Assembly (NCBI GenBank): GCA_963716985.1
Contig: OY970323.1
Location: forward strand, 64,001 to 128,000
Direction: 5' to 3'
Source of the DNA: an uncultured bacterium
Lineage (GTDB): Bacteria; Chlamydiota; Chlamydiia; Chlamydiales; SM23-39
Length of the DNA: 64,000 bases
Shown: positions 1 through 64,000 of the stretch, piece by piece
Position numbering within the stretch: position 1 is the first letter of the stretch
How the letters are laid out: the number at the start of each line of letters is the position of its first letter
Position numbers and translations under genes: made by a program
The notes under the pieces: model-generated
What the model was told of the DNA's origin: nothing
Database searches by the model: none
Seen by the model: only the letters and a program-made list of their open reading frames with translations

Positions 1-28
1 AAGAATTTGGCTTTCGTCTGGGCGAGAA

Positions 29-370
29 GTGAGGAGCTTTGTCGACGAACCGGCGGGAAGCCCGAAGTCCAGTTCCGAGCAATTAACAAGAGATCCATAC
101 CTTCAAGAGAAAAAAATCAACGAAGCGATGGCCCGGATATTCGCAAACTCCACTACAGCATTATCTGGCGTCCAAATGGGCGTGTTGTTAACAATGTATG
201 ATGTCAACGAAACGCTTGGACTGCCGGAATCAAGCGTAATGGTTATCAATATGAACTTGACCCAAGCACTTAAGATTGTGCTCAAGAGAAAGAAATCCGA
301 TGCCAGAAAGAAGGTTGCACTAAATATCTCTAGAACGGATCTTCCATTTTTAAAGACGCTAAAAATCTAG
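29..370 (+). CDS. hypothetical protein; 3' end runs into the IS1634 terminus, probably truncated
   Basis: 113-aa ORF with no recognised motif; last codons lie inside the IS end starting at 336. Confidence 0.3.
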   Translation: MRSFVDEPAGSPKSSSEQLTRDPYLQEKKINEAMARIFANSTTALSGVQMGVLLTMYDVNETLGLPESSVMVINMNLTQALKIVLKRKKSDARKKVALNISRTDLPFLKTLKI

Positions 371-2123
371 AATAAGGCTTTTGCCTCCAATTCTTTACGC
401 TCGGAAACAAGCTTTTTTCTAGTGACTATAACCATCCCCTTACAGGGCAATGCATCCGGTAAAGAAACTCCAGCCTTTTCTAAAAGAAATTTTCCCATTG
501 GCCGTGGTTCCGGAATCTTTTGATATGCAATTTGAGGAGCATGCACTTCCATGGTGCAAATAGATTTTAACTCTTCTATTCCTTCCTCAACGGTCAATTC
601 TACATCTTTCCATAAACGTCTCAGCTGATAGGCAAGCATATAACTCAACATCACTATAAAAACATGAGCTCTGGTGCGACTAGTGCTCTGTCATAGTTAA
701 AATTTAGGATTATAAGTTTGGCAACGGTCGGCATAAACTCAAGTCAATTTATCCTAAAATTAAAGGGTGACAGAGCACTAGCCTTTCGAACAAAAATGCC
801 TCGCATTTCCAGAAAGGTCGTTTTCATGGTTCTGAATGCAATTTCTACTTCTGCCAGGTCTTTATATCTGTCATGAATTTCTGTAGCGGAAAGATCTGTC
901 CTGTCGGTTTTGATGACGTAACATCCATCCAAAAAGGCTTCTTTTGCTTTTTTTTCTGCATCTTCTGTGATAGAGAATTTTCTTTCTTCGTTTGCAACAA
1001 AAACCCATTGATCGATACTCAGCTTTGAGGCTTTTCCTAAAATTTTTTTCCGAGAGCTTTCCAGAGAAGCTTTTTTATGCAGCGACAAGTAGAGATTTTC
1101 TTTTTCAACAAACTCTTGCAAGCTCTCCAATTTTTTCTCCCTGGAATTTTTGACCTCATCTGCCCGGACAGGATTGCGTCGCAAAACATAGCGGATGCCA
1201 TCGCTTTCTACTTCAAAAACCTTCTCCTCGAAAAAAGAAAACTGAATAACACCTTCTTTCATCAACGTATTGATTTCCGGCTTCGTGATGGCGGTAATGT
1301 AATGAAAATTTTCGTCTTGCAAAGATTCAATTTGTGCCCGTTTTAACATGCCCCGATCACCTACAAAAGTAACCTCTTTTACACCAAATCGATTCGCTAC
1401 TTTTTCAATTTGATTTTTTACCGTTTTGGTGTCATTTGTATTTCCCCGAAAAACTTCGGTAGTAATCGGCCAACCATCGGCGTCTGTCATAAGGCCAATC
1501 ACGATTTGCTTTTTGTTTTTTTTGCCATCGCGATTATAGCCGTAATCGCCAAGTTCATTTTGCTCTCCTTCCAGATAGCTGCTTGTCACATCATAAAGAT
1601 AAAAAGAGGGAACTTTATCTCTATATTTTTGAAGAAAAAGTTCGTTTTCAATTCGTGGTTGCTCTTTTTCGGCAAAATCCATTGCTTTGTAAAGATCCTC
1701 TTCCGTGAAAGCATCTAAATCAAGAACGTCGCATCCTGCATGAAAGTTGATCATGCGTGCAGCAGAAAGGCGTGAACCCTGATTTAAAAGTCTGGCATAG
1801 ATAAGCCAGAGCACCAATTTGGCATGTTGTGAATCTCCCAATGCTTGAGTAATCCCGATTTGTTTTGCTAATTGATGCAACATCCAGACAGCGCCGATAG
1901 AAGATCCTTGTCTCAGTTTAAAAGCAGTTCCGGAATCTGCCTGAGGCTCTTTTTTGCCATATTTCAAAGCTTGTTTCAATTCTGCGATTTCGTTGTCAGA
2001 ACACTTAGAAAGATTTGCAACTGTATCGTGTCTTACCGTACCGTTTACGCGATAAGAGTTGCGCAAGAGTATGCGCCGATAGGTTTTTCCATTTTTGGTA
2101 TAGGTTGAATCGTCGACAAACAT
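367..2123 (-). pseudogene. IS1634-family DDE transposase interrupted by a MITE
   Basis: Motifs YDVTSSY, GYNRDGK, FVGDRGM, VEIAFRTMK; removing 98 bp (MITE plus one TA) restores VRKAS-RTRAHVF and a 1659-nt frame. Confidence 0.9.
683..778. mobile_element. 96-bp MITE with IS630-type ends, copy 1
   Basis: TIR GTGCTCTGTCA/TGACAGAGCAC; TA duplicated within a CTAG target; near-identical copy at 30755-30850. Confidence 0.9.
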
Positions 2124-2263
2124 GTGTTTTTGAAAAAGTTTTTTAATGTGACTACAATTTTACTTTTAAAAAAATTTTTTGCAAGAATAAAAATGTAGTG
2201 ACCACAATAAAAATTCAAGCCTATAATTATCAAGTTCTTAAAAAATTTCACGTGGAAGATCCG

Positions 2264-2404
2264 ATAGAGAGTCCATGAGAGCCTACCATTTTGTTTTACT
2301 GAACCAAATAGTATGCGCGAAGCGGCACTCTCTATCAACTTTTTATTTTACAGATTGAAGCAAATGACTTTGGGCTATCAGATCGACAAATGTACAAAGT
2401 CGAG
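2264..2404 (-). mobile_element. Left-end remnant of the IS701-family element
   Basis: Reverse complement of 8218-8358, including the TIR and first transposase codons (MDSL). Confidence 0.85.
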
Positions 2405-2467
2405 GGAAAGTAATGAAGTTGAGCATTGCCAGAAGTTTATTATCAACCCTTTCGGCTGCTAATGCTC

Positions 2468-3421
2468 TTAAGAAGAGGTTGGAGGGATTATGGGCGTGCC
2501 CCTACAAGGACTTTTCTTATTCTTTTTCTCTAAAATCCACACAAAAGTATTAGGAATTCCATGAGCTGGAATTTCTTTTCTTACCTTATAGTGAGACTGC
2601 TCAAACATTTGCAAGGTTTCTTCATAAGTTCTCGTGCGGATTCCCAACAAGCCATGCACATAATCAAACCCCGGTAACATACCAGGACAGGCGGCAGATG
2701 GAGATACATTATCCACGTAGAAAAAGACCTCCAAGTTTGGAAACTTTTGTAAATAGGAGTTCATTACTCGAGTACATGTTTTTGTCGGGATGTCGTGCAT
2801 GACAAAACATTGTAAAAGAATTCCAACATTGGGCCTTCTTTTTTTGATGCTTATAATGTCATCTTTTTCAATTTGGATGATTTTGGCCGATTCTTCATTC
2901 AACAGGGAATTCCCAAATTCAATTGCTTTGGCATTCACCTCAATTCCTATCCCTTTTAATCTGGTTTTTTTGCAAATGTCCAGTAATTTTGTGCCAGACC
3001 CACAACCTAAATCACAGACCGTTCCATGTTGAGAATGAATTTTTTTTAATTCTCTAGATGCTTCAGCAACAGCCTTTCCATTGATAAAGCGATTTGAAGC
3101 ATTTATCTTTTTTGAAAAGAACTTTTCTTGATTGGCAATAACAGATCGATATCCTTCGTAAATAAGGCCAATGGAGCCCATATGAGAAAGAACTTCTTTC
3201 CCAAAATTTGTTATGTGGTAGGCGTCGTTTTTCTTAAGTAAGATTCCAGTTTTTTCTAGCGTTAAAATGGCTTTTTCAAGCGCCAGTGCGTTTGAAGGAG
3301 AGGAGGTTAAGTTTTCTTTGATCTTTCCTTCTTTTAAAATTCTGTCTATCAGCCCCAAATGATTTAATAGAGAAATAGCATGACATGCAACACCTGCAGA
3401 AATAAATACTAATGGATCCAT
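2468..3421 (-). CDS. SAM-dependent methyltransferase, MppJ/MrsA-like (2-oxo-acid C-methyltransferase-like)
   Basis: DLGCGSG motif I; N-terminal helical/wHTH region; FVMHD and FDYVHGLLG motifs. Confidence 0.7.
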   Translation of the reverse strand: MDPLVFISAGVACHAISLLNHLGLIDRILKEGKIKENLTSSPSNALALEKAILTLEKTGILLKKNDAYHITNFGKEVLSHMGSIGLIYEGYRSVIANQEKFFSKKINASNRFINGKAVAEASRELKKIHSQHGTVCDLGCGSGTKLLDICKKTRLKGIGIEVNAKAIEFGNSLLNEESAKIIQIEKDDIISIKKRRPNVGILLQCFVMHDIPTKTCTRVMNSYLQKFPNLEVFFYVDNVSPSAACPGMLPGFDYVHGLLGIRTRTYEETLQMFEQSHYKVRKEIPAHGIPNTFVWILEKKNKKSPCRGTPIIPPTSS

Positions 3422-3467
3422 AGAGCAGCTCAGATCATCGATTTTTGAATTTTCCTCGGGATAATAA

Positions 3468-4379
3468 CTATGGCTCGCTATTCACCGAAGGATTAATGAC
3501 AATAAAATCATCCTCACAGACAAGTTCATATAACCCGCTATCTTTCTTGCAAGACAAAATAAAATCCTCTATTTTTTTGTAAATAATTTGTTTTTTCTCG
3601 TCAGAAAGTTCAAGAAATTTTTCTGGCAAAAAACAATCATCGATTGTAAACAGAGTCACTACACGACGAAAATCTTCGTATCGAAAAGATTTAAAAATAC
3701 TACGAACGGGAAAAGTTTTGTGAAAAATTTTCAGTTTTTTCAAAACTTTTTCCGCCTCAAAACTGCTAGAATAACGAGAGCAAATTGAAGTCCGCAATTT
3801 ATGCCAATCTCCTCTAGGAGCAACAAGGACAACAAGACCTCTTCCTCCAGGGGAAAGGGAGCGATATATTGTTTTTAAAAAAAAAGCCCAATCCTTTCGA
3901 GCTATGTGATATAAAACATGCGAACAAAGAATAAAATCAAAAACTTTTTCAAGCCCTTCATCTTGGAAGTTTCCAATTTTAGCAAAAAACCCAAATTTTT
4001 CATATGCAGATTTATAGACAGGGTTGGGTTCAATAACTGTTGTTGAATCAAAGTATGTGGCCAAAATTTTTGTAATTTTCCCTGGCCCAGCACCAATGTC
4101 TAAAAATGTTTTTTTTGAGTTTAATTGTGGAAAAATTTTCGATCGCACAAATCGCACCAATAGGTCTTTATGATTGGTATTGTTGATAAAAACATCTTCC
4201 ACACCTCCATATTCACTTTCCTCAAAGTTACTAACGAGTAGTTGTTTATTAAAAATTCTTGTTTTTGAGGCATTTAGAAAAAAAATAATTTTTTTTAAAA
4301 AACTCATCTTACCCGGACCTGGAAATTTGTTATTTAATAAAGACAGAATGATTATGCAAGAGAATTGGATTTTATTCAA
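3468..4379 (-). CDS. class I SAM-dependent methyltransferase (start probably downstream)
   Basis: LDIGAGPG, VIEPN, FDFILCSHVLYH, LSPGG. Confidence 0.85.
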   Translation of the reverse strand: MNKIQFSCIIILSLLNNKFPGPGKMSFLKKIIFFLNASKTRIFNKQLLVSNFEESEYGGVEDVFINNTNHKDLLVRFVRSKIFPQLNSKKTFLDIGAGPGKITKILATYFDSTTVIEPNPVYKSAYEKFGFFAKIGNFQDEGLEKVFDFILCSHVLYHIARKDWAFFLKTIYRSLSPGGRGLVVLVAPRGDWHKLRTSICSRYSSSFEAEKVLKKLKIFHKTFPVRSIFKSFRYEDFRRVVTLFTIDDCFLPEKFLELSDEKKQIIYKKIEDFILSCKKDSGLYELVCEDDFIVINPSVNSEP

Positions 4380-4388
4380 GAGACAAAG

Positions 4389-5369
4389 CTATATGTCCGC
4401 GTTGTTTTTTATTTTATTATTACGGTCGCTTGCATATATCGCCATCAAGCCACCTATTGTTATAATAACAGATCCTATAATTGTGGTAGTTGAAACAATT
4501 GTTTGGTTAATCATCCAATTAAAGGTTTCATTAAAAACAGGAAGAAAAAAGCTTACTCCTGCAATGATTTGAACTTCTGTGTAATAAAAAGCCTCAATGA
4601 AACAAAATAAGGTTAATGCAAACAAAAAGCCCGAAAACATCATCATCATAATGGCGTTCCAGCTTGGAACATTCCAACCATTATATATGTCCCAAAAAAT
4701 TGTCCCAGTTCCAAAAATAGCAAACCCTATAAGCGCTTGATAAAAACCTATCCTTAAGGGCGGATCTTTTTGCACCATAAATCTAGTAAGAAAAATTACA
4801 AAAGCTAAAAGAATTCCAGACACAGTCCCTAAGGAAGCTCCAACAACGTCCTGAGCAGAAGAATTATACAAATACACAAAAACAACGGCGGCAATGCCAA
4901 TAAAAACCCCAGCAATCGCAATCCAACTCACATACATCCCAAGAAAAAGCAAAATTAACACAACCCATAACGGATCAGTGCTATAAAGCATTGAGTTGTC
5001 AACGCGATGGGCCCAAAATCTTGAAAGAATATAGAACAACACACAAATAATCGAAAAAACCGCTCTAAAAACAATAAACCAAGGAAGTTTACATTTAAAA
5101 AAATGCCGTCCTTTCGCAAGGCAAAAGGGGAAAAAAGAGAGCATCATAAAAAAGTGAAAAACAGTAAATTCGAAAAACACTATAGAAAGAGAGTTTGATG
5201 TATTGTCTCTTTTAGTAACCAATTGAAACAAAGTTGTAAAAACAGAATACAAAATAAAACCAACAAGCGTTAAGACAACGCCTAAGTGTCTCTTATCAGC
5301 CCGTACCTTAGGAATTTGCTCCCTATAGCTTTCTGCGATTCGAACAAGTTTTCGATAACCTATCAGCAT
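4389..5369 (-). CDS. DMT/EamA-family transporter
   Basis: About ten hydrophobic segments in two repeats; PLWVVLILLFLG pattern. Confidence 0.8.
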   Translation of the reverse strand: MLIGYRKLVRIAESYREQIPKVRADKRHLGVVLTLVGFILYSVFTTLFQLVTKRDNTSNSLSIVFFEFTVFHFFMMLSFFPFCLAKGRHFFKCKLPWFIVFRAVFSIICVLFYILSRFWAHRVDNSMLYSTDPLWVVLILLFLGMYVSWIAIAGVFIGIAAVVFVYLYNSSAQDVVGASLGTVSGILLAFVIFLTRFMVQKDPPLRIGFYQALIGFAIFGTGTIFWDIYNGWNVPSWNAIMMMMFSGFLFALTLFCFIEAFYYTEVQIIAGVSFFLPVFNETFNWMINQTIVSTTTIIGSVIITIGGLMAIYASDRNNKIKNNADI

Positions 5370-5533
5370 CTAAATTCCCTAGAAAATTTTTGAATGTTAT
5401 AAAAATAATTTAGCTATGTCAAGAAAAATAGAAAAAAAAGGACTCTTTTTTGAAATTTTCTGGCCAAATTTCCCTTGAAATACATTGAAGAAAATGAGAA
5501 AATGGACGAATTAATAAAAAACTGGAATGTTTC

Positions 5534-6223
5534 ATGCCATCAAAAAAATTCTGGACAAGAGTATCCTTAGACCATCTCCATACTCTCAAAAAAATAAACT
5601 CCGAAATCAAGGTTTGTCTTTTAGGATATTCTTTCGTAACACTTCCCGGAGTATTTTCTCCATCATGTTCTTCTGACACTGAATGGTTTGCAGAAAAGCT
5701 TATTCCTCATATTAAAAAATTAAGTTTTTTAGAAATCGGAACTGGCACAGGAATAATTGCAGCTCTTGCAGCTCTCAGAGGAGCCTCCAAGGTCGTTGCG
5801 ACTGACATCAATCCTCAGGCAATAAAAAATTCGATTTTGAACAAGAGATTGCACCATTTAAATTTTTCGATAAGAAAAGGAAGCGTGTTCGATCCAATTA
5901 AGCATAATGAACGTTTCGATATAATCTTCTGGAATCACCCATTTACATACTCCGAAGAAAAAAAATTCAAAAAGGACATGCTAGCTTTGGCCCTTTTTGA
6001 TTATAAATATGAATTTTTAAAAGAATTTCTGAAAAAAGCAAGGTCTCATCTTAAAAAAAATGGTAAAATTTTTCTAGGCAGTGGAAACATCGCGAATATA
6101 AAATTATTTAAAAAAATAGTAAAACAAGAAGGTTTCAAAATAACCTTGCTGGAAAAATCCATTGTCCCCGCATATAAGACCAGAAAAGTAAAAATGGATG
6201 TTCGTCTTTATGTCTTGGAATAG
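5534..6223 (+). CDS. HemK/MTS-like methyltransferase
   Basis: LEIGTGTG, ATDINP, FDIIFWNHPF (NPPF-like). Confidence 0.85.
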   Translation: MPSKKFWTRVSLDHLHTLKKINSEIKVCLLGYSFVTLPGVFSPSCSSDTEWFAEKLIPHIKKLSFLEIGTGTGIIAALAALRGASKVVATDINPQAIKNSILNKRLHHLNFSIRKGSVFDPIKHNERFDIIFWNHPFTYSEEKKFKKDMLALALFDYKYEFLKEFLKKARSHLKKNGKIFLGSGNIANIKLFKKIVKQEGFKITLLEKSIVPAYKTRKVKMDVRLYVLE

Positions 6224-6335
6224 GTACATTTCCTCTATTAAAACTGTCCTGGTTTGACTGCGGGAATCGCATGTTATAGCTGTTAAATAGTTTTTAGCGT
6301 GAACGTGTTTTAAATTTCAGATAAATTATTGGAGT

Positions 6336-6911
6336 GTGGATATGCCTATCGCAAATTTTGTTGAGTTTGAGGCATCGAAAACCCTGGTGCTTTTAGATGG
6401 AAAGAAAGTAAGTTTGGTAGTCCCTCCTAGTGAAATTCAAGCCAGAATCAAAGAAGCGGCATCTTGGATAGACAATGAGTATAGAGGCAAAGATCTAGTA
6501 CTCGTGATGATTCTGAAAGGTTCCATTTGCTTTGTCTCGGATTTAATGAAAGAAATCAACATCCCTTTCGAATTAGAGTATGTTCGTGGCAAAAGTTACT
6601 ATGCGAATACCCGAGGTCATTTTACCCTTTCTTTGGTAGAACAATTAAATCTCGAGGGTAGGCACGTTCTTCTTCTTGACGAACTTTTTGATTCTGGGAA
6701 CACATTAACTTTAACCGTCCCTGTTTTGATGAAAAAAAAACCAGCCTCATTGAAAACGATGGTCTTATTAATTAAACCTGAATCTGAAAAAGTAAAAGAT
6801 GCTCTTTTCCCTGACAAGGCACTTATTACAATAGGAAATCGTTTCGTTATTGGTTATGGTCTAGATTATTTTGAAAAATATAGAGGATTACGTGGTATTT
6901 ATGCGCTCTAG
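6336..6911 (+). CDS. hpt: hypoxanthine phosphoribosyltransferase
   Basis: ILKGS, VLLLDELFDSGNTL PRPP motif, FVIGYGLDY..YRGL. Confidence 0.85.
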   Translation: MDMPIANFVEFEASKTLVLLDGKKVSLVVPPSEIQARIKEAASWIDNEYRGKDLVLVMILKGSICFVSDLMKEINIPFELEYVRGKSYYANTRGHFTLSLVEQLNLEGRHVLLLDELFDSGNTLTLTVPVLMKKKPASLKTMVLLIKPESEKVKDALFPDKALITIGNRFVIGYGLDYFEKYRGLRGIYAL

Positions 6912-7092
6912 TACAGCTTAACAAAATAATTTTTTATCATATGGTCGGATAGAGTTTTTTGAGTTTTATCTTGGCGTCACTCGTTGTAAACTGCCAATCA
7001 CGGCGAATCGTTGCCTCGTTCCTGGCACGCTCCCAAGGTTTGACTTCTTGCACCAGCTTTTCTTGAGTAGGGATTCTTCTGTTGAGACACTG
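6909..7092 (-). pseudogene. IS630-family transposase C-terminal remnant with element end
   Basis: RQCLNRRIP...WERARN...WQFTTSDAKIKLKKLYP; ends at a CTAG overlapping the hpt stop. Confidence 0.8.
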
Positions 7093-7223
7093 CCTTGGTT
7101 CTTGGGAACATCTGTATTTTAAGAGCATCTTTCTCACCATTCCCAAAAGGCCTTTTGCCGACAAGGGCAAAGATTTAGTTTTTTTGACAGGAATGGAAAA
7201 TTTTGATAGATTCGGCTTGATAG

Positions 7224-7664
7224 GTGTTTCAGATGGCTTTAATGAGCACATGGAGTTTTTTTTATTGTGGAGCTGCCTCCATCACATGGTGCTTAGGAAC
7301 CATGATGGGTATGATGTTTATTGAATCGATAAGAGATATTCATAAGAAACAGCGACTCCTTGCAAAATTCCAATTCAAAAGCTTGCGGCTCATTTTTCTT
7401 ACATGTTGGACCATATCCTGGCTGTTTTCTCTTTTGATTTTTCAAACTGGAAAATTTCACTTGTTGAACATGATTATCGGGGCACCCTTATTTCTCGTTA
7501 CTGCGCTTTCAATTTGGCAATTGGCCAAAAAATTACCCAAAAGTCCGATGAGTCCTCATGAAAGAAAGAAAATCTTTGTGCAATTTATTGTCGGAACCAT
7601 TGCGCTTGCATTTTTGATTCTGTTGCAATTATTTTCAGGTATCTCTAATGGGAGCTACATTTGA
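7224..7664 (+). CDS. hypothetical membrane protein, possibly 5'-truncated
   Basis: Four hydrophobic segments. Confidence 0.45.
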   Translation: MFQMALMSTWSFFYCGAASITWCLGTMMGMMFIESIRDIHKKQRLLAKFQFKSLRLIFLTCWTISWLFSLLIFQTGKFHLLNMIIGAPLFLVTALSIWQLAKKLPKSPMSPHERKKIFVQFIVGTIALAFLILLQLFSGISNGSYI

Positions 7665-7794
7665 TTGTTTTGCTCGTAAGCGGAGAGGGGATGAAAATAA
7701 GCAAAACCCCAAAAGAAGCAGCCACCTTGATGATAAAGAGTATAACCTGCAAGTCGATCTAACCTCTCTTCACCAAGATGCATTTCACTCTCGT

Positions 7795-8217
7795 TCATTC
7801 ATAGCTCTTTTTCATATTTGTCTGAATGCATCTAGCTACGGATGCTTTGGAAATGACCGTAGTAGCTGAGAAAAGATTTTTAATGCCAATAATCATCAGC
7901 ATTTGCTCGGGAGCGGAAAAATGATCCAGTCCAAGCATATGCACATAAGTGGGCGATGCAATGCCTGTAGCTTGAAGGGAGATCACTAAAGACAAAACCG
8001 TGATGATCATCGAAAATATCCGATAGTTTTTAGGATCTCTTTTATCCACAATAATTCCCTGGATTGGAGCTACAAGCGATTGACAGCCAAGAAAAACAAA
8101 AAAGATCCATGCAGGAGAAGCAACTTTCAATGCCATGTAAATTAAAGCAACATCAACTGCCAGATCTATCAGCATATCAAACATCGCTCGAATCGAAACA
8201 GGCTCGGAAAATAGAAT
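7795..8217 (-). pseudogene. membrane protein (MFS-like fragment) cut at its 5' side by IS701
   Basis: Hydrophobic helices; APIQGIIVDKR resembles MFS motif A; annotated start lies inside the IS end. Confidence 0.45.
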
Positions 8218-9739
8218 CTCGACTTTGTACATTTTTCGATCTGATAGCCCAAAGTCATTTGCTTCAATCTGTAAAATAAAAAGTTGATAGAGAGTGCCGC
8301 TTCGCGCATACTATTTGGTTCAGTAAAACAAAATGGTAGGCTCTCATGGACTCTCTATCGTCAAACATTTTAGCAGTACTCATCCCTTTTTCAGTACTTT
8401 TTTCAAATCCTTCTTGGAAAAAAGCTCTGACCTTATTACTTGGCACGCTTTTATGCACTGGCAAGAGAACCGTGTGCGCGGCTCTGCGCGCAATGGGTCT
8501 TGAGCATCAGGCGGGTTTTTCAAAGTACCATCACCTTTTAAACCGGGCGGAATGGTCGTCACTCAAGGCAGCGAAAATCCTATTCTTTATGTTGCTTATC
8601 TTTGTCTCCGATCAGCATCCTTTGGTTCTGCTCATTGACGAGACATTGGAGCGCAGGCGTGGCAAGAAGATAAAAGCAAAGGGCTATTATCGAGATGCGG
8701 TTCGATCGTCACAGTCTCGAGTGGTCAAAGCCATGGGTTTGAAGTGGCAGGTTATGGCGCTCTCTGTGAAATTGCCGTTTATGTCGAGAGCACTTGCATT
8801 GCCTTTTTTGAGTGCACTGGAGCCTTCTAAAAAATGTGATGAAGCGAAGAAACGTCGGCACAAAACCTCATTAAAATGGGCGAGTCAGATGGTCTTACAG
8901 GTGCGTCGATGGGTAGGTAAGGCGCGATCACTAATTCTTGTTGGCGATGGAGGATATGCTGCGGGACAGTTGGCTCTGAACTGTATCTGTTCTGGGGTGA
9001 CTCTTGTTTCGCGACTGAAAATGAATGCAGCCCTGTTCGATTTCCCGGCCGAAAAGCGTCCCGGTCAAAGGGGACGTACAGCACAGAAGGGCGTCAAATT
9101 GAAAAATTTTAAAGAGATGCTATCTCTGAAGGGATTGCCCTGGAAAGAAATGGAAGTAGTCGGTTACGGCGGAGAGAAACGGGTAGCTCGCGTGCTGTCT
9201 AACACATGTATGTGGGGAGCCGATGGAGTGACTCCTATTCCCATCCGATGGACTTTGGTGGTGGATCCTACAGGAAAACTTGATCCTCTACCTCTTATGA
9301 GCACAGATCCACTCATGACGGCAGAACGTATGATAGAATTATTTATCGATCGCTGGGGACTTGAGGTCACATTCGAGGAAACACGTGAACATCTTGGCGT
9401 AGAGACCCAGCGGCAATGGTCGGATCGAGCAATAGCCCGATCGACTCCCATACTGATGGGGCTATATAGTTGTGTATGCCTAATGGCAAATCGATTGGGA
9501 CAGGTAAAGTTGCTGAAAGTAGAGGCAACTGCTTGGCACCAAAAAGAGCACGTCACATTTTCCGATATGTTGAGGGCCGTGCGCATGGTAATATGGAGGG
9601 ATAATTTAATTTCCGGGAAGGCTAAAATCACCCCTTCCGTGGAAAATATTACTCCGGAAATGGTGGATTGGATGGATGATATAGTAAGGCGAGTGCTTCA
9701 GGCGGCCTGAGCTAAGCCGCTAAAAGTTGCAAAGTCGAG
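8218..9739 (+). mobile_element. IS701-family insertion sequence
   Basis: TIR CTCGACTTTG/CAAAGTCGAG around one transposase ORF. Confidence 0.85.
8346..9710 (+). CDS. IS701-family DDE transposase
   Basis: LIDET, VGDGGY, RWGLEVTFEETREHLG. Confidence 0.85.
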   Translation: MDSLSSNILAVLIPFSVLFSNPSWKKALTLLLGTLLCTGKRTVCAALRAMGLEHQAGFSKYHHLLNRAEWSSLKAAKILFFMLLIFVSDQHPLVLLIDETLERRRGKKIKAKGYYRDAVRSSQSRVVKAMGLKWQVMALSVKLPFMSRALALPFLSALEPSKKCDEAKKRRHKTSLKWASQMVLQVRRWVGKARSLILVGDGGYAAGQLALNCICSGVTLVSRLKMNAALFDFPAEKRPGQRGRTAQKGVKLKNFKEMLSLKGLPWKEMEVVGYGGEKRVARVLSNTCMWGADGVTPIPIRWTLVVDPTGKLDPLPLMSTDPLMTAERMIELFIDRWGLEVTFEETREHLGVETQRQWSDRAIARSTPILMGLYSCVCLMANRLGQVKLLKVEATAWHQKEHVTFSDMLRAVRMVIWRDNLISGKAKITPSVENITPEMVDWMDDIVRRVLQAA

Positions 9740-10842
9740 AGAACAGCTTTATGAAATGGGAATCGACATTTCCCCGGCGCAACTCAGCAATATTCTGATT
9801 CAGAACAAAGAAAGCTTTCACCAAGAAAAAGAAGAGATTCTCAAAGCCGGCCTGGTTTTCAGTAAATTTCTTAATGCAGATGATACGGGTGCAAGACACG
9901 ATGGGAAGAACGGATACTGCACAGCCATCGGCAGTCCTTTGTTTACCTACTTTGAAAGCACAGGTTCTAAAAGTCGAATCAATTTTTTAAAAATCTTGCA
10001 GGGCAAGGAAGAATTGTATGCTCTAACGGAAGAGGCCATAAATTATGCTTTCGAGCATGGGATTGGAGAAAAATCTCTCGCAGCTCTGGAGAAGCATAAA
10101 GGTAAACAATTTCAAGAAAGCGCTTTTTGGGAAAATTTTCTTAAAAAACAAAAAATCGAATCTGAAAAAGATCGTAGAATTGCTACTGAAGCGGCTCTTT
10201 TAGGCGGGGCTTTGGAAAAAGGAGTCAACCCATTTCTGATTACGATAAGTGATGCTGCAAGACAGTTTGCAATTTTTCTAAATGGGCTTTGTTGGGTCCA
10301 TGAAGAACGTCATTATCGAAAACTGATTCCTCTATCAGATGTTGAAAAAATAGAGCTTGAAATGGTTCGTTCAGATATTTGGGATTTTTATGAAGCGCTG
10401 AAAGAATACAAGAAAAAACCGACTCTTGTCCTGCAGAAAACTCTTGAAGATCGATTCGATCAGATTTTCGGCAAAGCATACAAAAGTGCAGCCATAAATT
10501 CACTTCTTGCGAATACCCGGTCAAGAAAAGACGGGCTCTTGCTCGTCCTTAAGTATCCATTTATTCCTCTTCATAACAATGACTGCGAAAGAGATATCCG
10601 TGAATATGCAAAGCGGAGAAAGATCTCTGGAGGCACACGAAGCGAAGCTGGCCGCAAAGCCAGAGACACTTTTGCAAGTCTCAAGAAAACCTGCATGAAA
10701 TTAGGCATCAGTTTTTGTGACTATTTGAAAGACAGGCTTGTAAATGCAAAAAAAATTCCCCGGATGAAAGATCTTATTGAACAAAAATCACAGGCATCGC
10801 CGGCAAGTTTTTAGTTTTTCCCAGACGTTTTTGAGAACTTAC
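9740..10842 (+). mobile_element. 5'-truncated IS66-family element (transposase ORF 9756-10814)
   Basis: ADDTG, LCWVHEER, PLHNNDCERDIR, SGGTRS; right end TTGAGAACTTAC (GTAA terminus); begins abruptly at the IS701 end. Confidence 0.85.
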
Positions 10843-10908
10843 GATTCACCCTACTGTAAGGGTGGTCTTGTTAGTGAAGACAACTTATCATAGCAGCCTC
10901 GTGTCGCA

Positions 10909-11090
10909 CTGGTATTTGCAATCCCATTTAGAATGGGCTAAACTTTCGTATGACGATGTTGTCATAAAATCTCCTTTGTTGACCGTCAAGCCAACAAAAA
11001 AGATACAACATCGTCTTTTGTCTTTTCACTGAATCTAAAGGCCAAGCCTTGAGAGTCCACTGGTCAAACCAGTGGCTTACCTATCAGCCA
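10909..11090 (-). pseudogene. IS200-like tnpA N-terminal remnant with terminal hairpin
   Basis: MTTSSYESLAHSKWDCKY from ATG at 10965; hairpin CCACTGGT-CAA-ACCAGTGG at 11057-11075. Confidence 0.7.
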
Positions 11091-11145
11091 GTTAGACTTA
11101 AAAATCTTTTGGCGTAAAGATTGATTTGAGTATGCTGATATTCGA

Positions 11146-11790
11146 ATGCAAAGGATCTTTCAAATGCCTCTTCCTAAAAAAGGATTAACCCCCCTGGTGA
11201 TTGCCTCGTCGAATGTGCATAAAATTCGAGAAATCAAAGAAATGCTCAAAGAAACACTTTCGATCGATCTGCTCTCGCTAAGAGACTTCCCTCATTATCA
11301 ATCGCCGGAAGAAACGGCCGATTCCTTTAAAGGAAATGCAATCTTGAAAGCCACCCAAGCGGCAAAGAGCTTAAAACATTGGGCTCTTGGCGAAGATTCG
11401 GGACTTGTCGTTCCTGCGCTCGGAGGCGAGCCGGGAGTCTTTTCTGCACGCTATGCCGGCAACGATGCTTCCGATGCGGACAATCGAAATAAGCTTCTTT
11501 TCAAAATGCAGCATCTCATGGACACAGACAGAGACGCCTATTTTGCATGCTGCTTTGCTCTGGTCTCTCCCGAAGGCTCTTTAAAAAAAACCGCTTGCGC
11601 CACTTGCGAAGGAACCATTCTTCCTCAAGAAAAAGGCGGCAGCGGTTTTGGATATGACGCGCTCTTTATTAAGCATGGCTACAATAAAACCTTCGCTGAG
11701 CTAGAATCGAGCCTCAAAAACAAAACTTCTCATAGAAGAAAAGCGCTCGACAAGATGCTCACCTGCTTGGAAGAGATCTTTTGTTCTTAA
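11146..11790 (+). CDS. rdgB: non-canonical purine NTP pyrophosphatase (HAM1 family)
   Basis: ASSNVHK, EDSGL, PGVFSARY, GFGYD, SHRRKA. Confidence 0.95.
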   Translation: MQRIFQMPLPKKGLTPLVIASSNVHKIREIKEMLKETLSIDLLSLRDFPHYQSPEETADSFKGNAILKATQAAKSLKHWALGEDSGLVVPALGGEPGVFSARYAGNDASDADNRNKLLFKMQHLMDTDRDAYFACCFALVSPEGSLKKTACATCEGTILPQEKGGSGFGYDALFIKHGYNKTFAELESSLKNKTSHRRKALDKMLTCLEEIFCS

Positions 11791-11905
11791 GAATATGCGG
11801 GAAAGCATTTTCTTCGACCTCCCTCAAGGGCAGCAACAGATTTCCGTTTTAAAAAAACCACTTCTTTTCTAAATTTACATTCATTTTTTCAAGAAAGGAG
11901 AAACC

Positions 11906-12766
11906 ATGTCGGTCGAATCTCTCTCTTCTCCCGAGGATCTCGTAGCGCAATGTGCGGATCCTACTTTCTCTGATACGGATCTACCGGATAGCTCCTTGCT
12001 TTTTCAAAGGAGGATCGTCGATCTTTCATTGAAAGGAAAGAACACGGGAATAAGCCATTCTTTTTCTCTCTCTCATCTCTTCAAAAAATGGACCAACAGC
12101 TCGCCGGACCCTAAGACCCACCCCTCGCTCGGTGATTTGAATTTGGATGAGTTTTCGATTACGCCATCCAAGTGTTATGATTTAGAGCGACCGGAACTCG
12201 AGAGGGGAGAAATTGGCTTTATCAACGGCATTCTGACAGAATATCGCGAAGCTGAACAACATGCTTTTTTTCTCTCCTCCCTGGCAAAGGGGCGCAACAT
12301 TCACGGAGTCTATAAAGCAAGGAGGCCTTTGCATCTGGAGCTTCTTGAGAGTTTTTCTCCACTCGACACACCTCCCGTTTTTCTTCTGCAAAACCAGTGG
12401 AGATGTTTTTTTTCAGCGCATCCCGATCTCAAATATTTGCAAATCTGCCATAGCCAAGGAGCTCTTCATGTCAAAAAAGCGTTGATGGGACTAACGGACG
12501 AAGAGAGAAATAAAATCATCGTGGTTGCAATCGCGCCGCAAGAGCTGATCCCTAAAAATCTTTGCTACAAAGCCGACCATTATCTGAGCAGCGGCGATTT
12601 CATTCCCTTTTTGAGAACAAAAGAGAGCGAAGAGAGCCTTGCAAACGTACACATACGAGCGCCCGGCAAAAAAGCCCATCTTTTAGACCATGATTTTGAA
12701 AGTTTTTCCTATCGAGAAGCTCTCAGATTCCATATCGAGAGCTACATGGAGCATCCAGAGGGATAA
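11906..12766 (+). CDS. DUF687-like chlamydial alpha/beta-hydrolase-fold protein
   Basis: FINGI, CHSQGA nucleophile elbow, D..P and DHDF motifs. Confidence 0.65.
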   Translation: MSVESLSSPEDLVAQCADPTFSDTDLPDSSLLFQRRIVDLSLKGKNTGISHSFSLSHLFKKWTNSSPDPKTHPSLGDLNLDEFSITPSKCYDLERPELERGEIGFINGILTEYREAEQHAFFLSSLAKGRNIHGVYKARRPLHLELLESFSPLDTPPVFLLQNQWRCFFSAHPDLKYLQICHSQGALHVKKALMGLTDEERNKIIVVAIAPQELIPKNLCYKADHYLSSGDFIPFLRTKESEESLANVHIRAPGKKAHLLDHDFESFSYREALRFHIESYMEHPEG

Positions 12767-12773
12767 TCTTTCA

Positions 12774-13064
12774 TCAAAAGCGAATCTCGAATGCTCGGAA
12801 CTTTCTTTCTGTTTCAGAAAAAAAGCATTCCATGCGTGCAATGTTCTCTCTGTTTTTTTGATCGATCCTTTGCAAGAGCTCCTCGAGCAGATGTTTTTCT
12901 CCGATTGCCAAAAGCTCAACGGAGCCGTCGGAGTTGTTTTTCACCCAGCCGCCAAGATGAAGATCGGTGGCCATTTTTAAAATTGAGGAGCGAAACCCCA
13001 CTCCCTGCACTCTTCCAAAAAAACGAGCATGCAGCTCAAACCTCTTCAACACACTCCACCTCAT
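12774..13064 (-). CDS. acyP: acylphosphatase
   Basis: GRVQGVGFR, GWVKN..DGSVE. Confidence 0.9.
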   Translation of the reverse strand: MRWSVLKRFELHARFFGRVQGVGFRSSILKMATDLHLGGWVKNNSDGSVELLAIGEKHLLEELLQRIDQKNRENIARMECFFSETERKFRAFEIRF

Positions 13065-14034
13065 TTTGATCTGTAAAAAGAAGAATCGCTTCTTTCATCT
13101 CTTCGATCGTCCTCGATTGATTGCAGGCAACGCGCAATTTCTTAACGCCTCTGAGCCCCTTCAAATAGGCGCAGGCGATTCGCTTCATTTGAAAAATGAC
13201 CTTTTCCGGCGGATAATACTCTTCTAAATAGGAAAAATGCAGAGCTAATATTTCCAAAGGAGAGGGAGCGTGAAAAGGAATTCCTAAAAAGGATGAGCGA
13301 ATCTCTTGCACGATCCAGGGAGCGGTTAGAGCCGACCGAGCAACCATCAAACCGTCGCAGCGGCTCTTCTCAAAGAGTAGGCGGGCAGATCGTGCATCTT
13401 GCACATCGCCGTTGCCAAAGACCAAGATTTTCTTGGCGCACCTTTTTCCCTCTTCAATATGGGAGGGATTCGAAAGCCCTTCATATTTTTGACACCTCGT
13501 CCTTCCGTGAATCGTAATCGCTGAAGCCCCCTCCTCCTCTGCTATCTGCACAAGTTCGGATACGCAAATATGATTTGCATCCCAGCCGCTGCGCACTTTG
13601 ATTGTAACCGGAATTTTTACGGAAGAAACAATCGCAAAGATCATTTTTCGCAAAAGAAGAAGGTCGCGAAGGAGCGCAGAGCCGCTTCCGTCTTTTGTGA
13701 CCTTATCTACGGGACATCCGCAATTGAGATCGATCAGATCAAACCCAAGATCTTCTATGAATTTTGCAGCCTCTGCGGCAATCACAGGATTGCTTCCGCA
13801 CATCTGGGCGCCCAATGGGTGCATCCGGCTTCCATATTCGAGCATGCGAAGCGTTTCTCCGCACCTTCGCACAACCGCTTCGATCTTCACCATTTCGCAA
13901 AAGAAAAGGCCCGGGCGGAACTGAGAGGCAATGCGGCGAAAGGGCAGGTCCGTATGTCCGGCCATCGGAGCATAGAAAATGTTATTGGGCAAAAGCAAGG
14001 ACCCCAAGCGAAACTCTTCTTGATAACGGCTCAT
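13036..14034 (-). CDS. dusB: tRNA-dihydrouridine synthase
   Basis: APMAG, DLNCGCP, TIKVRSGW, IHGRT, NGDV; start placed at MSRYQ, overlapping the yggT stop. Confidence 0.9.
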   Translation of the reverse strand: MSRYQEEFRLGSLLLPNNIFYAPMAGHTDLPFRRIASQFRPGLFFCEMVKIEAVVRRCGETLRMLEYGSRMHPLGAQMCGSNPVIAAEAAKFIEDLGFDLIDLNCGCPVDKVTKDGSGSALLRDLLLLRKMIFAIVSSVKIPVTIKVRSGWDANHICVSELVQIAEEEGASAITIHGRTRCQKYEGLSNPSHIEEGKRCAKKILVFGNGDVQDARSARLLFEKSRCDGLMVARSALTAPWIVQEIRSSFLGIPFHAPSPLEILALHFSYLEEYYPPEKVIFQMKRIACAYLKGLRGVKKLRVACNQSRTIEEMKEAILLFTDQNEVECVEEV

Positions 14035-14288
14035 GAAAAAAACCGCAAAAGAAACTTTTCTAAAAATTGCAACGCAAAAAAAGCCAAGAGGGGACTCAAA
14101 TCCACCATTCCGCCGATGGGAGGTATCATCCTTCTGAAAAGATGCAAAAAAGGCTCTGTATAAAAGGCGATAAACTGCATCCACTTAGAATTGCGAAAGG
14201 AGGGGAACCAAGATCCCATCACGCGCAAGAAGATAAGAACCGTATAGACTTTGAAAATCAATTGTATGATCGCTGCAATCATGGGCAA
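14031..14288 (-). CDS. yggT: YggT family membrane protein
   Basis: TEPFL..FRR.IPPIGG.DLSP. Confidence 0.9.
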   Translation of the reverse strand: MPMIAAIIQLIFKVYTVLIFLRVMGSWFPSFRNSKWMQFIAFYTEPFLHLFRRMIPPIGGMVDLSPLLAFFALQFLEKFLLRFFS

Positions 14289-14425
14289 TCCCTTAAGTGT
14301 TAACCTTGTTATTATAATGGTTTTTTTCTATTAGAAAAAGCCCAAATCCGAAGTCTATAATTTTTTTTACCATTCCATTCTTTCTCTCCAACCTCTATTA
14401 TAGTGAAAATTTTTTTCGGTTTTTT

Positions 14426-15850
14426 ATGGAAACAGTTGGACTCGAGCTTGGTAAAAATCTTTTTCGCATCGCCCATTTGACCAAGAGAGGATCCTCTATC
14501 GCCATCTCTTCGCTTCAAGAAGAGGCGAATGTAAAGCTGCTTGACCTCGACCTTTCAAAAAAAAGAATCGTCACGGGACTCGACCCCTCGGACCTCCTCC
14601 TCAAACCCCTGCTCATTAAACTGCAAAGGCCCAGAGATCTAAAAAAAGCCCTCCCATTTCAAACACAAACGCTCACCTCCCTTCCCTACGAAGAAGCTCT
14701 TTTTATTCCCCGCTGCGTCCGCAAAGATCAAGAAGGATTCCACCTTCTCTATTTCATCACCCTGAAAGAAGCAGTAAGGGCTCATTTGGAAAAACACGCT
14801 CCCTTTTCTCTGGATCCCGATCTTGTCTCTGCCACCCCCTTGGCCCTCGCAAGATTTGCGGAGTTTCTCTTTCCCTCTCTCTCTTCTTTCTATCTGCTCC
14901 ACATCGAGCAGGACCGCGTCCTTTGCCTCAACATTGAAAACCATCTTCCCACGAAAGTGATGACATTCGATAGCGAAGAAAATTTGCAAAAGGGAAAAGG
15001 GAAAAACCCTTTGGAAATGAACGACTTCTTCAAGCAAAGAATCGAACATGTCTTTGCCTCATTCGGGGCGAAGGAAAAACTTCCCCTGCTTCTCACCGGA
15101 GAAAAAGAACTTGTCCCGGCAAGCGAAGATTTTTGGGCCTCCTCTTTTTCCTCTACTCTTTCACACGTTCTTCCAATTCCGGAAAAGGAGGGCCGCTTTG
15201 CCATTGCCATTGGCCTATGCCTGGATGCTTTGAGCCCCAATCCACTCTCTTTTCGGCAACAAGAACTCACACCAAAAAAACACCTCTCTTCTTTGGGTAA
15301 AAAAATCGTTTTCTCGCTTCTTTTTCTTCTCTCTCTCTTCGTTTTCTTGGGAATCGGCGGAGAGTTTTTTTTCAAAAAAAGAAGGGCTCTTTTCGAAAAA
15401 AAAATTGAGGAGCTGTCCCAAGCTGAAGTTGGGGAAAAAAAATCTCTCTCTGCTCTCGAAAAAATCCTCAAAAAAGAGGGCAAAGACTTTCCCTTCTACT
15501 TACAAGTTCCCCCGGCTTCTTCCGTTCTTTATTGGCTGAAGGCGCACCCCGTTTTTGGGAAGGAAGCGGAAAACAAGCCTCTTTTTGAACTGACAAATTT
15601 TCATTATGAACTTTTGGAAATGCCCACCCTTCAAGATCCTCAAAAACCAAGTATTGCCCATGTGGAAATAGAATTTGTTGCATCCGATCTTTTTTGGGCG
15701 CGAGCATTTCATGAATCGCTCCTTGAAGAAAGTCCATTCTTGGACAAAAAAGAAGTGGAATGGGAAGCGCTGTCGGAAAATCGATACAGGGCCTCCTTTT
15801 ATTTAAAACCCCTCTCGTTGAAGGACCTTTATGATGCAAAAAACCTTTGA
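14426..15850 (+). CDS. conserved chlamydial protein with PilM/GspL-like layout (actin-like N-terminus, TM, periplasmic part)
   Basis: N-terminal VGLELG..FRIAHL; FAIAIGLCL followed by a TM; position after yggT as in Chlamydia. Confidence 0.6.
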   Translation: METVGLELGKNLFRIAHLTKRGSSIAISSLQEEANVKLLDLDLSKKRIVTGLDPSDLLLKPLLIKLQRPRDLKKALPFQTQTLTSLPYEEALFIPRCVRKDQEGFHLLYFITLKEAVRAHLEKHAPFSLDPDLVSATPLALARFAEFLFPSLSSFYLLHIEQDRVLCLNIENHLPTKVMTFDSEENLQKGKGKNPLEMNDFFKQRIEHVFASFGAKEKLPLLLTGEKELVPASEDFWASSFSSTLSHVLPIPEKEGRFAIAIGLCLDALSPNPLSFRQQELTPKKHLSSLGKKIVFSLLFLLSLFVFLGIGGEFFFKKRRALFEKKIEELSQAEVGEKKSLSALEKILKKEGKDFPFYLQVPPASSVLYWLKAHPVFGKEAENKPLFELTNFHYELLEMPTLQDPQKPSIAHVEIEFVASDLFWARAFHESLLEESPFLDKKEVEWEALSENRYRASFYLKPLSLKDLYDAKNL

Positions 15851-16475
15851 AACGATTGGCAAACTCTCCCTTCGCCGGCATTTTTTTTCCTTTTTTTCTT
15901 TCGGGCTCATTGTCTGCTCGCTTTGTTTTTTTTCTTTTTTTGTTTTAAAAAAAAGAGAGCTCGAAGAGTTGTCCCATCGTATGGAAAACATTTATGAAAC
16001 TAGAAACAGTACTCTCGAAAAAAGAGTTTTGAAAAAAAACTTTTTTTCCCGCTATCGAGCATGTGACCCTCTTTATCTCGAAAAGCATGTGGAAACCCTC
16101 GGATTGCTTTCCCGCGAAATCGAAGAGCTCTACTCTCTTCTGAATCATCCCGCCTTCTGCATGAGAGAATCGCTGCATAAGCGGCTGCAATTTTTAACAA
16201 GCCCGCGCAACCGGATTGTTTTCCAAGAAGAAAATACCCAACGCTCCCGCCAGATGAAAGAAGCCCAAGTTTCTTTCCTTCATCCGGTGGAGATGGACCT
16301 GGATGATCTGGAAAAGACGCTCTCTCTCATCGAAGGGGTCGTGATCCAAGACCCGCTTCCTTTGGGAAGGCCTCAGCTCATCATTCAAAAGTTGGAAATG
16401 AAAAAAAAGCAGAAAGAGGAAGAAAAAGAAACCTTTGTCATTCAAATGCAACTTCTCAAAAGGGAATTTTTATGA
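15831..16475 (+). CDS. conserved chlamydial bitopic membrane protein
   Basis: N-terminal TM plus coiled coil; overlaps both neighbours. Confidence 0.6.
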   Translation: MMQKTFETIGKLSLRRHFFSFFSFGLIVCSLCFFSFFVLKKRELEELSHRMENIYETRNSTLEKRVLKKNFFSRYRACDPLYLEKHVETLGLLSREIEELYSLLNHPAFCMRESLHKRLQFLTSPRNRIVFQEENTQRSRQMKEAQVSFLHPVEMDLDDLEKTLSLIEGVVIQDPLPLGRPQLIIQKLEMKKKQKEEEKETFVIQMQLLKREFL

Positions 16476-17737
16476 AAAAAATTTGGACGTTTTTTCTTTT
16501 CGCATCCCTTTTCGGGTGCCACCCTAAAGAAAGCAAAGAGAATCTTTCTTGCATTCAGCTCATCAATCGCAACGGCTTTAGCGAAACCATCGGCACAAAG
16601 GAGCGGCTGACCGCCTTCCAATCGATGAACTTTCAAGCGCCGCAGCCCTATTCGCAGGTCTTGCGCATTTATAAGAAAACGGAAGAGGGGAAAACCCCCT
16701 CCATTGTGACCACCTACCATCCCAATGGACTTCCCCATCAATATCTTGAAATCATCGACGGCCGTGCATTTGGGGCCTATCGAGAGTGGCACTCGAACGG
16801 ACAATTAAAGATCGAGGCGCGAGTAGTGGGGGGCTCCGCCGACCTTTCCTCCTTTTCGCAAAAAGATTGGCTTTTCGACGGCGTTTGCAAAAGTTTCGAT
16901 GAAGAGGGGCATCTTCTCTCGGAAATCCCTTATGAAAAGGGCGCTTTCGAAGGAGTTGCTATCTATTACTTTCCCGATGGCGTCATGCAAAAAAAGATCC
17001 CTTACGCGCAAAACGAGCTCCATGGCAACTGGATCGAATTTTCTCCCACAGGCATCTTATTGCAGCAAAGTTCCTATGTGAAGGGAAAAAAAGAGGGCAT
17101 TTCGATTGGTTTTTGGGAGAATCAAAAACCCTGTTTTTTTGAAGAATATGACAGGGGACTCTTGAAAAAGGGAGAATATTTTTCTTCTTTTTCCCAATCG
17201 ATGGGCGGTGTGGAAAATGGAAAGGGGGTGCGCGTTGTTTTTCAAAAAGAGGGGTTTTATGAGCTCGTCGATTATCAAAATGGACTCGCGGAAGGGAAGG
17301 TAGAGCGTTACAACAACAATGACGAACTGCTTCACCTTTTTCATGTACAAAACGACCAAAAGCAGGGAGAAGAAATCTTCTTCTGGCCAAAAATCGATTC
17401 GCAAAAACCAATTCCCAAGATCTCTCTCTTTTGGGAAGAGGGAATGATCCATGGCTCGGTCAAGAGCTGGTATGAAAACGGCTCTTTGGAGAGCCAAAAA
17501 GAATTGCGCAGAAACAAAAAAAATGGCCCCTGCACCTGCTGGTATCCAAACGGCTCTTTGATGATCGTGGAGGAGTATGAAGACGATCTTCTTCTAGAAG
17601 GAAAATATTTCAAGCCCTATCAGTCCATTTTCGTTTCTTCGGTTACTAGAGGGGAGGGAGAGGCGACGCTGTTTGATAAAGAGGGGATTTTTTTAAGAAA
17701 AATTCGCTATTATAAGGGAAAGCCCCAAGAGCAATAA
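16472..17737 (+). CDS. MORN-variant/YwqK-like repeat lipoprotein
   Basis: Lipobox LFGC; repeated G...xYxNG motifs. Confidence 0.8.
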   Translation: MKKIWTFFLFASLFGCHPKESKENLSCIQLINRNGFSETIGTKERLTAFQSMNFQAPQPYSQVLRIYKKTEEGKTPSIVTTYHPNGLPHQYLEIIDGRAFGAYREWHSNGQLKIEARVVGGSADLSSFSQKDWLFDGVCKSFDEEGHLLSEIPYEKGAFEGVAIYYFPDGVMQKKIPYAQNELHGNWIEFSPTGILLQQSSYVKGKKEGISIGFWENQKPCFFEEYDRGLLKKGEYFSSFSQSMGGVENGKGVRVVFQKEGFYELVDYQNGLAEGKVERYNNNDELLHLFHVQNDQKQGEEIFFWPKIDSQKPIPKISLFWEEGMIHGSVKSWYENGSLESQKELRRNKKNGPCTCWYPNGSLMIVEEYEDDLLLEGKYFKPYQSIFVSSVTRGEGEATLFDKEGIFLRKIRYYKGKPQEQ

Positions 17738-17738
17738 A

Positions 17739-18278
17739 GTGGATACCAAAGAAACCATTCGCAACACCCTTCGAGAGATCAGAAAAAATATCAAACCGAA
17801 AAGGCGCGAAGAGGCAAGGAAAAACGCCTTTCTTTTTCTGAAGGTGCGGCTGGCTCAGTTTCAAAGGATTCTCTCCTTTGTAAGCACGCAAGAAGAACTC
17901 GACCTGACCCCTCTCAACGAATGGCTCTGCTCCGAAAAAAAACTCTACCTTCCCAAAATCCATGAAAACCATCTGCTCGTCTTCCAGGTCAAAGATCTTA
18001 AGACTGAGCTGCTTTTCCATTCTCGCTTTCCCATTCAAGAGCCCAATGACAAACTCTGTAAGGAAGTCTCTCTTTCCGCGATCGATTGCATTCTTGTTCC
18101 CGCAATTGCTTTTGACGCGAAAAGATACCGCTTAGGATTTGGAAAGGGATTTTACGATCGTTTGTTGGAAAAAAGCCACGCCCATTCCATCGGGATCGGA
18201 TTTAAGGAACAGATGAGCCCCTCGTTACTTCCGATAGAGCCGCATGATCAAAAACTCTCTGAGCTTGCCCTATTTTGA
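17739..18278 (+). CDS. ygfA: 5-formyltetrahydrofolate cyclo-ligase
   Basis: LVPAIAFD...RLGFGKGFYDR, EPHD. Confidence 0.95.
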   Translation: MDTKETIRNTLREIRKNIKPKRREEARKNAFLFLKVRLAQFQRILSFVSTQEELDLTPLNEWLCSEKKLYLPKIHENHLLVFQVKDLKTELLFHSRFPIQEPNDKLCKEVSLSAIDCILVPAIAFDAKRYRLGFGKGFYDRLLEKSHAHSIGIGFKEQMSPSLLPIEPHDQKLSELALF

Positions 18279-18683
18279 AGGAGGGCAGGCGGGACAGGGC
18301 GGACATTGAGGGCATTTCGGCTTTTCTTCTCCCTCTTGTTTTGGCTGACAGAAATGAAGCCCCGGACAGGCCATCGCCCGCACGTTGGCGGCTGTCGAAA
18401 CGTCATTGCACATGGAAAAGTTCTCGCCATGGGAACACCTCCAAATCACCGTATAGGGCGTTTGCGAAGAGGAGGGAGTGGTGGGAATCTTTAAGGGAGT
18501 TGTCGACACATTTTCTGCCCAATTGGCCTGCTCGCCCGGCTGCACGACAGTCTGCCCCAAATAGACGCCGCTGGCAGAATAGACAACAGCCGTTAATTCG
18601 TAAGGGGTATCATTATATAAGACAAGAGAGCTTGCCCCTACCGAAAAGGCAAAAAGTAGAAATAAGAAAAAAAGTTTTTTCAT
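18270..18683 (-). CDS. secreted hypothetical protein with Cys/Pro-rich tail
   Basis: Signal peptide MKKLFFLFLL; tail CPQCPPCPACPP; ATGA overlap with the oppA stop. Confidence 0.7.
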   Translation of the reverse strand: MKKLFFLFLLFAFSVGASSLVLYNDTPYELTAVVYSASGVYLGQTVVQPGEQANWAENVSTTPLKIPTTPSSSQTPYTVIWRCSHGENFSMCNDVSTAANVRAMACPGLHFCQPKQEGEEKPKCPQCPPCPACPPSK

Positions 18684-20260
18684 CGAGAGACCTCCACCCA
18701 TTTGAACTCCACATATCCTAAAGGAGATACGTAAACCCCTTTTATCTCATTTTTCTTTAAATAACAAAGAGATGCTTGATAGATCGGAATGATGGGCATC
18801 TCCTTCATGAGAACTTCTTGCGCTTCTTGCAAAAGCTGCTCCCTCATTTTTTTATTGGTCATATCCTCCGATTGGTCCAGAAGATGAATATACTCCTGGT
18901 TTTGCCAGAAGGTATGATTGCATTTTCCGTCTTTGTATTTAAAGAGCTCCAAAAAATTGATGGGATCGTTGAAATCGGCAAACCAGGAAGAAATGGCCAG
19001 CTGATAATTTCCTCTCGCAACCGCATCATAAAAAATCTTCGGCTCTACTGCCTGCAGCTCGACCGTCAGCCCAAGCGATTCTTTCCACTCTCTTTGAAGG
19101 GCCTGCGCAATCAGATGATTGACCTCTTGGGAAATATAAGAAAGTTTGATCGGAAGAATCTCTTCTTTTTTCATTCCGGTTTCTTGAAGAAATTCCTGAA
19201 AAAAAGTCGCAGCAGATGTTTCTCTTTGGCCTGCTTGTGAAGATAATAGAGCTGATGGGACAAGATCTGCCGTTGGAAGCTGGCCTCCGGGCAAAAGATG
19301 GGAAATCATAAACGAGCGATCGATCGAAGAAGAGAGCGCTTTTCGAAAGGATCTACATCCCAACAATCCCTTTGCATTCTCATCCGCAGTATTGACTCTT
19401 AAAAAGATGGTTCCCGAATAAAGAGCCGTGGAGAAAAGAGGACTCTGTTTCAAATTTTTCAAAGCATCCAAAGGGAGTGTGGAGAAGGGAGATCCTGCCC
19501 AGTCCAGATCGCCGGATTCAAACATCGAAAGCTCCACTTCGGGAGACACCATAATGAAAAAAATGGAGGGAAGCTTTACGTTTTTTTCATCCCAATAAGC
19601 GGCATTCTTTTCTACCCTCAAAAGATCTTGATGCTTCCATTGTTTCAGACAAAAAGGACCGTTGCAAATGAAGCCCTCTGCTTCGGAACACCAGGACTTT
19701 TTGGCCTCTTCTGCTTTTTTAGGAACCGCAAAGCTAATCGGCGTTGAAAGAATTTCTAAAAAATAGGGAGCCGCATGTTCCAATTCAACGATGAGGGTCT
19801 TGTCGTTCGGGGTATGAATGGCAATTTCGTCTACGGAAATCTTTCCTTCCTTAGCAGCCCTGGCCCCTTTTATTATATAGAGCTGTTCTGCGCGGGGAGA
19901 GGGAAACTGGGGATCCAATGATTTTCTCCAGCTATAAGCAAAATCATGTGCAGTGATCGGATCGCCGTTGCTCCAAAAAGATTCTCTGATCGTAAAAATA
20001 TATTGTTTGCCATCCGAAGAAACCTCGATCTTTTCCGCCAAAGCGCTCTCCGGCCTTCCTTCTCTGGAAACGCGTGTTAATCCTTCGAATAAAACACGGC
20101 ACATGCCACTTGAATTCAGATCTCTGGCTTTTCTTGGATCCAAGGTAATCGGCTCAGAACCTATATTGACACGCAAACCGCCTTTTGCCACAATCGAAGT
20201 TTGTTGTTGCGAACAGCTGGCAAGAAGTAAAAAAAGAAAAAGAGTTCGTAAAATTTTCAT
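18680..20260 (-). CDS. oppA: peptide ABC transporter substrate-binding lipoprotein
   Basis: Lipobox LASC; EPITLDP, LFEGL, WSNGDPITAHDF, NGPF. Confidence 0.9.
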   Translation of the reverse strand: MKILRTLFLFLLLASCSQQQTSIVAKGGLRVNIGSEPITLDPRKARDLNSSGMCRVLFEGLTRVSREGRPESALAEKIEVSSDGKQYIFTIRESFWSNGDPITAHDFAYSWRKSLDPQFPSPRAEQLYIIKGARAAKEGKISVDEIAIHTPNDKTLIVELEHAAPYFLEILSTPISFAVPKKAEEAKKSWCSEAEGFICNGPFCLKQWKHQDLLRVEKNAAYWDEKNVKLPSIFFIMVSPEVELSMFESGDLDWAGSPFSTLPLDALKNLKQSPLFSTALYSGTIFLRVNTADENAKGLLGCRSFRKALSSSIDRSFMISHLLPGGQLPTADLVPSALLSSQAGQRETSAATFFQEFLQETGMKKEEILPIKLSYISQEVNHLIAQALQREWKESLGLTVELQAVEPKIFYDAVARGNYQLAISSWFADFNDPINFLELFKYKDGKCNHTFWQNQEYIHLLDQSEDMTNKKMREQLLQEAQEVLMKEMPIIPIYQASLCYLKKNEIKGVYVSPLGYVEFKWVEVSR

Positions 20261-20314
20261 GCTTTTGCCTTTTTGAAGACTATCTTCTTAAATTTATCCC
20301 AAAGAGAAGAATTA

Positions 20315-21115
20315 ATGCACCACCTCTTTGTCCTATCATCTCTTCCAACGCCCGTCTTGAACACGCCCCATTTCTCTTGCGTCTTCGGCGGAAAAAATCG
20401 CGACCGCCTCCTTCTGGATGAAAAGGGGCATATGCGCGCTTTGGAATTCGTGGCGCTGAGCGGCACGCTTTTTCAAGTTCTTGAAGAATTTCCAGACTTT
20501 ATTCTGCGGGTAGCAATTCCCGGCTATTCTTCTCAGGGCATTTTTTTTATCGACTCGCGCTTCACCCGTCCTTGTGGGCCCGAAAAAGAAACCTTCTCTT
20601 CTTTGCCAAAACCAGATCTATTGCTCGCTCGACTTGAAAAACTTTTGGGAGTTTCCTATCTTTGGGGAGGAAATTATAGTCCCGGCATTCCGGAAATTTT
20701 CTCTTTTTACCCCCCCGCCGTAGCACTCGACCCCATAACAAAAAACCACTGGATGCTGAAAGGGGCTGACTGTTCGGGCATTCTTTATGAAATTACTGAA
20801 GGAAAAACACCGAGAAACACCTCCTCTCTCGTCCATTTTGGAGAGCCGGTTCCCATCGAGGGGTTGGAAATAAACCGCCTACCCTCCCTTTTGCGCCCGC
20901 TTGATCTGATTGTTTATGTGGGCCATTTGATCATCGTTTTTGATTCTTCTTCTACCATTGAAAGCCGCGAACGAAAGGGGGTAGTCAAAACTCCAATTGG
21001 AGAGAGGTTGGAAGAACTTTTTGCCACGCGAATACCCTCTAATTCATGGCCGATAGGGGAAAAAACAAGCAGACCTTCTTTTGTCATACGCCGCTTTCTG
21101 AAGGAAGACTCTTGA
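20315..21115 (+). CDS. NlpC/P60-family cysteine peptidase-like protein
   Basis: YLWGG, GADCSG, GHL; start uncertain. Confidence 0.75.
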   Translation: MHHLFVLSSLPTPVLNTPHFSCVFGGKNRDRLLLDEKGHMRALEFVALSGTLFQVLEEFPDFILRVAIPGYSSQGIFFIDSRFTRPCGPEKETFSSLPKPDLLLARLEKLLGVSYLWGGNYSPGIPEIFSFYPPAVALDPITKNHWMLKGADCSGILYEITEGKTPRNTSSLVHFGEPVPIEGLEINRLPSLLRPLDLIVYVGHLIIVFDSSSTIESRERKGVVKTPIGERLEELFATRIPSNSWPIGEKTSRPSFVIRRFLKEDS

Positions 21116-21547
21116 AAGAAAGCGGTCTTCCGTGTTTTTTAGCAACTCTGCATATTGAAGTCCCCCCTGTCCCATCTGGAAGAGGAAAAGAGCCTCCAAA
21201 AGTTTGGAGGCTCTTTTCTGAAATACTGAAAAAATGCCAGAGGGTCGGAATTTTTCAAGAATTTCGCTGCCTTTCGTTTTTCGAACAACAAAAATTCTCC
21301 ATTGCATCGAGTAAATGGCTTTACACTTGCCACAACAAATTGATCGTTAGAACATTAAGCCAAAAAAAATACACACAGGGCGTGTGTGAATATTTTTCAA
21401 AAAAGATTGATTTAGAGACTTTTGCGCTTCACAAAAAAAAACAATTGCTTGCAAAAAAAAATTTAATATGAGATACGAAAGGTAAGAAAAAAAAGCACGG
21501 TCGTTCGTGCACTAACAAACTTCCATTTAAGAAGGGGGAACAACCAA

Positions 21548-22582
21548 ATGAAATCAAAACTATTTAAACTCTTGCCGCTAGTGCTCTTTTCGCTCGCAGC
21601 AAGTGGCTATTGTAACACCGCCCCTGGCGAACAGCCTTCTGGCTACGATCAGGGAAATCCGATTCAAGCGAACCAAATGGCAAGTGGCTATAACTCACCT
21701 GCTCGAATCGATGTTGAAGGCGCATGGGATTTTTATCTCACCGGCAGCCTCATCTACTGGCAAGCCAGGATGGATGGACTGAGCCTGGGATCCTATGCGA
21801 ATTTGCCGAAGAGTGGCAAGGTTTTGAATACTGAGTTTGAATACAAACCCGGATTCAAAGTAGGCCTTGGCATGAATTCCACTTTTGACAATTGGACTTT
21901 CTATGGGGAGTATACCTGGATTCGCAATGAGTCGGATACTTCTCACACAGTTCCATTAACAGCTACATCAACTCCATTTTGGAATACACCATCTTTCACC
22001 AATGTAAGCAGCGAATGGGAACACCACAATAATATCGCCGATTTTATTATGGGCAGATCGTATTATGTGGGAACCCACTTAACCTTCATGCCATTTATTG
22101 GCGCCCGTGCTTACTGGATGGATCAAGATCTTGATGTAACATATACAGTATCGCCCACCACTTCTGCATTTTCGCATGGCGATGTTGACTCTTGGGCGAT
22201 CGGCGCTCGCACCGGCATCCAAACAAGCTGGCTTCTTGGAAAAGATTTCCGCTTGATTGGCAATGTTGCAGGAAGCTTGGCCTATCAGAAACTTGAAGCC
22301 GAAATCCAGGCGTATTCGGTAACTGGCGCAAATGCTTTTAGATACCAAAATGATCATGGACAAATCACTCCAAACATCGAAGGCGCCCTCGGACTCGGCT
22401 GGGGAGCTTATTTCTCCAATCGCGAATGGCACTTCGATTTTGCAGCTCTCTATGAGTTCCACTATTTCTGGAATCAAAATGCTATGCGCACTCTGTTGCA
22501 AGAAACAACATTAGTAGGCGCAGCCGGTTCTGGCGATTTGATGTATCAAGGCCTTACACTAACTGCAAGGCTTGACTTCTAA
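21548..22582 (+). CDS. MOMP-like (Lpg1974-type) beta-barrel outer membrane protein 1
   Basis: Signal peptide; PARIDV, PGFKVG; C-terminal LDF. Confidence 0.85.
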   Translation: MKSKLFKLLPLVLFSLAASGYCNTAPGEQPSGYDQGNPIQANQMASGYNSPARIDVEGAWDFYLTGSLIYWQARMDGLSLGSYANLPKSGKVLNTEFEYKPGFKVGLGMNSTFDNWTFYGEYTWIRNESDTSHTVPLTATSTPFWNTPSFTNVSSEWEHHNNIADFIMGRSYYVGTHLTFMPFIGARAYWMDQDLDVTYTVSPTTSAFSHGDVDSWAIGARTGIQTSWLLGKDFRLIGNVAGSLAYQKLEAEIQAYSVTGANAFRYQNDHGQITPNIEGALGLGWGAYFSNREWHFDFAALYEFHYFWNQNAMRTLLQETTLVGAAGSGDLMYQGLTLTARLDF

Positions 22583-22605
22583 TCGTTGATCGAAAAAAAA
22601 ATTCA

Positions 22606-22643
22606 GCGCCAGGAGGGATTCTTTCCTCTTGGCGTTTTTTTTT
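22606..22643 (+). terminator. rho-independent terminator
   Basis: GCGCCAGGAGG...CCTCTTGGCGT stem followed by a T-run. Confidence 0.8.
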
Positions 22644-23026
22644 GTCTGCACGGCAGGTTGAGTTACGCAAGGAACTCCCGATTCGCGTGGTGCAGGAAAA
22701 AAAGCCGAAGAAATATCGTCCCTTTCATCAGAATGTTTGCCAAAAATTTTCTGCATCAGAATTCTCTCTTCTCCGCTCCGTTGACGGGCCAGCCAAAATT
22801 TCTCCGCCGTCCTTGCTCACAATTTTATGAAAATGAATTCTTCTGAGATGTTTTACGACTCTGTTGCACGATCATTTTTTTCACAAAAAGTTCCCGCTTC
22901 TCTCCCTGAAGAACAAAAATCAGGAAAGTGGCTTTGCTCATTTGTTCTTGAACAAATTTCCAAAAAACATCTATAGTGTCTAAATAGTGAATAATTTTTC
23001 GTTTCAGAAAAACGCTTCGAATAAAT

Positions 23027-24127
23027 ATGGAGAAAAAAAACATGAGATCTTTTCTTTCAAAGGCTCTTCCTACGCTAACGGCTGCTCTTTTATCAGTGGC
23101 TTCAGTAGCAAGCGCTGACAATAAAGTTACCTATGATCAAGGATATCCGGTCGACGAAAGTCAGATGAAGGGTATCTATAACTCCCAAGCAAGCATCGAC
23201 GTAGAATCTTCCTGGGACTTTTATGTAAATGGCGGTTTTATCTACTGGTTTGCCAAAGAACAGGGCTTGGACTTTGGAGTGATGCAAACGCCTCGACTAT
23301 CGATAACGGGCTCTACCTATGACATGCTCGATTTTCCGTTCGAATATAAGCCCGGATTCAAAGCGGGAGTCGGAACCCATTTTGACTATGATGATTGGAA
23401 CGTTTATGCACAATATACGCGTTTGATGTTCCGAAAAAGTCACTATGTCGTAGATCCCGTGACCACCTCCGACCTTTTTTCAACGTGGGATTCTTCTCCT
23501 TATCTCACAAATCCCTACTTTGATCTTAAAACATGTTGGAAACTCAGCTTTAACATTGTCGATCTGGAATGTTCCCGTCCTTACTTTGTTGGGAAGAAAC
23601 TCTCCTTTACTCCTCATGCAGGTCTGCGAGGCGGTTGGATCAACCAAAGATACAATCTTACGGGCGGTGAGAAAACGCTCTCTACCCTGAGATCCTTGAA
23701 TAAATCCAACACATGGTTAACGGGCATTAAAGCCGGAGTAGATACCAATTGGACCATCGGCGGCGGATTTAGATTTCTCGGAAATGCTGCAGGCAGCTTG
23801 AACTATCAGCATTGCGAGGCAAATCAATTCATTGATACCTATGTTACCGCGCTCGGACCTAGCAGCACACATACCGTGATCAAAAGAATAGGAGATGAAA
23901 AAGGACAAATCACTCCCAATTTTGAAGCAGCGCTTGGCATGGGATGGGGAACCTATCTTGATAACAATAACTGGCATTTTGACATCACTGCAGCCTATGA
24001 ATTTACCTATTATTGGAATCAAAACAAAATGCGCAGCTTGAATGATGCAAGCTCCAATTTTATCGATGGCGATGCCGGCGATTTGATGTTGCATGGTCTC
24101 ACTATGAATGCAAGAGTTGATTTCTAA
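23027..24127 (+). CDS. MOMP-like outer membrane protein 2
   Basis: Paralog of 21548-22582; C-terminal VDF. Confidence 0.85.
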   Translation: MEKKNMRSFLSKALPTLTAALLSVASVASADNKVTYDQGYPVDESQMKGIYNSQASIDVESSWDFYVNGGFIYWFAKEQGLDFGVMQTPRLSITGSTYDMLDFPFEYKPGFKAGVGTHFDYDDWNVYAQYTRLMFRKSHYVVDPVTTSDLFSTWDSSPYLTNPYFDLKTCWKLSFNIVDLECSRPYFVGKKLSFTPHAGLRGGWINQRYNLTGGEKTLSTLRSLNKSNTWLTGIKAGVDTNWTIGGGFRFLGNAAGSLNYQHCEANQFIDTYVTALGPSSTHTVIKRIGDEKGQITPNFEAALGMGWGTYLDNNNWHFDITAAYEFTYYWNQNKMRSLNDASSNFIDGDAGDLMLHGLTMNARVDF

Positions 24128-24137
24128 TCGGTGCGCC

Positions 24138-25253
24138 ATGAAAAAAGATTTAAAAATAGATGATCAAAAATGGAGAAAAAACGTGAAACGCTCAATTAAG
24201 TTTTTTTATTTTGTTGCAGCGATCCCTCTTCTCTTATCGATGGCCTCAGCAAAAGAGCCCGTTATGGAAAAGAGCACCCCTTCTTTTGAGCAGGGACAAA
24301 CTGCAAAAGAAACAGAGATGACATGCGGGTACAATGCATCGTCAAGAATCGATGTCAACGGAGCTTGGGACGTCTTTATCAACGGATCTTATATCCTTTG
24401 GCAGCCCAGACAATCCGGCTTGGAGATTGCAATCAAACATGCTACATTACCTGCCAATACATCAAGTGATGTTCCAATGGATTTTGATTTCTTTTCCGGA
24501 TTCAAAGTTGCATTTGGCACAAACCTGAATCATGATAATTGGATGGCGATCGCAGAATATACGCGCCTTCATACACGCAATCATGTTTCTTCCACGGTAG
24601 ATGGCGTAAACTATATTTTGATGCCTCTTTGTGCGCCCTTCACAGGTTCTGTCACCGCTCCTGCTTCATTATCGGCAGACGGCCATTGGCAGCTCAAATA
24701 TGATATGATTGATCTTTCCTTTTGCCGCCCTTGCTATGTCGGTACCCACCTGACTTTCAAGCCCTTTTTTGGTCTGAGAGGCGGTTGGATCGATCAACAT
24801 TTGGATGTTCGCTATGTGACTTTGACAGGTTCGACTGTTGATTCCTGGAACAAGGAAAATACCTGGCTCATTGGACCAAGAGCCGGTATTGGAATGAATT
24901 GGCTTCTTGGCGCCGGATTTAGGTTGCTCGCCAATGGCGCCGGCAGCTTGAACTATCAGAATTTAGAGCCTCGTCATACGGAAAGTGTCGGCACAGTAAT
25001 GGTCGTCACTACCGCTAAAGAAGAAGACCATCAACTCTGCCCGAACCTAGAAGGAGATTTTGGTTTTGGTTGGGGAACCTACTTCGACAACAACAACTGG
25101 CATTTTGATCTTTTGGCTTCCTATCATTTCGAAGTCTACTGGGATCAGAATAACATGCGCAGTTTGCGCGATGAACTCAATGGCGGCGTCTATTCAAAAC
25201 CAGGCGCTCTTAACCTGCATGGTCTAACAGTAACCGCACAACTCGATTTCTAA
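24138..25253 (+). CDS. MOMP-like outer membrane protein 3 (start uncertain)
   Basis: Paralog; NNNWHFD motif; C-terminal LDF. Confidence 0.85.
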   Translation: MKKDLKIDDQKWRKNVKRSIKFFYFVAAIPLLLSMASAKEPVMEKSTPSFEQGQTAKETEMTCGYNASSRIDVNGAWDVFINGSYILWQPRQSGLEIAIKHATLPANTSSDVPMDFDFFSGFKVAFGTNLNHDNWMAIAEYTRLHTRNHVSSTVDGVNYILMPLCAPFTGSVTAPASLSADGHWQLKYDMIDLSFCRPCYVGTHLTFKPFFGLRGGWIDQHLDVRYVTLTGSTVDSWNKENTWLIGPRAGIGMNWLLGAGFRLLANGAGSLNYQNLEPRHTESVGTVMVVTTAKEEDHQLCPNLEGDFGFGWGTYFDNNNWHFDLLASYHFEVYWDQNNMRSLRDELNGGVYSKPGALNLHGLTVTAQLDF

Positions 25254-25278
25254 TCGCAGTTTCCAAACACAATATGCA

Positions 25279-25314
25279 GCGGGAAGAGGGAATCTCCTTC
25301 TTCCCGTTTTTTTT
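25279..25314. terminator. rho-independent terminator between convergent genes
   Basis: CGGGAAGA...TCTTCCCG stem plus T8. Confidence 0.8.
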
Positions 25315-25324
25315 GACTAAAAAC

Positions 25325-26296
25325 TTAGATATTTTTCCTAGAATATATAGCCGCCCCTAGCAAAGGCGCTCTCTCATTGAGAATCACCTTGATGGGAATA
25401 TGGCGCAAAAGATCGGAAAACCGCCCCTTGTCCGCAAAAGAAGAAACAAAAGAACTCTTTTTCAGAAAATCAGGCAGAAGGGGGGCCATGCCGCCTCCTA
25501 TATAAACTCCTTGCAGAGCTAAAAACTTTAAAGCCAGATTACCCGCCTCTCTTCCATAGAGGGAAGAAAACCAGAGAAGCGCCTCTTCACAAAGCAGATC
25601 TTCTTTTTTAAGCGCTTTTTCTAGAATAAAAACGCTAGAGCCGCGCTCCTTCCAATGGCCTTGGGAGGCAGTTGTTTTTTTTTCCTGTTTTTTTTGCAAA
25701 AACGAAAGAAGAAAAACAAGTCCCGGCCCTGAAAGAATTCGTTCGTAAGAAACATGCCCATAGTGTTTTTTGAGCTCGCAAAAAAGCTCCCACTCTCTCT
25801 CATCGCTAGGAGAAAAATCAGAGTGGCCGCCCTCGCTTGCAAAAGGAATGAGTGTTTTTCCATTCCAAAAAAGCCCCGCCTCTCCAAGTCCCGTTCCGGC
25901 GGAAATAAGAGCTGCATTTGCGCCGGCTCTCACAACGCCCTTTTGGAGAACAAAAAAATCCTTTTCCTCAAGAACGGAAATTCCATATGCATTGGCTTCG
26001 AGATCATTGAGCAGGTCGACTTTTTCAACATTCCCTATTTTTTGAATGTTTTTTGCATCCACAACCCAAGGCAGGTTGGTGGCCTTCACCTGTCCGTTTA
26101 AAACAGGGCCTGCAACCCCAAGGCAAATGCGAGAAATTTTTCCGCGCCTCTTCTTCAGATATTCTTGTAAAAGCTCATCAAAAGAAGCAAACTGTGCACT
26201 GAAAAAAAACTCTTCTTCCTTGAGCTCAATCTTTCCTCTTCCGGCAACGAGAGCCAAACGAACCTTGGTCCCGCCGATATCTCCAACTAAAATCAT
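25325..26296 (-). CDS. glk: glucokinase
   Basis: GDIGGT, LNDLEA, GTGLG, SEGGH, ERILSG.G. Confidence 0.95.
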   Translation of the reverse strand: MILVGDIGGTKVRLALVAGRGKIELKEEEFFFSAQFASFDELLQEYLKKRRGKISRICLGVAGPVLNGQVKATNLPWVVDAKNIQKIGNVEKVDLLNDLEANAYGISVLEEKDFFVLQKGVVRAGANAALISAGTGLGEAGLFWNGKTLIPFASEGGHSDFSPSDEREWELFCELKKHYGHVSYERILSGPGLVFLLSFLQKKQEKKTTASQGHWKERGSSVFILEKALKKEDLLCEEALLWFSSLYGREAGNLALKFLALQGVYIGGGMAPLLPDFLKKSSFVSSFADKGRFSDLLRHIPIKVILNERAPLLGAAIYSRKNI

Positions 26297-26394
26297 TTTT
26301 TACCTCTTTACCCATTGAAGCAAATTGCGGGCCAATTTTCACTATCTTTTCAAATCCATGCAAATTATCATAAGGAAAAGAAAGGAGCAGTTCT

Positions 26395-27447
26395 ATGTCG
26401 AGCGACAATCTGGAAAAAAAGAAGGCGTTGCAATTGGCCATTTCCCACATCCAAAAACAGTTTGGAGACGGGTCGATCATGACCTTGGGGCAGCATCCCG
26501 ACAATCGAGGGGTGGATATCATCAAAACGGGGGCTGTTTCTTTGGATATCGCACTCGGAATTGGCGGTGTTCCTAGAGGAAGAGTCGTTGAAATCTACGG
26601 CCCCGAATCTTCCGGAAAATCCACGCTGGCTCTTCATATCGTAGCCAACGCACAAAAAACCGGCGGCCTTGCTGCGTATATTGATGCAGAACATGCTCTC
26701 GATCCTTTCTATGCAGCTCGCATTGGGGTGAATATCGATGAGCTGATGATTTCGCAGCCCGACAGCGGAGAAGAGGCTCTGAACATCGCAGAAATCCTTG
26801 CCCGGTCCAACGCGATCGACGTCGTTGTGATTGACTCGGTGGCCGCCCTGGTTCCCAAGTCTGAGCTCGAAGGCGAGATTGGAGATTCCTTCATGGGCCT
26901 GCAGGCTCGAATGATGTCGCAAGCGCTTCGGAAATTAACCTCGACTTTGGCAAAGAGCAAAACCTGCGCGATTTTTATTAACCAGATCCGAGAAAAAATC
27001 GGCATCATATTTGGAAACCCCGAAACCACAACAGGTGGAAGAGCCCTCAAATTTTATGCCTCCACGCGTTTAGAAATTCGCAGGGTTTCTTCGATCAAGG
27101 TAGCTGAGAATAAAGAGATCGGAAACCGCGTTCGCGTCAAAGTAGTGAAGAATAAAATGGCGCCTCCCTTCCAGACCGCGGAATTCGACATTCTCTTTGA
27201 CGAAGGAATTTCCCATACGGGAGCGTTGATCGACATTGGCGCAGAATATGGCATTCTAGAGAAAAAGGGCACCTGGTTTAGCTACAAAGGAACCCGCTTG
27301 GGGCAGGGAAGAGATGCCGTGCGATTGGAACTCAAAGAGCATCCAGAGATTGTGGTCGAGCTCGAAAAAGAGATTCTTGCGAAAGCAAAAGAAAAGCGCC
27401 CGCTCGCCGAAACAAAGGCAAAGGCGGAAGAGCCTCAAAGCGTTTGA
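26395..27447 (+). CDS. recA: recombinase RecA
   Basis: [37 protein letters not shown]. Confidence 0.99.
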
Positions 27448-28286
27448 GAGAGCAAAAGAGCGATTTCTTGAAAGGCCTTTGTAAAAAGGCCCATTTCTTT
27501 GAGTGCGCGGACAAAGGCTTTGATTTCTTTCCGAACAAGAGCTCGCGCTTTTTCCTTTCCAAGAAAAGACGCCATGTTTTTTCGATTCTCTCTCTTTAAA
27601 TCCTCTTCAAGATCTTGCAAATCGTCGGCGATTTGAAACGCCATTCCCAAATGAAACGCGATCTTCTTGACTTTTTTCACAGAGGAAAGATCGCCTCCGC
27701 CAAAAATCCAGCCCAAAAGAAATGCGATCTCAAAAAGGGTGATCGTCTTTTGATAGATGATTTGACAAATCCCTTTAAAGGTGGGTTTCGATAGGCTCAA
27801 ATCAAGGAACTGGCCTCCGGTGGCGCCATTGATCCCCGCAGCACTCGAAGCCTCTTCTAGGGCCAAAACAAGGCGTTTTCCAAAAGAGCGATCTTTGATC
27901 TTTTTCGCGTTTTTCACGATTCTCTCGTAGCCCATGGAGATGAGAGAATAGCTCGCAAGCAGTGCCGTGTTTTCTCCAAATGCTCGATGAAGAGAGGGCT
28001 TTTCTCTTCTCATCTCTTCGTTATCCATGCAGGGAAGATCATCGGCGATCAGAGAGGCCGTGTGAAAAAATTCAACGGCCAGAGCAGAGGACATCACATT
28101 CCAATTTTTTCCAACAGCCTCTGCGACGCACAAGACAAGAAGAGGCCGCAAACGCTTTCCTCCGCTGGAAACAGAGTAGAGGCAAGCGCCATGCAAGGGA
28201 TTTTTTTCTTTGAAAGAGCGAAAGTATCTTTGCACTTCTGCTTCGAATTTTTTTCTAAATCTTTCGAGAAAAGGGCGCTCCATCAA
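27435..28286 (-). CDS. ispA: polyprenyl (geranyl/farnesyl) diphosphate synthase
   Basis: [30 protein letters not shown]. Confidence 0.9.
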
Positions 28287-28981
28287 AAAGATTTCCCTTT
28301 AGAAACAATCACCAAACGCTCTTCCTTTTTTACGATGGAGTCAGGAGGAATAAATCCTTTTAAAGAAAGCAGGGGATGGCAAAAGCTATTCTTTCCGACA
28401 AAAGTTCCGGGACTTAAAACGCAATTGCATCCGATTTGTACGCCGTCGCCGATCATCGCTCCCAGCTTATTGGTTCCGGTTGCGATCTTTTTTCCTCTCA
28501 AAGAACAGACGATCTCTTGTCCGTCAAGACGGTAGTTGGCGCATGTAACGCCCGCGCCCAAATTCACCTTGCGGCCTAAAATCGAATTTCCAACATAAGC
28601 AAAGTGGGCAGCATGCGCATAGGGAAGTAGAAGGGAGTGCTTCACTTCGGTGCCGTGGCCAATCACGCAGTGATCGGCAATCAAAACGTTTTCCCGAAGA
28701 TAGGCAGAGTGGCGAATCGTGCAATGAGATCCAATGACGCAAGGTCCTTGAATATAGACGCCCTCTTCGATTTTGGTTCCCTTGCCGATCGAAATCAAGG
28801 ACGGGTTTTCCAAATGAACGGAAGAAGGAATGTTTGTCTCAATCTTTCCAAGGGAGAGTTTCGAAAAATAAGTATCAAGCAATAAAAGGGGAGAAAAGAC
28901 GGCAAGGCCCTCTTCCCAAAGAGAAGAAAATCCGCAATCTTCGAGAGAAAAGTACTGAGAAATATCCAGCTCTTGATCCAT
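28283..28981 (-). CDS. GlmU-like left-handed beta-helix acetyltransferase
   Basis: Hexapeptide repeats; HFAYVGNSILG..VNLGAG; KLGAMIGD. Confidence 0.85.
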   Translation of the reverse strand: MDQELDISQYFSLEDCGFSSLWEEGLAVFSPLLLLDTYFSKLSLGKIETNIPSSVHLENPSLISIGKGTKIEEGVYIQGPCVIGSHCTIRHSAYLRENVLIADHCVIGHGTEVKHSLLLPYAHAAHFAYVGNSILGRKVNLGAGVTCANYRLDGQEIVCSLRGKKIATGTNKLGAMIGDGVQIGCNCVLSPGTFVGKNSFCHPLLSLKGFIPPDSIVKKEERLVIVSKGKSF

Positions 28982-29059
28982 AATTTAGCTCGAATTTTAA
29001 GGCCTTAAGTGTACAAGAGAATTCCTTTCTTAAGGAAGAAAAAGGTGAACATTTCCGCA

Positions 29060-29230
29060 GTGCTTCTATAAAAACAATTTATAATGAATATCTTCTTCTT
29101 CTATCGGTGTGGAGATGTTGATAACACCGCCTTTTTAGAAGGGAAATTTTCTTGTTGATAAGTTGTGGACAAATTGTTGAGATCTGCCGGATATGAACAA
29201 AAAAAATTTTATCAACAAATCTATGAACAA
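29060..29230. promoter_or_regulatory. DnaA-box cluster with adjacent AT-rich tract; candidate oriC
   Basis: One-mismatch boxes TGTTGATAA (29116, 29153), TGTGGACAA (29164), TTATCAACA (29209) plus weaker ones. Confidence 0.65.
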
Positions 29231-29246
29231 GATGTTTACGAAAAAA

Positions 29247-30371
29247 ATGGCCATCTGTCCCCATCGATCAAACTGCAGCGGATGTGCAAAAGATGCGCAT
29301 CTATTGCCCCCGCCGATTTGGCAAGAGATGAAAGCCTATTTTTTAAATCACGGCTGCACGCCCGAGTTCTTTTCTCAAGAGCTCACAGCCTGGCGCTTGC
29401 GTGCAAAGCTTGCCGTGCGAGAGCAAGCAGGTGCGCTAAAAATCGGACTTTTTCGAAGAAACAGCCATGAGGTTGTGGAGATGCCAGATTGCCCTGCGCA
29501 CCATCCCCGGATCAACGAATCTGTTTTCGAATTAAAAAAAGAAATGCACCAGGCGCACATTCTTGGATATGAGGAAACAACGAATCGAGGAGATGTCCGC
29601 TATATTCAATTGACCGTTGAGAGATCCTCGCAAAAAGTGCAGCTGGTTTTGGTGTTCAACTCTCCTTGTCTTACTTCTAAAATGGAGGCATTTGCAAAAA
29701 CTCTCTTTGAAAAAAGCTCTCTTTGGCACTCCATTTGGATCAATCTGCAACCGGCAGCTACGAATACCATCTTTGGACCCACGTGGCATCATCTACAAGG
29801 TGAAGAGTTTCTCCGAGAAACAATTTTAGGGGAAGCGATTGCCTTTCATCCGGCGGCTTTTTTTCAAGCCCACATGGCGCTTTTTGAGACAATGATCGAA
29901 TCGATACGAAAGAATATTCTAACGACGCCCTCAATTGCGGAATTCTACGCGGGAGTGGGTCTGATTGGAAAATGCTGTAAGAATAGGGCCGCACACATTG
30001 ATCTCGTAGAAGAAAATCCTTTTGCCGAAAGCTCTTTTTTTGCCTCTTTGAAAAAAGAGGAAGAAAAAACATTTTCCTATTTTTGCTGCGATGTGGATCA
30101 AAAAATCGATCTTTGCAAGGACGCAAAAACCATCATTGTTGATCCTCCTCGCCAAGGGATATCTTCGGCCCTCTTGCAAGCAATCTGTCAAAAAGAGAGC
30201 GGACAGCTTGTTTATTTGAGCTGTTATTTTCCCTCTTTTCGAAGGGATGTAGAACAACTTGTGCAACAAGGATGGACGATCGAAAAAGCAGAAGGGTATC
30301 TGCTCTTTCCCGGGTCCGATCATGTGGAAATTCTTGCTTTTTTGAAAAAAAATCTTTCTGAAAGTTTTTGA
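29247..30371 (+). CDS. RNA m5U methyltransferase (RlmD/TrmA family)
   Basis: CPH...CSGC, AFFQ, FYAGVG, IVDPPR.G, YLSC, FPGSDHVE; start placed at MAICPH. Confidence 0.9.
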   Translation: MAICPHRSNCSGCAKDAHLLPPPIWQEMKAYFLNHGCTPEFFSQELTAWRLRAKLAVREQAGALKIGLFRRNSHEVVEMPDCPAHHPRINESVFELKKEMHQAHILGYEETTNRGDVRYIQLTVERSSQKVQLVLVFNSPCLTSKMEAFAKTLFEKSSLWHSIWINLQPAATNTIFGPTWHHLQGEEFLRETILGEAIAFHPAAFFQAHMALFETMIESIRKNILTTPSIAEFYAGVGLIGKCCKNRAAHIDLVEENPFAESSFFASLKKEEEKTFSYFCCDVDQKIDLCKDAKTIIVDPPRQGISSALLQAICQKESGQLVYLSCYFPSFRRDVEQLVQQGWTIEKAEGYLLFPGSDHVEILAFLKKNLSESF

Positions 30372-30379
30372 ATCGCACT

Positions 30380-30960
30380 TTCTTTGTTATATAATCTAAT
30401 ATAATCTTATATGGTTGAAAATGTAGGTATTGGTATAGGGAAATTGTATGGCGTGGCATGAGGCGCACACGAACCGGACGGGAAAAGTCCGTCCGGGATC
30501 GTTTAACCGTCCATCGATTTTGGTAATCAGCAAAGACCTCATCTGTTCCTGCGGAGTTAAGGGCCAGAAGGGATGTTTGCCTGCTGAGAAAATCGAGCAG
30601 CGAAAAATCTGCGCAGGAGCAACGCATCGATGTCTGCCTCTGAATAGAGGCCAATCATTAGGTATATTTTAACCAAAGAAAAAGGTGTTTTTAGGATGCT
30701 TCCGGTGATTTCAATATACCTCAAGCGGCTTGGGATGGCCAACTTATCAGTCTAGTGCTCTGTCATAGTTAAAATTTAGGATTATAAGTTTGGCAACGGT
30801 CGGCATAAACTCAAGTCAATTTATCCTAAAATTAAAGAATGGCAGAGCACTAGACTTTTTGAAGCGTTTACGTGAGGCAGCATTTGGCATAAAAAACCAT
30901 TGCTTCTTTGTTATATAATCTAATATAATCTCATATAGTTGAAATTGCAGGTATTGGTAT
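30380..30960 (+). repeat. 57-bp direct repeat (30380-30436 and 30904-30960) of the fic upstream region
   Basis: 53/57 identical by eye; copy 1 has ATA where fic has ATG. Confidence 0.85.
30755..30850. mobile_element. 96-bp MITE, copy 2
   Basis: Same as 683-778 except three substitutions near the right end; TA duplicated in CTAG. Confidence 0.9.
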
Positions 30961-32032
30961 GGCAAAAACCCATCGTTTTGAGCAAAGGATTGCTTCTATT
31001 TCTCCTGAAATTTGGTCTAAAATTGCACAGATTGATGAATTAAAAGGCCAATGGATTGCGGGAGTTAACTTAAGTCCTCAAGTTTTAGGACGGCTCAAAC
31101 GTTCTGTATTAATTACTTCCTCTGGCGCTTCCACTCGCATTGAAGGAGCCAGGCTTTCTGATGAGGACGTAGAGAAACTTATGCGTGGGATCGATATGCA
31201 AAAGTTTACAGATCGCGACAAAGAGGAGGTAAGGGGATATTTTGAATTATTGGAAAATATTTTTAACTCATGGAAGTCCGTTAAATTTTCCGAAAATGCG
31301 ATTAAACATTTGCACAAAGAGCTTTTGAAATATGTGAAAAAAGATGCAATCCATCGAGGAGATTATAAGAAAGGAGAAAACAAAGTGCATAGGATTGATG
31401 CAGCGGGCAAGTCTGTTGGTGTGCTTTTTAACACAACGCCGGCGTATCTCACTCCAAAAGAGATGCAGGAATTGGTGGAATGGACGCAAGAATCTCTGTT
31501 AAAGAAGAAATACCATCCACTGGCTATCATAGGCAATTTTATCGTTGAGTTTTTGCAAATTCACCCATTTCAGGATGGGAATGGCCGCCTGAGCCGCATT
31601 TTGACCAATCTGCTTTTGCTTCAATCGGGCTATTTGTATATACCCTATATTTCGCATGAAAAGTTGATTGAAGATAACAAGCCGGACTATTACATGGCTT
31701 TGCGAAAGAGCCAAAAAACCTTTAAATCTAAACATGAAAATATTGTGCCCTGGCTGGATTTTTTCTTGACGATCTTCTTTGGCCAATCAAAAATGGCTCT
31801 CGAATTACTATCTCGAGAAAATGTAGAGAAAATTCTATCGGTTAAACAATTGATTGTCTGGCAGTATATGCAAACGGTTGATGAAGCGACACCTGGTGAA
31901 ATTGCAGAAGGTACAAAAGTGGCAAGACCTACAATCAATCAAGCGCTTGATAAATTAATCCGTCTCAAAAAAGTCGAACGCATGGGTCTTGGTCGCAGCA
32001 CAAGGTATCGTATTTTGATTAATAAAAATTGA
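30959..32032 (+). CDS. Fic-domain protein with C-terminal HTH
   Basis: HPFQDGNGRLSR; N-terminal autoinhibitory STRIEG. Confidence 0.92.
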   Translation: MAKTHRFEQRIASISPEIWSKIAQIDELKGQWIAGVNLSPQVLGRLKRSVLITSSGASTRIEGARLSDEDVEKLMRGIDMQKFTDRDKEEVRGYFELLENIFNSWKSVKFSENAIKHLHKELLKYVKKDAIHRGDYKKGENKVHRIDAAGKSVGVLFNTTPAYLTPKEMQELVEWTQESLLKKKYHPLAIIGNFIVEFLQIHPFQDGNGRLSRILTNLLLLQSGYLYIPYISHEKLIEDNKPDYYMALRKSQKTFKSKHENIVPWLDFFLTIFFGQSKMALELLSRENVEKILSVKQLIVWQYMQTVDEATPGEIAEGTKVARPTINQALDKLIRLKKVERMGLGRSTRYRILINKN

Positions 32033-32115
32033 CCTGCCCCCAAAGATCCGCATAAAAGGGGGGGCTTCTCTGTGAAAAGGAAAGGATACGTAGAGAGGTT
32101 TGTCTTTTTGCCATC

Positions 32116-32967
32116 TCAATTCCCAATTTCTTTATCAGGCGTTGTTTGTGTTATTGCGGGCGGTAAATAATTTTCTCTAGAGACTACTTTTTTCTGAGTT
32201 TTTTCTTCCAGCTCTATTCGTGCCTTTTTTGCGATATTACCACCTGTTTTTGCGGCAGTTTTGTTTTCGACCATGCCAGCTGCATCAGTGCTTTCAGCTA
32301 TTTGCCTTGTAGAGAGTTCGGCCAGAGCGGTAAAGATTAGCTCGGCTTCGCTCATGTGATCGCGTAGGTTTTGGGTTTTCAATCCTTTGAGATCTTTGTG
32401 TTGTTTTACTGATATACCCGCCCATTCTTGATGAATGATGTTAGTGAGGATTGCAAATTCTCGTGTCTCTTTAATGTCATGGTCTTTCCAATAATCGGTG
32501 AGTTTATTGCGCGTCTCTTGACCCATCATGCGCTGTTGAATCCATTTTTCACTTCGTCCATGTTTCTGCCAGGTTTCTCTAGCTCTATCCAACGATCTTT
32601 CTGGATCAGTCATTTCTTGTATGCGTTCATACCCTACTTTTGCCAGCCAAAGTTTTATCGGCTCTGCTTTTGGACTGGGGATTGATTGGATCAGTCGTAA
32701 TACGGTTTCAGCATTGGCAACATCTGTGAGATATTTTTTACCGTCAGCGGCTTCCAATTTCAGTCGCTTACAATTTGTAAGCGACTGACTGCCTTCTTTA
32801 TTGAGTCTGGTTTTTAAAACGTTCCAGTAGTTTCTAGCTGCCTGAAAATCAGATTGTTGAGTCAATATCTGAACGATATCTATGACGGAAAAATACCAGG
32901 TTTCCGTTTCTTCGTCATACAGGCGACGTACTTTGTAGTCCTCAAAAAGGATCAAGTCATTTTTCAT
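32116..32967 (-). CDS. Bro-N / phage antirepressor-like DNA-binding protein
   Basis: WYFSVIDIV, RLIQSIPSPKAEP, NLRDHM. Confidence 0.85.
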   Translation of the reverse strand: MKNDLILFEDYKVRRLYDEETETWYFSVIDIVQILTQQSDFQAARNYWNVLKTRLNKEGSQSLTNCKRLKLEAADGKKYLTDVANAETVLRLIQSIPSPKAEPIKLWLAKVGYERIQEMTDPERSLDRARETWQKHGRSEKWIQQRMMGQETRNKLTDYWKDHDIKETREFAILTNIIHQEWAGISVKQHKDLKGLKTQNLRDHMSEAELIFTALAELSTRQIAESTDAAGMVENKTAAKTGGNIAKKARIELEEKTQKKVVSRENYLPPAITQTTPDKEIGN

Positions 32968-33049
32968 AAGTTGGATTCCAAATAGTGCTTGTCAGTATAG
33001 ACTTGAGGAAGAATTCCTTTCAAAGAAAAGTCTCATCATCAATTGATAA

Positions 33050-33150
33050 CAAAATATTTCCGTATTTTCCCATAAAGAACCTTCTTCCGACACTTTGGAA
33101 TGAATACAACTTGGGGGGTCCACCGGTCAAACCAGTGGCGTACCTATCGG
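33050..33150 (-). pseudogene. IS200-like tnpA remnant with terminal hairpin
   Basis: VVFIPKCRKKVLYGKIRKY on minus strand; hairpin at 33120-33138 matches 11057-11075. Confidence 0.7.
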
Positions 33151-33217
33151 CAGTTATTTTTTTACGATCCCTTAGCGAAGAAATACCCAAAGGCGCCTGT
33201 CGAGTGTTTTTTGACTA

Positions 33218-33428
33218 GTGCTCTGTCATTAAAATTTGCGCTCTACGCACCCGTTGTGATGTTCCCTTGAGTTTTTTGATTACCTCTTCGAGCTGACTTC
33301 GTTCGTCTGGTGAAAGGCGAACAATATATTTTTTTTTCATGATTGTTACCATTTTTGTTAGTAAAGGAAGGAAATGGTAGCAAAAATTTTAATGCTTGTA
33401 ACTCTAAATTTTAACTATGACAGAGCAC
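33218..33428 (-). mobile_element. 211-bp internally deleted IS630 element
   Basis: Same TIRs as the MITEs; encodes IS630 N-terminus MKKKYIVRLSPDERSQLEEVIKKLKGTSQRVRRAQIL. Confidence 0.85.
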
Positions 33429-33445
33429 TAGCCAGATGGTAAGCA

Positions 33446-34333
33446 ATGTCTAAACTTCCATACGTTTTTCTTGCTCTCCCGCATGAGTTTTTGACGGAGG
33501 ATTTTTTAAAAGATCCTGTCATGATGCGCTTTGTTGTATGGATGTTCAAACGTATCTCTCCCAACTCTTCGTTGGTTCCTTTGAAGGGAATGAGCAAGCA
33601 GCTGCTTCTCGATCCATTTGAATTCATGTTTGGTAGAGAAAGATGCGCTTTGGCCGCGGGCATCTCCCTCAAAAATGCACGTACAAGGCTGGAACAGCTA
33701 ATCGGCCTTGGATATATCAAAAAGGTGGCCGGCAAAGGGGCCAGCACTTATTCGGTTTATTGCCTAGAGACGGGAGCTCTTCGTCAGAGTGTTAACGGCC
33801 AGCAAAATGAACAGCAGCTAGAACAACAGACCGGCCAGCGAACGGGCCACAATCTAGAAGCGCAGATCCCAGATCTTAAAATTATAAAAGAGACGCCTAA
33901 CGTTATCTTGAAAACGGTCGACAGGTCGCCTTTTTCAGACAAACAGAAAAGGGATCTTCAAGGATTGCTTGCATATTGCCAAGATAAGGAGCTTCGGATT
34001 TCAGAGCGCGCCTTGAGAAGATGGATTCGTCTCTATGAATCGGAGCGTATAACGGATCATCTCTCATTGTTGCTAAAGGGGGTCGAAGGAATTAAAAAAC
34101 CTGAGGCATGGATGGAGGTGGCCTTGAAAGAAAATTATTCTGGTCAGAATAGCAACATCAAAGTGAATCGGCTTTTTACAGAGGGATTTGTGCGAAGAAA
34201 TAATTGGACTGATATCAAAATAACGCAATCCTACTGCACTCACCCGCCTTCCGGCAAAGATTACTCGTTTAAATTGCCTCCAAGATTTTCGGGGAATGTT
34301 GGTCGATTGCTTCGAGCAATACAGCCAAAATTA
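33446..34333 (+). pseudogene. putative phage-type replication initiator, frameshifted near 34283
   Basis: Paralog of 54078-54968; 2 nt shorter at CCTCCAAGATTTTC versus CCTCCAGAAGGTTTTC. Confidence 0.7.
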
Positions 34334-34344
34334 GGAAGGAAAGC

Positions 34345-34827
34345 TTGGAAGCAAAGATCAAATCTCCTGAAAATTCAGGAAAAATACAGGCGAAGGGAAA
34401 ATATAAGAAGGGATGCTCAGGCAATCCGAATGGAAAGCCAAAAGGCGCGCGAAATAAAGCCACCCTGGCAGCAGAAGCCCTTTTAGAAGGTTCTTTAGAC
34501 AAAATCTGCAAGAAAGTCGAAGAAGAGGCTTTAAACGGAAACATGCAGGCCGCAAAAATGATCTTGGAGAGATTTTTGCCGCCCAGAAAAGATCGATGCA
34601 TCGAAATCGCCCTCCCCTCGATAGACACCTTCAAAGATGTGCTCAATGCCGTTGGATTTATCGTCAATGCAGTAGGGAAGGGCAAGATCACTCCTTCTGA
34701 GGGAGAATTGCTCGCTAAAACGGTAGAAAGCTATTCAAAGGCTCTAGAGGCTTGCGAATTCGAATCCAGACTAAAGAGCTTAGAAGAAAATCTAAATGAT
34801 AGGGGTAAACATGAAACTAGCAAATAG
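34345..34827 (+). CDS. DUF5681-domain protein
   Basis: KGCSGNPNGKPKG; TTG start where the paralog has ATG. Confidence 0.75.
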   Translation: MEAKIKSPENSGKIQAKGKYKKGCSGNPNGKPKGARNKATLAAEALLEGSLDKICKKVEEEALNGNMQAAKMILERFLPPRKDRCIEIALPSIDTFKDVLNAVGFIVNAVGKGKITPSEGELLAKTVESYSKALEACEFESRLKSLEENLNDRGKHETSK

Positions 34828-35032
34828 AAAACGGGTGGAGGTGTTAGAAAAGGCTTGTAATCCAGAGAGGGGGAAACCCTCTTATGCCTTGGTCATATAC
34901 AGCCCTGAAATATCAGATCAAATTTCTGGACTTGATGTAGATGCTGATTTTGTAGTGGCTTTGCCTGATAATGGAAGAGGCGATCTCAGCGAGGAAATAC
35001 CCGAAGGAGGACACAAGGTGTTTTTTGATTGA
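34811..35032 (+). CDS. conserved 73-aa hypothetical protein of the element core
   Basis: Near-identical paralog at 55445-55666. Confidence 0.75.
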   Translation: MKLANRKRVEVLEKACNPERGKPSYALVIYSPEISDQISGLDVDADFVVALPDNGRGDLSEEIPEGGHKVFFD

Positions 35033-35060
35033 ACTGGAGTTGTTTTGCATGAAGTTTAAG

Positions 35061-35220
35061 GATAATTTTGCCGGCGCTGGCAAGTCAATCCTTCAGTTGG
35101 TTACAAAATGTAACCATCTCACTGCACTTTACCGGCGCGGGTAACCCAATAATGAACGGAAAAGGAATTGCTCATGCCCAGAAGTGCCCATTCAGATTTG
35201 ACTCCAAGAACTTACTGATC
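35061..35220. pseudogene. mosaic of dinD-like and bro-N-like gene fragments
   Basis: DNFAGAGKSI, HFTGAGNPIMNGKG and IAHAQK on +; SEMVTFCNQLK on -. Confidence 0.65.
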
Positions 35221-35384
35221 GCTATCTCCTTGATAATTACGTAGGTATGACTAAGGTGCGGTTTTTTATGCATAGCACTACACAGTAAAATGCATAGTCG
35301 TGCTACAGGCGCCGTATAATTGAGTAGCTATTGCCCCAGAAGGAAGGCAAAACGCAACGATTTCCAATGACCCTCTCCCATAAA

Positions 35385-35993
35385 CTATTTATAGGCCAAC
35401 CCGTTATGATGGCACCATTCGACTGCTGTTTTGCGTAATCGATTCTTTTGGTATTCGTACCACTGATCTTGAATCTTATAGGCTTGAATTGCCGTATGGA
35501 ATCTCCCAAATGCACCCTTTCCTCTAATAGCGCGAGCAAGGACTTCTTGCATTTTGCTGTCTTCCAACGAGAAAACAAACTCTTCCATGATCTCATACTT
35601 GTTTAATTCCCATCGGGAAGGAAGCGGAACGTACTCATCCGAATCTAAAACACTTGCATCGAGTTCAGATTCATCATCCTGTTCCATTTCTTCAATTTCC
35701 GTCAGTGAGAGAATTTCTCCAGAGGTTCGATTCACATAAAACGAGATGCAATCTGATTGCATATCAAACGCGTCGACCAGTTGAATGAGGTCGACAGGGT
35801 TCTCACCTTTCTTTACTCCGTCGTTTTTCATAAGACTGTTCAGCTTTTCCCTCTCTTCCATTAATTTTGCCTCCTCCCAGGTAAGACCAAAGGGAGCGCC
35901 ACCTTCCGTATGTCCAGCAATAAATTGAAAGTTTTCATCACACTCTGGCTCATCCAAATACAGCGCTGCATTTTTTCTCTTGCGGTTTCTCAT
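35385..35993 (-). CDS. UPF0158-family protein with extra N-terminal FIAGHTEGGAPFG module
   Basis: LPS...YEIMEEFV, AIRGKGAFGRF. Confidence 0.8.
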   Translation of the reverse strand: MRNRKRKNAALYLDEPECDENFQFIAGHTEGGAPFGLTWEEAKLMEEREKLNSLMKNDGVKKGENPVDLIQLVDAFDMQSDCISFYVNRTSGEILSLTEIEEMEQDDESELDASVLDSDEYVPLPSRWELNKYEIMEEFVFSLEDSKMQEVLARAIRGKGAFGRFHTAIQAYKIQDQWYEYQKNRLRKTAVEWCHHNGLAYK

Positions 35994-36015
35994 GTTTTGC
36001 TCCGATGCAGATCGA

Positions 36016-36849
36016 TTATTTTGAATGATAAATCCATGAGAAAATATCGGGCAAATGTCCCCAAAAGTACTCGAATGGTCGGAGATCTTTCACCTGATGG
36101 TGCAGCATATTTTTCCATTCGGATAAAAACTCCGATTTTTGAGGATGTTGCTCAATCGTTATCAGGTTGGGCATTGGCATTTTTTTAAAGGCGCATTTGC
36201 CTTTGAGTGATTCTAAGAGTTTGGCTATATCGGTAAGGCGATGTCGATCTTGGTAAAGATGAACGACGTCATACAGATCCCGAGGACGGGCTCGTTCTGC
36301 AAGAGCACGCAGCTTCTCAGCAAAAATCTCTTCATAGGAATAACTTAAAATTTGTGGCACAACGCTTGGCCGATCAGAATAGTCATGAAAAATCACTCGC
36401 TTTTCAGGCTTGAGCACAATTTGTTCGTCAGCTGTGAGATCGAGTTTAATAGAAGGATAGGGAACTGGCTGTTTCAATGGGCCTCGATAGGACAGCTTAC
36501 CTTGCACCGACAGGCTGCGATGAGGGTCTAGGGAGATCAGATTTTCAGGAATTTCAATCCCCGACTGATCATAGACCCACTGCGCGATCTCTTTTAAGAT
36601 AGGCCGCAGTGCTTCTTCTTTCATTTGCTGAGAATCCAGTAGAGTGAAGTCCAAATCTTCCGAAAATCGATAGTGATTAAAAAAGCATTTTTTAAGGCAT
36701 GTGCCACCTTTAAAAACCCACGAATCTCTCGTTTGCGGATGATTTTGGATGCCGATCAGCATCCATCCCAAAACATAATCTTTCTCAATAGTGGAAGACT
36801 GTAATCCAAACTCTTTTGCTTTTCGCGAAATTTCAAATTTATTAATCAT
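36016..36849 (-). CDS. AbiEii-family nucleotidyltransferase toxin
   Basis: IEKDY, FKGGTCLKK, RFSEDLDF, EKLRAL, RDLYD. Confidence 0.92.
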   Translation of the reverse strand: MINKFEISRKAKEFGLQSSTIEKDYVLGWMLIGIQNHPQTRDSWVFKGGTCLKKCFFNHYRFSEDLDFTLLDSQQMKEEALRPILKEIAQWVYDQSGIEIPENLISLDPHRSLSVQGKLSYRGPLKQPVPYPSIKLDLTADEQIVLKPEKRVIFHDYSDRPSVVPQILSYSYEEIFAEKLRALAERARPRDLYDVVHLYQDRHRLTDIAKLLESLKGKCAFKKMPMPNLITIEQHPQKSEFLSEWKNMLHHQVKDLRPFEYFWGHLPDIFSWIYHSK

Positions 36850-37646
36850 TCTTTTAGTCCTTCAGGAATCCATAATTTCCATTTTTTGATGAGACGCTTG
36901 CCCTTGGACGAAGGATCTAATTGTGAATTTCCTTCGCTAAGGTGTCCTAGACAATATGCAATCCAATTAACTTCTTGCGGCTTTATTTTCGACAAAATGA
37001 ATCCTAATCTTTTGAATATTGTTTTGTTTTTCATCTTGTCTGTGTATTGAACTAATATGTTTAAATCGCAATTGCTTGAGGCTAGGTATTGTTGGAACAA
37101 ATCAATCACGGAACGAATCCCTCCTCCAGTGGCAGGATCATCCAACATATCGATGATTGTTTTATGAGGATCGGATACTTGGACTTTCATTTGATCTTTC
37201 CAGATGGTCTTGAGTCCAAACATTTTGTCGGGCGCTGATTTTTTTATCAAAAATGCCAATCCTGCAACAAATTGCCCTTTCTGATTTAGGCGTCGAGAGG
37301 TAAAGACGATGGTCGATTCGAAAATCTGTTCGGTGAGACCCCAATACTGGGCCGCAGACCATCCTCCGATATAGCAGGGAGAAAAGATTTGAGAGGCTAT
37401 TATCCATGGATCGAGAGGGCCGCCATCGGGAGTTTCTGCAGCTATGTCTACTGGGAAATATAGCCCCCGCCTGACTCTTCGCAGCCAGCCATTTTTTGCC
37501 CATGAGGACAGATACAGTCTTGCCTGCTCCCTTGAGACGTTTAATGTTTCTGCTACCAAACTTACTGATATGCAACCTTTTGAATTGCGAAGCACCTCTG
37601 AAAGTCTCTTACGAGATAATTTGCCCAGCCCCGCCAACTCATCCAT
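36846..37646 (-). CDS. AbiEi-family antitoxin / transcriptional regulator
   Basis: wHTH with RVRRGLY; YIGGWSAA.YWGLTEQ; KTIIDMLD; ATGA overlap with the toxin. Confidence 0.88.
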   Translation of the reverse strand: MDELAGLGKLSRKRLSEVLRNSKGCISVSLVAETLNVSREQARLYLSSWAKNGWLRRVRRGLYFPVDIAAETPDGGPLDPWIIASQIFSPCYIGGWSAAQYWGLTEQIFESTIVFTSRRLNQKGQFVAGLAFLIKKSAPDKMFGLKTIWKDQMKVQVSDPHKTIIDMLDDPATGGGIRSVIDLFQQYLASSNCDLNILVQYTDKMKNKTIFKRLGFILSKIKPQEVNWIAYCLGHLSEGNSQLDPSSKGKRLIKKWKLWIPEGLKE

Positions 37647-37773
37647 GGTACATCCAAGGCGTTAATCGTGTTTGAAAAGATAGGTTATCCATGATTTAGA
37701 TGTACCATAAGGGTATGTTTTAACCAAAGAAAAAATATGCTTTTGTTTTATTTTCAATGATTTAAATACACCC

Positions 37774-38541
37774 CTATTCTTGATCTCGGAGGTGTTTTCG
37801 GACAGCTGCCCGATAGTTGCAAAAATCGCAGGATTCTTTCGGCTCTGGACATATTGGCTCTTCAAGACAATTTCGAATCTGGAATAGGGTCGACTCTACC
37901 CAGGAGTCATCCCCGGTGTAAGGAATAATGGAAATCGAAAATTCGAGTTTTCCTTCGAACCCCTCTTTAGAAGTATCTCCATTGCAATAGACGAAATAGC
38001 CGGTGTTCGACACCTTGAAGTCTTTATGCCTCAAAAGCCACTGATAAACTTCCATCTGGTTTTTGTAAGATTGGCGATATTCCTCATCAAGCGTTATTTC
38101 TTTACTGGTACTCGTGGCCTTGTAATCGACGACAATCAATTCTCCAGCAGGGGTAACCCACAAATCATCCACGGCCCCGCTGACCAGAAAATTCGAGGCT
38201 TCGTGCAAATATTGGACTCCTTTGAAATTTTGACGCCATGCATCGAGGTCGGCGTGGGCGAAAGGAATGGCGTTGATCCCATACTTGACCATCAGGGGAT
38301 GCGGTTCCCCTCTAACCCTGTAAATATCAAATTCCTTTTTTAAGAGCGTGTCGACCGCCGTGTTCAAAGTAAAAGGCAAGGAGCCGGGGTGACCTGTACC
38401 ACACCGTCTATCGAGGTAAAAGCAGCATGGGCAGCTAAGAAAATCTTGGATTTTTGAACGACTGAGTTTGAAAGGTTTCTTTTGCCCCTTCGTAAATAAA
38501 TTTCTTGATCTTTGCGGAGTGTATAAACTCATTATTTTCAT
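37774..38541 (-). CDS. PD-(D/E)XK RecB/Cas4-like nuclease, copy 1
   Basis: LSRS, CPCCF, GAVDD, VVDYKAT, QMEVY, C-terminal C..C. Confidence 0.85.
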   Translation of the reverse strand: MKIMSLYTPQRSRNLFTKGQKKPFKLSRSKIQDFLSCPCCFYLDRRCGTGHPGSLPFTLNTAVDTLLKKEFDIYRVRGEPHPLMVKYGINAIPFAHADLDAWRQNFKGVQYLHEASNFLVSGAVDDLWVTPAGELIVVDYKATSTSKEITLDEEYRQSYKNQMEVYQWLLRHKDFKVSNTGYFVYCNGDTSKEGFEGKLEFSISIIPYTGDDSWVESTLFQIRNCLEEPICPEPKESCDFCNYRAAVRKHLRDQE

Positions 38542-38734
38542 CCAGATTTATTATCGTAATATATCAGATTTGTGTTTTGTATGCACATTTTGTTTTGTAT
38601 AATGTGTTCTAAAGCAAATTGTTTAGGTAAGTTTGGATGGATCTAGTCGATTTGCTTTGTTACAATGATCGATCGGGTCCGATCGGAGTGAAAATCGGAA
38701 CGAATGGCTAACTGATCGATGATGGAAAAAGCTT

Positions 38735-40189
38735 ATGTTCGAACAAACGTTCAAAAACATTGACGATATTCTTCACAAAGATGCCGGCTGTTCCAGCGAG
38801 CTGGACTACACTGAGCAGACTTCATGGCTCCTATTTTTGAAATATTTAGACGCGCTAGAAAACGATAAAGCGATGGAGGCTGAGTTAAGCGGAAAAACAC
38901 ATCCTCACATTCTTGAAACCGCTTATCGCTGGGGAAGTTGGGCTGCGCCGAAAGGCAAAGATGGAAAGATTGATCACAATGTGGCCCTAACCGGAGACGA
39001 CTTGCTGGTTTTCGTGAATCAGAAGCTTTTCCCCTACTTAGTTGGATTCAAATCCAAAGCGACGGGTCCGAATACCATCGAATACAAGATCGGGGAGATT
39101 TTCGGGGAAATAAAAAATCGCATCCAGAGTGGCTACAACCTGCGCGAAATCGTTGATCGCATTGATGAACTGCAATTCCGCTCGCAGACAGAGAAGCATG
39201 AATTGTCTCACCTCTACGAAGCCAAGATCAAGAACATGGGCAACGCCGGGCGCAATGGTGGTGAGTATTACACTCCTCGCCCGCTCATCCGCGCCATAGT
39301 AAAAATAGTGCAGCCGAAGATCGGTGAAACAATCTATGACGGTGCAGTCGGTTCAGCAGGCTTTTTGTGCGAGGCATTCGATTACCTAAGGTCAAAGGGT
39401 AACCTCACCACAAAAGATCTCACCACGCTCCAGACGAGCACTTTCTATGGTAAAGAGAAAAAACCTCTTGCCTATGTCATCGCAATCATGAACATGATCC
39501 TGCATGGCATTGAGGCTCCAAACATCTTGCGCACCAATACGCTATCTGAGAATCTTGCCGACATTCAGGAAAAGGATCGCGTGGACGTGATCCTCGCCAA
39601 TCCGCCCTTCGGCGGCAAAGAACGTAAGGAAGTCCAACAAAACTTCTCCATTCGCACTGGCGAAACAGCCTTTCTATTCCTTCAGCACTTCATCAAGATG
39701 CTTAAGTCTGGTGGCCGAGCTGGAATAGTCATCAAAAACACTTTTCTTTCCAATCCTGACAACGCTTCAGTGAGTCTACGCAAACTCTTGCTAGAAAACT
39801 GTAATCTGCACACCGTGCTCGACTGTCCTGGCGGCACGTTTCAAGGGGCTGGTGTAAAAACCGTAGTACTCTTCTTCGAAAAAGGCACAAAAACGCGGAA
39901 AACGTGGTTCTACCAGCTAGACCCCTGCCGCAACCTCGGTAAAACCAATCCGCTCAACGATGCCGATCTCGCCGAGTTCATTGAATTGCAGAAGACCTTT
40001 GTCGAATCGCCCAAGAGCTGGAGTGCGGATGTTAATAGCATTGACCAGATGACTTTTGACCTCTCTGTGAAAAACCCGAATAGCGGCGAGGCGGTGACTT
40101 ACCGTAGTTCAACCGAGATTTTGGATGAGATTTCCACACTGGATGATGAGAGCGCAGAGGTACTAGCGAACATCAGGGGGCTGCTATGA
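38735..40189 (+). CDS. hsdM: type I R-M methyltransferase subunit
   Basis: GEYYTPR, GSAGFL, LANPPFGG. Confidence 0.95.
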   Translation: MFEQTFKNIDDILHKDAGCSSELDYTEQTSWLLFLKYLDALENDKAMEAELSGKTHPHILETAYRWGSWAAPKGKDGKIDHNVALTGDDLLVFVNQKLFPYLVGFKSKATGPNTIEYKIGEIFGEIKNRIQSGYNLREIVDRIDELQFRSQTEKHELSHLYEAKIKNMGNAGRNGGEYYTPRPLIRAIVKIVQPKIGETIYDGAVGSAGFLCEAFDYLRSKGNLTTKDLTTLQTSTFYGKEKKPLAYVIAIMNMILHGIEAPNILRTNTLSENLADIQEKDRVDVILANPPFGGKERKEVQQNFSIRTGETAFLFLQHFIKMLKSGGRAGIVIKNTFLSNPDNASVSLRKLLLENCNLHTVLDCPGGTFQGAGVKTVVLFFEKGTKTRKTWFYQLDPCRNLGKTNPLNDADLAEFIELQKTFVESPKSWSADVNSIDQMTFDLSVKNPNSGEAVTYRSSTEILDEISTLDDESAEVLANIRGLL

Positions 40190-43100
40190 GGGATGGATGG
40201 CAGAAAAAAAGGCTGGGTGAGGTTTGCGAAATCATCAAGGGCCGGAAACCAGCGCTGAAAAAAAAACCTTTGAATGACGATTTACCTTACTTGGTCGCGA
40301 AAGTGATGCGAGGAAGCAAAGAGGCCGAATACGCATCATTAAAAGACAGAAACTCGATTCTGGTTAACGAATCAGAGACTATCATCATCTGTGACGGATC
40401 AAACTCTGGCGAAGTCTTTACTGGATTTCGGGGAATACTTTCTTCAACTATGGGAAAAATCTCTAAGAAAACAGAGATTGATGACAACTACCTTCAAGCA
40501 TTTCTTACTTCTACATTTGAAGTCTTCAATGGAGCAAAGTCCGGCGCTGCAATTCCTCATCTCGATAAGGAAGCCTTCTATCAGCTTGAATTTCCCCTCG
40601 CACCCCTCCCTGAACAACAGCGAATCGTCGCCATTCTCGATGAAGCATTTGACGCCATTGCAATTGCCAAAACTAACGCCGAAAAGAACCTCCATAACAC
40701 TCGAACCCTTTTCGAAAGCCAACTCCAATCTATCTTCGCGGAGTCGTGGCAAACATGCGAATTGGTAAAACTTTCAGACTTATCAAGTAATATCACAGAC
40801 GGGGATCATTTGCCGCCGCCGAAATCTTCAAAGGGTGTTCCGTTCATAACCATCGGAAACATCGCAAAGGAAACTCACAAGATTAACTTTGCTGATACAT
40901 TCATGGTGTCGCACTCGTACTTTGATGCGCTAAAACCTCACAAGAAACCGAAAAAAGGTGACGTTCTTTACACAGTTACAGGATCTTTTGGCATTCCGGT
41001 AATCGTGGATGATACTATTGATTTTTGCTTCCAACGACACATCGGACTGATTCGCCCGAAACTTGAAACGAATAGTTCTTGGTTATATTACCTACTCATG
41101 TCTCCGCAAGTGTTCAAGCAGGCAAAGGAAGGAGCAACAGGCACTGCGCAAAAAACCGTTTCCTTGAAACTATTGCGCGGTTTTGAGGTACCAAAAGTCT
41201 GGGGTGTGACAAATTGATAGTTGACCACTAAAAACCAATCGCTTCGCTCCTGACGGCTCCAGCCGATTCGTGTACAATATTTTTTTGAAAATTCTTTTTT
41301 CTCCAGAACGCCAAAGCTTTCCTTCTTCTGGAAAGTAGCGTCGATCCGACCTGTTCTCTTGTCCACGTGTCGACATCACTTATCTTTATATGTGTCATGG
41401 CTGCCTTCACCAAAGCAATATCCACTTTACCGACGCACGCAGCTACTCCCAGAATAAGCGGCGTGAAGCCTCCCTTGCTTTGGTCATTCTCGAGACTTTT
41501 CAATTTTCCAAATAGAGATTCTATGATTTCGCTTGAACCAAGCCAGGTTTGTCCAAAAGGGACGACTTTCGACTGTTCGTAGAAGAAATCTATCAGCGCT
41601 CCAGCGTATTCGCATGCTTCTGCATTAAAATTTAAGGACTTCATTTCCTCTTCCAAAAATGCATCTATCTGCTCTCCTGTGCTAAAACTCACTCCATTCT
41701 CGCGGATATACTGTCTAGTTTTCCGACTGATGAGGTCAAATTGTTTCAATCTTTCAATGAGCCCTGTATATTGACGAATCCAGCCACAGTATTGTTCGAG
41801 CAGATCCTTGTCAGGATGGTTCGGCGTATCTATGGCAACCATAATGTCAATTCCCCATCGCGCAAGAATCTCGATATTGAGGAATCGAGACTTCGTCCTT
41901 TGGTTGGGTGGCATGAGATGAGCTGCCTGTGTTTGCTGCATCTTATTCTTGGCAGCTGCCGCAGCTGTTGAAAAAGCTTGCCATTCCGAATCATCCTCGA
42001 AAATCTTTTTTAAAAAAGTGCCAATTTTATGAATAGTGTCAAAAACGCGGCCAGCACCATGCTTCTGACAAAACAGTTCAATTCCGCCTCGGAGATCTGA
42101 ACCATCATCAGCGCATACCATAGCAGCCTTTCCAATTTTTTTCTGTGCATTCTCCAATGCCCTGCAGACAATATTCGCGTTGGACTGATCATGGAGCTCT
42201 ATAATCAGTACTTCCATGTCCTCGAGAGTTAGTGCTTTTCCCTTCTGAAACTTACTCAGACGCATTCCTAAAATTACAAGACATTTTTGAGTACCAATTT
42301 GGACTGAATTGTCAATGACTAGTGCCCAGTCATTTGCTTGTTCTTTCGGGCAATTCAACTTATAGAGACCTATCTGCGTTAGCCATCTGCTGATGCTTTT
42401 GTATGTTGGAATCGGTTGATCTTTGACAGCATCGAATTGAGAAAATGCAATATGAATCGCCTTAGGAGCTGCGCGAAATGAAATAGTAGCTTGGAGCACT
42501 AGCCTAATGCACATGATGATCATCAAGATGGGATACCAACCACGCGGGGCTTTCTCTCCCATCTTTGGAATCAAATTTTCAAGACCCCTGTTTTTTTTTT
42601 CGAGCTGCTTCAATTTCAGTTTGGAGTTGATCTGCGCGCCTGCGTTCCTCATCAGCTCGTATTCGCTCGCGCTCTATCTCTTTCTTTGCAGTCTGTATCT
42701 TCTCTTGAGCCTCCAGTAATCTCTCCTGCGCAACTTGTATTTGTTGCTCCAGGCCTTCCTTTTGCTGGTCAAGCTCTTTATTACGATCTTTCCAATGATC
42801 GCGACTTTCAGCAATCTCTACATTCCTGTCGCGAAGTTTTTTGTTCTGCTGGGTTTTTTCATAATTGTGATGCTTCAGCGCATCTCTGGATGTTCGTAGC
42901 CGCTTGATTTTCTGGTGCAATTCACCAGGCCGTTCTTTCTTCATTTTTATCCTATCGGGAAAAATGACTAAACATTGTGACGGTTTTGTTGTTGTGAAGT
43001 CAAGATTTTATTGAAAGGTTTGTGTAGTAAAGTTGGACAAAAAATAGGGGGGTAGTACTACGGCTCTCTTGGGCCATTGTTGGACGTCTTCTGATTGTTT

Positions 43101-43270
43101 GTCACACCCCACCAAAAGTCACATTCAAGCAACAATTGATAGTCGTAGAGAAGCTTGACTTCCTTTCTGCCGAAACTAAGCGCCTTGAATTCATTTATCA
43201 ACAAAAACTTGCCGCACTAGATGAACTGAAAAAATCTCTATTTTACCAAGCCTTCGCTGGGAACCTATAG
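40186..43270 (+). pseudogene. hsdS: type I R-M specificity subunit split by an IS
   Basis: Two TRDs; PLPEQQRIV; frame resumes after the IS as PKVTFKQQ...KKSLFYQAFAGNL*. Confidence 0.9.
41200..43111 (-). mobile_element. 1912-bp IS, Mutator-like/unclassified DDE, two overlapping ORFs (42579-42944 and 41228-42652)
   Basis: TIR TGGGGTGTGACAAA/TTTGTCACACCCCA; 9-bp TSD CCAAAAGTC; motifs IDNS, ADDG, DTIH, IESLFG. Confidence 0.88.
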
Positions 43271-43278
43271 GCCGGCCC

Positions 43279-46200
43279 ATGAACGAAGCCGAAACCAGAG
43301 CAGAACATATTGATCCCGCGCTGAAGGCGGCTGGTTGGGGCGTTGTTGAAAATAGCAGGATTCTGCGCGAATATTCCATTACTCCTGGCCGGATCGAAGG
43401 TCGTGGACGACGTGGAAAGCCTCTCAGCGCCGATTACGTGTTGGTCTATCGCAACCGAAAGATCGCCGTCATTGAGGCCAAACCGTGGGATCAAGCATTG
43501 ACTGAAGGCGTTGCTCAGGCCAAGGACTACGCATCGAAGCTGGCCATCCGTTTCACCTACTCCTCAAACGGCCAAGGTATTTACTGTATCGACATGGAGA
43601 CTGGAAAAGAGAGTGAAGAATCGCGCTATCCCACGCCGGATGAACTTTGGGATATGACATTTGCTAAAGCAAACGCATGGCGTGACCGTTTCGCCGAAGT
43701 GCCATTTGAGGACAAAGGCGGTTCATTTTCAAGTCGGTATTATCAAGATATCGCTGTTGAACGAGTGATGGAAGCGATTGCAGAAGATCGCCAACGCATT
43801 CTTCTTACTCTTGCCACAGGAACAGGGAAAACGTTCATCGCATTCCAGATTGCATGGAAATTGTTCCAAAGCCGCTGGAATCTGAATCGCGATCCGTCCC
43901 GCCGACCGCGCATCCTCTTTCTCGCCGACCGAAACATCCTCGCCAACCAGGCATTCAATGCATTCTCCTCTTTTCCCGAAGACGCATTAATCCGGATTGA
44001 TCCGAAGGAGATTCGCAAGAATGCCAAGGTGCCGAAAAATGGCAATTTATTTTTCACAATTTTTCAGACCTTTATGAGTGGGCCGCCCAAAGAAGGTCAA
44101 CCATCTCCCTATTTTGGGGAGTACCCACCTGACTTCTTCGATTTCATCATCATTGACGAGTGCCATCGTGGCGGTGCGAATGACGAAAGCAATTGGCGCG
44201 ATATTCTGGAATATTTTTCTCCAGCTGTTCAGCTCGGATTAACGGCCACGCCGAAGCGTAAAGATAACGTGGATACTTACGATTATTTTGGCGAACCGGT
44301 CTACATTTACTCTCTGAAGGAAGGCATCAACGACGGGTTCCTCACGCCGTTTAAGGTAAACCAGATTTCCACGACACTTGACGAGTATGTCTATACCCCT
44401 GACGACGAGCTGATCGAAGGAGAAATCGAACCAGGGAAGCGTTATACAGAGGTCGATTTCAACAAGATTATTGAAATCACGCCGCGTGAAAAGAAGCGTG
44501 TTGAGATTTTCATGAATCTGATCAATCAAAATGAGAAGACTCTTGTATTCTGCGCCACGCAGGACCACGCCTTGGCGGTGCGAGACCTCATCAATCAGAT
44601 GAAGACGAGCAAAGATCCCGGCTACTGCCAACGAGTGACTGCCAATGATGGAGTGTTGGGCGATCAATACCTCCGCGCTTTTCAGGACAACGAGAAAACG
44701 ATTCCGACTATCCTTACCACTTCACAAAAGCTCTCGACTGGCGTAGACGCCCGTAATATCCGCAACATCGTTCTCATGCGACCAGTCAACTCAATGATCG
44801 AATTTAAGCAAATCATCGGCCGCGGCACGCGGCTATACGATGGTAAGGACTACTTCACGATTTATGATTTTGTGAGGGCACATCAACGTTTCCAAGATCC
44901 GGAATGGGACGGCCCCCCGGAAGAAGAACTCCCCTGTTCCAGGTGTGGTTTTCGGCCTTGTGAATGCGAAAGGAGACCTTCGCAACCATGTTCTAAGTGC
45001 GGCCAACATCCTTGCGAATGCCCGAAGGAGCCTTGTCCTGTTTGCGGGAAGCTCGATTGTGAGTGCAGAAAAAAGATAAAAACAAAAGTGAAGCTCGCTG
45101 ATGGCAAGGGCTATTCGTTTAATTTCGTCCAGTTGGTAGCTTAAGCCGCCTGCTTTTCCATGCCATTTTTTGCCCGTCTCTTGTGATTTTTTCTGGGTCT
45201 CGGCAATTCCACCTTATCTAATAACCATGTGAACAGATCTCGAGGTTTTTGTTCGAAAAACCTTTCTGCCGCAGTAGTGCCATCCGCTCGTCGTATAAAA
45301 AAATTGTGCAACACTGTTAAGACCGTGAGTGTATGTGCAGTCAATCGCCGAAATGCATGGAATTTTAATGACAACTGGCCATTTCTACCCTCCACACATG
45401 AGCTCGATCGTTGAAAAATTTGGGCGCATTCCAAGGCTCTACGCCACCATTCTACCTGCATAGAGCAATTTATTCCGCCCCATAACAGATTCTGTTTGAG
45501 GCCTTCTTCCAATTTGCGTAAAGTTGTCTTTATCGCTTCTTTTCGGACCTTCTTTTTAGTTCTTTGCAAACAGAGCTTTAAGTACTCTATCGCAACAAGC
45601 TTCTCGAATAACTGCCCATGCCACTCATCTAGTCCCATAGACTTGATTTGGACTGCAAGGAAGGAAAAGAAAAAACACAGCACGGCAATCATAGAGAGCA
45701 GCGATCCCTTGGATTTTTCCAGTTTTTTCTTTTGCTTGTCTGTGCAATCAGCCTCTTTGGCTACAGTTTCAAGCGTCTCGTAGGCAGTCTCAATCTTCGC
45801 TTTAACCTCCTCTGGAGCCTGCTTATCTCCTGTATCTAAACTGAAGGGATGATAAGCATGAGTGATGGCTCGTCTTGCTTCCTGAGCCATTCTATACTGC
45901 TTTTCGGTTGCCTCTATTTTCTTGCGATTCGCTTTTTCCTCTTTTTCTATTTCAAGAAGCCGATTTCCCACATTTATCCCTCTCTTAGATAGCTCTTCAA
46001 CCCCACCTGCACGTTTCAACTGATCTCCAAATTTATTCAACGCTTCAAGTTTTTCTTTTTGCAAATCCTCTTGTTGCTTCTTCACTTGCTGGACAGTTCT
46101 TGCCAAGTGGCTTGTAAGTCCCTTGGTGATCTCTTGTTGGACATGAAAAAGATCCGAGCCCTTTATGACGTTCAGTGAATGGGTGGCAAGTTTTTTGAGT

Positions 46201-47658
46201 CCTGATGCCTCATCTCCCACTAACTGATATAAAGTGACATTCAATCCCTTGAGAGCAGATTGCGTGACCTTATGCCAGGTCTCAGCATCTCTTTGTTCTT
46301 CAAGCTGCTCTGCTAAAATATAGCCAGAGATCGGCTCCATCAAGATGAGAGTCATATCATCCATTATAAAGTTTTCATCAAGAGCTCCTGGGATGTTTTT
46401 ATGTGGCATTTGTTTTGCAAGCCTTTCGAACTCTTCCTTCCCAAATACTGCCACCTGTTGGCCGAGCGTCTTGCAAACCTTCTGCAATGCAGACTCAGAG
46501 GTCCCTACAAATGTGTTTATATCAACTCTTTCAAAAAAATCATGGAGCTCTGGAATACCGCTATTTCCATTCAGATGGAAATGCATACAAGTGGCTAAAA
46601 CCATATTATGCAACCAGGTTTGTCCGGAGGGAGATTCGAAAAAATGTACGACAGCCGGATCTCGCCTTCCATTAAGTGCTTTCTTCCGATCGATCCAGTG
46701 TTGCAAGGAAGTTCTGGGAATGTTATATTTTTTAGCTAGATTGCGCTGAGATAGGCCTCTTGCTTCATCTATAACCTTAGCCTGCGTGGATCGACCGATG
46801 ATGCAATATTTTCTGGGCTTTTTTGCTTCCGTTTGACATGCTGTTTCCATAAGGCTTGCTCTTTCTTTATTTTTTTGTCCAAAAAAATTTTACTGAGCAA
46901 GTCCTTTTTATTTAAATATTTAAATGTCAGTTTCTGGAGAAATCAAGCTTGTGGGGAATCTCGGCAGAATCCTAGATAGCGTTCAACAGAAAAGAATCCC
47001 AAGAGACGGGCAAAAAATAGCATGGAAAAGCAAGCGGCTTAAGCTACCAACTGGACGAAATTAAACGAATAGCCATGGCAAGGAGCGTACCATTCAGTAT
47101 ATGACGGCCACTTCTTTTTGGCATCATGATGGAACGCCAATGTCCGCGCAACAGTTCATGGAACAGCTTTTCGGTAAACTGCCTGATTTTTTCAAAGATG
47201 AAGAGGAACTCCGCACGTTGTGGAGCATGCCGGATACGAGGAAGAAACTTTTGCAGGGACTCGCTGAGAAAGGTTTTGGCTGCGAGCAACTAGCCGAGAT
47301 GCAGAAAATCATTAACGCCGAGAAGAGCGATCTGTTCGACGTTTTGGCCTACGTAGCCTATGCTCTTCCCCCGTTGACCCGCGAAGAACGAGCATCACGA
47401 GCCAAGGTCATTATCAGTCAGGATTTCAATAGCAACCAGCAAATCTTTCTCGATTTTGTGTTATCGCACTATGTCAATATCGGCGTAGAGGAGCTTGATC
47501 AGGATAAGCTGAACCTCTTATTGCGGCTCAAGTATCACAACTCTATTGCCGATGCTGTTGTCAAACTAGGGCAACCGGCGGAGATTGGCAAAGTGTTCTC
47601 TAGCTTCCAAAAGTATTTGTACCAACGACCGGACAACCGAATAGTTTGCAGACGCTAA
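43279..47658 (+). pseudogene. hsdR: type I R-M restriction subunit (EcoEI-like C-terminus) split by an IS
   Basis: IEAK, ATGTGKT, DECHR, LTATP, QIIGRGTR; rejoins as ADGK-ERTIQYMTATSF. Confidence 0.92.
45109..47074 (-). mobile_element. 1966-bp IS with 75-bp TIRs encoding a DUF6399-like transposase (45141-46850)
   Basis: TIRs 45109-45183 and 47000-47074 (2 mismatches); 8-bp TSD ATGGCAAG; LDE, VGD, DLFH, RSSSCVEGRNG. Confidence 0.9.
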
Positions 47659-47733
47659 AAAACCTCATCGACCTGCTACTCAAAATATTCTCGATTAATC
47701 TCGAATTGATTATACTCATCTTTTTGAGGATAA

Positions 47734-48183
47734 ATGGAAAAGGTTCGAATCTATTGCGACTCCGGGGCTGATATTTCGAAGTTAAAAAACGTTGAAGTTC
47801 AGTGCGAATTTTATCAATTCCCATACGACTCTCCGGATCGACCTAAAAAGCCGCTTCTGCTTGCCAAACCTTCGGAAGCGCAATGGAGGGATTGTCATGC
47901 TGCTTGGATGGAATTTTCCGAGATAACTTGGGATGATTTCAAAGGAAGCCCTCTTCATCTACAAATCGAAACCATTATAGGACCAGACAATCGACGCGAT
48001 GTTTTGCATTTTGACTCTGCGTATAAGTCTGAATGTTCGATCTTTCTAACTTCCGATAAAGGAGACATCTGGTCGAAAAGGACAATCTTGGAAGCCCTCA
48101 CAGGGATAAAAACCTTTTGCACTCCGCTTGAACTGCAAGCGGTTCTCGAATGTTTTTCTCTGCTAAGTAAACACCAAGCATGA
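47734..48183 (+). CDS. hypothetical protein, PIN-like fold
   Basis: IYCDS near the N-terminus; RDVLHFDSAY....FLTSD near the C-terminus. Confidence 0.55.
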   Translation: MEKVRIYCDSGADISKLKNVEVQCEFYQFPYDSPDRPKKPLLLAKPSEAQWRDCHAAWMEFSEITWDDFKGSPLHLQIETIIGPDNRRDVLHFDSAYKSECSIFLTSDKGDIWSKRTILEALTGIKTFCTPLELQAVLECFSLLSKHQA

Positions 48184-48330
48184 AATCGCGACAGTTTGTC
48201 GTTGTCCCGCCACCCCTTTCCCTTGCTCAACCAAAAATAAGCGATTGTGGGGCAAACGAAACCTCAAACCGTCGACACAGAAAACGGGCAGAGATATACT
48301 CCTCCACCTATTCTCAGGCTGGGAAACTTT

Positions 48331-49695
48331 ATGACGACTCTTCAAAACGCTGTGGCAGTGACTGACTACGACGCATTGCTCGCTGAACTTTGGAACCAAC
48401 CCGAAGATAGGGTCGATTTCAAAGAACCATTCCGATTAGACCAGGCCCCTAAAAAACAGGTCTGCGGTCTCGTAAAGGATATCTTAGGAATGTCGAACCG
48501 AGCTGGAGGTGGATTCATTATCATCGGGAAAAAAGATGTTACCGGAGAAGCAATTAACTGTGATGAAGATATAGTCAAGTCCTTCGATACTACAAAAGTG
48601 CATGATAAGGTTCGCTTCCATGGAAAGCCAGAACCCACTTTCAATATCCACTCGGGAACATCTCCCGCTGGAACTACCGCTATTATCATCCACGTAAAAG
48701 AATTCCCCGAGGTACCCGTAATTTGCTCGCAAACCATTTCCTTCACAGAAGATAAAGGTCCTCCTATCCTTCGCGAAGGCGCTCTATACATCAGAAGCAA
48801 AACTGGAAATGCGCGAACTTGCGAAGTTTCGTCTGAACAGGATATGCGGGATCTGATTGACCGAGCTGTCCTCAAAAGCGGAAAAAAACTTACGACAGCT
48901 TTTGAAGATCTAATCGGCCGATACTTGCACGGGGGAATAGTTGACCCTATGGAAAAAAAAGAGGCTGTTCGGAGCTGGCAGAAGGAACAAGACCTAATTT
49001 GCAAAAAACTGGAGACATTACCTACTCTCTCCGATCCGATCCTACAAATCATTGTTCATCCTGGTGATTATGAAAAAAATCTGTTCGATACCAAAACCCT
49101 ACAAAGTAAACTAAGCAGGTCGGCTTCTTTTCATCGCGGCTGGTCATTTCCTTGCCCTGACTTCGAAATCACCAAAGAAGCGTATGATTTCAGCGAAGGG
49201 CTTCTCATTCATGCCTCCAGCAAAAATTTTCGCGACGGAGAATTACATTCTGTTTTTGGTCTGAATACCTCAGGCCTAATGGTCTACCGAGAAGAGATGT
49301 CATCCGCTTATGACGCAAATAGGGCTGGTAAGCCTCTCTTAGTGTTATGGGTTTTTTTGACCATTTATAGAGCAACAGGCTTTCTGGCCGGGTTATTCGA
49401 CTTTATGCCAAAAACCAGTCAACTTAAAATTCAACTCTTACTCTCGGACACTTATCAACGGCTGCCTTGCACTCATGTCTATCTGCCGCTAGATCATCCA
49501 ATGGCTTTTTTTAAGGCTACGCAGATCTCTGCCCCAAAAATTTCATTTGAAATTGAGGTGACCCGCGAAGAAATCTCTGTCGATCCAGTCGAGGTAACTT
49601 TTAAGGCAGCCAGGAAAATTATTGAGTTTACAGATGCTCAGATATCCGATCAGCAGCTTAGGGCTGAAATCGAAAAAATCGCCGATCCAGCCTAA
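48331..49695 (+). CDS. Schlafen/AlbA_2-domain protein with uncharacterised C-terminal domain
   Basis: E..VDFK, KDILGMSN.AGGGFIIIG, LYIR. Confidence 0.8.
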   Translation: MTTLQNAVAVTDYDALLAELWNQPEDRVDFKEPFRLDQAPKKQVCGLVKDILGMSNRAGGGFIIIGKKDVTGEAINCDEDIVKSFDTTKVHDKVRFHGKPEPTFNIHSGTSPAGTTAIIIHVKEFPEVPVICSQTISFTEDKGPPILREGALYIRSKTGNARTCEVSSEQDMRDLIDRAVLKSGKKLTTAFEDLIGRYLHGGIVDPMEKKEAVRSWQKEQDLICKKLETLPTLSDPILQIIVHPGDYEKNLFDTKTLQSKLSRSASFHRGWSFPCPDFEITKEAYDFSEGLLIHASSKNFRDGELHSVFGLNTSGLMVYREEMSSAYDANRAGKPLLVLWVFLTIYRATGFLAGLFDFMPKTSQLKIQLLLSDTYQRLPCTHVYLPLDHPMAFFKATQISAPKISFEIEVTREEISVDPVEVTFKAARKIIEFTDAQISDQQLRAEIEKIADPA

Positions 49696-49724
49696 CGGCG
49701 TCTCTTTTTTAGGGTGCAAAAACA

Positions 49725-49837
49725 GTGAGGTCAGCTCTGTTGAACGGGGTAAAAGGAACCTTTCGCTTGAGAACATCGGCAAGTTGGCCAAAGCGCTAGA
49801 GTGCACAATCGGCGATTTGGTGTCTTTTTTAAAATGA
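49725..49837 (+). pseudogene. XRE/C-protein HTH C-terminal remnant
   Basis: VSSVERGKRNLSLENIGKLAKALE with no intact N-terminus. Confidence 0.65.
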
Positions 49838-49840
49838 CTC

Positions 49841-50740
49841 TTACGATATGTTCTTGATCTGGTCAATAAAAGTGAGAAGATGATCTTTAGATACTACAAA
49901 AACTGTTTTGTTATGAGAGCCTTTAAAGCGTTTATCATCTTGGAATCGGTTCCCCCAAGCAGGTTGCCCTATGTGAGGAAGGACTTTTTCGTATTCGTTA
50001 CCCCATTTCAAAATTTCAGAATGATTAAAAGCGGCAACCTCAATTGATTCTAAGGTTATTTTGCTTAAGTTTATTTTAGAGTCGACATCCGAACTGCTAT
50101 AACGGCCGGAAAGAAGTTTAGCGTTTGTGACAATGATGGAGATGAAAATGCGGTGTGATGCGCTCCAAGAATCGTCATCTAGATGACTGTGAATCAAAAT
50201 TTCAGTGTTAAAGAGAGCTTGTCTAAGAGCGGCGCGAACTAACTCATCCCTAGAGCTACGCACAGGCAGAATTTCTTGGGTTTTGCCTTTAGGGGGCTGT
50301 TTGCAAAGGATTGGCTTGGCGTCGTCAGCCAGTACTTCTACAGCCTGTTTGCTTACACAATCGACGAAATTTAGGATTCTGTTGTGAACAGAGACAGTTT
50401 TATTCGGCCCTGAGATCAGGTGGACGTCTTTTGCCGCATCCTGATCTTGCGGGAAAATCCAATCATACTCAGATCTCTTTGATTCAATAAGGAAAACGAA
50501 GTTGCCGCTTTTTATCCATAAATCGATTTCTGTTCTACTGTTATCTCGATGTGGGGCTCCTTGAAAAACCTCCCCGCGATGAAGAATGGCACCATGTTTA
50601 TTTCTGGAGAGAATCTCGTAAACAGCGTCCTCGAGAAGGAAGCCTTCTCGATTTAGAAGACTAAGCAGCACCTGCTGTTCATTTGGATCTTCATACCAAT
50701 TGCGAATTGCGCGTTGTTGATTTTGAGCTGTTGCGGTCAT
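49841..50740 (-). CDS. restriction endonuclease-like PD-(D/E)XK protein
   Basis: GFLLE, EIDL, IESKR, IIVTNA. Confidence 0.65.
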   Translation of the reverse strand: MTATAQNQQRAIRNWYEDPNEQQVLLSLLNREGFLLEDAVYEILSRNKHGAILHRGEVFQGAPHRDNSRTEIDLWIKSGNFVFLIESKRSEYDWIFPQDQDAAKDVHLISGPNKTVSVHNRILNFVDCVSKQAVEVLADDAKPILCKQPPKGKTQEILPVRSSRDELVRAALRQALFNTEILIHSHLDDDSWSASHRIFISIIVTNAKLLSGRYSSSDVDSKINLSKITLESIEVAAFNHSEILKWGNEYEKVLPHIGQPAWGNRFQDDKRFKGSHNKTVFVVSKDHLLTFIDQIKNIS

Positions 50741-50873
50741 CGCTTTCCCTTCAGCTACTCTTCGATTTAACTTTATGTGCTGTGGTATCATCCACCACCC
50801 ATCCACCACCTAGCATAAATTTGAGTGGTTATTGGAACTCGTGCGTTGAACATAACTCATTCGTATAAAAAAA

Positions 50874-50920
50874 TCTGGGTGAGAGGATTTGAACCTCCGA
50901 CCTCTTGCACCCCATGCAAG
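50874..50920 (-). other. att core: 3' 47 nt of tRNA-Pro(GGG)
   Basis: Minus strand CTTGC-ATGGGGT-GCAAG anticodon arm, GGTTCAAATCC T-arm, CACCCAGA end; 5' half absent. Confidence 0.9.
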
Positions 50921-51083
50921 GTTTTTGCTGTTTTTTGCCACATCAACCCGTCTCGTTTTGTGTCATCCATTTCCGTATAACATTCTCTCATTTCTTGATT
51001 TGAATCAACTTTTTGTCTTATGTTGATGCAACATGGTTTATGTGGACTTGCCTGCCACATACCTGCCACAGAAAGGAAGGCGT

Positions 51084-51923
51084 ATGAATAGGATTTTTAT
51101 CGCCCTGGGTTCCCAGGAGAAATTCGCAAAGCTTGGTGCCTTCAACGTGACGGTTGATGGCGATGAGGTGGATCTCTACTACAACCTCGACCTCGGCGAT
51201 CATCGTACAAGCATGTTTGATGTCGATAGCGGAACTTACAAGGATTTGGCAAAGGCGCATCGCTCCTTTCACTACTCAGGACGAGGGCACTTCAAAGAAA
51301 CAACGAAACGCGGTACGCGCCCCCTTTTTATTGGTCACATCTCAGATGGAAGTGTATTGAATAGTCCTGATAAGGATCCTTTGATTTTGGGAGTAGAGTC
51401 GTTCTTTTTCGATCTAGCGGCAACTGCGGGTGCAACTGAGTCAAACACGTTATTTTTGCGGCCGCCGAACGGGGTTAAGCAATATTCCGTTCTTTGGCTG
51501 TGGATGCCTGCTGATGCTCTAAAAATAATCCCTCCTCGATGGTTTTATGTGAACCTCTGGCATCCAATAGGTGGTTACGATACTTTTCGCACTGCTGCCA
51601 TTGCAGACATGGCGATTACGCGAGAAACCCAAACAATCCTGACAGTCAATGGATGGGAGGTTAGGGCACTTTTTCTTAAGACATTGCTGCCGGTTATGAT
51701 TCAGGGCGTGATATTGGCTCATCCCCAAGGGAAAGAATGTCCATGGCGAGCTTGGGCTTCCCTAGATGCGCACCTTCCCCTTTCTCAAATGGTGCGCTTT
51801 GAGGCGTTCAAGAAAAAACCACTGATTACTACAGAGCATCACAAAATAGCCGAAGAGGCCAGAACGCCGTCGAATTGGGTAAAAAAGAAGGAGGTTGCAG
51901 ATGGAACGAATTCCACGAACTAA
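51084..51923 (+). CDS. hypothetical protein
   Basis: Long ORF with GGAAGG RBS; no recognised motif. Confidence 0.55.
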   Translation: MNRIFIALGSQEKFAKLGAFNVTVDGDEVDLYYNLDLGDHRTSMFDVDSGTYKDLAKAHRSFHYSGRGHFKETTKRGTRPLFIGHISDGSVLNSPDKDPLILGVESFFFDLAATAGATESNTLFLRPPNGVKQYSVLWLWMPADALKIIPPRWFYVNLWHPIGGYDTFRTAAIADMAITRETQTILTVNGWEVRALFLKTLLPVMIQGVILAHPQGKECPWRAWASLDAHLPLSQMVRFEAFKKKPLITTEHHKIAEEARTPSNWVKKKEVADGTNSTN

Positions 51924-53199
51924 CGCCGATGACTACTGCCGGAAACTGGAACCTCGAGATAAGCCGCTCTATATCCATGATTCACAAGTCAAGGGGCTTG
52001 TCTTTCGCATTATGCCTACCGGCTCGAAATCTTGGATATTACGGTATCACTTCAAGGAAGGCGATGAGTGGAAGCAACGCAAGACCGGCCTCGGCCCCTT
52101 TCGCCAAGGGCGCAACGATGTTACCGGCCTCACAGTACCCGCGGCGCGTATCGAGGCTGAGCGGCTCAAAAAGGAAATCAAATACGAAGGTGCCGATCCA
52201 ATCGAAGATCGACGGCAGCGAGCTAATGATCGAGCCCGTGAGCAAGCCGGCAAGGTTCTCGTCAAAGGCCTCTTCGAACGTTGGGCGACTACAGATCTCA
52301 TCAACCGCAAAGATAAGGGCGCTGAGGCTCGCCGCATGATGTTGAAAGACGTTCTCCCCTTCATAGGCGATCTCAATATCAAAGATGTTCGCAAGGGCCA
52401 CATCGCCGAGATCACTGATCGCCTACTTCAACGAGGGGTTAATCGGATGGCTAAGGTCGTTTTCAGTCTCACTCGCCAGATGTTTCGTTTTGCTGTCACT
52501 CGCGATCTTCTCGAATCGGACCCAACAGCATTGCTCAGCAAAAAGAACATCGGTGGAGCGAATGTAGAAAGAGAGCGAGTTCTTGATGAAGATGAAATCA
52601 AGGAGTTGGCCAAGAAACTGCCCGCCGCCAATATGGCAGAAACAGCAACTCTTGCGGTTTGGATAGTCCTTGCCACGTGCTGTCGAATTGGAGAGCTACT
52701 CAAAGCTCGTTGGGATCACGTGGATCTTGAGCGCAAATTTTGGCGAATCCCAGCGCAAAACAGCAAGAATAATAGAGAGCATATTGTTTATTTATCTTCT
52801 TTTGCTGCCTGTCATTTCACCACACTTAAGGAGTTGACGGGCGCTGGAGAATGGTGCTTTCCAGCATGCCGCAAAAGCGACGGCCTCAGTTCCAATACAG
52901 TGACGAAGCAAATCACAGATCGTCAGAGAAACAGTGAGGGGCATAAAAATAGAAGCAAGCAAATTGGAGCGCTCAAGCTTTCCCGAGGAATTTGGAAGCC
53001 ACACGACTTGCGCCGCACAGGAGCCACTCTCATGAATGCCTTGGGCGTTCTTCCTGAGGTCGCCGAGCGATGCTTGAATCATATGGAAGAAAACAAGATA
53101 AAACGGATTTACCAGCGCTATGGCTATGAGGCTGAAATGCGGCAGGCATGGGAAAAGCTCGGTGAACGGTTAAGTCTATTAACCAGAGCGGCGCCATGA
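51901..53199 (+). CDS. tyrosine integrase with N-terminal arm-binding domain (P4-like)
   Basis: D..VKGL...GSKSW arm domain; catalytic CRIGE, K, HDLRRT, LNH, Y. Confidence 0.95.
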   Translation: MERIPRTNADDYCRKLEPRDKPLYIHDSQVKGLVFRIMPTGSKSWILRYHFKEGDEWKQRKTGLGPFRQGRNDVTGLTVPAARIEAERLKKEIKYEGADPIEDRRQRANDRAREQAGKVLVKGLFERWATTDLINRKDKGAEARRMMLKDVLPFIGDLNIKDVRKGHIAEITDRLLQRGVNRMAKVVFSLTRQMFRFAVTRDLLESDPTALLSKKNIGGANVERERVLDEDEIKELAKKLPAANMAETATLAVWIVLATCCRIGELLKARWDHVDLERKFWRIPAQNSKNNREHIVYLSSFAACHFTTLKELTGAGEWCFPACRKSDGLSSNTVTKQITDRQRNSEGHKNRSKQIGALKLSRGIWKPHDLRRTGATLMNALGVLPEVAERCLNHMEENKIKRIYQRYGYEAEMRQAWEKLGERLSLLTRAAP

Positions 53200-53789
53200 C
53201 CAGCACTTTCACAGCAACAACCTCTCCCAGGCTTCTTCAAACTATTCAAAAACACCCCATCGGAAAAGGGGTCAGAGAATTGACCGGGTTTGGCCTAGAA
53301 AACATTCTTAACCACTGTTCCTTAGAAGTACCCGACGAATCTTTATCTGGAGTGGGGTGGATTGTAATCTGGGCCTCCGAAGACCTGGACATCAAACCAG
53401 AGCATGTTTACATCATCCAGGTTTTGCTCAAACTGGCTTGGCTCTATTCCGAGCAGTCAGATTCCCCACTAAAAAGCATGGTTGCGCAAGAACTGACCAT
53501 GTTTGAAGCTGGAATGAAACTGGAAGCGAACAGACGTCAAAAAATTGAAGCAGCCCAAAAAGCGCGTCCATGGCCCGCTCTTGATCAATGGATTAGTAAA
53601 AAGCTTAAACTCAAGACGGAATGGACAAGCGCAAAACTATGGACCGCCTTACCCCTGAGTCATGATGGTGATCTCATTTATCAAGATGGAGGAAAATTGC
53701 ATTGCTCTCAGGGCAATTATAGCTCAATTGGTTATCGTGCATTTTGCGATCATGTCAAGCGACAGCGTGAAAAAAATAAATGCAGATAG
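53196..53789 (+). CDS. hypothetical protein between int and alpA
   Basis: ATG overlaps the integrase stop; typical position in integrative elements. Confidence 0.6.
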   Translation: MTSTFTATTSPRLLQTIQKHPIGKGVRELTGFGLENILNHCSLEVPDESLSGVGWIVIWASEDLDIKPEHVYIIQVLLKLAWLYSEQSDSPLKSMVAQELTMFEAGMKLEANRRQKIEAAQKARPWPALDQWISKKLKLKTEWTSAKLWTALPLSHDGDLIYQDGGKLHCSQGNYSSIGYRAFCDHVKRQREKNKCR

Positions 53790-53853
53790 CGACGCTAGCT
53801 GCATCTGCATGTGAGACGCTATGTCACATAGTAACTTCAAATGAGGCTATGTG

Positions 53854-54063
53854 ATGAAAAATATAACAGCTTTCCTAAGAGACACCGAAGCCGCTGTCCG
53901 ATATGGCGTGAGCCGTCCAACCATTTGGCGGTGGACCAGAAACGGCAAATTTCCCAAACCAGTCAAGCTTGGGGCTGGCTCGACTCGCTGGCGTTCCACT
54001 GACCTAGAAGCTTGGGAACAAACCCAAATTGAGAATATCGCTTCTCGCGGCGCAAATTCCTAG
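53854..54063 (+). CDS. AlpA-family regulator/excisionase
   Basis: GVSRPTIWRW...GKFPKPVKLG..STRW. Confidence 0.92.
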   Translation: MKNITAFLRDTEAAVRYGVSRPTIWRWTRNGKFPKPVKLGAGSTRWRSTDLEAWEQTQIENIASRGANS

Positions 54064-54077
54064 CCGGACGACAAGCT

Positions 54078-54968
54078 ATGTCTAAACTTCCATACGTCTT
54101 TCTTGCTCTACCGCATGAGTTTTTGACAGAGGATTTTTTAAAAGATCCCGCCATGATGCGCTTTGTTGTATGGATGTTCAAACGTATCTCTCCCAGCCCT
54201 TCGTTGGTTCCCTTGAAGGGGATGAGCAAGCAACTGCTTCTCGATCCATTTGAATTCATGTTTGGTAGAGAAACCTGCGCTTCGGCCGCGGGCATCTCTC
54301 TCAAAAACGCGCGTACAAGGCTAGAACAGCTAATCGGCCTTGGATACATCAAGAAAGTGGCCGGCAAAGGGGCCAGCACTTATTCGGTTTATTGCCTTGA
54401 GACAAGGGCGCTTCGACAGAGTGTTAACGGCCAGCAAAACGAACAGCAACTCGAACAGCAGATAGGCCAGCGAACTGGCCACAATCTAGAAGCGCAGATC
54501 CCAGATCTTAAAATTATAAAAGAGACGCCTAACGGCATCTCGAAAACAGTCGATAGGTCGCCTTTTTCAGACAAACAGAAAATGGATCTTCAGGGATTGC
54601 TTGCATATTGCCAAGGTAAGGGGCTTCGGATTTCAGAACGCGCCTTGAGAAGGTGGCTTCGTCTCTATGAATCGGGGCGTATAACGGACCATCTCTCATT
54701 GTTGCTAAAGGGGATCGATGGAATTAAAAAACCTGAGGCCTGGATGGAGGTAGCTTTGAAAGAAAATTATTCTAGTCAGAATAGCAACATCAAAGAGAAT
54801 CGGCTTTTTACAGAGGGCTTTGTGCGAAGCCATAACTGGACTGATATGAAAATAACGCAATCCTATTGCACCCACCTGCCTTCCAGCAAAGATTACTCGT
54901 TTAAATTGCCTCCAGAAGGTTTTCGAGGAATGTTGGTCGATTGCTACGAGCAGTACCGCCAAAATTAG
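54078..54968 (+). CDS. putative phage-type replication initiator (wHTH plus iteron-like linker)
   Basis: GISLKNARTRLEQL..LGYI wHTH; GQQ/EQQ repeats; follows alpA. Confidence 0.65.
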   Translation: MSKLPYVFLALPHEFLTEDFLKDPAMMRFVVWMFKRISPSPSLVPLKGMSKQLLLDPFEFMFGRETCASAAGISLKNARTRLEQLIGLGYIKKVAGKGASTYSVYCLETRALRQSVNGQQNEQQLEQQIGQRTGHNLEAQIPDLKIIKETPNGISKTVDRSPFSDKQKMDLQGLLAYCQGKGLRISERALRRWLRLYESGRITDHLSLLLKGIDGIKKPEAWMEVALKENYSSQNSNIKENRLFTEGFVRSHNWTDMKITQSYCTHLPSSKDYSFKLPPEGFRGMLVDCYEQYRQN

Positions 54969-54978
54969 GAAAGGAAGC

Positions 54979-55461
54979 ATGGAAGCAAAGATTCAGTCTC
55001 CTGAAAATTCAGGAAAAATACAGGTGAAGGGAAAATATAAGAAGGGATGCTCAGGCAATCCGAATGGGAAGCCAAAAGGCGCTCGAAATAAATCTACTCT
55101 GGCAGCAGAGGCTCTTTTAGAAGGTTCTTTAGACAAAATATGCAAGAAAGTCGAAGAGGAGGCTTTGAACGGCAACATGCAGGCTGCGAAAATGATCTTG
55201 GAGAGATTTTTGCCGCCACGAAAAGATCGATGCATCGAAATCGCCCTCCCCTCGATAGATACCTTCAAGGATGTGCTCAATGCCGTTGGATTTATCGTCA
55301 ATGCAGTAGGAAATGGCAAGATCACTCCTTCTGAGGGAGAATTGCTCGCAAAAACGGTAGAAAGTTATTCAAAGGCTTTGGAAGCTTACCAATTCGAATC
55401 CAGGCTGAAGAACTTAGAAGAAAATCTAAACGAGAGGGGTAAACATGAAGCCAGCAAATAG
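54979..55461 (+). CDS. DUF5681-domain protein
   Basis: KGCSGNPNGKPKG. Confidence 0.8.
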   Translation: MEAKIQSPENSGKIQVKGKYKKGCSGNPNGKPKGARNKSTLAAEALLEGSLDKICKKVEEEALNGNMQAAKMILERFLPPRKDRCIEIALPSIDTFKDVLNAVGFIVNAVGNGKITPSEGELLAKTVESYSKALEAYQFESRLKNLEENLNERGKHEASK

Positions 55462-55666
55462 AAAACGGGTGGAGGAGCTAGAAAAGGCTTGTAAACCAGG
55501 GAGGGGGAAACCCTCTTATGCCTTGGTCATATACAGCCCCGAAATATCAGATCAAATTTCTGGACTTGATGTAGATGCTGATTTTGTAGTGGCTTTGCCT
55601 GATAATGGAAGAGGCGATCTCGGCGAAGAGATACCCAAAGGAGAGTACAGGGTGTTTTTTGGCTAA
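55445..55666 (+). CDS. conserved 73-aa hypothetical protein of the element core
   Basis: Paralog of 34811-35032. Confidence 0.75.
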   Translation: MKPANRKRVEELEKACKPGRGKPSYALVIYSPEISDQISGLDVDADFVVALPDNGRGDLGEEIPKGEYRVFFG

Positions 55667-55728
55667 GTTGTTTAAAATCTTTTTTCTGAATATGCTTTGT
55701 TGCATTTTATGAATTCTCGAGAGGGCGT

Positions 55729-56616
55729 GTGGAAAAAAATGATGATAATAGCCTGATTCCTAGCAAACTGTCATTTGAAGATTTAAAAAAGATCAATCAG
55801 CATGGGATTGAGTATTGGAGTGCCAGGAGTTTACAGCCGTGCCTCGGATACTCTCAATGGAGGCGGTTCGAGAACGCTATCCAAAAGGCCATAGAGTCTT
55901 GCAAGCAATCTGGAAATGACCCAGACCATCACTTTGCCGGCGCCGGCAAACAGATCAATCTTGGAAAAGGGGCTACTCAAATTGTTGAAGATTACCATCT
56001 TTCGCGTTTTGCTTGCTATCTTATCGCCCAAAATGGAGACGCTAGAAAACCAGAAATTGCCCATGCGCAGAAGTATTTCGCGATTCAAACTCGTCGCCAA
56101 GAACTTACCGATGCCGCCCTCGCTGATTTTGAGCGCTTAGAGTTGCGGAAACAAACTTCCCAGGATTTCAAAGCTCTCTCTGGAGCAGCTCGCGATGCTG
56201 GTGTCCAAAATAAAATGTTCGGGATCTTCCATGATGCAGGGTACAAAGGACTTTACGGAGGGCTTGGATCGGATGCAATCAAAGCCCGTAAAGGAATTGA
56301 TCCTAAGGAACAGCTGATGGACCGGATGGATAGAACCGAGCTGGCGGCTAATCAGTTTCGGATGACTCAAACACGAGAAAAGCTCAAACGGGAAGGCATC
56401 AGGAATCAAAGAGATGCTATCGAGGCTCACGAAGCAGTTGGAAAAGAAGTTCGGGCTGCTATTGCTAAAATCGGCGGTACAGCTCCAGAAAACATTCCTC
56501 CTGCTGAACACATCAAAAAAGTAGAAAAACGTTTAAAAAAAATTAAGCCAAAGTTGCTTCTTGATGAGAAGGATTCGGGATTGCAGCGACAAAATTCTCT
56601 CGAAAATCCTGAGTGA
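55729..56616 (+). CDS. dinD: DNA damage-inducible protein D-like (Bro-like N-terminus)
   Basis: EYWSAR, LSRFACYLIAQNGD, YFAIQTR, GYKGLYGG, ELAANQFR. Confidence 0.88.
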   Translation: MEKNDDNSLIPSKLSFEDLKKINQHGIEYWSARSLQPCLGYSQWRRFENAIQKAIESCKQSGNDPDHHFAGAGKQINLGKGATQIVEDYHLSRFACYLIAQNGDARKPEIAHAQKYFAIQTRRQELTDAALADFERLELRKQTSQDFKALSGAARDAGVQNKMFGIFHDAGYKGLYGGLGSDAIKARKGIDPKEQLMDRMDRTELAANQFRMTQTREKLKREGIRNQRDAIEAHEAVGKEVRAAIAKIGGTAPENIPPAEHIKKVEKRLKKIKPKLLLDEKDSGLQRQNSLENPE

Positions 56617-56715
56617 CTCTATTCGTGATTAGAGCTTTATGTAAGCTATGCAATTTTTTAATACATAGTGTTGCACAGTAAATTGCATAGTATTTTTGAT
56701 AAAACAAGGTTGATA

Positions 56716-57432
56716 ATGTGTCAGATAGAGATGAACTCTTCTTGGTTAGATCAGTGGTGGAAATTTTGGCCGATGTGGGCTCCCCTTCTTGCTGCTTGGT
56801 GGAATCTGAGAATGGAGATTAAGGCCAATAGAAAAGCATCATTAGAAATGTTTAATCTTCAGGAGAGAAAAAATGACGCCCGAACCAATATTCCTGTAGT
56901 GATTGAGATATTGGACGATCTGGCGGATTTACAGCAAGCATTCATATTTCGAGGTCGATTCATCCCTGGTCTAGAGCATCGATGTCCAGATATTCAATTT
57001 AAAGACGGTGGAACCGAGGGGCAAATATCTGTCGCAGAAAGAACCCATCAGTTGCGTTTGATTGCGCGGAGAATGCTTACCAATTGCCGGAAGGTCATTT
57101 TTCTAATGCCAAAGAATGTTATGCCGGAAACGGTTAAGGTGTGTAGGTCTATCAGAGATGCTTGGACTTCAAAAGAACCGGGAAAGAAATATGCCTACGA
57201 AGTTAAGATAAACGCAATTGGATCTTTATTGCAGAATGACTGCGATCATTCGGGATTATCCATGGATGCCCAGCAACAATTCCATCAGTCGCGCCAAAAA
57301 ATCTGCGACACTGACGAAAAGTCATGCGATGCGATTGCTGCGGAATTGGGAATATTTCACTCCGATCTAGAAGCTCGCGTAGAAGAAGAGTTTCCTACTT
57401 ATGCGTGTGAAAGCCCTGGGGGAAAATCTTGA
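56716..57432 (+). CDS. hypothetical protein with Trp-rich hydrophobic N-terminus (start uncertain)
   Basis: Long ORF in the cargo slot. Confidence 0.55.
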   Translation: MCQIEMNSSWLDQWWKFWPMWAPLLAAWWNLRMEIKANRKASLEMFNLQERKNDARTNIPVVIEILDDLADLQQAFIFRGRFIPGLEHRCPDIQFKDGGTEGQISVAERTHQLRLIARRMLTNCRKVIFLMPKNVMPETVKVCRSIRDAWTSKEPGKKYAYEVKINAIGSLLQNDCDHSGLSMDAQQQFHQSRQKICDTDEKSCDAIAAELGIFHSDLEARVEEEFPTYACESPGGKS

Positions 57433-58172
57433 ACATGTTTGAGTGCCGCTTGTCGGTAACGACAAAAAGGACAGGCATTGTTGGAGGGCGGGCATTGTTC
57501 TCGTTCTAAGCATGCGCGAATTTGCAATAGGGTGGGTTCGATCCAGCTGTCATCGCCTTCGTAAGGAAGAACTGAGATCGAGAATTCAAGCTTGCCGCCA
57601 AATTCTTCTCTAGAATCATCGCCATTACAGTAAACAAAATACCCTGTTTTTACGACTGCAAAGCCTTTGCATCGAAGAAGCCATTGGTAGATTTCCATCT
57701 GGTTTTTATAGGATTTTCGATAGTCTTCATCCAGCGAAATCTCTTTCTTGGTGCTAGTCGCCTTATAATCCACAACAATCAACTCCCCAGTTGGGGTGAT
57801 CCAGAGATCATCAACTGCACCCGTAATGATGAAATTCGTTGGTTCATGCAGATATTGAATACCCTTTAAGTTCATTCGCCAATCGTCAAGCTCGGGGTGT
57901 GAAAACGGGATCGCATCAATCTCATGGTTAATAAGAAGGGGATGGGGTTTTCCTTGTAACCGATAGATATCAAATTCTTTTTTTAAAAGAGTGTCGACGG
58001 CTGTGTTGAGAGTGAACGGGAACCCGGGAGGCTGAGCAGTCCCGCACTTGCGGTCGAGATAGAAACACCGAGGACAGTCAAGAAAATTCTGTATTTTTGA
58101 GCGGCTCAGTTTAAAAGGACGCGACTCTTCTGAGGAAAATAAATTTCTAGATCGATTTGGATTGTAATTCAT
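57399..58172 (-). CDS. PD-(D/E)XK RecB/Cas4-like nuclease, copy 2
   Basis: Close paralog of 37774-38541 with the same motifs. Confidence 0.85.
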   Translation of the reverse strand: MNYNPNRSRNLFSSEESRPFKLSRSKIQNFLDCPRCFYLDRKCGTAQPPGFPFTLNTAVDTLLKKEFDIYRLQGKPHPLLINHEIDAIPFSHPELDDWRMNLKGIQYLHEPTNFIITGAVDDLWITPTGELIVVDYKATSTKKEISLDEDYRKSYKNQMEIYQWLLRCKGFAVVKTGYFVYCNGDDSREEFGGKLEFSISVLPYEGDDSWIEPTLLQIRACLEREQCPPSNNACPFCRYRQAALKHVQDFPPGLSHA

Positions 58173-58384
58173 AATAAAAAACTAACTACCGGTTCAAATA
58201 ATCATTCGGTCTGTTTTAATAGCGACGACTAATGTAGCATATATCAATATATTGGCAAAACAACAAAAACAAACTAATCTTGAAGAAAAAAATATGGATC
58301 TTGATTAGCAATTTTAAAGGGATTATTGATCGAAAAAAGGAACTGCTTTCGGCAGATTAATTTGTTAAAGGAGATATTCGGCCC

Positions 58385-60133
58385 ATGAATCAACCAACAC
58401 TCTCATCTCTTATTTGGGCTATTGCCGATTTATTGCGTGGAGATTACAAGCAGTCCGATTATGGCAAAGTGATTCTCCCCTTCACTATGTTGCGTCGCTT
58501 GGATTGTGTGTTAGCCCCGACTAAAGACACTCTATTGGCCGAATTTTCAAGGCTACAGAAAAGCGGAGTGGATCCTGAATTGTTTTTGCAACGCAAATCC
58601 GGCCACAAATTTTACAACACGTCCCCCTTGGACATGAAAAAGCTCATGGATGACCAAGACCACATCAAAGAGAACCTCTTTAATTACATTCAGAATTTTT
58701 CAGCTTCTATACGGGACATCTTTGAGCGATTTGAATTTGCAACCCAAATCGAGCGTCTTCAGAAATGTGGCTTGTTGTACCGCGTAACCGAACAATTTTC
58801 CAAATTCAATCTGCATCCCGATGCGCTGGACAATGCGCAGATGGGGCTTGTTTTTGAGGAACTTCTTCGCAAATTTGCCGAACTTTCAAATGAGACTGCC
58901 GGAGAGCACTTTACTCCCCGTGAAGTAATCAAGCTAATGGTCAACCTGCTTTTCATCGAAGACAATGAGATCTTGACCAAGCCCGGCGTAGTGCGAACCA
59001 TTTACGATCCGACCGCGGGAACGGGCGGAATGTTGTCAGTGGCCAGCGAGCATTTGAGGGGGCTTAATCCCCAGGCCAGCCTTACGGTGTTCGGGCAGGA
59101 ACTCAACCCTGAATCCTACGCCATCTGCAAAGCCGACATGCTCATCAAGGGTCAGGACGTCGCTAACATCATTTGTGGCAACACCCTTTCCGAAGACGGC
59201 CACCTCGACAAAAAATTCGACTACATGCTTGCGAATCCCCCATTTGGCGTCGAATGGAAAAAAGTCGAAAAAGAGGTTCGCAATGAACAGGAGACGCAAG
59301 GGTATAACGGGCGTTTCGGCCCCGGTCTGCCGCGAGTCAGCGATGGCTCACTCTTGTTCTTACTGCATCTTATTTCGAAAATGCGACCAGCAAAAGACGG
59401 GGGTAGCAGACTGGGCATCGTTCTTAACGGCTCACCGCTTTTCACGGGAGGGGCAGGGTCGGGCGAGAGCGAAATCCGCCGCTACGTGCTCGAGAATGAT
59501 TTGGTAGAGGCCATTATTGCTCTGCCTACCGATATGTTTTATAACACGGGTATTTCCACTTACGTCTGGATTCTCTCTAACCGCAAGCCAGAACACCGCA
59601 AAGGCAAGGTACAACTGATCGATGCAGGAAACTTTTGGCAAAAGATGAGAAAGAGCCTGGGCAGCAAGCGCAAAGAAATGAATGACGAGCAAATCGAAGA
59701 GATCACACGGCTCTTCGGTGGTTTTGAGGAAGCTGAACGAGATGGCGCGCTAATTAGCAAAATTTTCCGAAATGAGGATTTTGGATATAGGACCATTACT
59801 GTTGAAAGGCCACTACGCGATGAAGCCGGACAAATTGTAATGGGGGTCAAGGGCAAGCAGAAAGGCAAGCCGCAAGCCGACAATAATCTGCGCGACACCG
59901 AGAATGTGCCTTTGGACGAGAATGTGGAAGCCTATTTCAAGAGGGAGGTTCTTACTCACGCAGCGGATGCCTGGATTGACCATGAGAAAACTAAGGTTGG
60001 CTATGAGATTTCATTCAATCGCTATTTCTACGTATTTAAGCCGCCCCGCCAATTAGGTGAGATCGATGCCGAGCTAAAGGATGTTACTAACCGCATTCTA
60101 GTCATGCTCAAAGAAACAGGAGTATCGGCGTGA
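58385..60133 (+). CDS. hsdM: type I R-M methyltransferase subunit
   Basis: GEHFTPR, DPTAGTGGM, LANPPFG. Confidence 0.95.
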   Translation: MNQPTLSSLIWAIADLLRGDYKQSDYGKVILPFTMLRRLDCVLAPTKDTLLAEFSRLQKSGVDPELFLQRKSGHKFYNTSPLDMKKLMDDQDHIKENLFNYIQNFSASIRDIFERFEFATQIERLQKCGLLYRVTEQFSKFNLHPDALDNAQMGLVFEELLRKFAELSNETAGEHFTPREVIKLMVNLLFIEDNEILTKPGVVRTIYDPTAGTGGMLSVASEHLRGLNPQASLTVFGQELNPESYAICKADMLIKGQDVANIICGNTLSEDGHLDKKFDYMLANPPFGVEWKKVEKEVRNEQETQGYNGRFGPGLPRVSDGSLLFLLHLISKMRPAKDGGSRLGIVLNGSPLFTGGAGSGESEIRRYVLENDLVEAIIALPTDMFYNTGISTYVWILSNRKPEHRKGKVQLIDAGNFWQKMRKSLGSKRKEMNDEQIEEITRLFGGFEEAERDGALISKIFRNEDFGYRTITVERPLRDEAGQIVMGVKGKQKGKPQADNNLRDTENVPLDENVEAYFKREVLTHAADAWIDHEKTKVGYEISFNRYFYVFKPPRQLGEIDAELKDVTNRILVMLKETGVSA

Positions 60134-61467
60134 GTTTTCAGCACTATGAGAAGTATACGGGCAGCGGAATGTGGTTGGGAGAAATTCCCGAACATTGGGA
60201 TATTTCCAAAAGCAAGTTGATTTATCGCGAGGTAACGGATCTTTCAACTACGGGCAGCGAGGATCTTTTATCCGTCTCAGAATATTACGGAGTAAAGAGA
60301 CGAACTGAAGTTATGGAGAATGACGATCATATTTCTCGCGCCGAATCACTTGAAGGATATAAAAAATGCAATGCTAATGACTTAGTAATTAACATTATGC
60401 TTGCGTGGAAGCGTGGATTGGGTGTTAGCGACTTTAATGGTATCGTTAGCCCTGCTTATTGCGTGTTTCGTCCTATTAATGAAAATTTTATCAACCCCAA
60501 ATATTTTCATTATTTACTTCGTACGGACCTCTATACCGGTTTTTTTAAGAGTCGATCCACAGGTGTCATTGATTCAAGGTTGCGCCTTTACCCCGACGTT
60601 TTCGGATCAATCGAGATCATATTTCCACCCAAGCCGGAGCAGGATAACATCGTATGTTTTCTTGACCGCGAAATCGCCAAAATCGATGATCTCATCATTC
60701 AGCAGCAGCAACTCATCGAACTTCTGAAAGAAAAGCGCCAAGCCATCATTTCGCACGCCGTTACCAGAGGGCTGAATCAATATGCCCCGATGAAAGAAAG
60801 CGGAGTGGAATGGCTAGGTGTAGTGCCAGAGCATTGGGCACTCTCAATACTGGGCTTTGAATCATGGGTACGAGCTCGCTTGGGATGGAAAGGATTAAAG
60901 GCCGAAGAGTATGTCGATAATGGATTCATTTTCCTAGCCACACCAAATATCAAAGGAATCGACATCGACTTTGAAAATGTCAACTACATAAACGAGCAGC
61001 GTTATGAAGAATCTCCTGAAATTAAACTACGTGAAGGTGACGTATTATTGGCAAAAGATGGCTCCACATTAGGGATAGTAAACGTCATTCGTCGCTTAGA
61101 CCGGCCCTCTACTGTGAATAGCTCGATTGCAGTTATCACCCCACACCAAAACCTACACGGAATATTTCTTTATTACCTATTCCAGAGTAGCTTTATGAAA
61201 AATATCATTGAAATAACTAAGGGAGGAATGGGAGTCCCTCATCTCTTTCAAGAAGATATAAATAAATTCCGTATTCCTATGCCCCCATTTCATGAGCAAG
61301 TCTCCATCGCCACTCACCTCGATCGCCAGACCGCCAAGATCGACGCGCTCACCGATGCCGCTTGCAATGCAATCACCCTGCTTCAAGAACGACGAACCAC
61401 TCTCATCTCTTCTGCCGTCACAGGCAAGATCGACGTGCGCGGAATCACTCAACAGGAAGTCTCATGA
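60130..61467 (+). CDS. hsdS: type I R-M specificity subunit
   Basis: Two TRDs; PPKPEQ and PPFHEQ; AVTRGL, AVTGKI. Confidence 0.93.
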   Translation: MSFQHYEKYTGSGMWLGEIPEHWDISKSKLIYREVTDLSTTGSEDLLSVSEYYGVKRRTEVMENDDHISRAESLEGYKKCNANDLVINIMLAWKRGLGVSDFNGIVSPAYCVFRPINENFINPKYFHYLLRTDLYTGFFKSRSTGVIDSRLRLYPDVFGSIEIIFPPKPEQDNIVCFLDREIAKIDDLIIQQQQLIELLKEKRQAIISHAVTRGLNQYAPMKESGVEWLGVVPEHWALSILGFESWVRARLGWKGLKAEEYVDNGFIFLATPNIKGIDIDFENVNYINEQRYEESPEIKLREGDVLLAKDGSTLGIVNVIRRLDRPSTVNSSIAVITPHQNLHGIFLYYLFQSSFMKNIIEITKGGMGVPHLFQEDINKFRIPMPPFHEQVSIATHLDRQTAKIDALTDAACNAITLLQERRTTLISSAVTGKIDVRGITQQEVS

Positions 61468-64000
61468 GCCTGCACCGTGAAATCAATTTCGAAGACGAGA
61501 TCTGTGACTATCTCGCAGCCCACGGTTGGCTATATGCCGAAGGAGACGCAGCCCGATATGACCGCTCGCGCGCCCTCTTCTCTGAAGATGTGATTGCATG
61601 GATTCAGTCTACTCAGCCAAAGATATGGGAGGCGCTCAGCAAAAACCACGGCGTACAAGCCGCCGAGATTTTGCTCGGACGCTTGCGCCAGGAGTTGGAT
61701 ACGCGTGGTGCCCTTGATGTGTTGCGTCATGGCTTTGAAATGGTAGGCCTCCGGCAACCGATTCAGCTCGCGCAATTTAAACCTGCGCACACTTTGAATG
61801 CCGACATTTTGGCCAGATATGATGCCACCTATCTGCGCGTAGTACGCCAAGTGCGATATTCGCTGCACAACGAAAATTGCATTGACCTGGTGTTGTTCCT
61901 CAATGGAATTCCCACGGCAACGGTTGAACTTAAGACTGATTTTACGCAGGACATCGAAGATGCAGTCGATCAATATCGGTTCGATCGTTTGCCGAAACTC
62001 AAGGGACATGCTGCTGAGCCATTGCTCTCCTTTCCGAGCGGCGCACTTGTCCATTTTGCCGTAAGCAACAGCGAAGCGCGCATGACCACAAAACTCGAAG
62101 GTCCGGCTACGCGTTTTTTGCCATTCAATCAAGGCAGTCCCGATGGTGGGGCGGGAAATCCCCTGAATGATCGCGGTCACCGTACATCTTATCTTTGGGA
62201 ACGTATCTGGGAGCGAGATAGCTGGCTGGAAATTCTAGGCCGATATCTTGTGACGCGTAAGAATAGTAAAAAACAAATCGAAAACATCATCTTCCCTCGC
62301 TTTCACCAGTTGGATGCTACACGCAAGCTGGTTGCCGCCGTACTCCATGAGGGGCCTGGTGGAAAATACCTAATCCAGCACTCTGCCGGTTCGGGCAAGA
62401 CTAATTCGATTGCATGGTCAGCTCATCTCTTGGCAGATCTCCATGATACGAACAACAAAAAACTATTCGATTCAGTTCTGGTCGTGTCAGACCGAACGGT
62501 TATCGACGCTCAGCTGCAAGAAGCAATCTTTGAGTTTGAGCGCACATTAGGTGTTGTAGCCACCATCACAGGGGACAGCTCCAGTAAAAGCGACGAGCTG
62601 GCAAAGGCGCTGTCAGACAACAAAAAAATCATTACTTGTACAATTCAGACATTTCCCTATGCGCTCAAGACTGTGCAAAAGCTGGCCTTGACCCAAGGTA
62701 AACGATTCGCTGTAATCGCGGATGAGGCGCACTCCTCGCAAACAGGAGAAACTGCAACCAAGCTGAAGGCTGTGCTGTCAGCCGAAGAATTGCAGGAATT
62801 ACAGGACGGGGGAACGTATAGCATTGAGGACGTCCTGGCATCGCAGATGTCGGCGCGTGCGAAAAACACTGGCATCACCTTCGTTGCTTTTACTGCTACG
62901 CCCAAGGCGAAGACATTGGAGCTATTCGGTCGCCGACCCCATCTCGATCGCCCAGCGGGACCGGACAATCTCCCCGCACCGTTTCATGTCTATTCGATGC
63001 GCCAGGCCATTGAAGAACATTTTATCCTCGACGTGCTCAAAAACTATACTCCTTACAAACTTGCCTACAAACTGACGCATGACGGCATCGAATACGACGA
63101 ACATCAAGTTGAGCAGAGCGCTGCCAAGAAAAAGATTTTTCGCTGGGTCAAGCTACACCCGTACAACATCTCCCAAAAAGTACACATCGTGGTGGAACAC
63201 TTCCGCGAAAATGTGGCGCCCTTACTGAATGGCGAAGCCAAGGCCATGGTCGTTGTGGGCAGTCGCGCCGAAGCCGTGCGCTGGAAATTAGAGATGGATC
63301 GATACATTCAGGATCGATCTTACGCGATTGGCACCCTGGTCGCCTTTTCCGGGGAAATAGTCGATGCAGATCTCGGCCCCGTCTCAGAAACCAGCAAGGC
63401 ACTGAACCCAAATCTTCATGGCCGTGATATACGCGAGGCTTTTGGGACTGCTGAATATCAAATCTTGTTGGTTGCTAACAAATTCCAGACAGGATTCGAC
63501 CAAGACATGCTCTGCGGTATGTATGTAGACAAAAGGCTGGGGGGTGTTCAGGCGGTCCAAACTCTCTCCCGTCTCAATCGGGCCCGTGTCGGAAAAGATA
63601 CAACTTATGTGCTGGATTTCGTGAATGACGTGAGGCAAATTCTCGATGCTTTCAAAACCTATCATACGACAGCTGAACTCACTGACGTCACAGATCTGAA
63701 TCTTGTATTCAATCTACGCGCCAAGCTGGATAAGGCGGGGTACTATGACGATTCAGAGGTGAATCGCGTGGTCGCCACGGCAATGGATCCGCAAGCAAAG
63801 CAATCTGACCTTATGAAAACGTTGGAGCCCGTTGCCGAGCGTCTAGTGAAACGCTACAGAGATATTCAGAATAAATTTAAAGCAGCCAAAGAGGCGGGTC
63901 GTGATGGCATGGCTGAAGAAGCTCAAAACGAACTGGATGCCATCGTTCTCTTCAAAAGCGACATGGATTCGTTTCAGCACATGTATATTTTTCTTTCTCA
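61464..64000 (+). CDS. hsdR: type I R-M restriction subunit, runs off the window
   Basis: Read manually: MSLHREINFE, VELK, QHSAGSGKT, ADEAHSSQ, FTATPK, QTGFDQ; absent from the ORF track because it has no stop in the window. Confidence 0.92.
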   Translation, partial: MSLHREINFEDEICDYLAAHGWLYAEGDAARYDRSRALFSEDVIAWIQSTQPKIWEALSKNHGVQAAEILLGRLRQELDTRGALDVLRHGFEMVGLRQPIQLAQFKPAHTLNADILARYDATYLRVVRQVRYSLHNENCIDLVLFLNGIPTATVELKTDFTQDIEDAVDQYRFDRLPKLKGHAAEPLLSFPSGALVHFAVSNSEARMTTKLEGPATRFLPFNQGSPDGGAGNPLNDRGHRTSYLWERIWERDSWLEILGRYLVTRKNSKKQIENIIFPRFHQLDATRKLVAAVLHEGPGGKYLIQHSAGSGKTNSIAWSAHLLADLHDTNNKKLFDSVLVVSDRTVIDAQLQEAIFEFERTLGVVATITGDSSSKSDELAKALSDNKKIITCTIQTFPYALKTVQKLALTQGKRFAVIADEAHSSQTGETATKLKAVLSAEELQELQDGGTYSIEDVLASQMSARAKNTGITFVAFTATPKAKTLELFGRRPHLDRPAGPDNLPAPFHVYSMRQAIEEHFILDVLKNYTPYKLAYKLTHDGIEYDEHQVEQSAAKKKIFRWVKLHPYNISQKVHIVVEHFRENVAPLLNGEAKAMVVVGSRAEAVRWKLEMDRYIQDRSYAIGTLVAFSGEIVDADLGPVSETSKALNPNLHGRDIREAFGTAEYQILLVANKFQTGFDQDMLCGMYVDKRLGGVQAVQTLSRLNRARVGKDTTYVLDFVNDVRQILDAFKTYHTTAELTDVTDLNLVFNLRAKLDKAGYYDDSEVNRVVATAMDPQAKQSDLMKTLEPVAERLVKRYRDIQNKFKAAKEAGRDGMAEEAQNELDAIVLFKSDMDSFQHMYIFLS

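Follow-up and report, generated by a model that had tools for sequence, protein, structure and literature searches.

An intact capsid-less element at a tRNA-Pro(GGG) gene, probably a PICI-like phage satellite, represents a mobile family in Chlamydiota

An array of integrated DNA in an uncultured chlamydia-related bacterium bears on the exchange of genes between families of obligate intracellular chlamydiae. In the available parts of two published accounts, plasmids and type IV secretion systems (T4SS) are the described routes of exchange, and phage terminases and a putative prophage appear only in passing (PMC7846284, PMC5010888). The original prediction for the window (the whole stretch of 64,000 nucleotides analyzed) was that satellite-like elements carrying defence cargo had accumulated in tandem at a tRNA-Pro gene.

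This tRNA-Pro site carries one intact and two decayed island copies. The intact copy, unit B (window 50868-65519, 14.65 kb), lies between two identical 53-bp copies of the tRNA-Pro(GGG) 3′ part. Its left repeat (50868-50920, minus strand), which also forms the right end of the neighboring unit A, is identical at 53 of 53 positions to the partner copy at 65467-65519. The intact minus-strand tRNA-Pro(GGG) anticipated beyond 64 kb was located at 65472-65548 (window numbering continued) and carries this partner copy, the two together spanning G000:C1:129467-129548 of the source genome (G000), where no further long copy of the repeat occurred among the matches listed. Integration of unit B was thus site-specific, with the 3′ section of this tRNA gene as the target.

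All ORFs of the compact core predicted to follow the tRNA-Pro fragment were recovered in place on the plus strand, together with an extra accessory ORF of 296 aa (51033-51923) between att and integrase, which had no family match and a 48% homolog in the same slot of genome G179. The core comprises a tyrosine integrase with an arm-binding domain and intact catalytic motifs (51895-53199), a conserved hypothetical ORF that overlaps the integrase stop and has counterparts of 66 to 82% identity in close relatives (53196-53789), an excisionase-like AlpA/HTH_17 regulator (53851-54063; PF05930, E 5e-9; PF12728), a putative replication initiator, or rep-like gene (54078-54968), a two-domain DUF5681 protein predicted from gene order in phages to be a small terminase (54979-55461; PF18932), a 73-aa ORF translationally coupled to it, with an N-terminal RxxxLE helix and a C-terminal PDN motif (55445-55666), and DinD (55729-56616; NCBIfam 358.6 bits against a cut-off of 242; PADLOC PDC-S13 match). 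DinD belongs to the cargo, along with a PD-(D/E)XK nuclease recognized by family match (57399-58172, minus strand) and an intact type I restriction-modification (R-M) system, hsdM-hsdS-hsdR (58385-64000, plus strand), whose frames are unbroken and whose hsdR stop lies 592 bp beyond the window. The stretch from the window end to the tRNA holds just the remainder of hsdR and a single 264-aa ORF that matched nothing in NCBIfam, and no structural or T4SS genes. In agreement with the predicted absence of capsid, tail, and conjugation genes, none of the 39 window ORFs scanned matched a structural phage or conjugation family.

The last host gene ahead of the accreted DNA encodes a TrmA/RlmD-like methyltransferase (29193-30371, plus strand; PF05958); the distance from its end to tRNA-Pro is 3 bp in G412 and 1.5 kb in the same-genus G063. 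The oldest part of the island carries a SoFic-like Fic protein (30959-32032, plus strand) as cargo, followed by a Bro-N protein (32116-32967, minus strand; PADLOC PDC-S13 match) with a 90% identical copy within the G377 element. The third small-ORF tail that had been proposed is a 3′-end relic of about 50 bp (33165-33216, plus strand), which aligned locally to both intact copies with scores of 41 to 52, compared with at most 41 in 2,000 random 400-nt stretches, except one score of 86. A MITE-like insertion (33217-33431), whose ends are common to a repeat of about 103 bp with more than 20 copies in the source genome, sits where the integrase, hypothetical ORF, and alpA of unit A are missing.

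Unit A is a dead older unit to the left of unit B. The expected recurrence of the rep-DUF5681-73-aa block at 33.4 to 35.0 kb was borne out, with 92.0% identity over 1602 nt (33428-35027 against 54060-55661). Its rep (33446-34486) is frameshifted by a 2-bp deletion, and DUF5681 (34345-34827) and the small coupled ORF (34811-35032), all on the plus strand, are 94% and 88% identical to the unit B copies. Downstream cargo includes an AbiEi/AbiEii type IV toxin-antitoxin pair supported by family and defence-system matches (36016-37646, minus strand), a PD-(D/E)XK nuclease 69% identical to that of unit B (37774-38541, minus strand), and a type I R-M system with an EcoEI-type R C-terminus (38735-47658, plus strand), in which hsdS and hsdR are split by IS elements (41199-43111 and 45107-47074) that are both multicopy in the source genome. 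Different cargo followed by the same nuclease/type I R-M layout had been proposed for both larger cores; the layout is indeed shared, but the R-M proteins are unlike (HsdM, 27%; HsdS, 27%; HsdR, no BLAST match) and the left system is the IS-split one. The att-proximal cargo (47734-50809) consists of two unknown ORFs, which recur in the G247 element, and a NERD-like ORF, a homolog of which adjoins tRNA-Pro in the G264, G234, and G364 elements. Integrase, AlpA, and a left att are all missing from unit A, the best degenerate att to its left scoring 28 within a background of 24 to 33. Newer arrivals push older units outward, where these decay.

Across the phylum, the DUF5681 clade was present in 53 of 401 genomes, almost always with the small ORF alongside. 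The elements form a family, as predicted; of the tandem copies, unit B alone is intact. Core homologs were linked to integrases elsewhere, with an integrase or serine recombinase at 39 of 60 chlamydial DUF5681 loci and at 21 of the 26 with full flanks. An AlpA-like gene accompanied 35 of the 60, and 49 had a replication gene, either this rep (23) or primase types (26), DUF3987 and DUF5906 primases being found in sister elements. Large terminase (TerL), portal, or capsid genes occurred at none of the 60 loci. The other ORFs there fell into clusters with 186 representatives, and the 185 of these that were scanned matched no relaxase, T4SS, or virion family. Among 26 hand-picked loci, tRNA-Pro att pairs of 53 to 67 bp enclosed integrase and DUF5681 in six other genomes (4.8 to 15.1 kb), and sites without the element were found in the genomes of relatives. 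The DUF5681 pair was present at loci that differed in integrase, replication gene, and target tRNA; at many loci it was convergent with the replication operon. The element family has moved between chlamydial families, and the high core protein identity across six host families (72 to 88%, against 36 to 54% for the neighboring housekeeping genes ispA, glmU-like, and trmA in the same genomes) indicates that it spread in compact form. The cargo can be exchanged and is frequently defensive (R-M, AbiE), but many non-defence genes occur in it across the family; the proposed swapping of defence cargo holds in part.

A small-terminase-like role for DUF5681, at first a guess, gained support from phage gene order. 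Of the 51 viral loci scored, 48 had a DUF5681-like ORF ahead of TerL. Because the large terminase usually follows DUF5681 in viral contigs, a small terminase is the most likely identity of this protein. Within one TerL family, 5 of 80 loci had the two-domain form upstream of TerL, and at one of the 5 portal and capsid genes were also present; a chlamydial contig (L224) has the order primase-DUF5681-TerL, and a contig of 8.6 kb whose terminal repeat measures 127 bp (L106) encodes integrase, scaffold, capsid, two-domain DUF5681, and a small ORF. The majority of phage matches covered the N-terminal part only, and in a Felixounavirus DUF5681 is followed by an RNA-binding gene, not TerL; the count of viral loci excludes 14 large-phage loci similar to this one. 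A PHROGs profile scan gave DUF5681 no terminase label, and fold searches returned generic helices only, with no sequence relative in the PDB.

The small coupled ORF was rejected as a split small terminase, as the PDNGR motif was absent from viral and terminase loci (L101-L243) and its homologs are stand-alone proteins: its profile retrieved 162 clusters, and all among the 150 listed were at most 108 aa except two repetitive proteins. The idea that PDNGR marks the C-terminus of phage small terminases was rejected on the same absence. An R[LIVM]xxLE-type motif stands at the start of 113 of the 150 small-ORF homologs and of 33 of the 79 large terminases in the matching family, against a background of 8%; it also occurs at the end of two-domain DUF5681. 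The profile alignment of small ORF and TerL spans only the N-terminal helix, at a low probability of 29%, the small-ORF HMM reached at best 3.5 bits against 39 TerL N-termini, inside the shuffled range, and the score of 0.01 for a predicted complex with DUF5681 is evidence neither way. Support is thus thin for the small protein mimicking the docking helix of TerL. We regard as doubtful the wider proposal that environmental chlamydiae harbour an unrecognized tailed-phage and satellite system whose islands are a main cross-family gene shuttle, with a two-part hijack of packaging by a DUF5681 small terminase and a stand-alone mini-protein mimicking the N-terminal docking helix of TerL.

The rep-like protein combines a winged helix, a disordered linker encoded by 12-nt-period repeats, and helical C-terminal domains. 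It had no Pfam match, matched phrog_186 at E 9e-4, and lay nearest in embedding to the RepA_N/HTH_36 Atlas clusters (0.95; 148 to 154 shared features). Foldseek gave no match below 1e-3, and a structure search returned tied winged-helix matches (Z 7.0 to 7.6), one an "MDR initiator". Fold class and embedding make it a putative replication initiator. With regard to a replication origin, which PICI have beside or inside rep, the exact linker motif occurs two to five times in units A and B and in L003, L004, L007, and L009, and zero to one time in L002, L005, L006, and L008.

Such an element would depend on a helper phage. No matching helper was found among Chlamydiota genomes. The source genome had no HK97-type capsid match and only a packaging remnant. 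A tailed-phage capsid family was present in 10 of 399 Chlamydiota genomes, and one tailed-phage gene set lies on a 137-kb contig that runs on into host-syntenic genes; a capsid match in G170 was rejected as a prophage, the gene being isolated. The TerL family that accompanies two-domain DUF5681 in phages was absent from all 330 Chlamydiota genomes searched for it, and in the chlamydial phage contigs inspected the gene upstream of TerL had no resemblance to DUF5681. Several TerL contigs in chlamydial bins are likely mis-binned because of their 52 to 59% GC, and only L238 of these was used as a helper candidate. No excised att joint was found in four contig sets, which says nothing on the source strain; in the sequencing runs screened for the junction, at most 0.22 of words matched in any run.

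Unit B is probably an intact capsid-less PICI-like phage satellite. AlpA would trigger excision by the integrase, and the circle would be copied by the winged-helix Rep, in place of which sister elements have primase-helicases. DUF5681 and its coupled partner may then steer the TerL of a tailed phage infecting the same cell onto element DNA. This DNA would be packaged into capsids that are not remodelled and would reach a new chlamydial cell, for instance within a shared protist host. Mixed cargo, the lack of a matching helper, and tRNA-seeded islands with tandem relics, which recall tycheposons as far as the available text describes them (10.1101/2020.12.28.424599), would also suit an integrative cargo shuttle that excises and replicates but moves by vesicles, by lysis and uptake in a shared host vacuole, or by generalized transduction, the DUF5681 pair having another or vestigial role. 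We consider this unlikely, given that the pair is kept through changes of integrase, replication gene, and target tRNA, and that DUF5681 fills the small-terminase slot in phages.

Mobilization in trans by chlamydial F-type conjugation systems is less probable still. Such systems are reported on chlamydial plasmids and islands in the available parts of PMC7846284 and PMC5010888, and the DUF5681 pair also occurs on a plasmid-sized second contig of 15.6 kb (L098); however, no relaxase family was found among the scanned neighbors, the element has no relaxase or T4SS genes of the IME/ICE kind, and genome-wide searches of the source for TraC, PF03432 relaxase, and TrwB were empty. An equally low probability attaches to ordinary prophages repeatedly degraded to an early region plus small terminase, a reading already largely refuted. 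Rep resembles phage initiators, and chlamydiae do have integrase-primase-TerS-TerL islands that lack a capsid gene, as well as a packaging remnant, but both att ends are intact around 10- to 15-kb units in five other genomes, and the uniform lack of TerL, portal, and capsid matches and the high cross-family identity likewise oppose decay.

The satellite reading suggests that host-cell-dwelling chlamydiae exchange genes, those for defence among them, as passengers of tailed viruses. With the family in about one-eighth of sampled genomes and tailed-phage gene sets in other chlamydial genomes, a second, testable exchange route can be proposed. DUF5681, little covered in the literature searched, gains a testable function as a small terminase, and the integrase-att pair, if active, is a possible genetic tool for environmental chlamydiae.

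The original prediction of a PICI/P4-type plan fits PICI but not P4. P4-like satellites share tRNA integration, AlpA, and defence cargo; unlike P4, no core ORF matched Psu, Sid, or Delta (psu-delta-sid operon) in PHROGs/Pfam. Tycheposons and marine VEIMEs, in the available parts of 10.1101/2020.12.28.424599 and PMC9618062, resemble the element in tRNA integration, island building, cargo, some small terminases, and lack of capsid, whereas cargo and a TerS-like gene together, as here, is a pairing unobserved in that part of the tycheposon account. PICMI, as far as the available text of PMC10803314 goes, has a similar core of integrase, overlapping ORF, alpA, and replication gene and no capsid remodelling, and recalls the DUF3987/DUF5906 primases of the chlamydial sister elements; the chlamydial element differs in residing at tRNAs rather than fis, being larger, having the TerS-like pair, and occurring several times per genome. 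Traits of cf-PICI (own capsid, portal, TerL, and head-tail genes) were seen at 0 of 60 loci, and neither unit B nor those loci had tail, holin, portal, or head-tail genes or the capsid morphogenesis gene that is optional in PICI and absent from the SaPI-like type B. With type B, which has SaPI-like packaging without capsid morphogenesis (PMC10085698, PMC6092414), the element shares an integrase with its own specific att site, the order integrase, AlpA regulator, putative replication gene, and predicted terminase-small-like gene, a size of 10 to 15 kb, accessory genes both downstream of the terS slot and close to int, and freedom from virion and lysis genes. It departs from PICI in its Chlamydiota host, the two-domain DUF5681 plus coupled 60- to 80-aa ORF in the terS slot, a freely exchanged replication gene, and a common convergent layout. 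The best reading is a PICI-like variant in a new host phylum, Chlamydiota.

Unit B, the intact element, occupies a tRNA-Pro site in a genome assembled as a single 2.07-Mb contig. ARAGORN found no tRNA inside the window, and the intact tRNA-Pro(GGG) that the original prediction sought beyond 64 kb was present on the minus strand at 65472-65548 (window numbering continued). An exact 53-bp repeat of its 3' part lies at 50868-50920, and these two att copies enclose 14,652 bp (50868-65519) with a GC content of 47% vs 44% for the genome. Unit B encodes, in order, a 296-aa unknown ORF, a tyrosine integrase with intact catalytic motifs, a conserved hypothetical protein, AlpA, a rep-like gene, DUF5681, a 73-aa ORF, DinD, an unknown ORF, a PD-(D/E)XK nuclease, hsdMSR, and a last unknown ORF.

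To the left, the older, decayed unit A retains a rep-DUF5681-small ORF block (33428-35027) 92% identical to that of unit B, as predicted, with a 2-bp deletion in rep. A 215-bp MITE-like insertion occupies the expected int-hyp-alpA place, and just left of it the proposed third tail was recovered as ~50 bp of small-ORF end. A short repeat (33118-33157) abuts this relic, with further copies at window position 11055 and two other genome places. Unit A cargo comprises AbiE, a nuclease 69% identical to that of unit B, and a type I restriction-modification (R-M) system only 27% identical to its unit B counterpart and interrupted by two IS elements. These (41199-43111 and 45107-47074) have eight and about five identical genome copies, respectively; the 474-aa transposase of the first has no Pfam or NCBIfam match, and the second carries DUF6399. 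Because homologs of the NERD-like ORF that ends unit A adjoin tRNA-Pro within elements of three relatives (G264, G234, and G364), we infer that unit A was most likely once in contact with the tRNA and then displaced outward by unit B. In genome G412, 3 bp separate the end of the trmA-like gene from the tRNA, one unrelated gene intervenes in the same-genus genome G063, and trmA or the glmU-like gene was found inside the 1.5-kb flank at 12 of 29 tRNA-Pro loci of relatives; ~35 kb of DNA has thus accreted at the site studied here. Tandem relics also occur elsewhere, as three att copies (G333) or DUF5681 fragments past att (G179 and G376). At the left edge of the island, a 64-bp direct repeat (89%; 30380-30443 and 30904-30967) duplicates AT-rich DNA together with the beginning of fic. 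A ~103-bp MITE-like element with terminal inverted repeats (30752-30853 and 680-786) has more than 20 near-identical genome copies, some in tandem, and outside the element array 143-bp inverted repeats (99%; 2262-2404 and 8218-8360) flank 5.8 kb of low-GC DNA.

Homologs of rep were found in 27 of 400 scored Chlamydiota genomes, being 72 to 88% identical in 12 of these 27 (source genome excluded), which span six families, and weaker in the remainder. DUF5681 proteins were found in 53 of 401 genomes; of 59 matches inspected, which include redundant loci and represent 35 distinct proteins, 53 were followed by the coupled small ORF. Among the best 80 of 172 genome loci, 60 were classed as chlamydial by title; these carried the small ORF (51 loci, five misses lying at contig ends), a replication gene (49), an AlpA-like gene (35), and, in line with the expected linkage of core homologs to integrases, an integrase or serine recombinase (39). 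The replication slot is occupied by a rep as in unit B or by DUF3987, AAA_25, D5, DUF5906, or DUF927 proteins. Two layouts were evident, one colinear and mainly at tRNA-Pro, the other convergent and at tRNA-Met, -Thr, -Leu, and others. On a plasmid-sized 15.6-kb second contig of one genome (G044), the DUF5681-small ORF pair lies downstream of a D5 primase, a helicase, and an integrase. We also scrutinized 280 further ORFs of at least 130 aa in the vicinity of the pair, scanning 185 of their 186 cluster representatives (E 1e-9). R-M, AbiE, Schlafen, RloB, and caspase-like genes were present, so the notion of swapped defence cargo held in part; transferases, transporters, and host flank genes were found too. 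Across families, identity was higher for core proteins than for most neighbouring housekeeping genes (int 80%, rep 76%, and DUF5681 83% in G264, vs 45% for ispA and 47% for the glmU-like gene; in same-genus G063, ispA is 78% and trmA 63% identical), which indicates that the family spread horizontally across chlamydial families.

To infer the role of DUF5681, we examined one GenBank record and 66 of the best 80 of 321 viral relatives; the other 14 loci, on 51-94-kb contigs, looked Felixounavirus-like and were omitted. At 51 loci a long ORF lay no more than 900 bp downstream, and at 48 of these it was a large terminase (TerL; near-duplicates counted). Most viral matches covered the N-terminal part only; full two-domain DUF5681 preceded TerL at 5 of 80 loci (four distinct) of one TerL family, one of them in a 37-kb phage that also encodes portal and capsid. 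This TerL family was found in none of 330 Chlamydiota genomes. On one chlamydial contig, a primase, a short DUF5681, and TerL are consecutive. Two 8.6-kb viral contigs with a 127-bp terminal repeat (L106 and L107) encode an integrase, scaffold, major capsid, and tail-assembly gene, with two-domain DUF5681 after the capsid gene and the small ORF also present, and are predicted to be a capsid-encoding satellite-like element. Against a terminase role, Felixounavirus DUF5681 lies upstream of an RNA-binding gene, a DUF5681 protein is reported from a phage structural proteome in the available text of PMC8954984, and no profile gave DUF5681 a terminase label. On balance, the family is quite probably a small terminase (TerS); its use for hijacking packaging in the element studied here is held with less confidence. 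At 20 loci listed from outside chlamydiae, the gene after two-domain DUF5681 is in most cases likewise a coupled ORF, whose product starts with an RLxxLE-like helix. The small ORF forms a family of its own, whose likeness to TerL N-termini is confined to one helix (score 24, against a maximum of 14 for 100 column shuffles), with none in its second half.

Candidate helpers were sought through TerL. Matches to phrog_2 occurred in 140 of 398 genomes, mostly weak, 46 in 39 genomes falling below 1e-20. Of 20 loci opened from this latter set, three were phage contigs that share one capsid family (found in 10 of 399 genomes) and also encode TerL and portal, and several were islands that combine primase, TerS-like, and TerL genes but have no capsid. 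Eight such islands (L226-L230 and L240-L242, in G252, G234, G044, G255, G146, G227, G237, and G276) encode a primase/helicase together with a complete pair of TerS-like and TerL genes, and often an integrase or recombinase as well; neither portal nor capsid was seen among the scanned ORFs of the 20-kb loci. Their TerL is 41 to 45% like that of the G284 prophage, and they appear to be a sister element type with its own whole terminase. Related tailed-phage gene sets (L231, L232, L238, L239, and L389-L391, in G395, G148, G302, G251, and G284), with portal phrog_156 and the capsid phrog_1357 family, occur in bins of several chlamydial families and are candidate tailed chlamydial phages. The 137-kb G284 contig encodes capsid, portal, a tail-fibre-like gene, and a two-piece TerL, and runs on into three genes also adjacent in the source genome (41 to 69% identity). 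Because such sets lie in chlamydial bins and that of G284 is continuous with host-syntenic genes, tailed phages appear to reach chlamydiae; none found here was tied to the element. The source genome also holds a packaging remnant (801023-810212 of its contig) with an integrase, TerL, a TerS-sized ORF, a DNA methylase, a resolvase-like ORF, and an HI1409-family gene. A further six tyrosine integrases are grouped around tRNA-Met genes at 858000-970000. Three of them show an int-hyp-small regulator-rep-like gene order that lacks DUF5681; the region also carries cargo of restriction type and, at 883-902 kb, very large synthase-like ORFs (labels by sequence appearance).

Comparative sequence evidence shows site-specific tRNA integration, a conserved family-wide plan, tandem accretion with decay, exchange of replication genes and cargo, and spread across families. 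We favour, with some reserve, a PICI-like satellite that would excise from the tRNA site, replicate through Rep, and be packaged by a helper phage's terminase directed by DUF5681. That the units are degraded prophages is improbable: TerL, portal, and capsid were found at none of the 60 chlamydial DUF5681 loci (BLAST, own reference set). A mobilisable element is equally improbable; relaxase, T4SS, and virion families were not among the 185 scanned cluster representatives, and searches of the source genome for TraC, PF03432 relaxase, TrwB, and PF05065 capsid came back empty. The structural phage or T4SS genes named as grounds for refutation thus did not materialize. A vesicle- or transduction-borne shuttle is a minor possibility, ranking above these two and well below the PICI-like satellite.

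The available text of earlier reports describes, for Protochlamydia, a single terminase as well as islands linked to tRNAs (PMC5010888), and mentions a phage gene group on two plasmids (PMC7846284). Chlamydiae do not figure in the available text of Fillol-Salom et al. (PMC6092414), the VEIME paper (PMC9618062), or the tycheposon preprint (10.1101/2020.12.28.424599), nor in the main text of de Sousa et al. (PMC10085698), whose supplement may list chlamydial hosts. A literature search with little subscription-journal coverage returned no description of this element family, which, as far as these searches go, is previously undescribed. The element is of a known kind, with predicted mobility; what is new about this PICI-like family is its host phylum and its TerS-like gene pair. 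Provided rep and DUF5681 count, unit B fills four of the five core slots that de Sousa et al. assign to PICIs, content that the available text of that study names type B.
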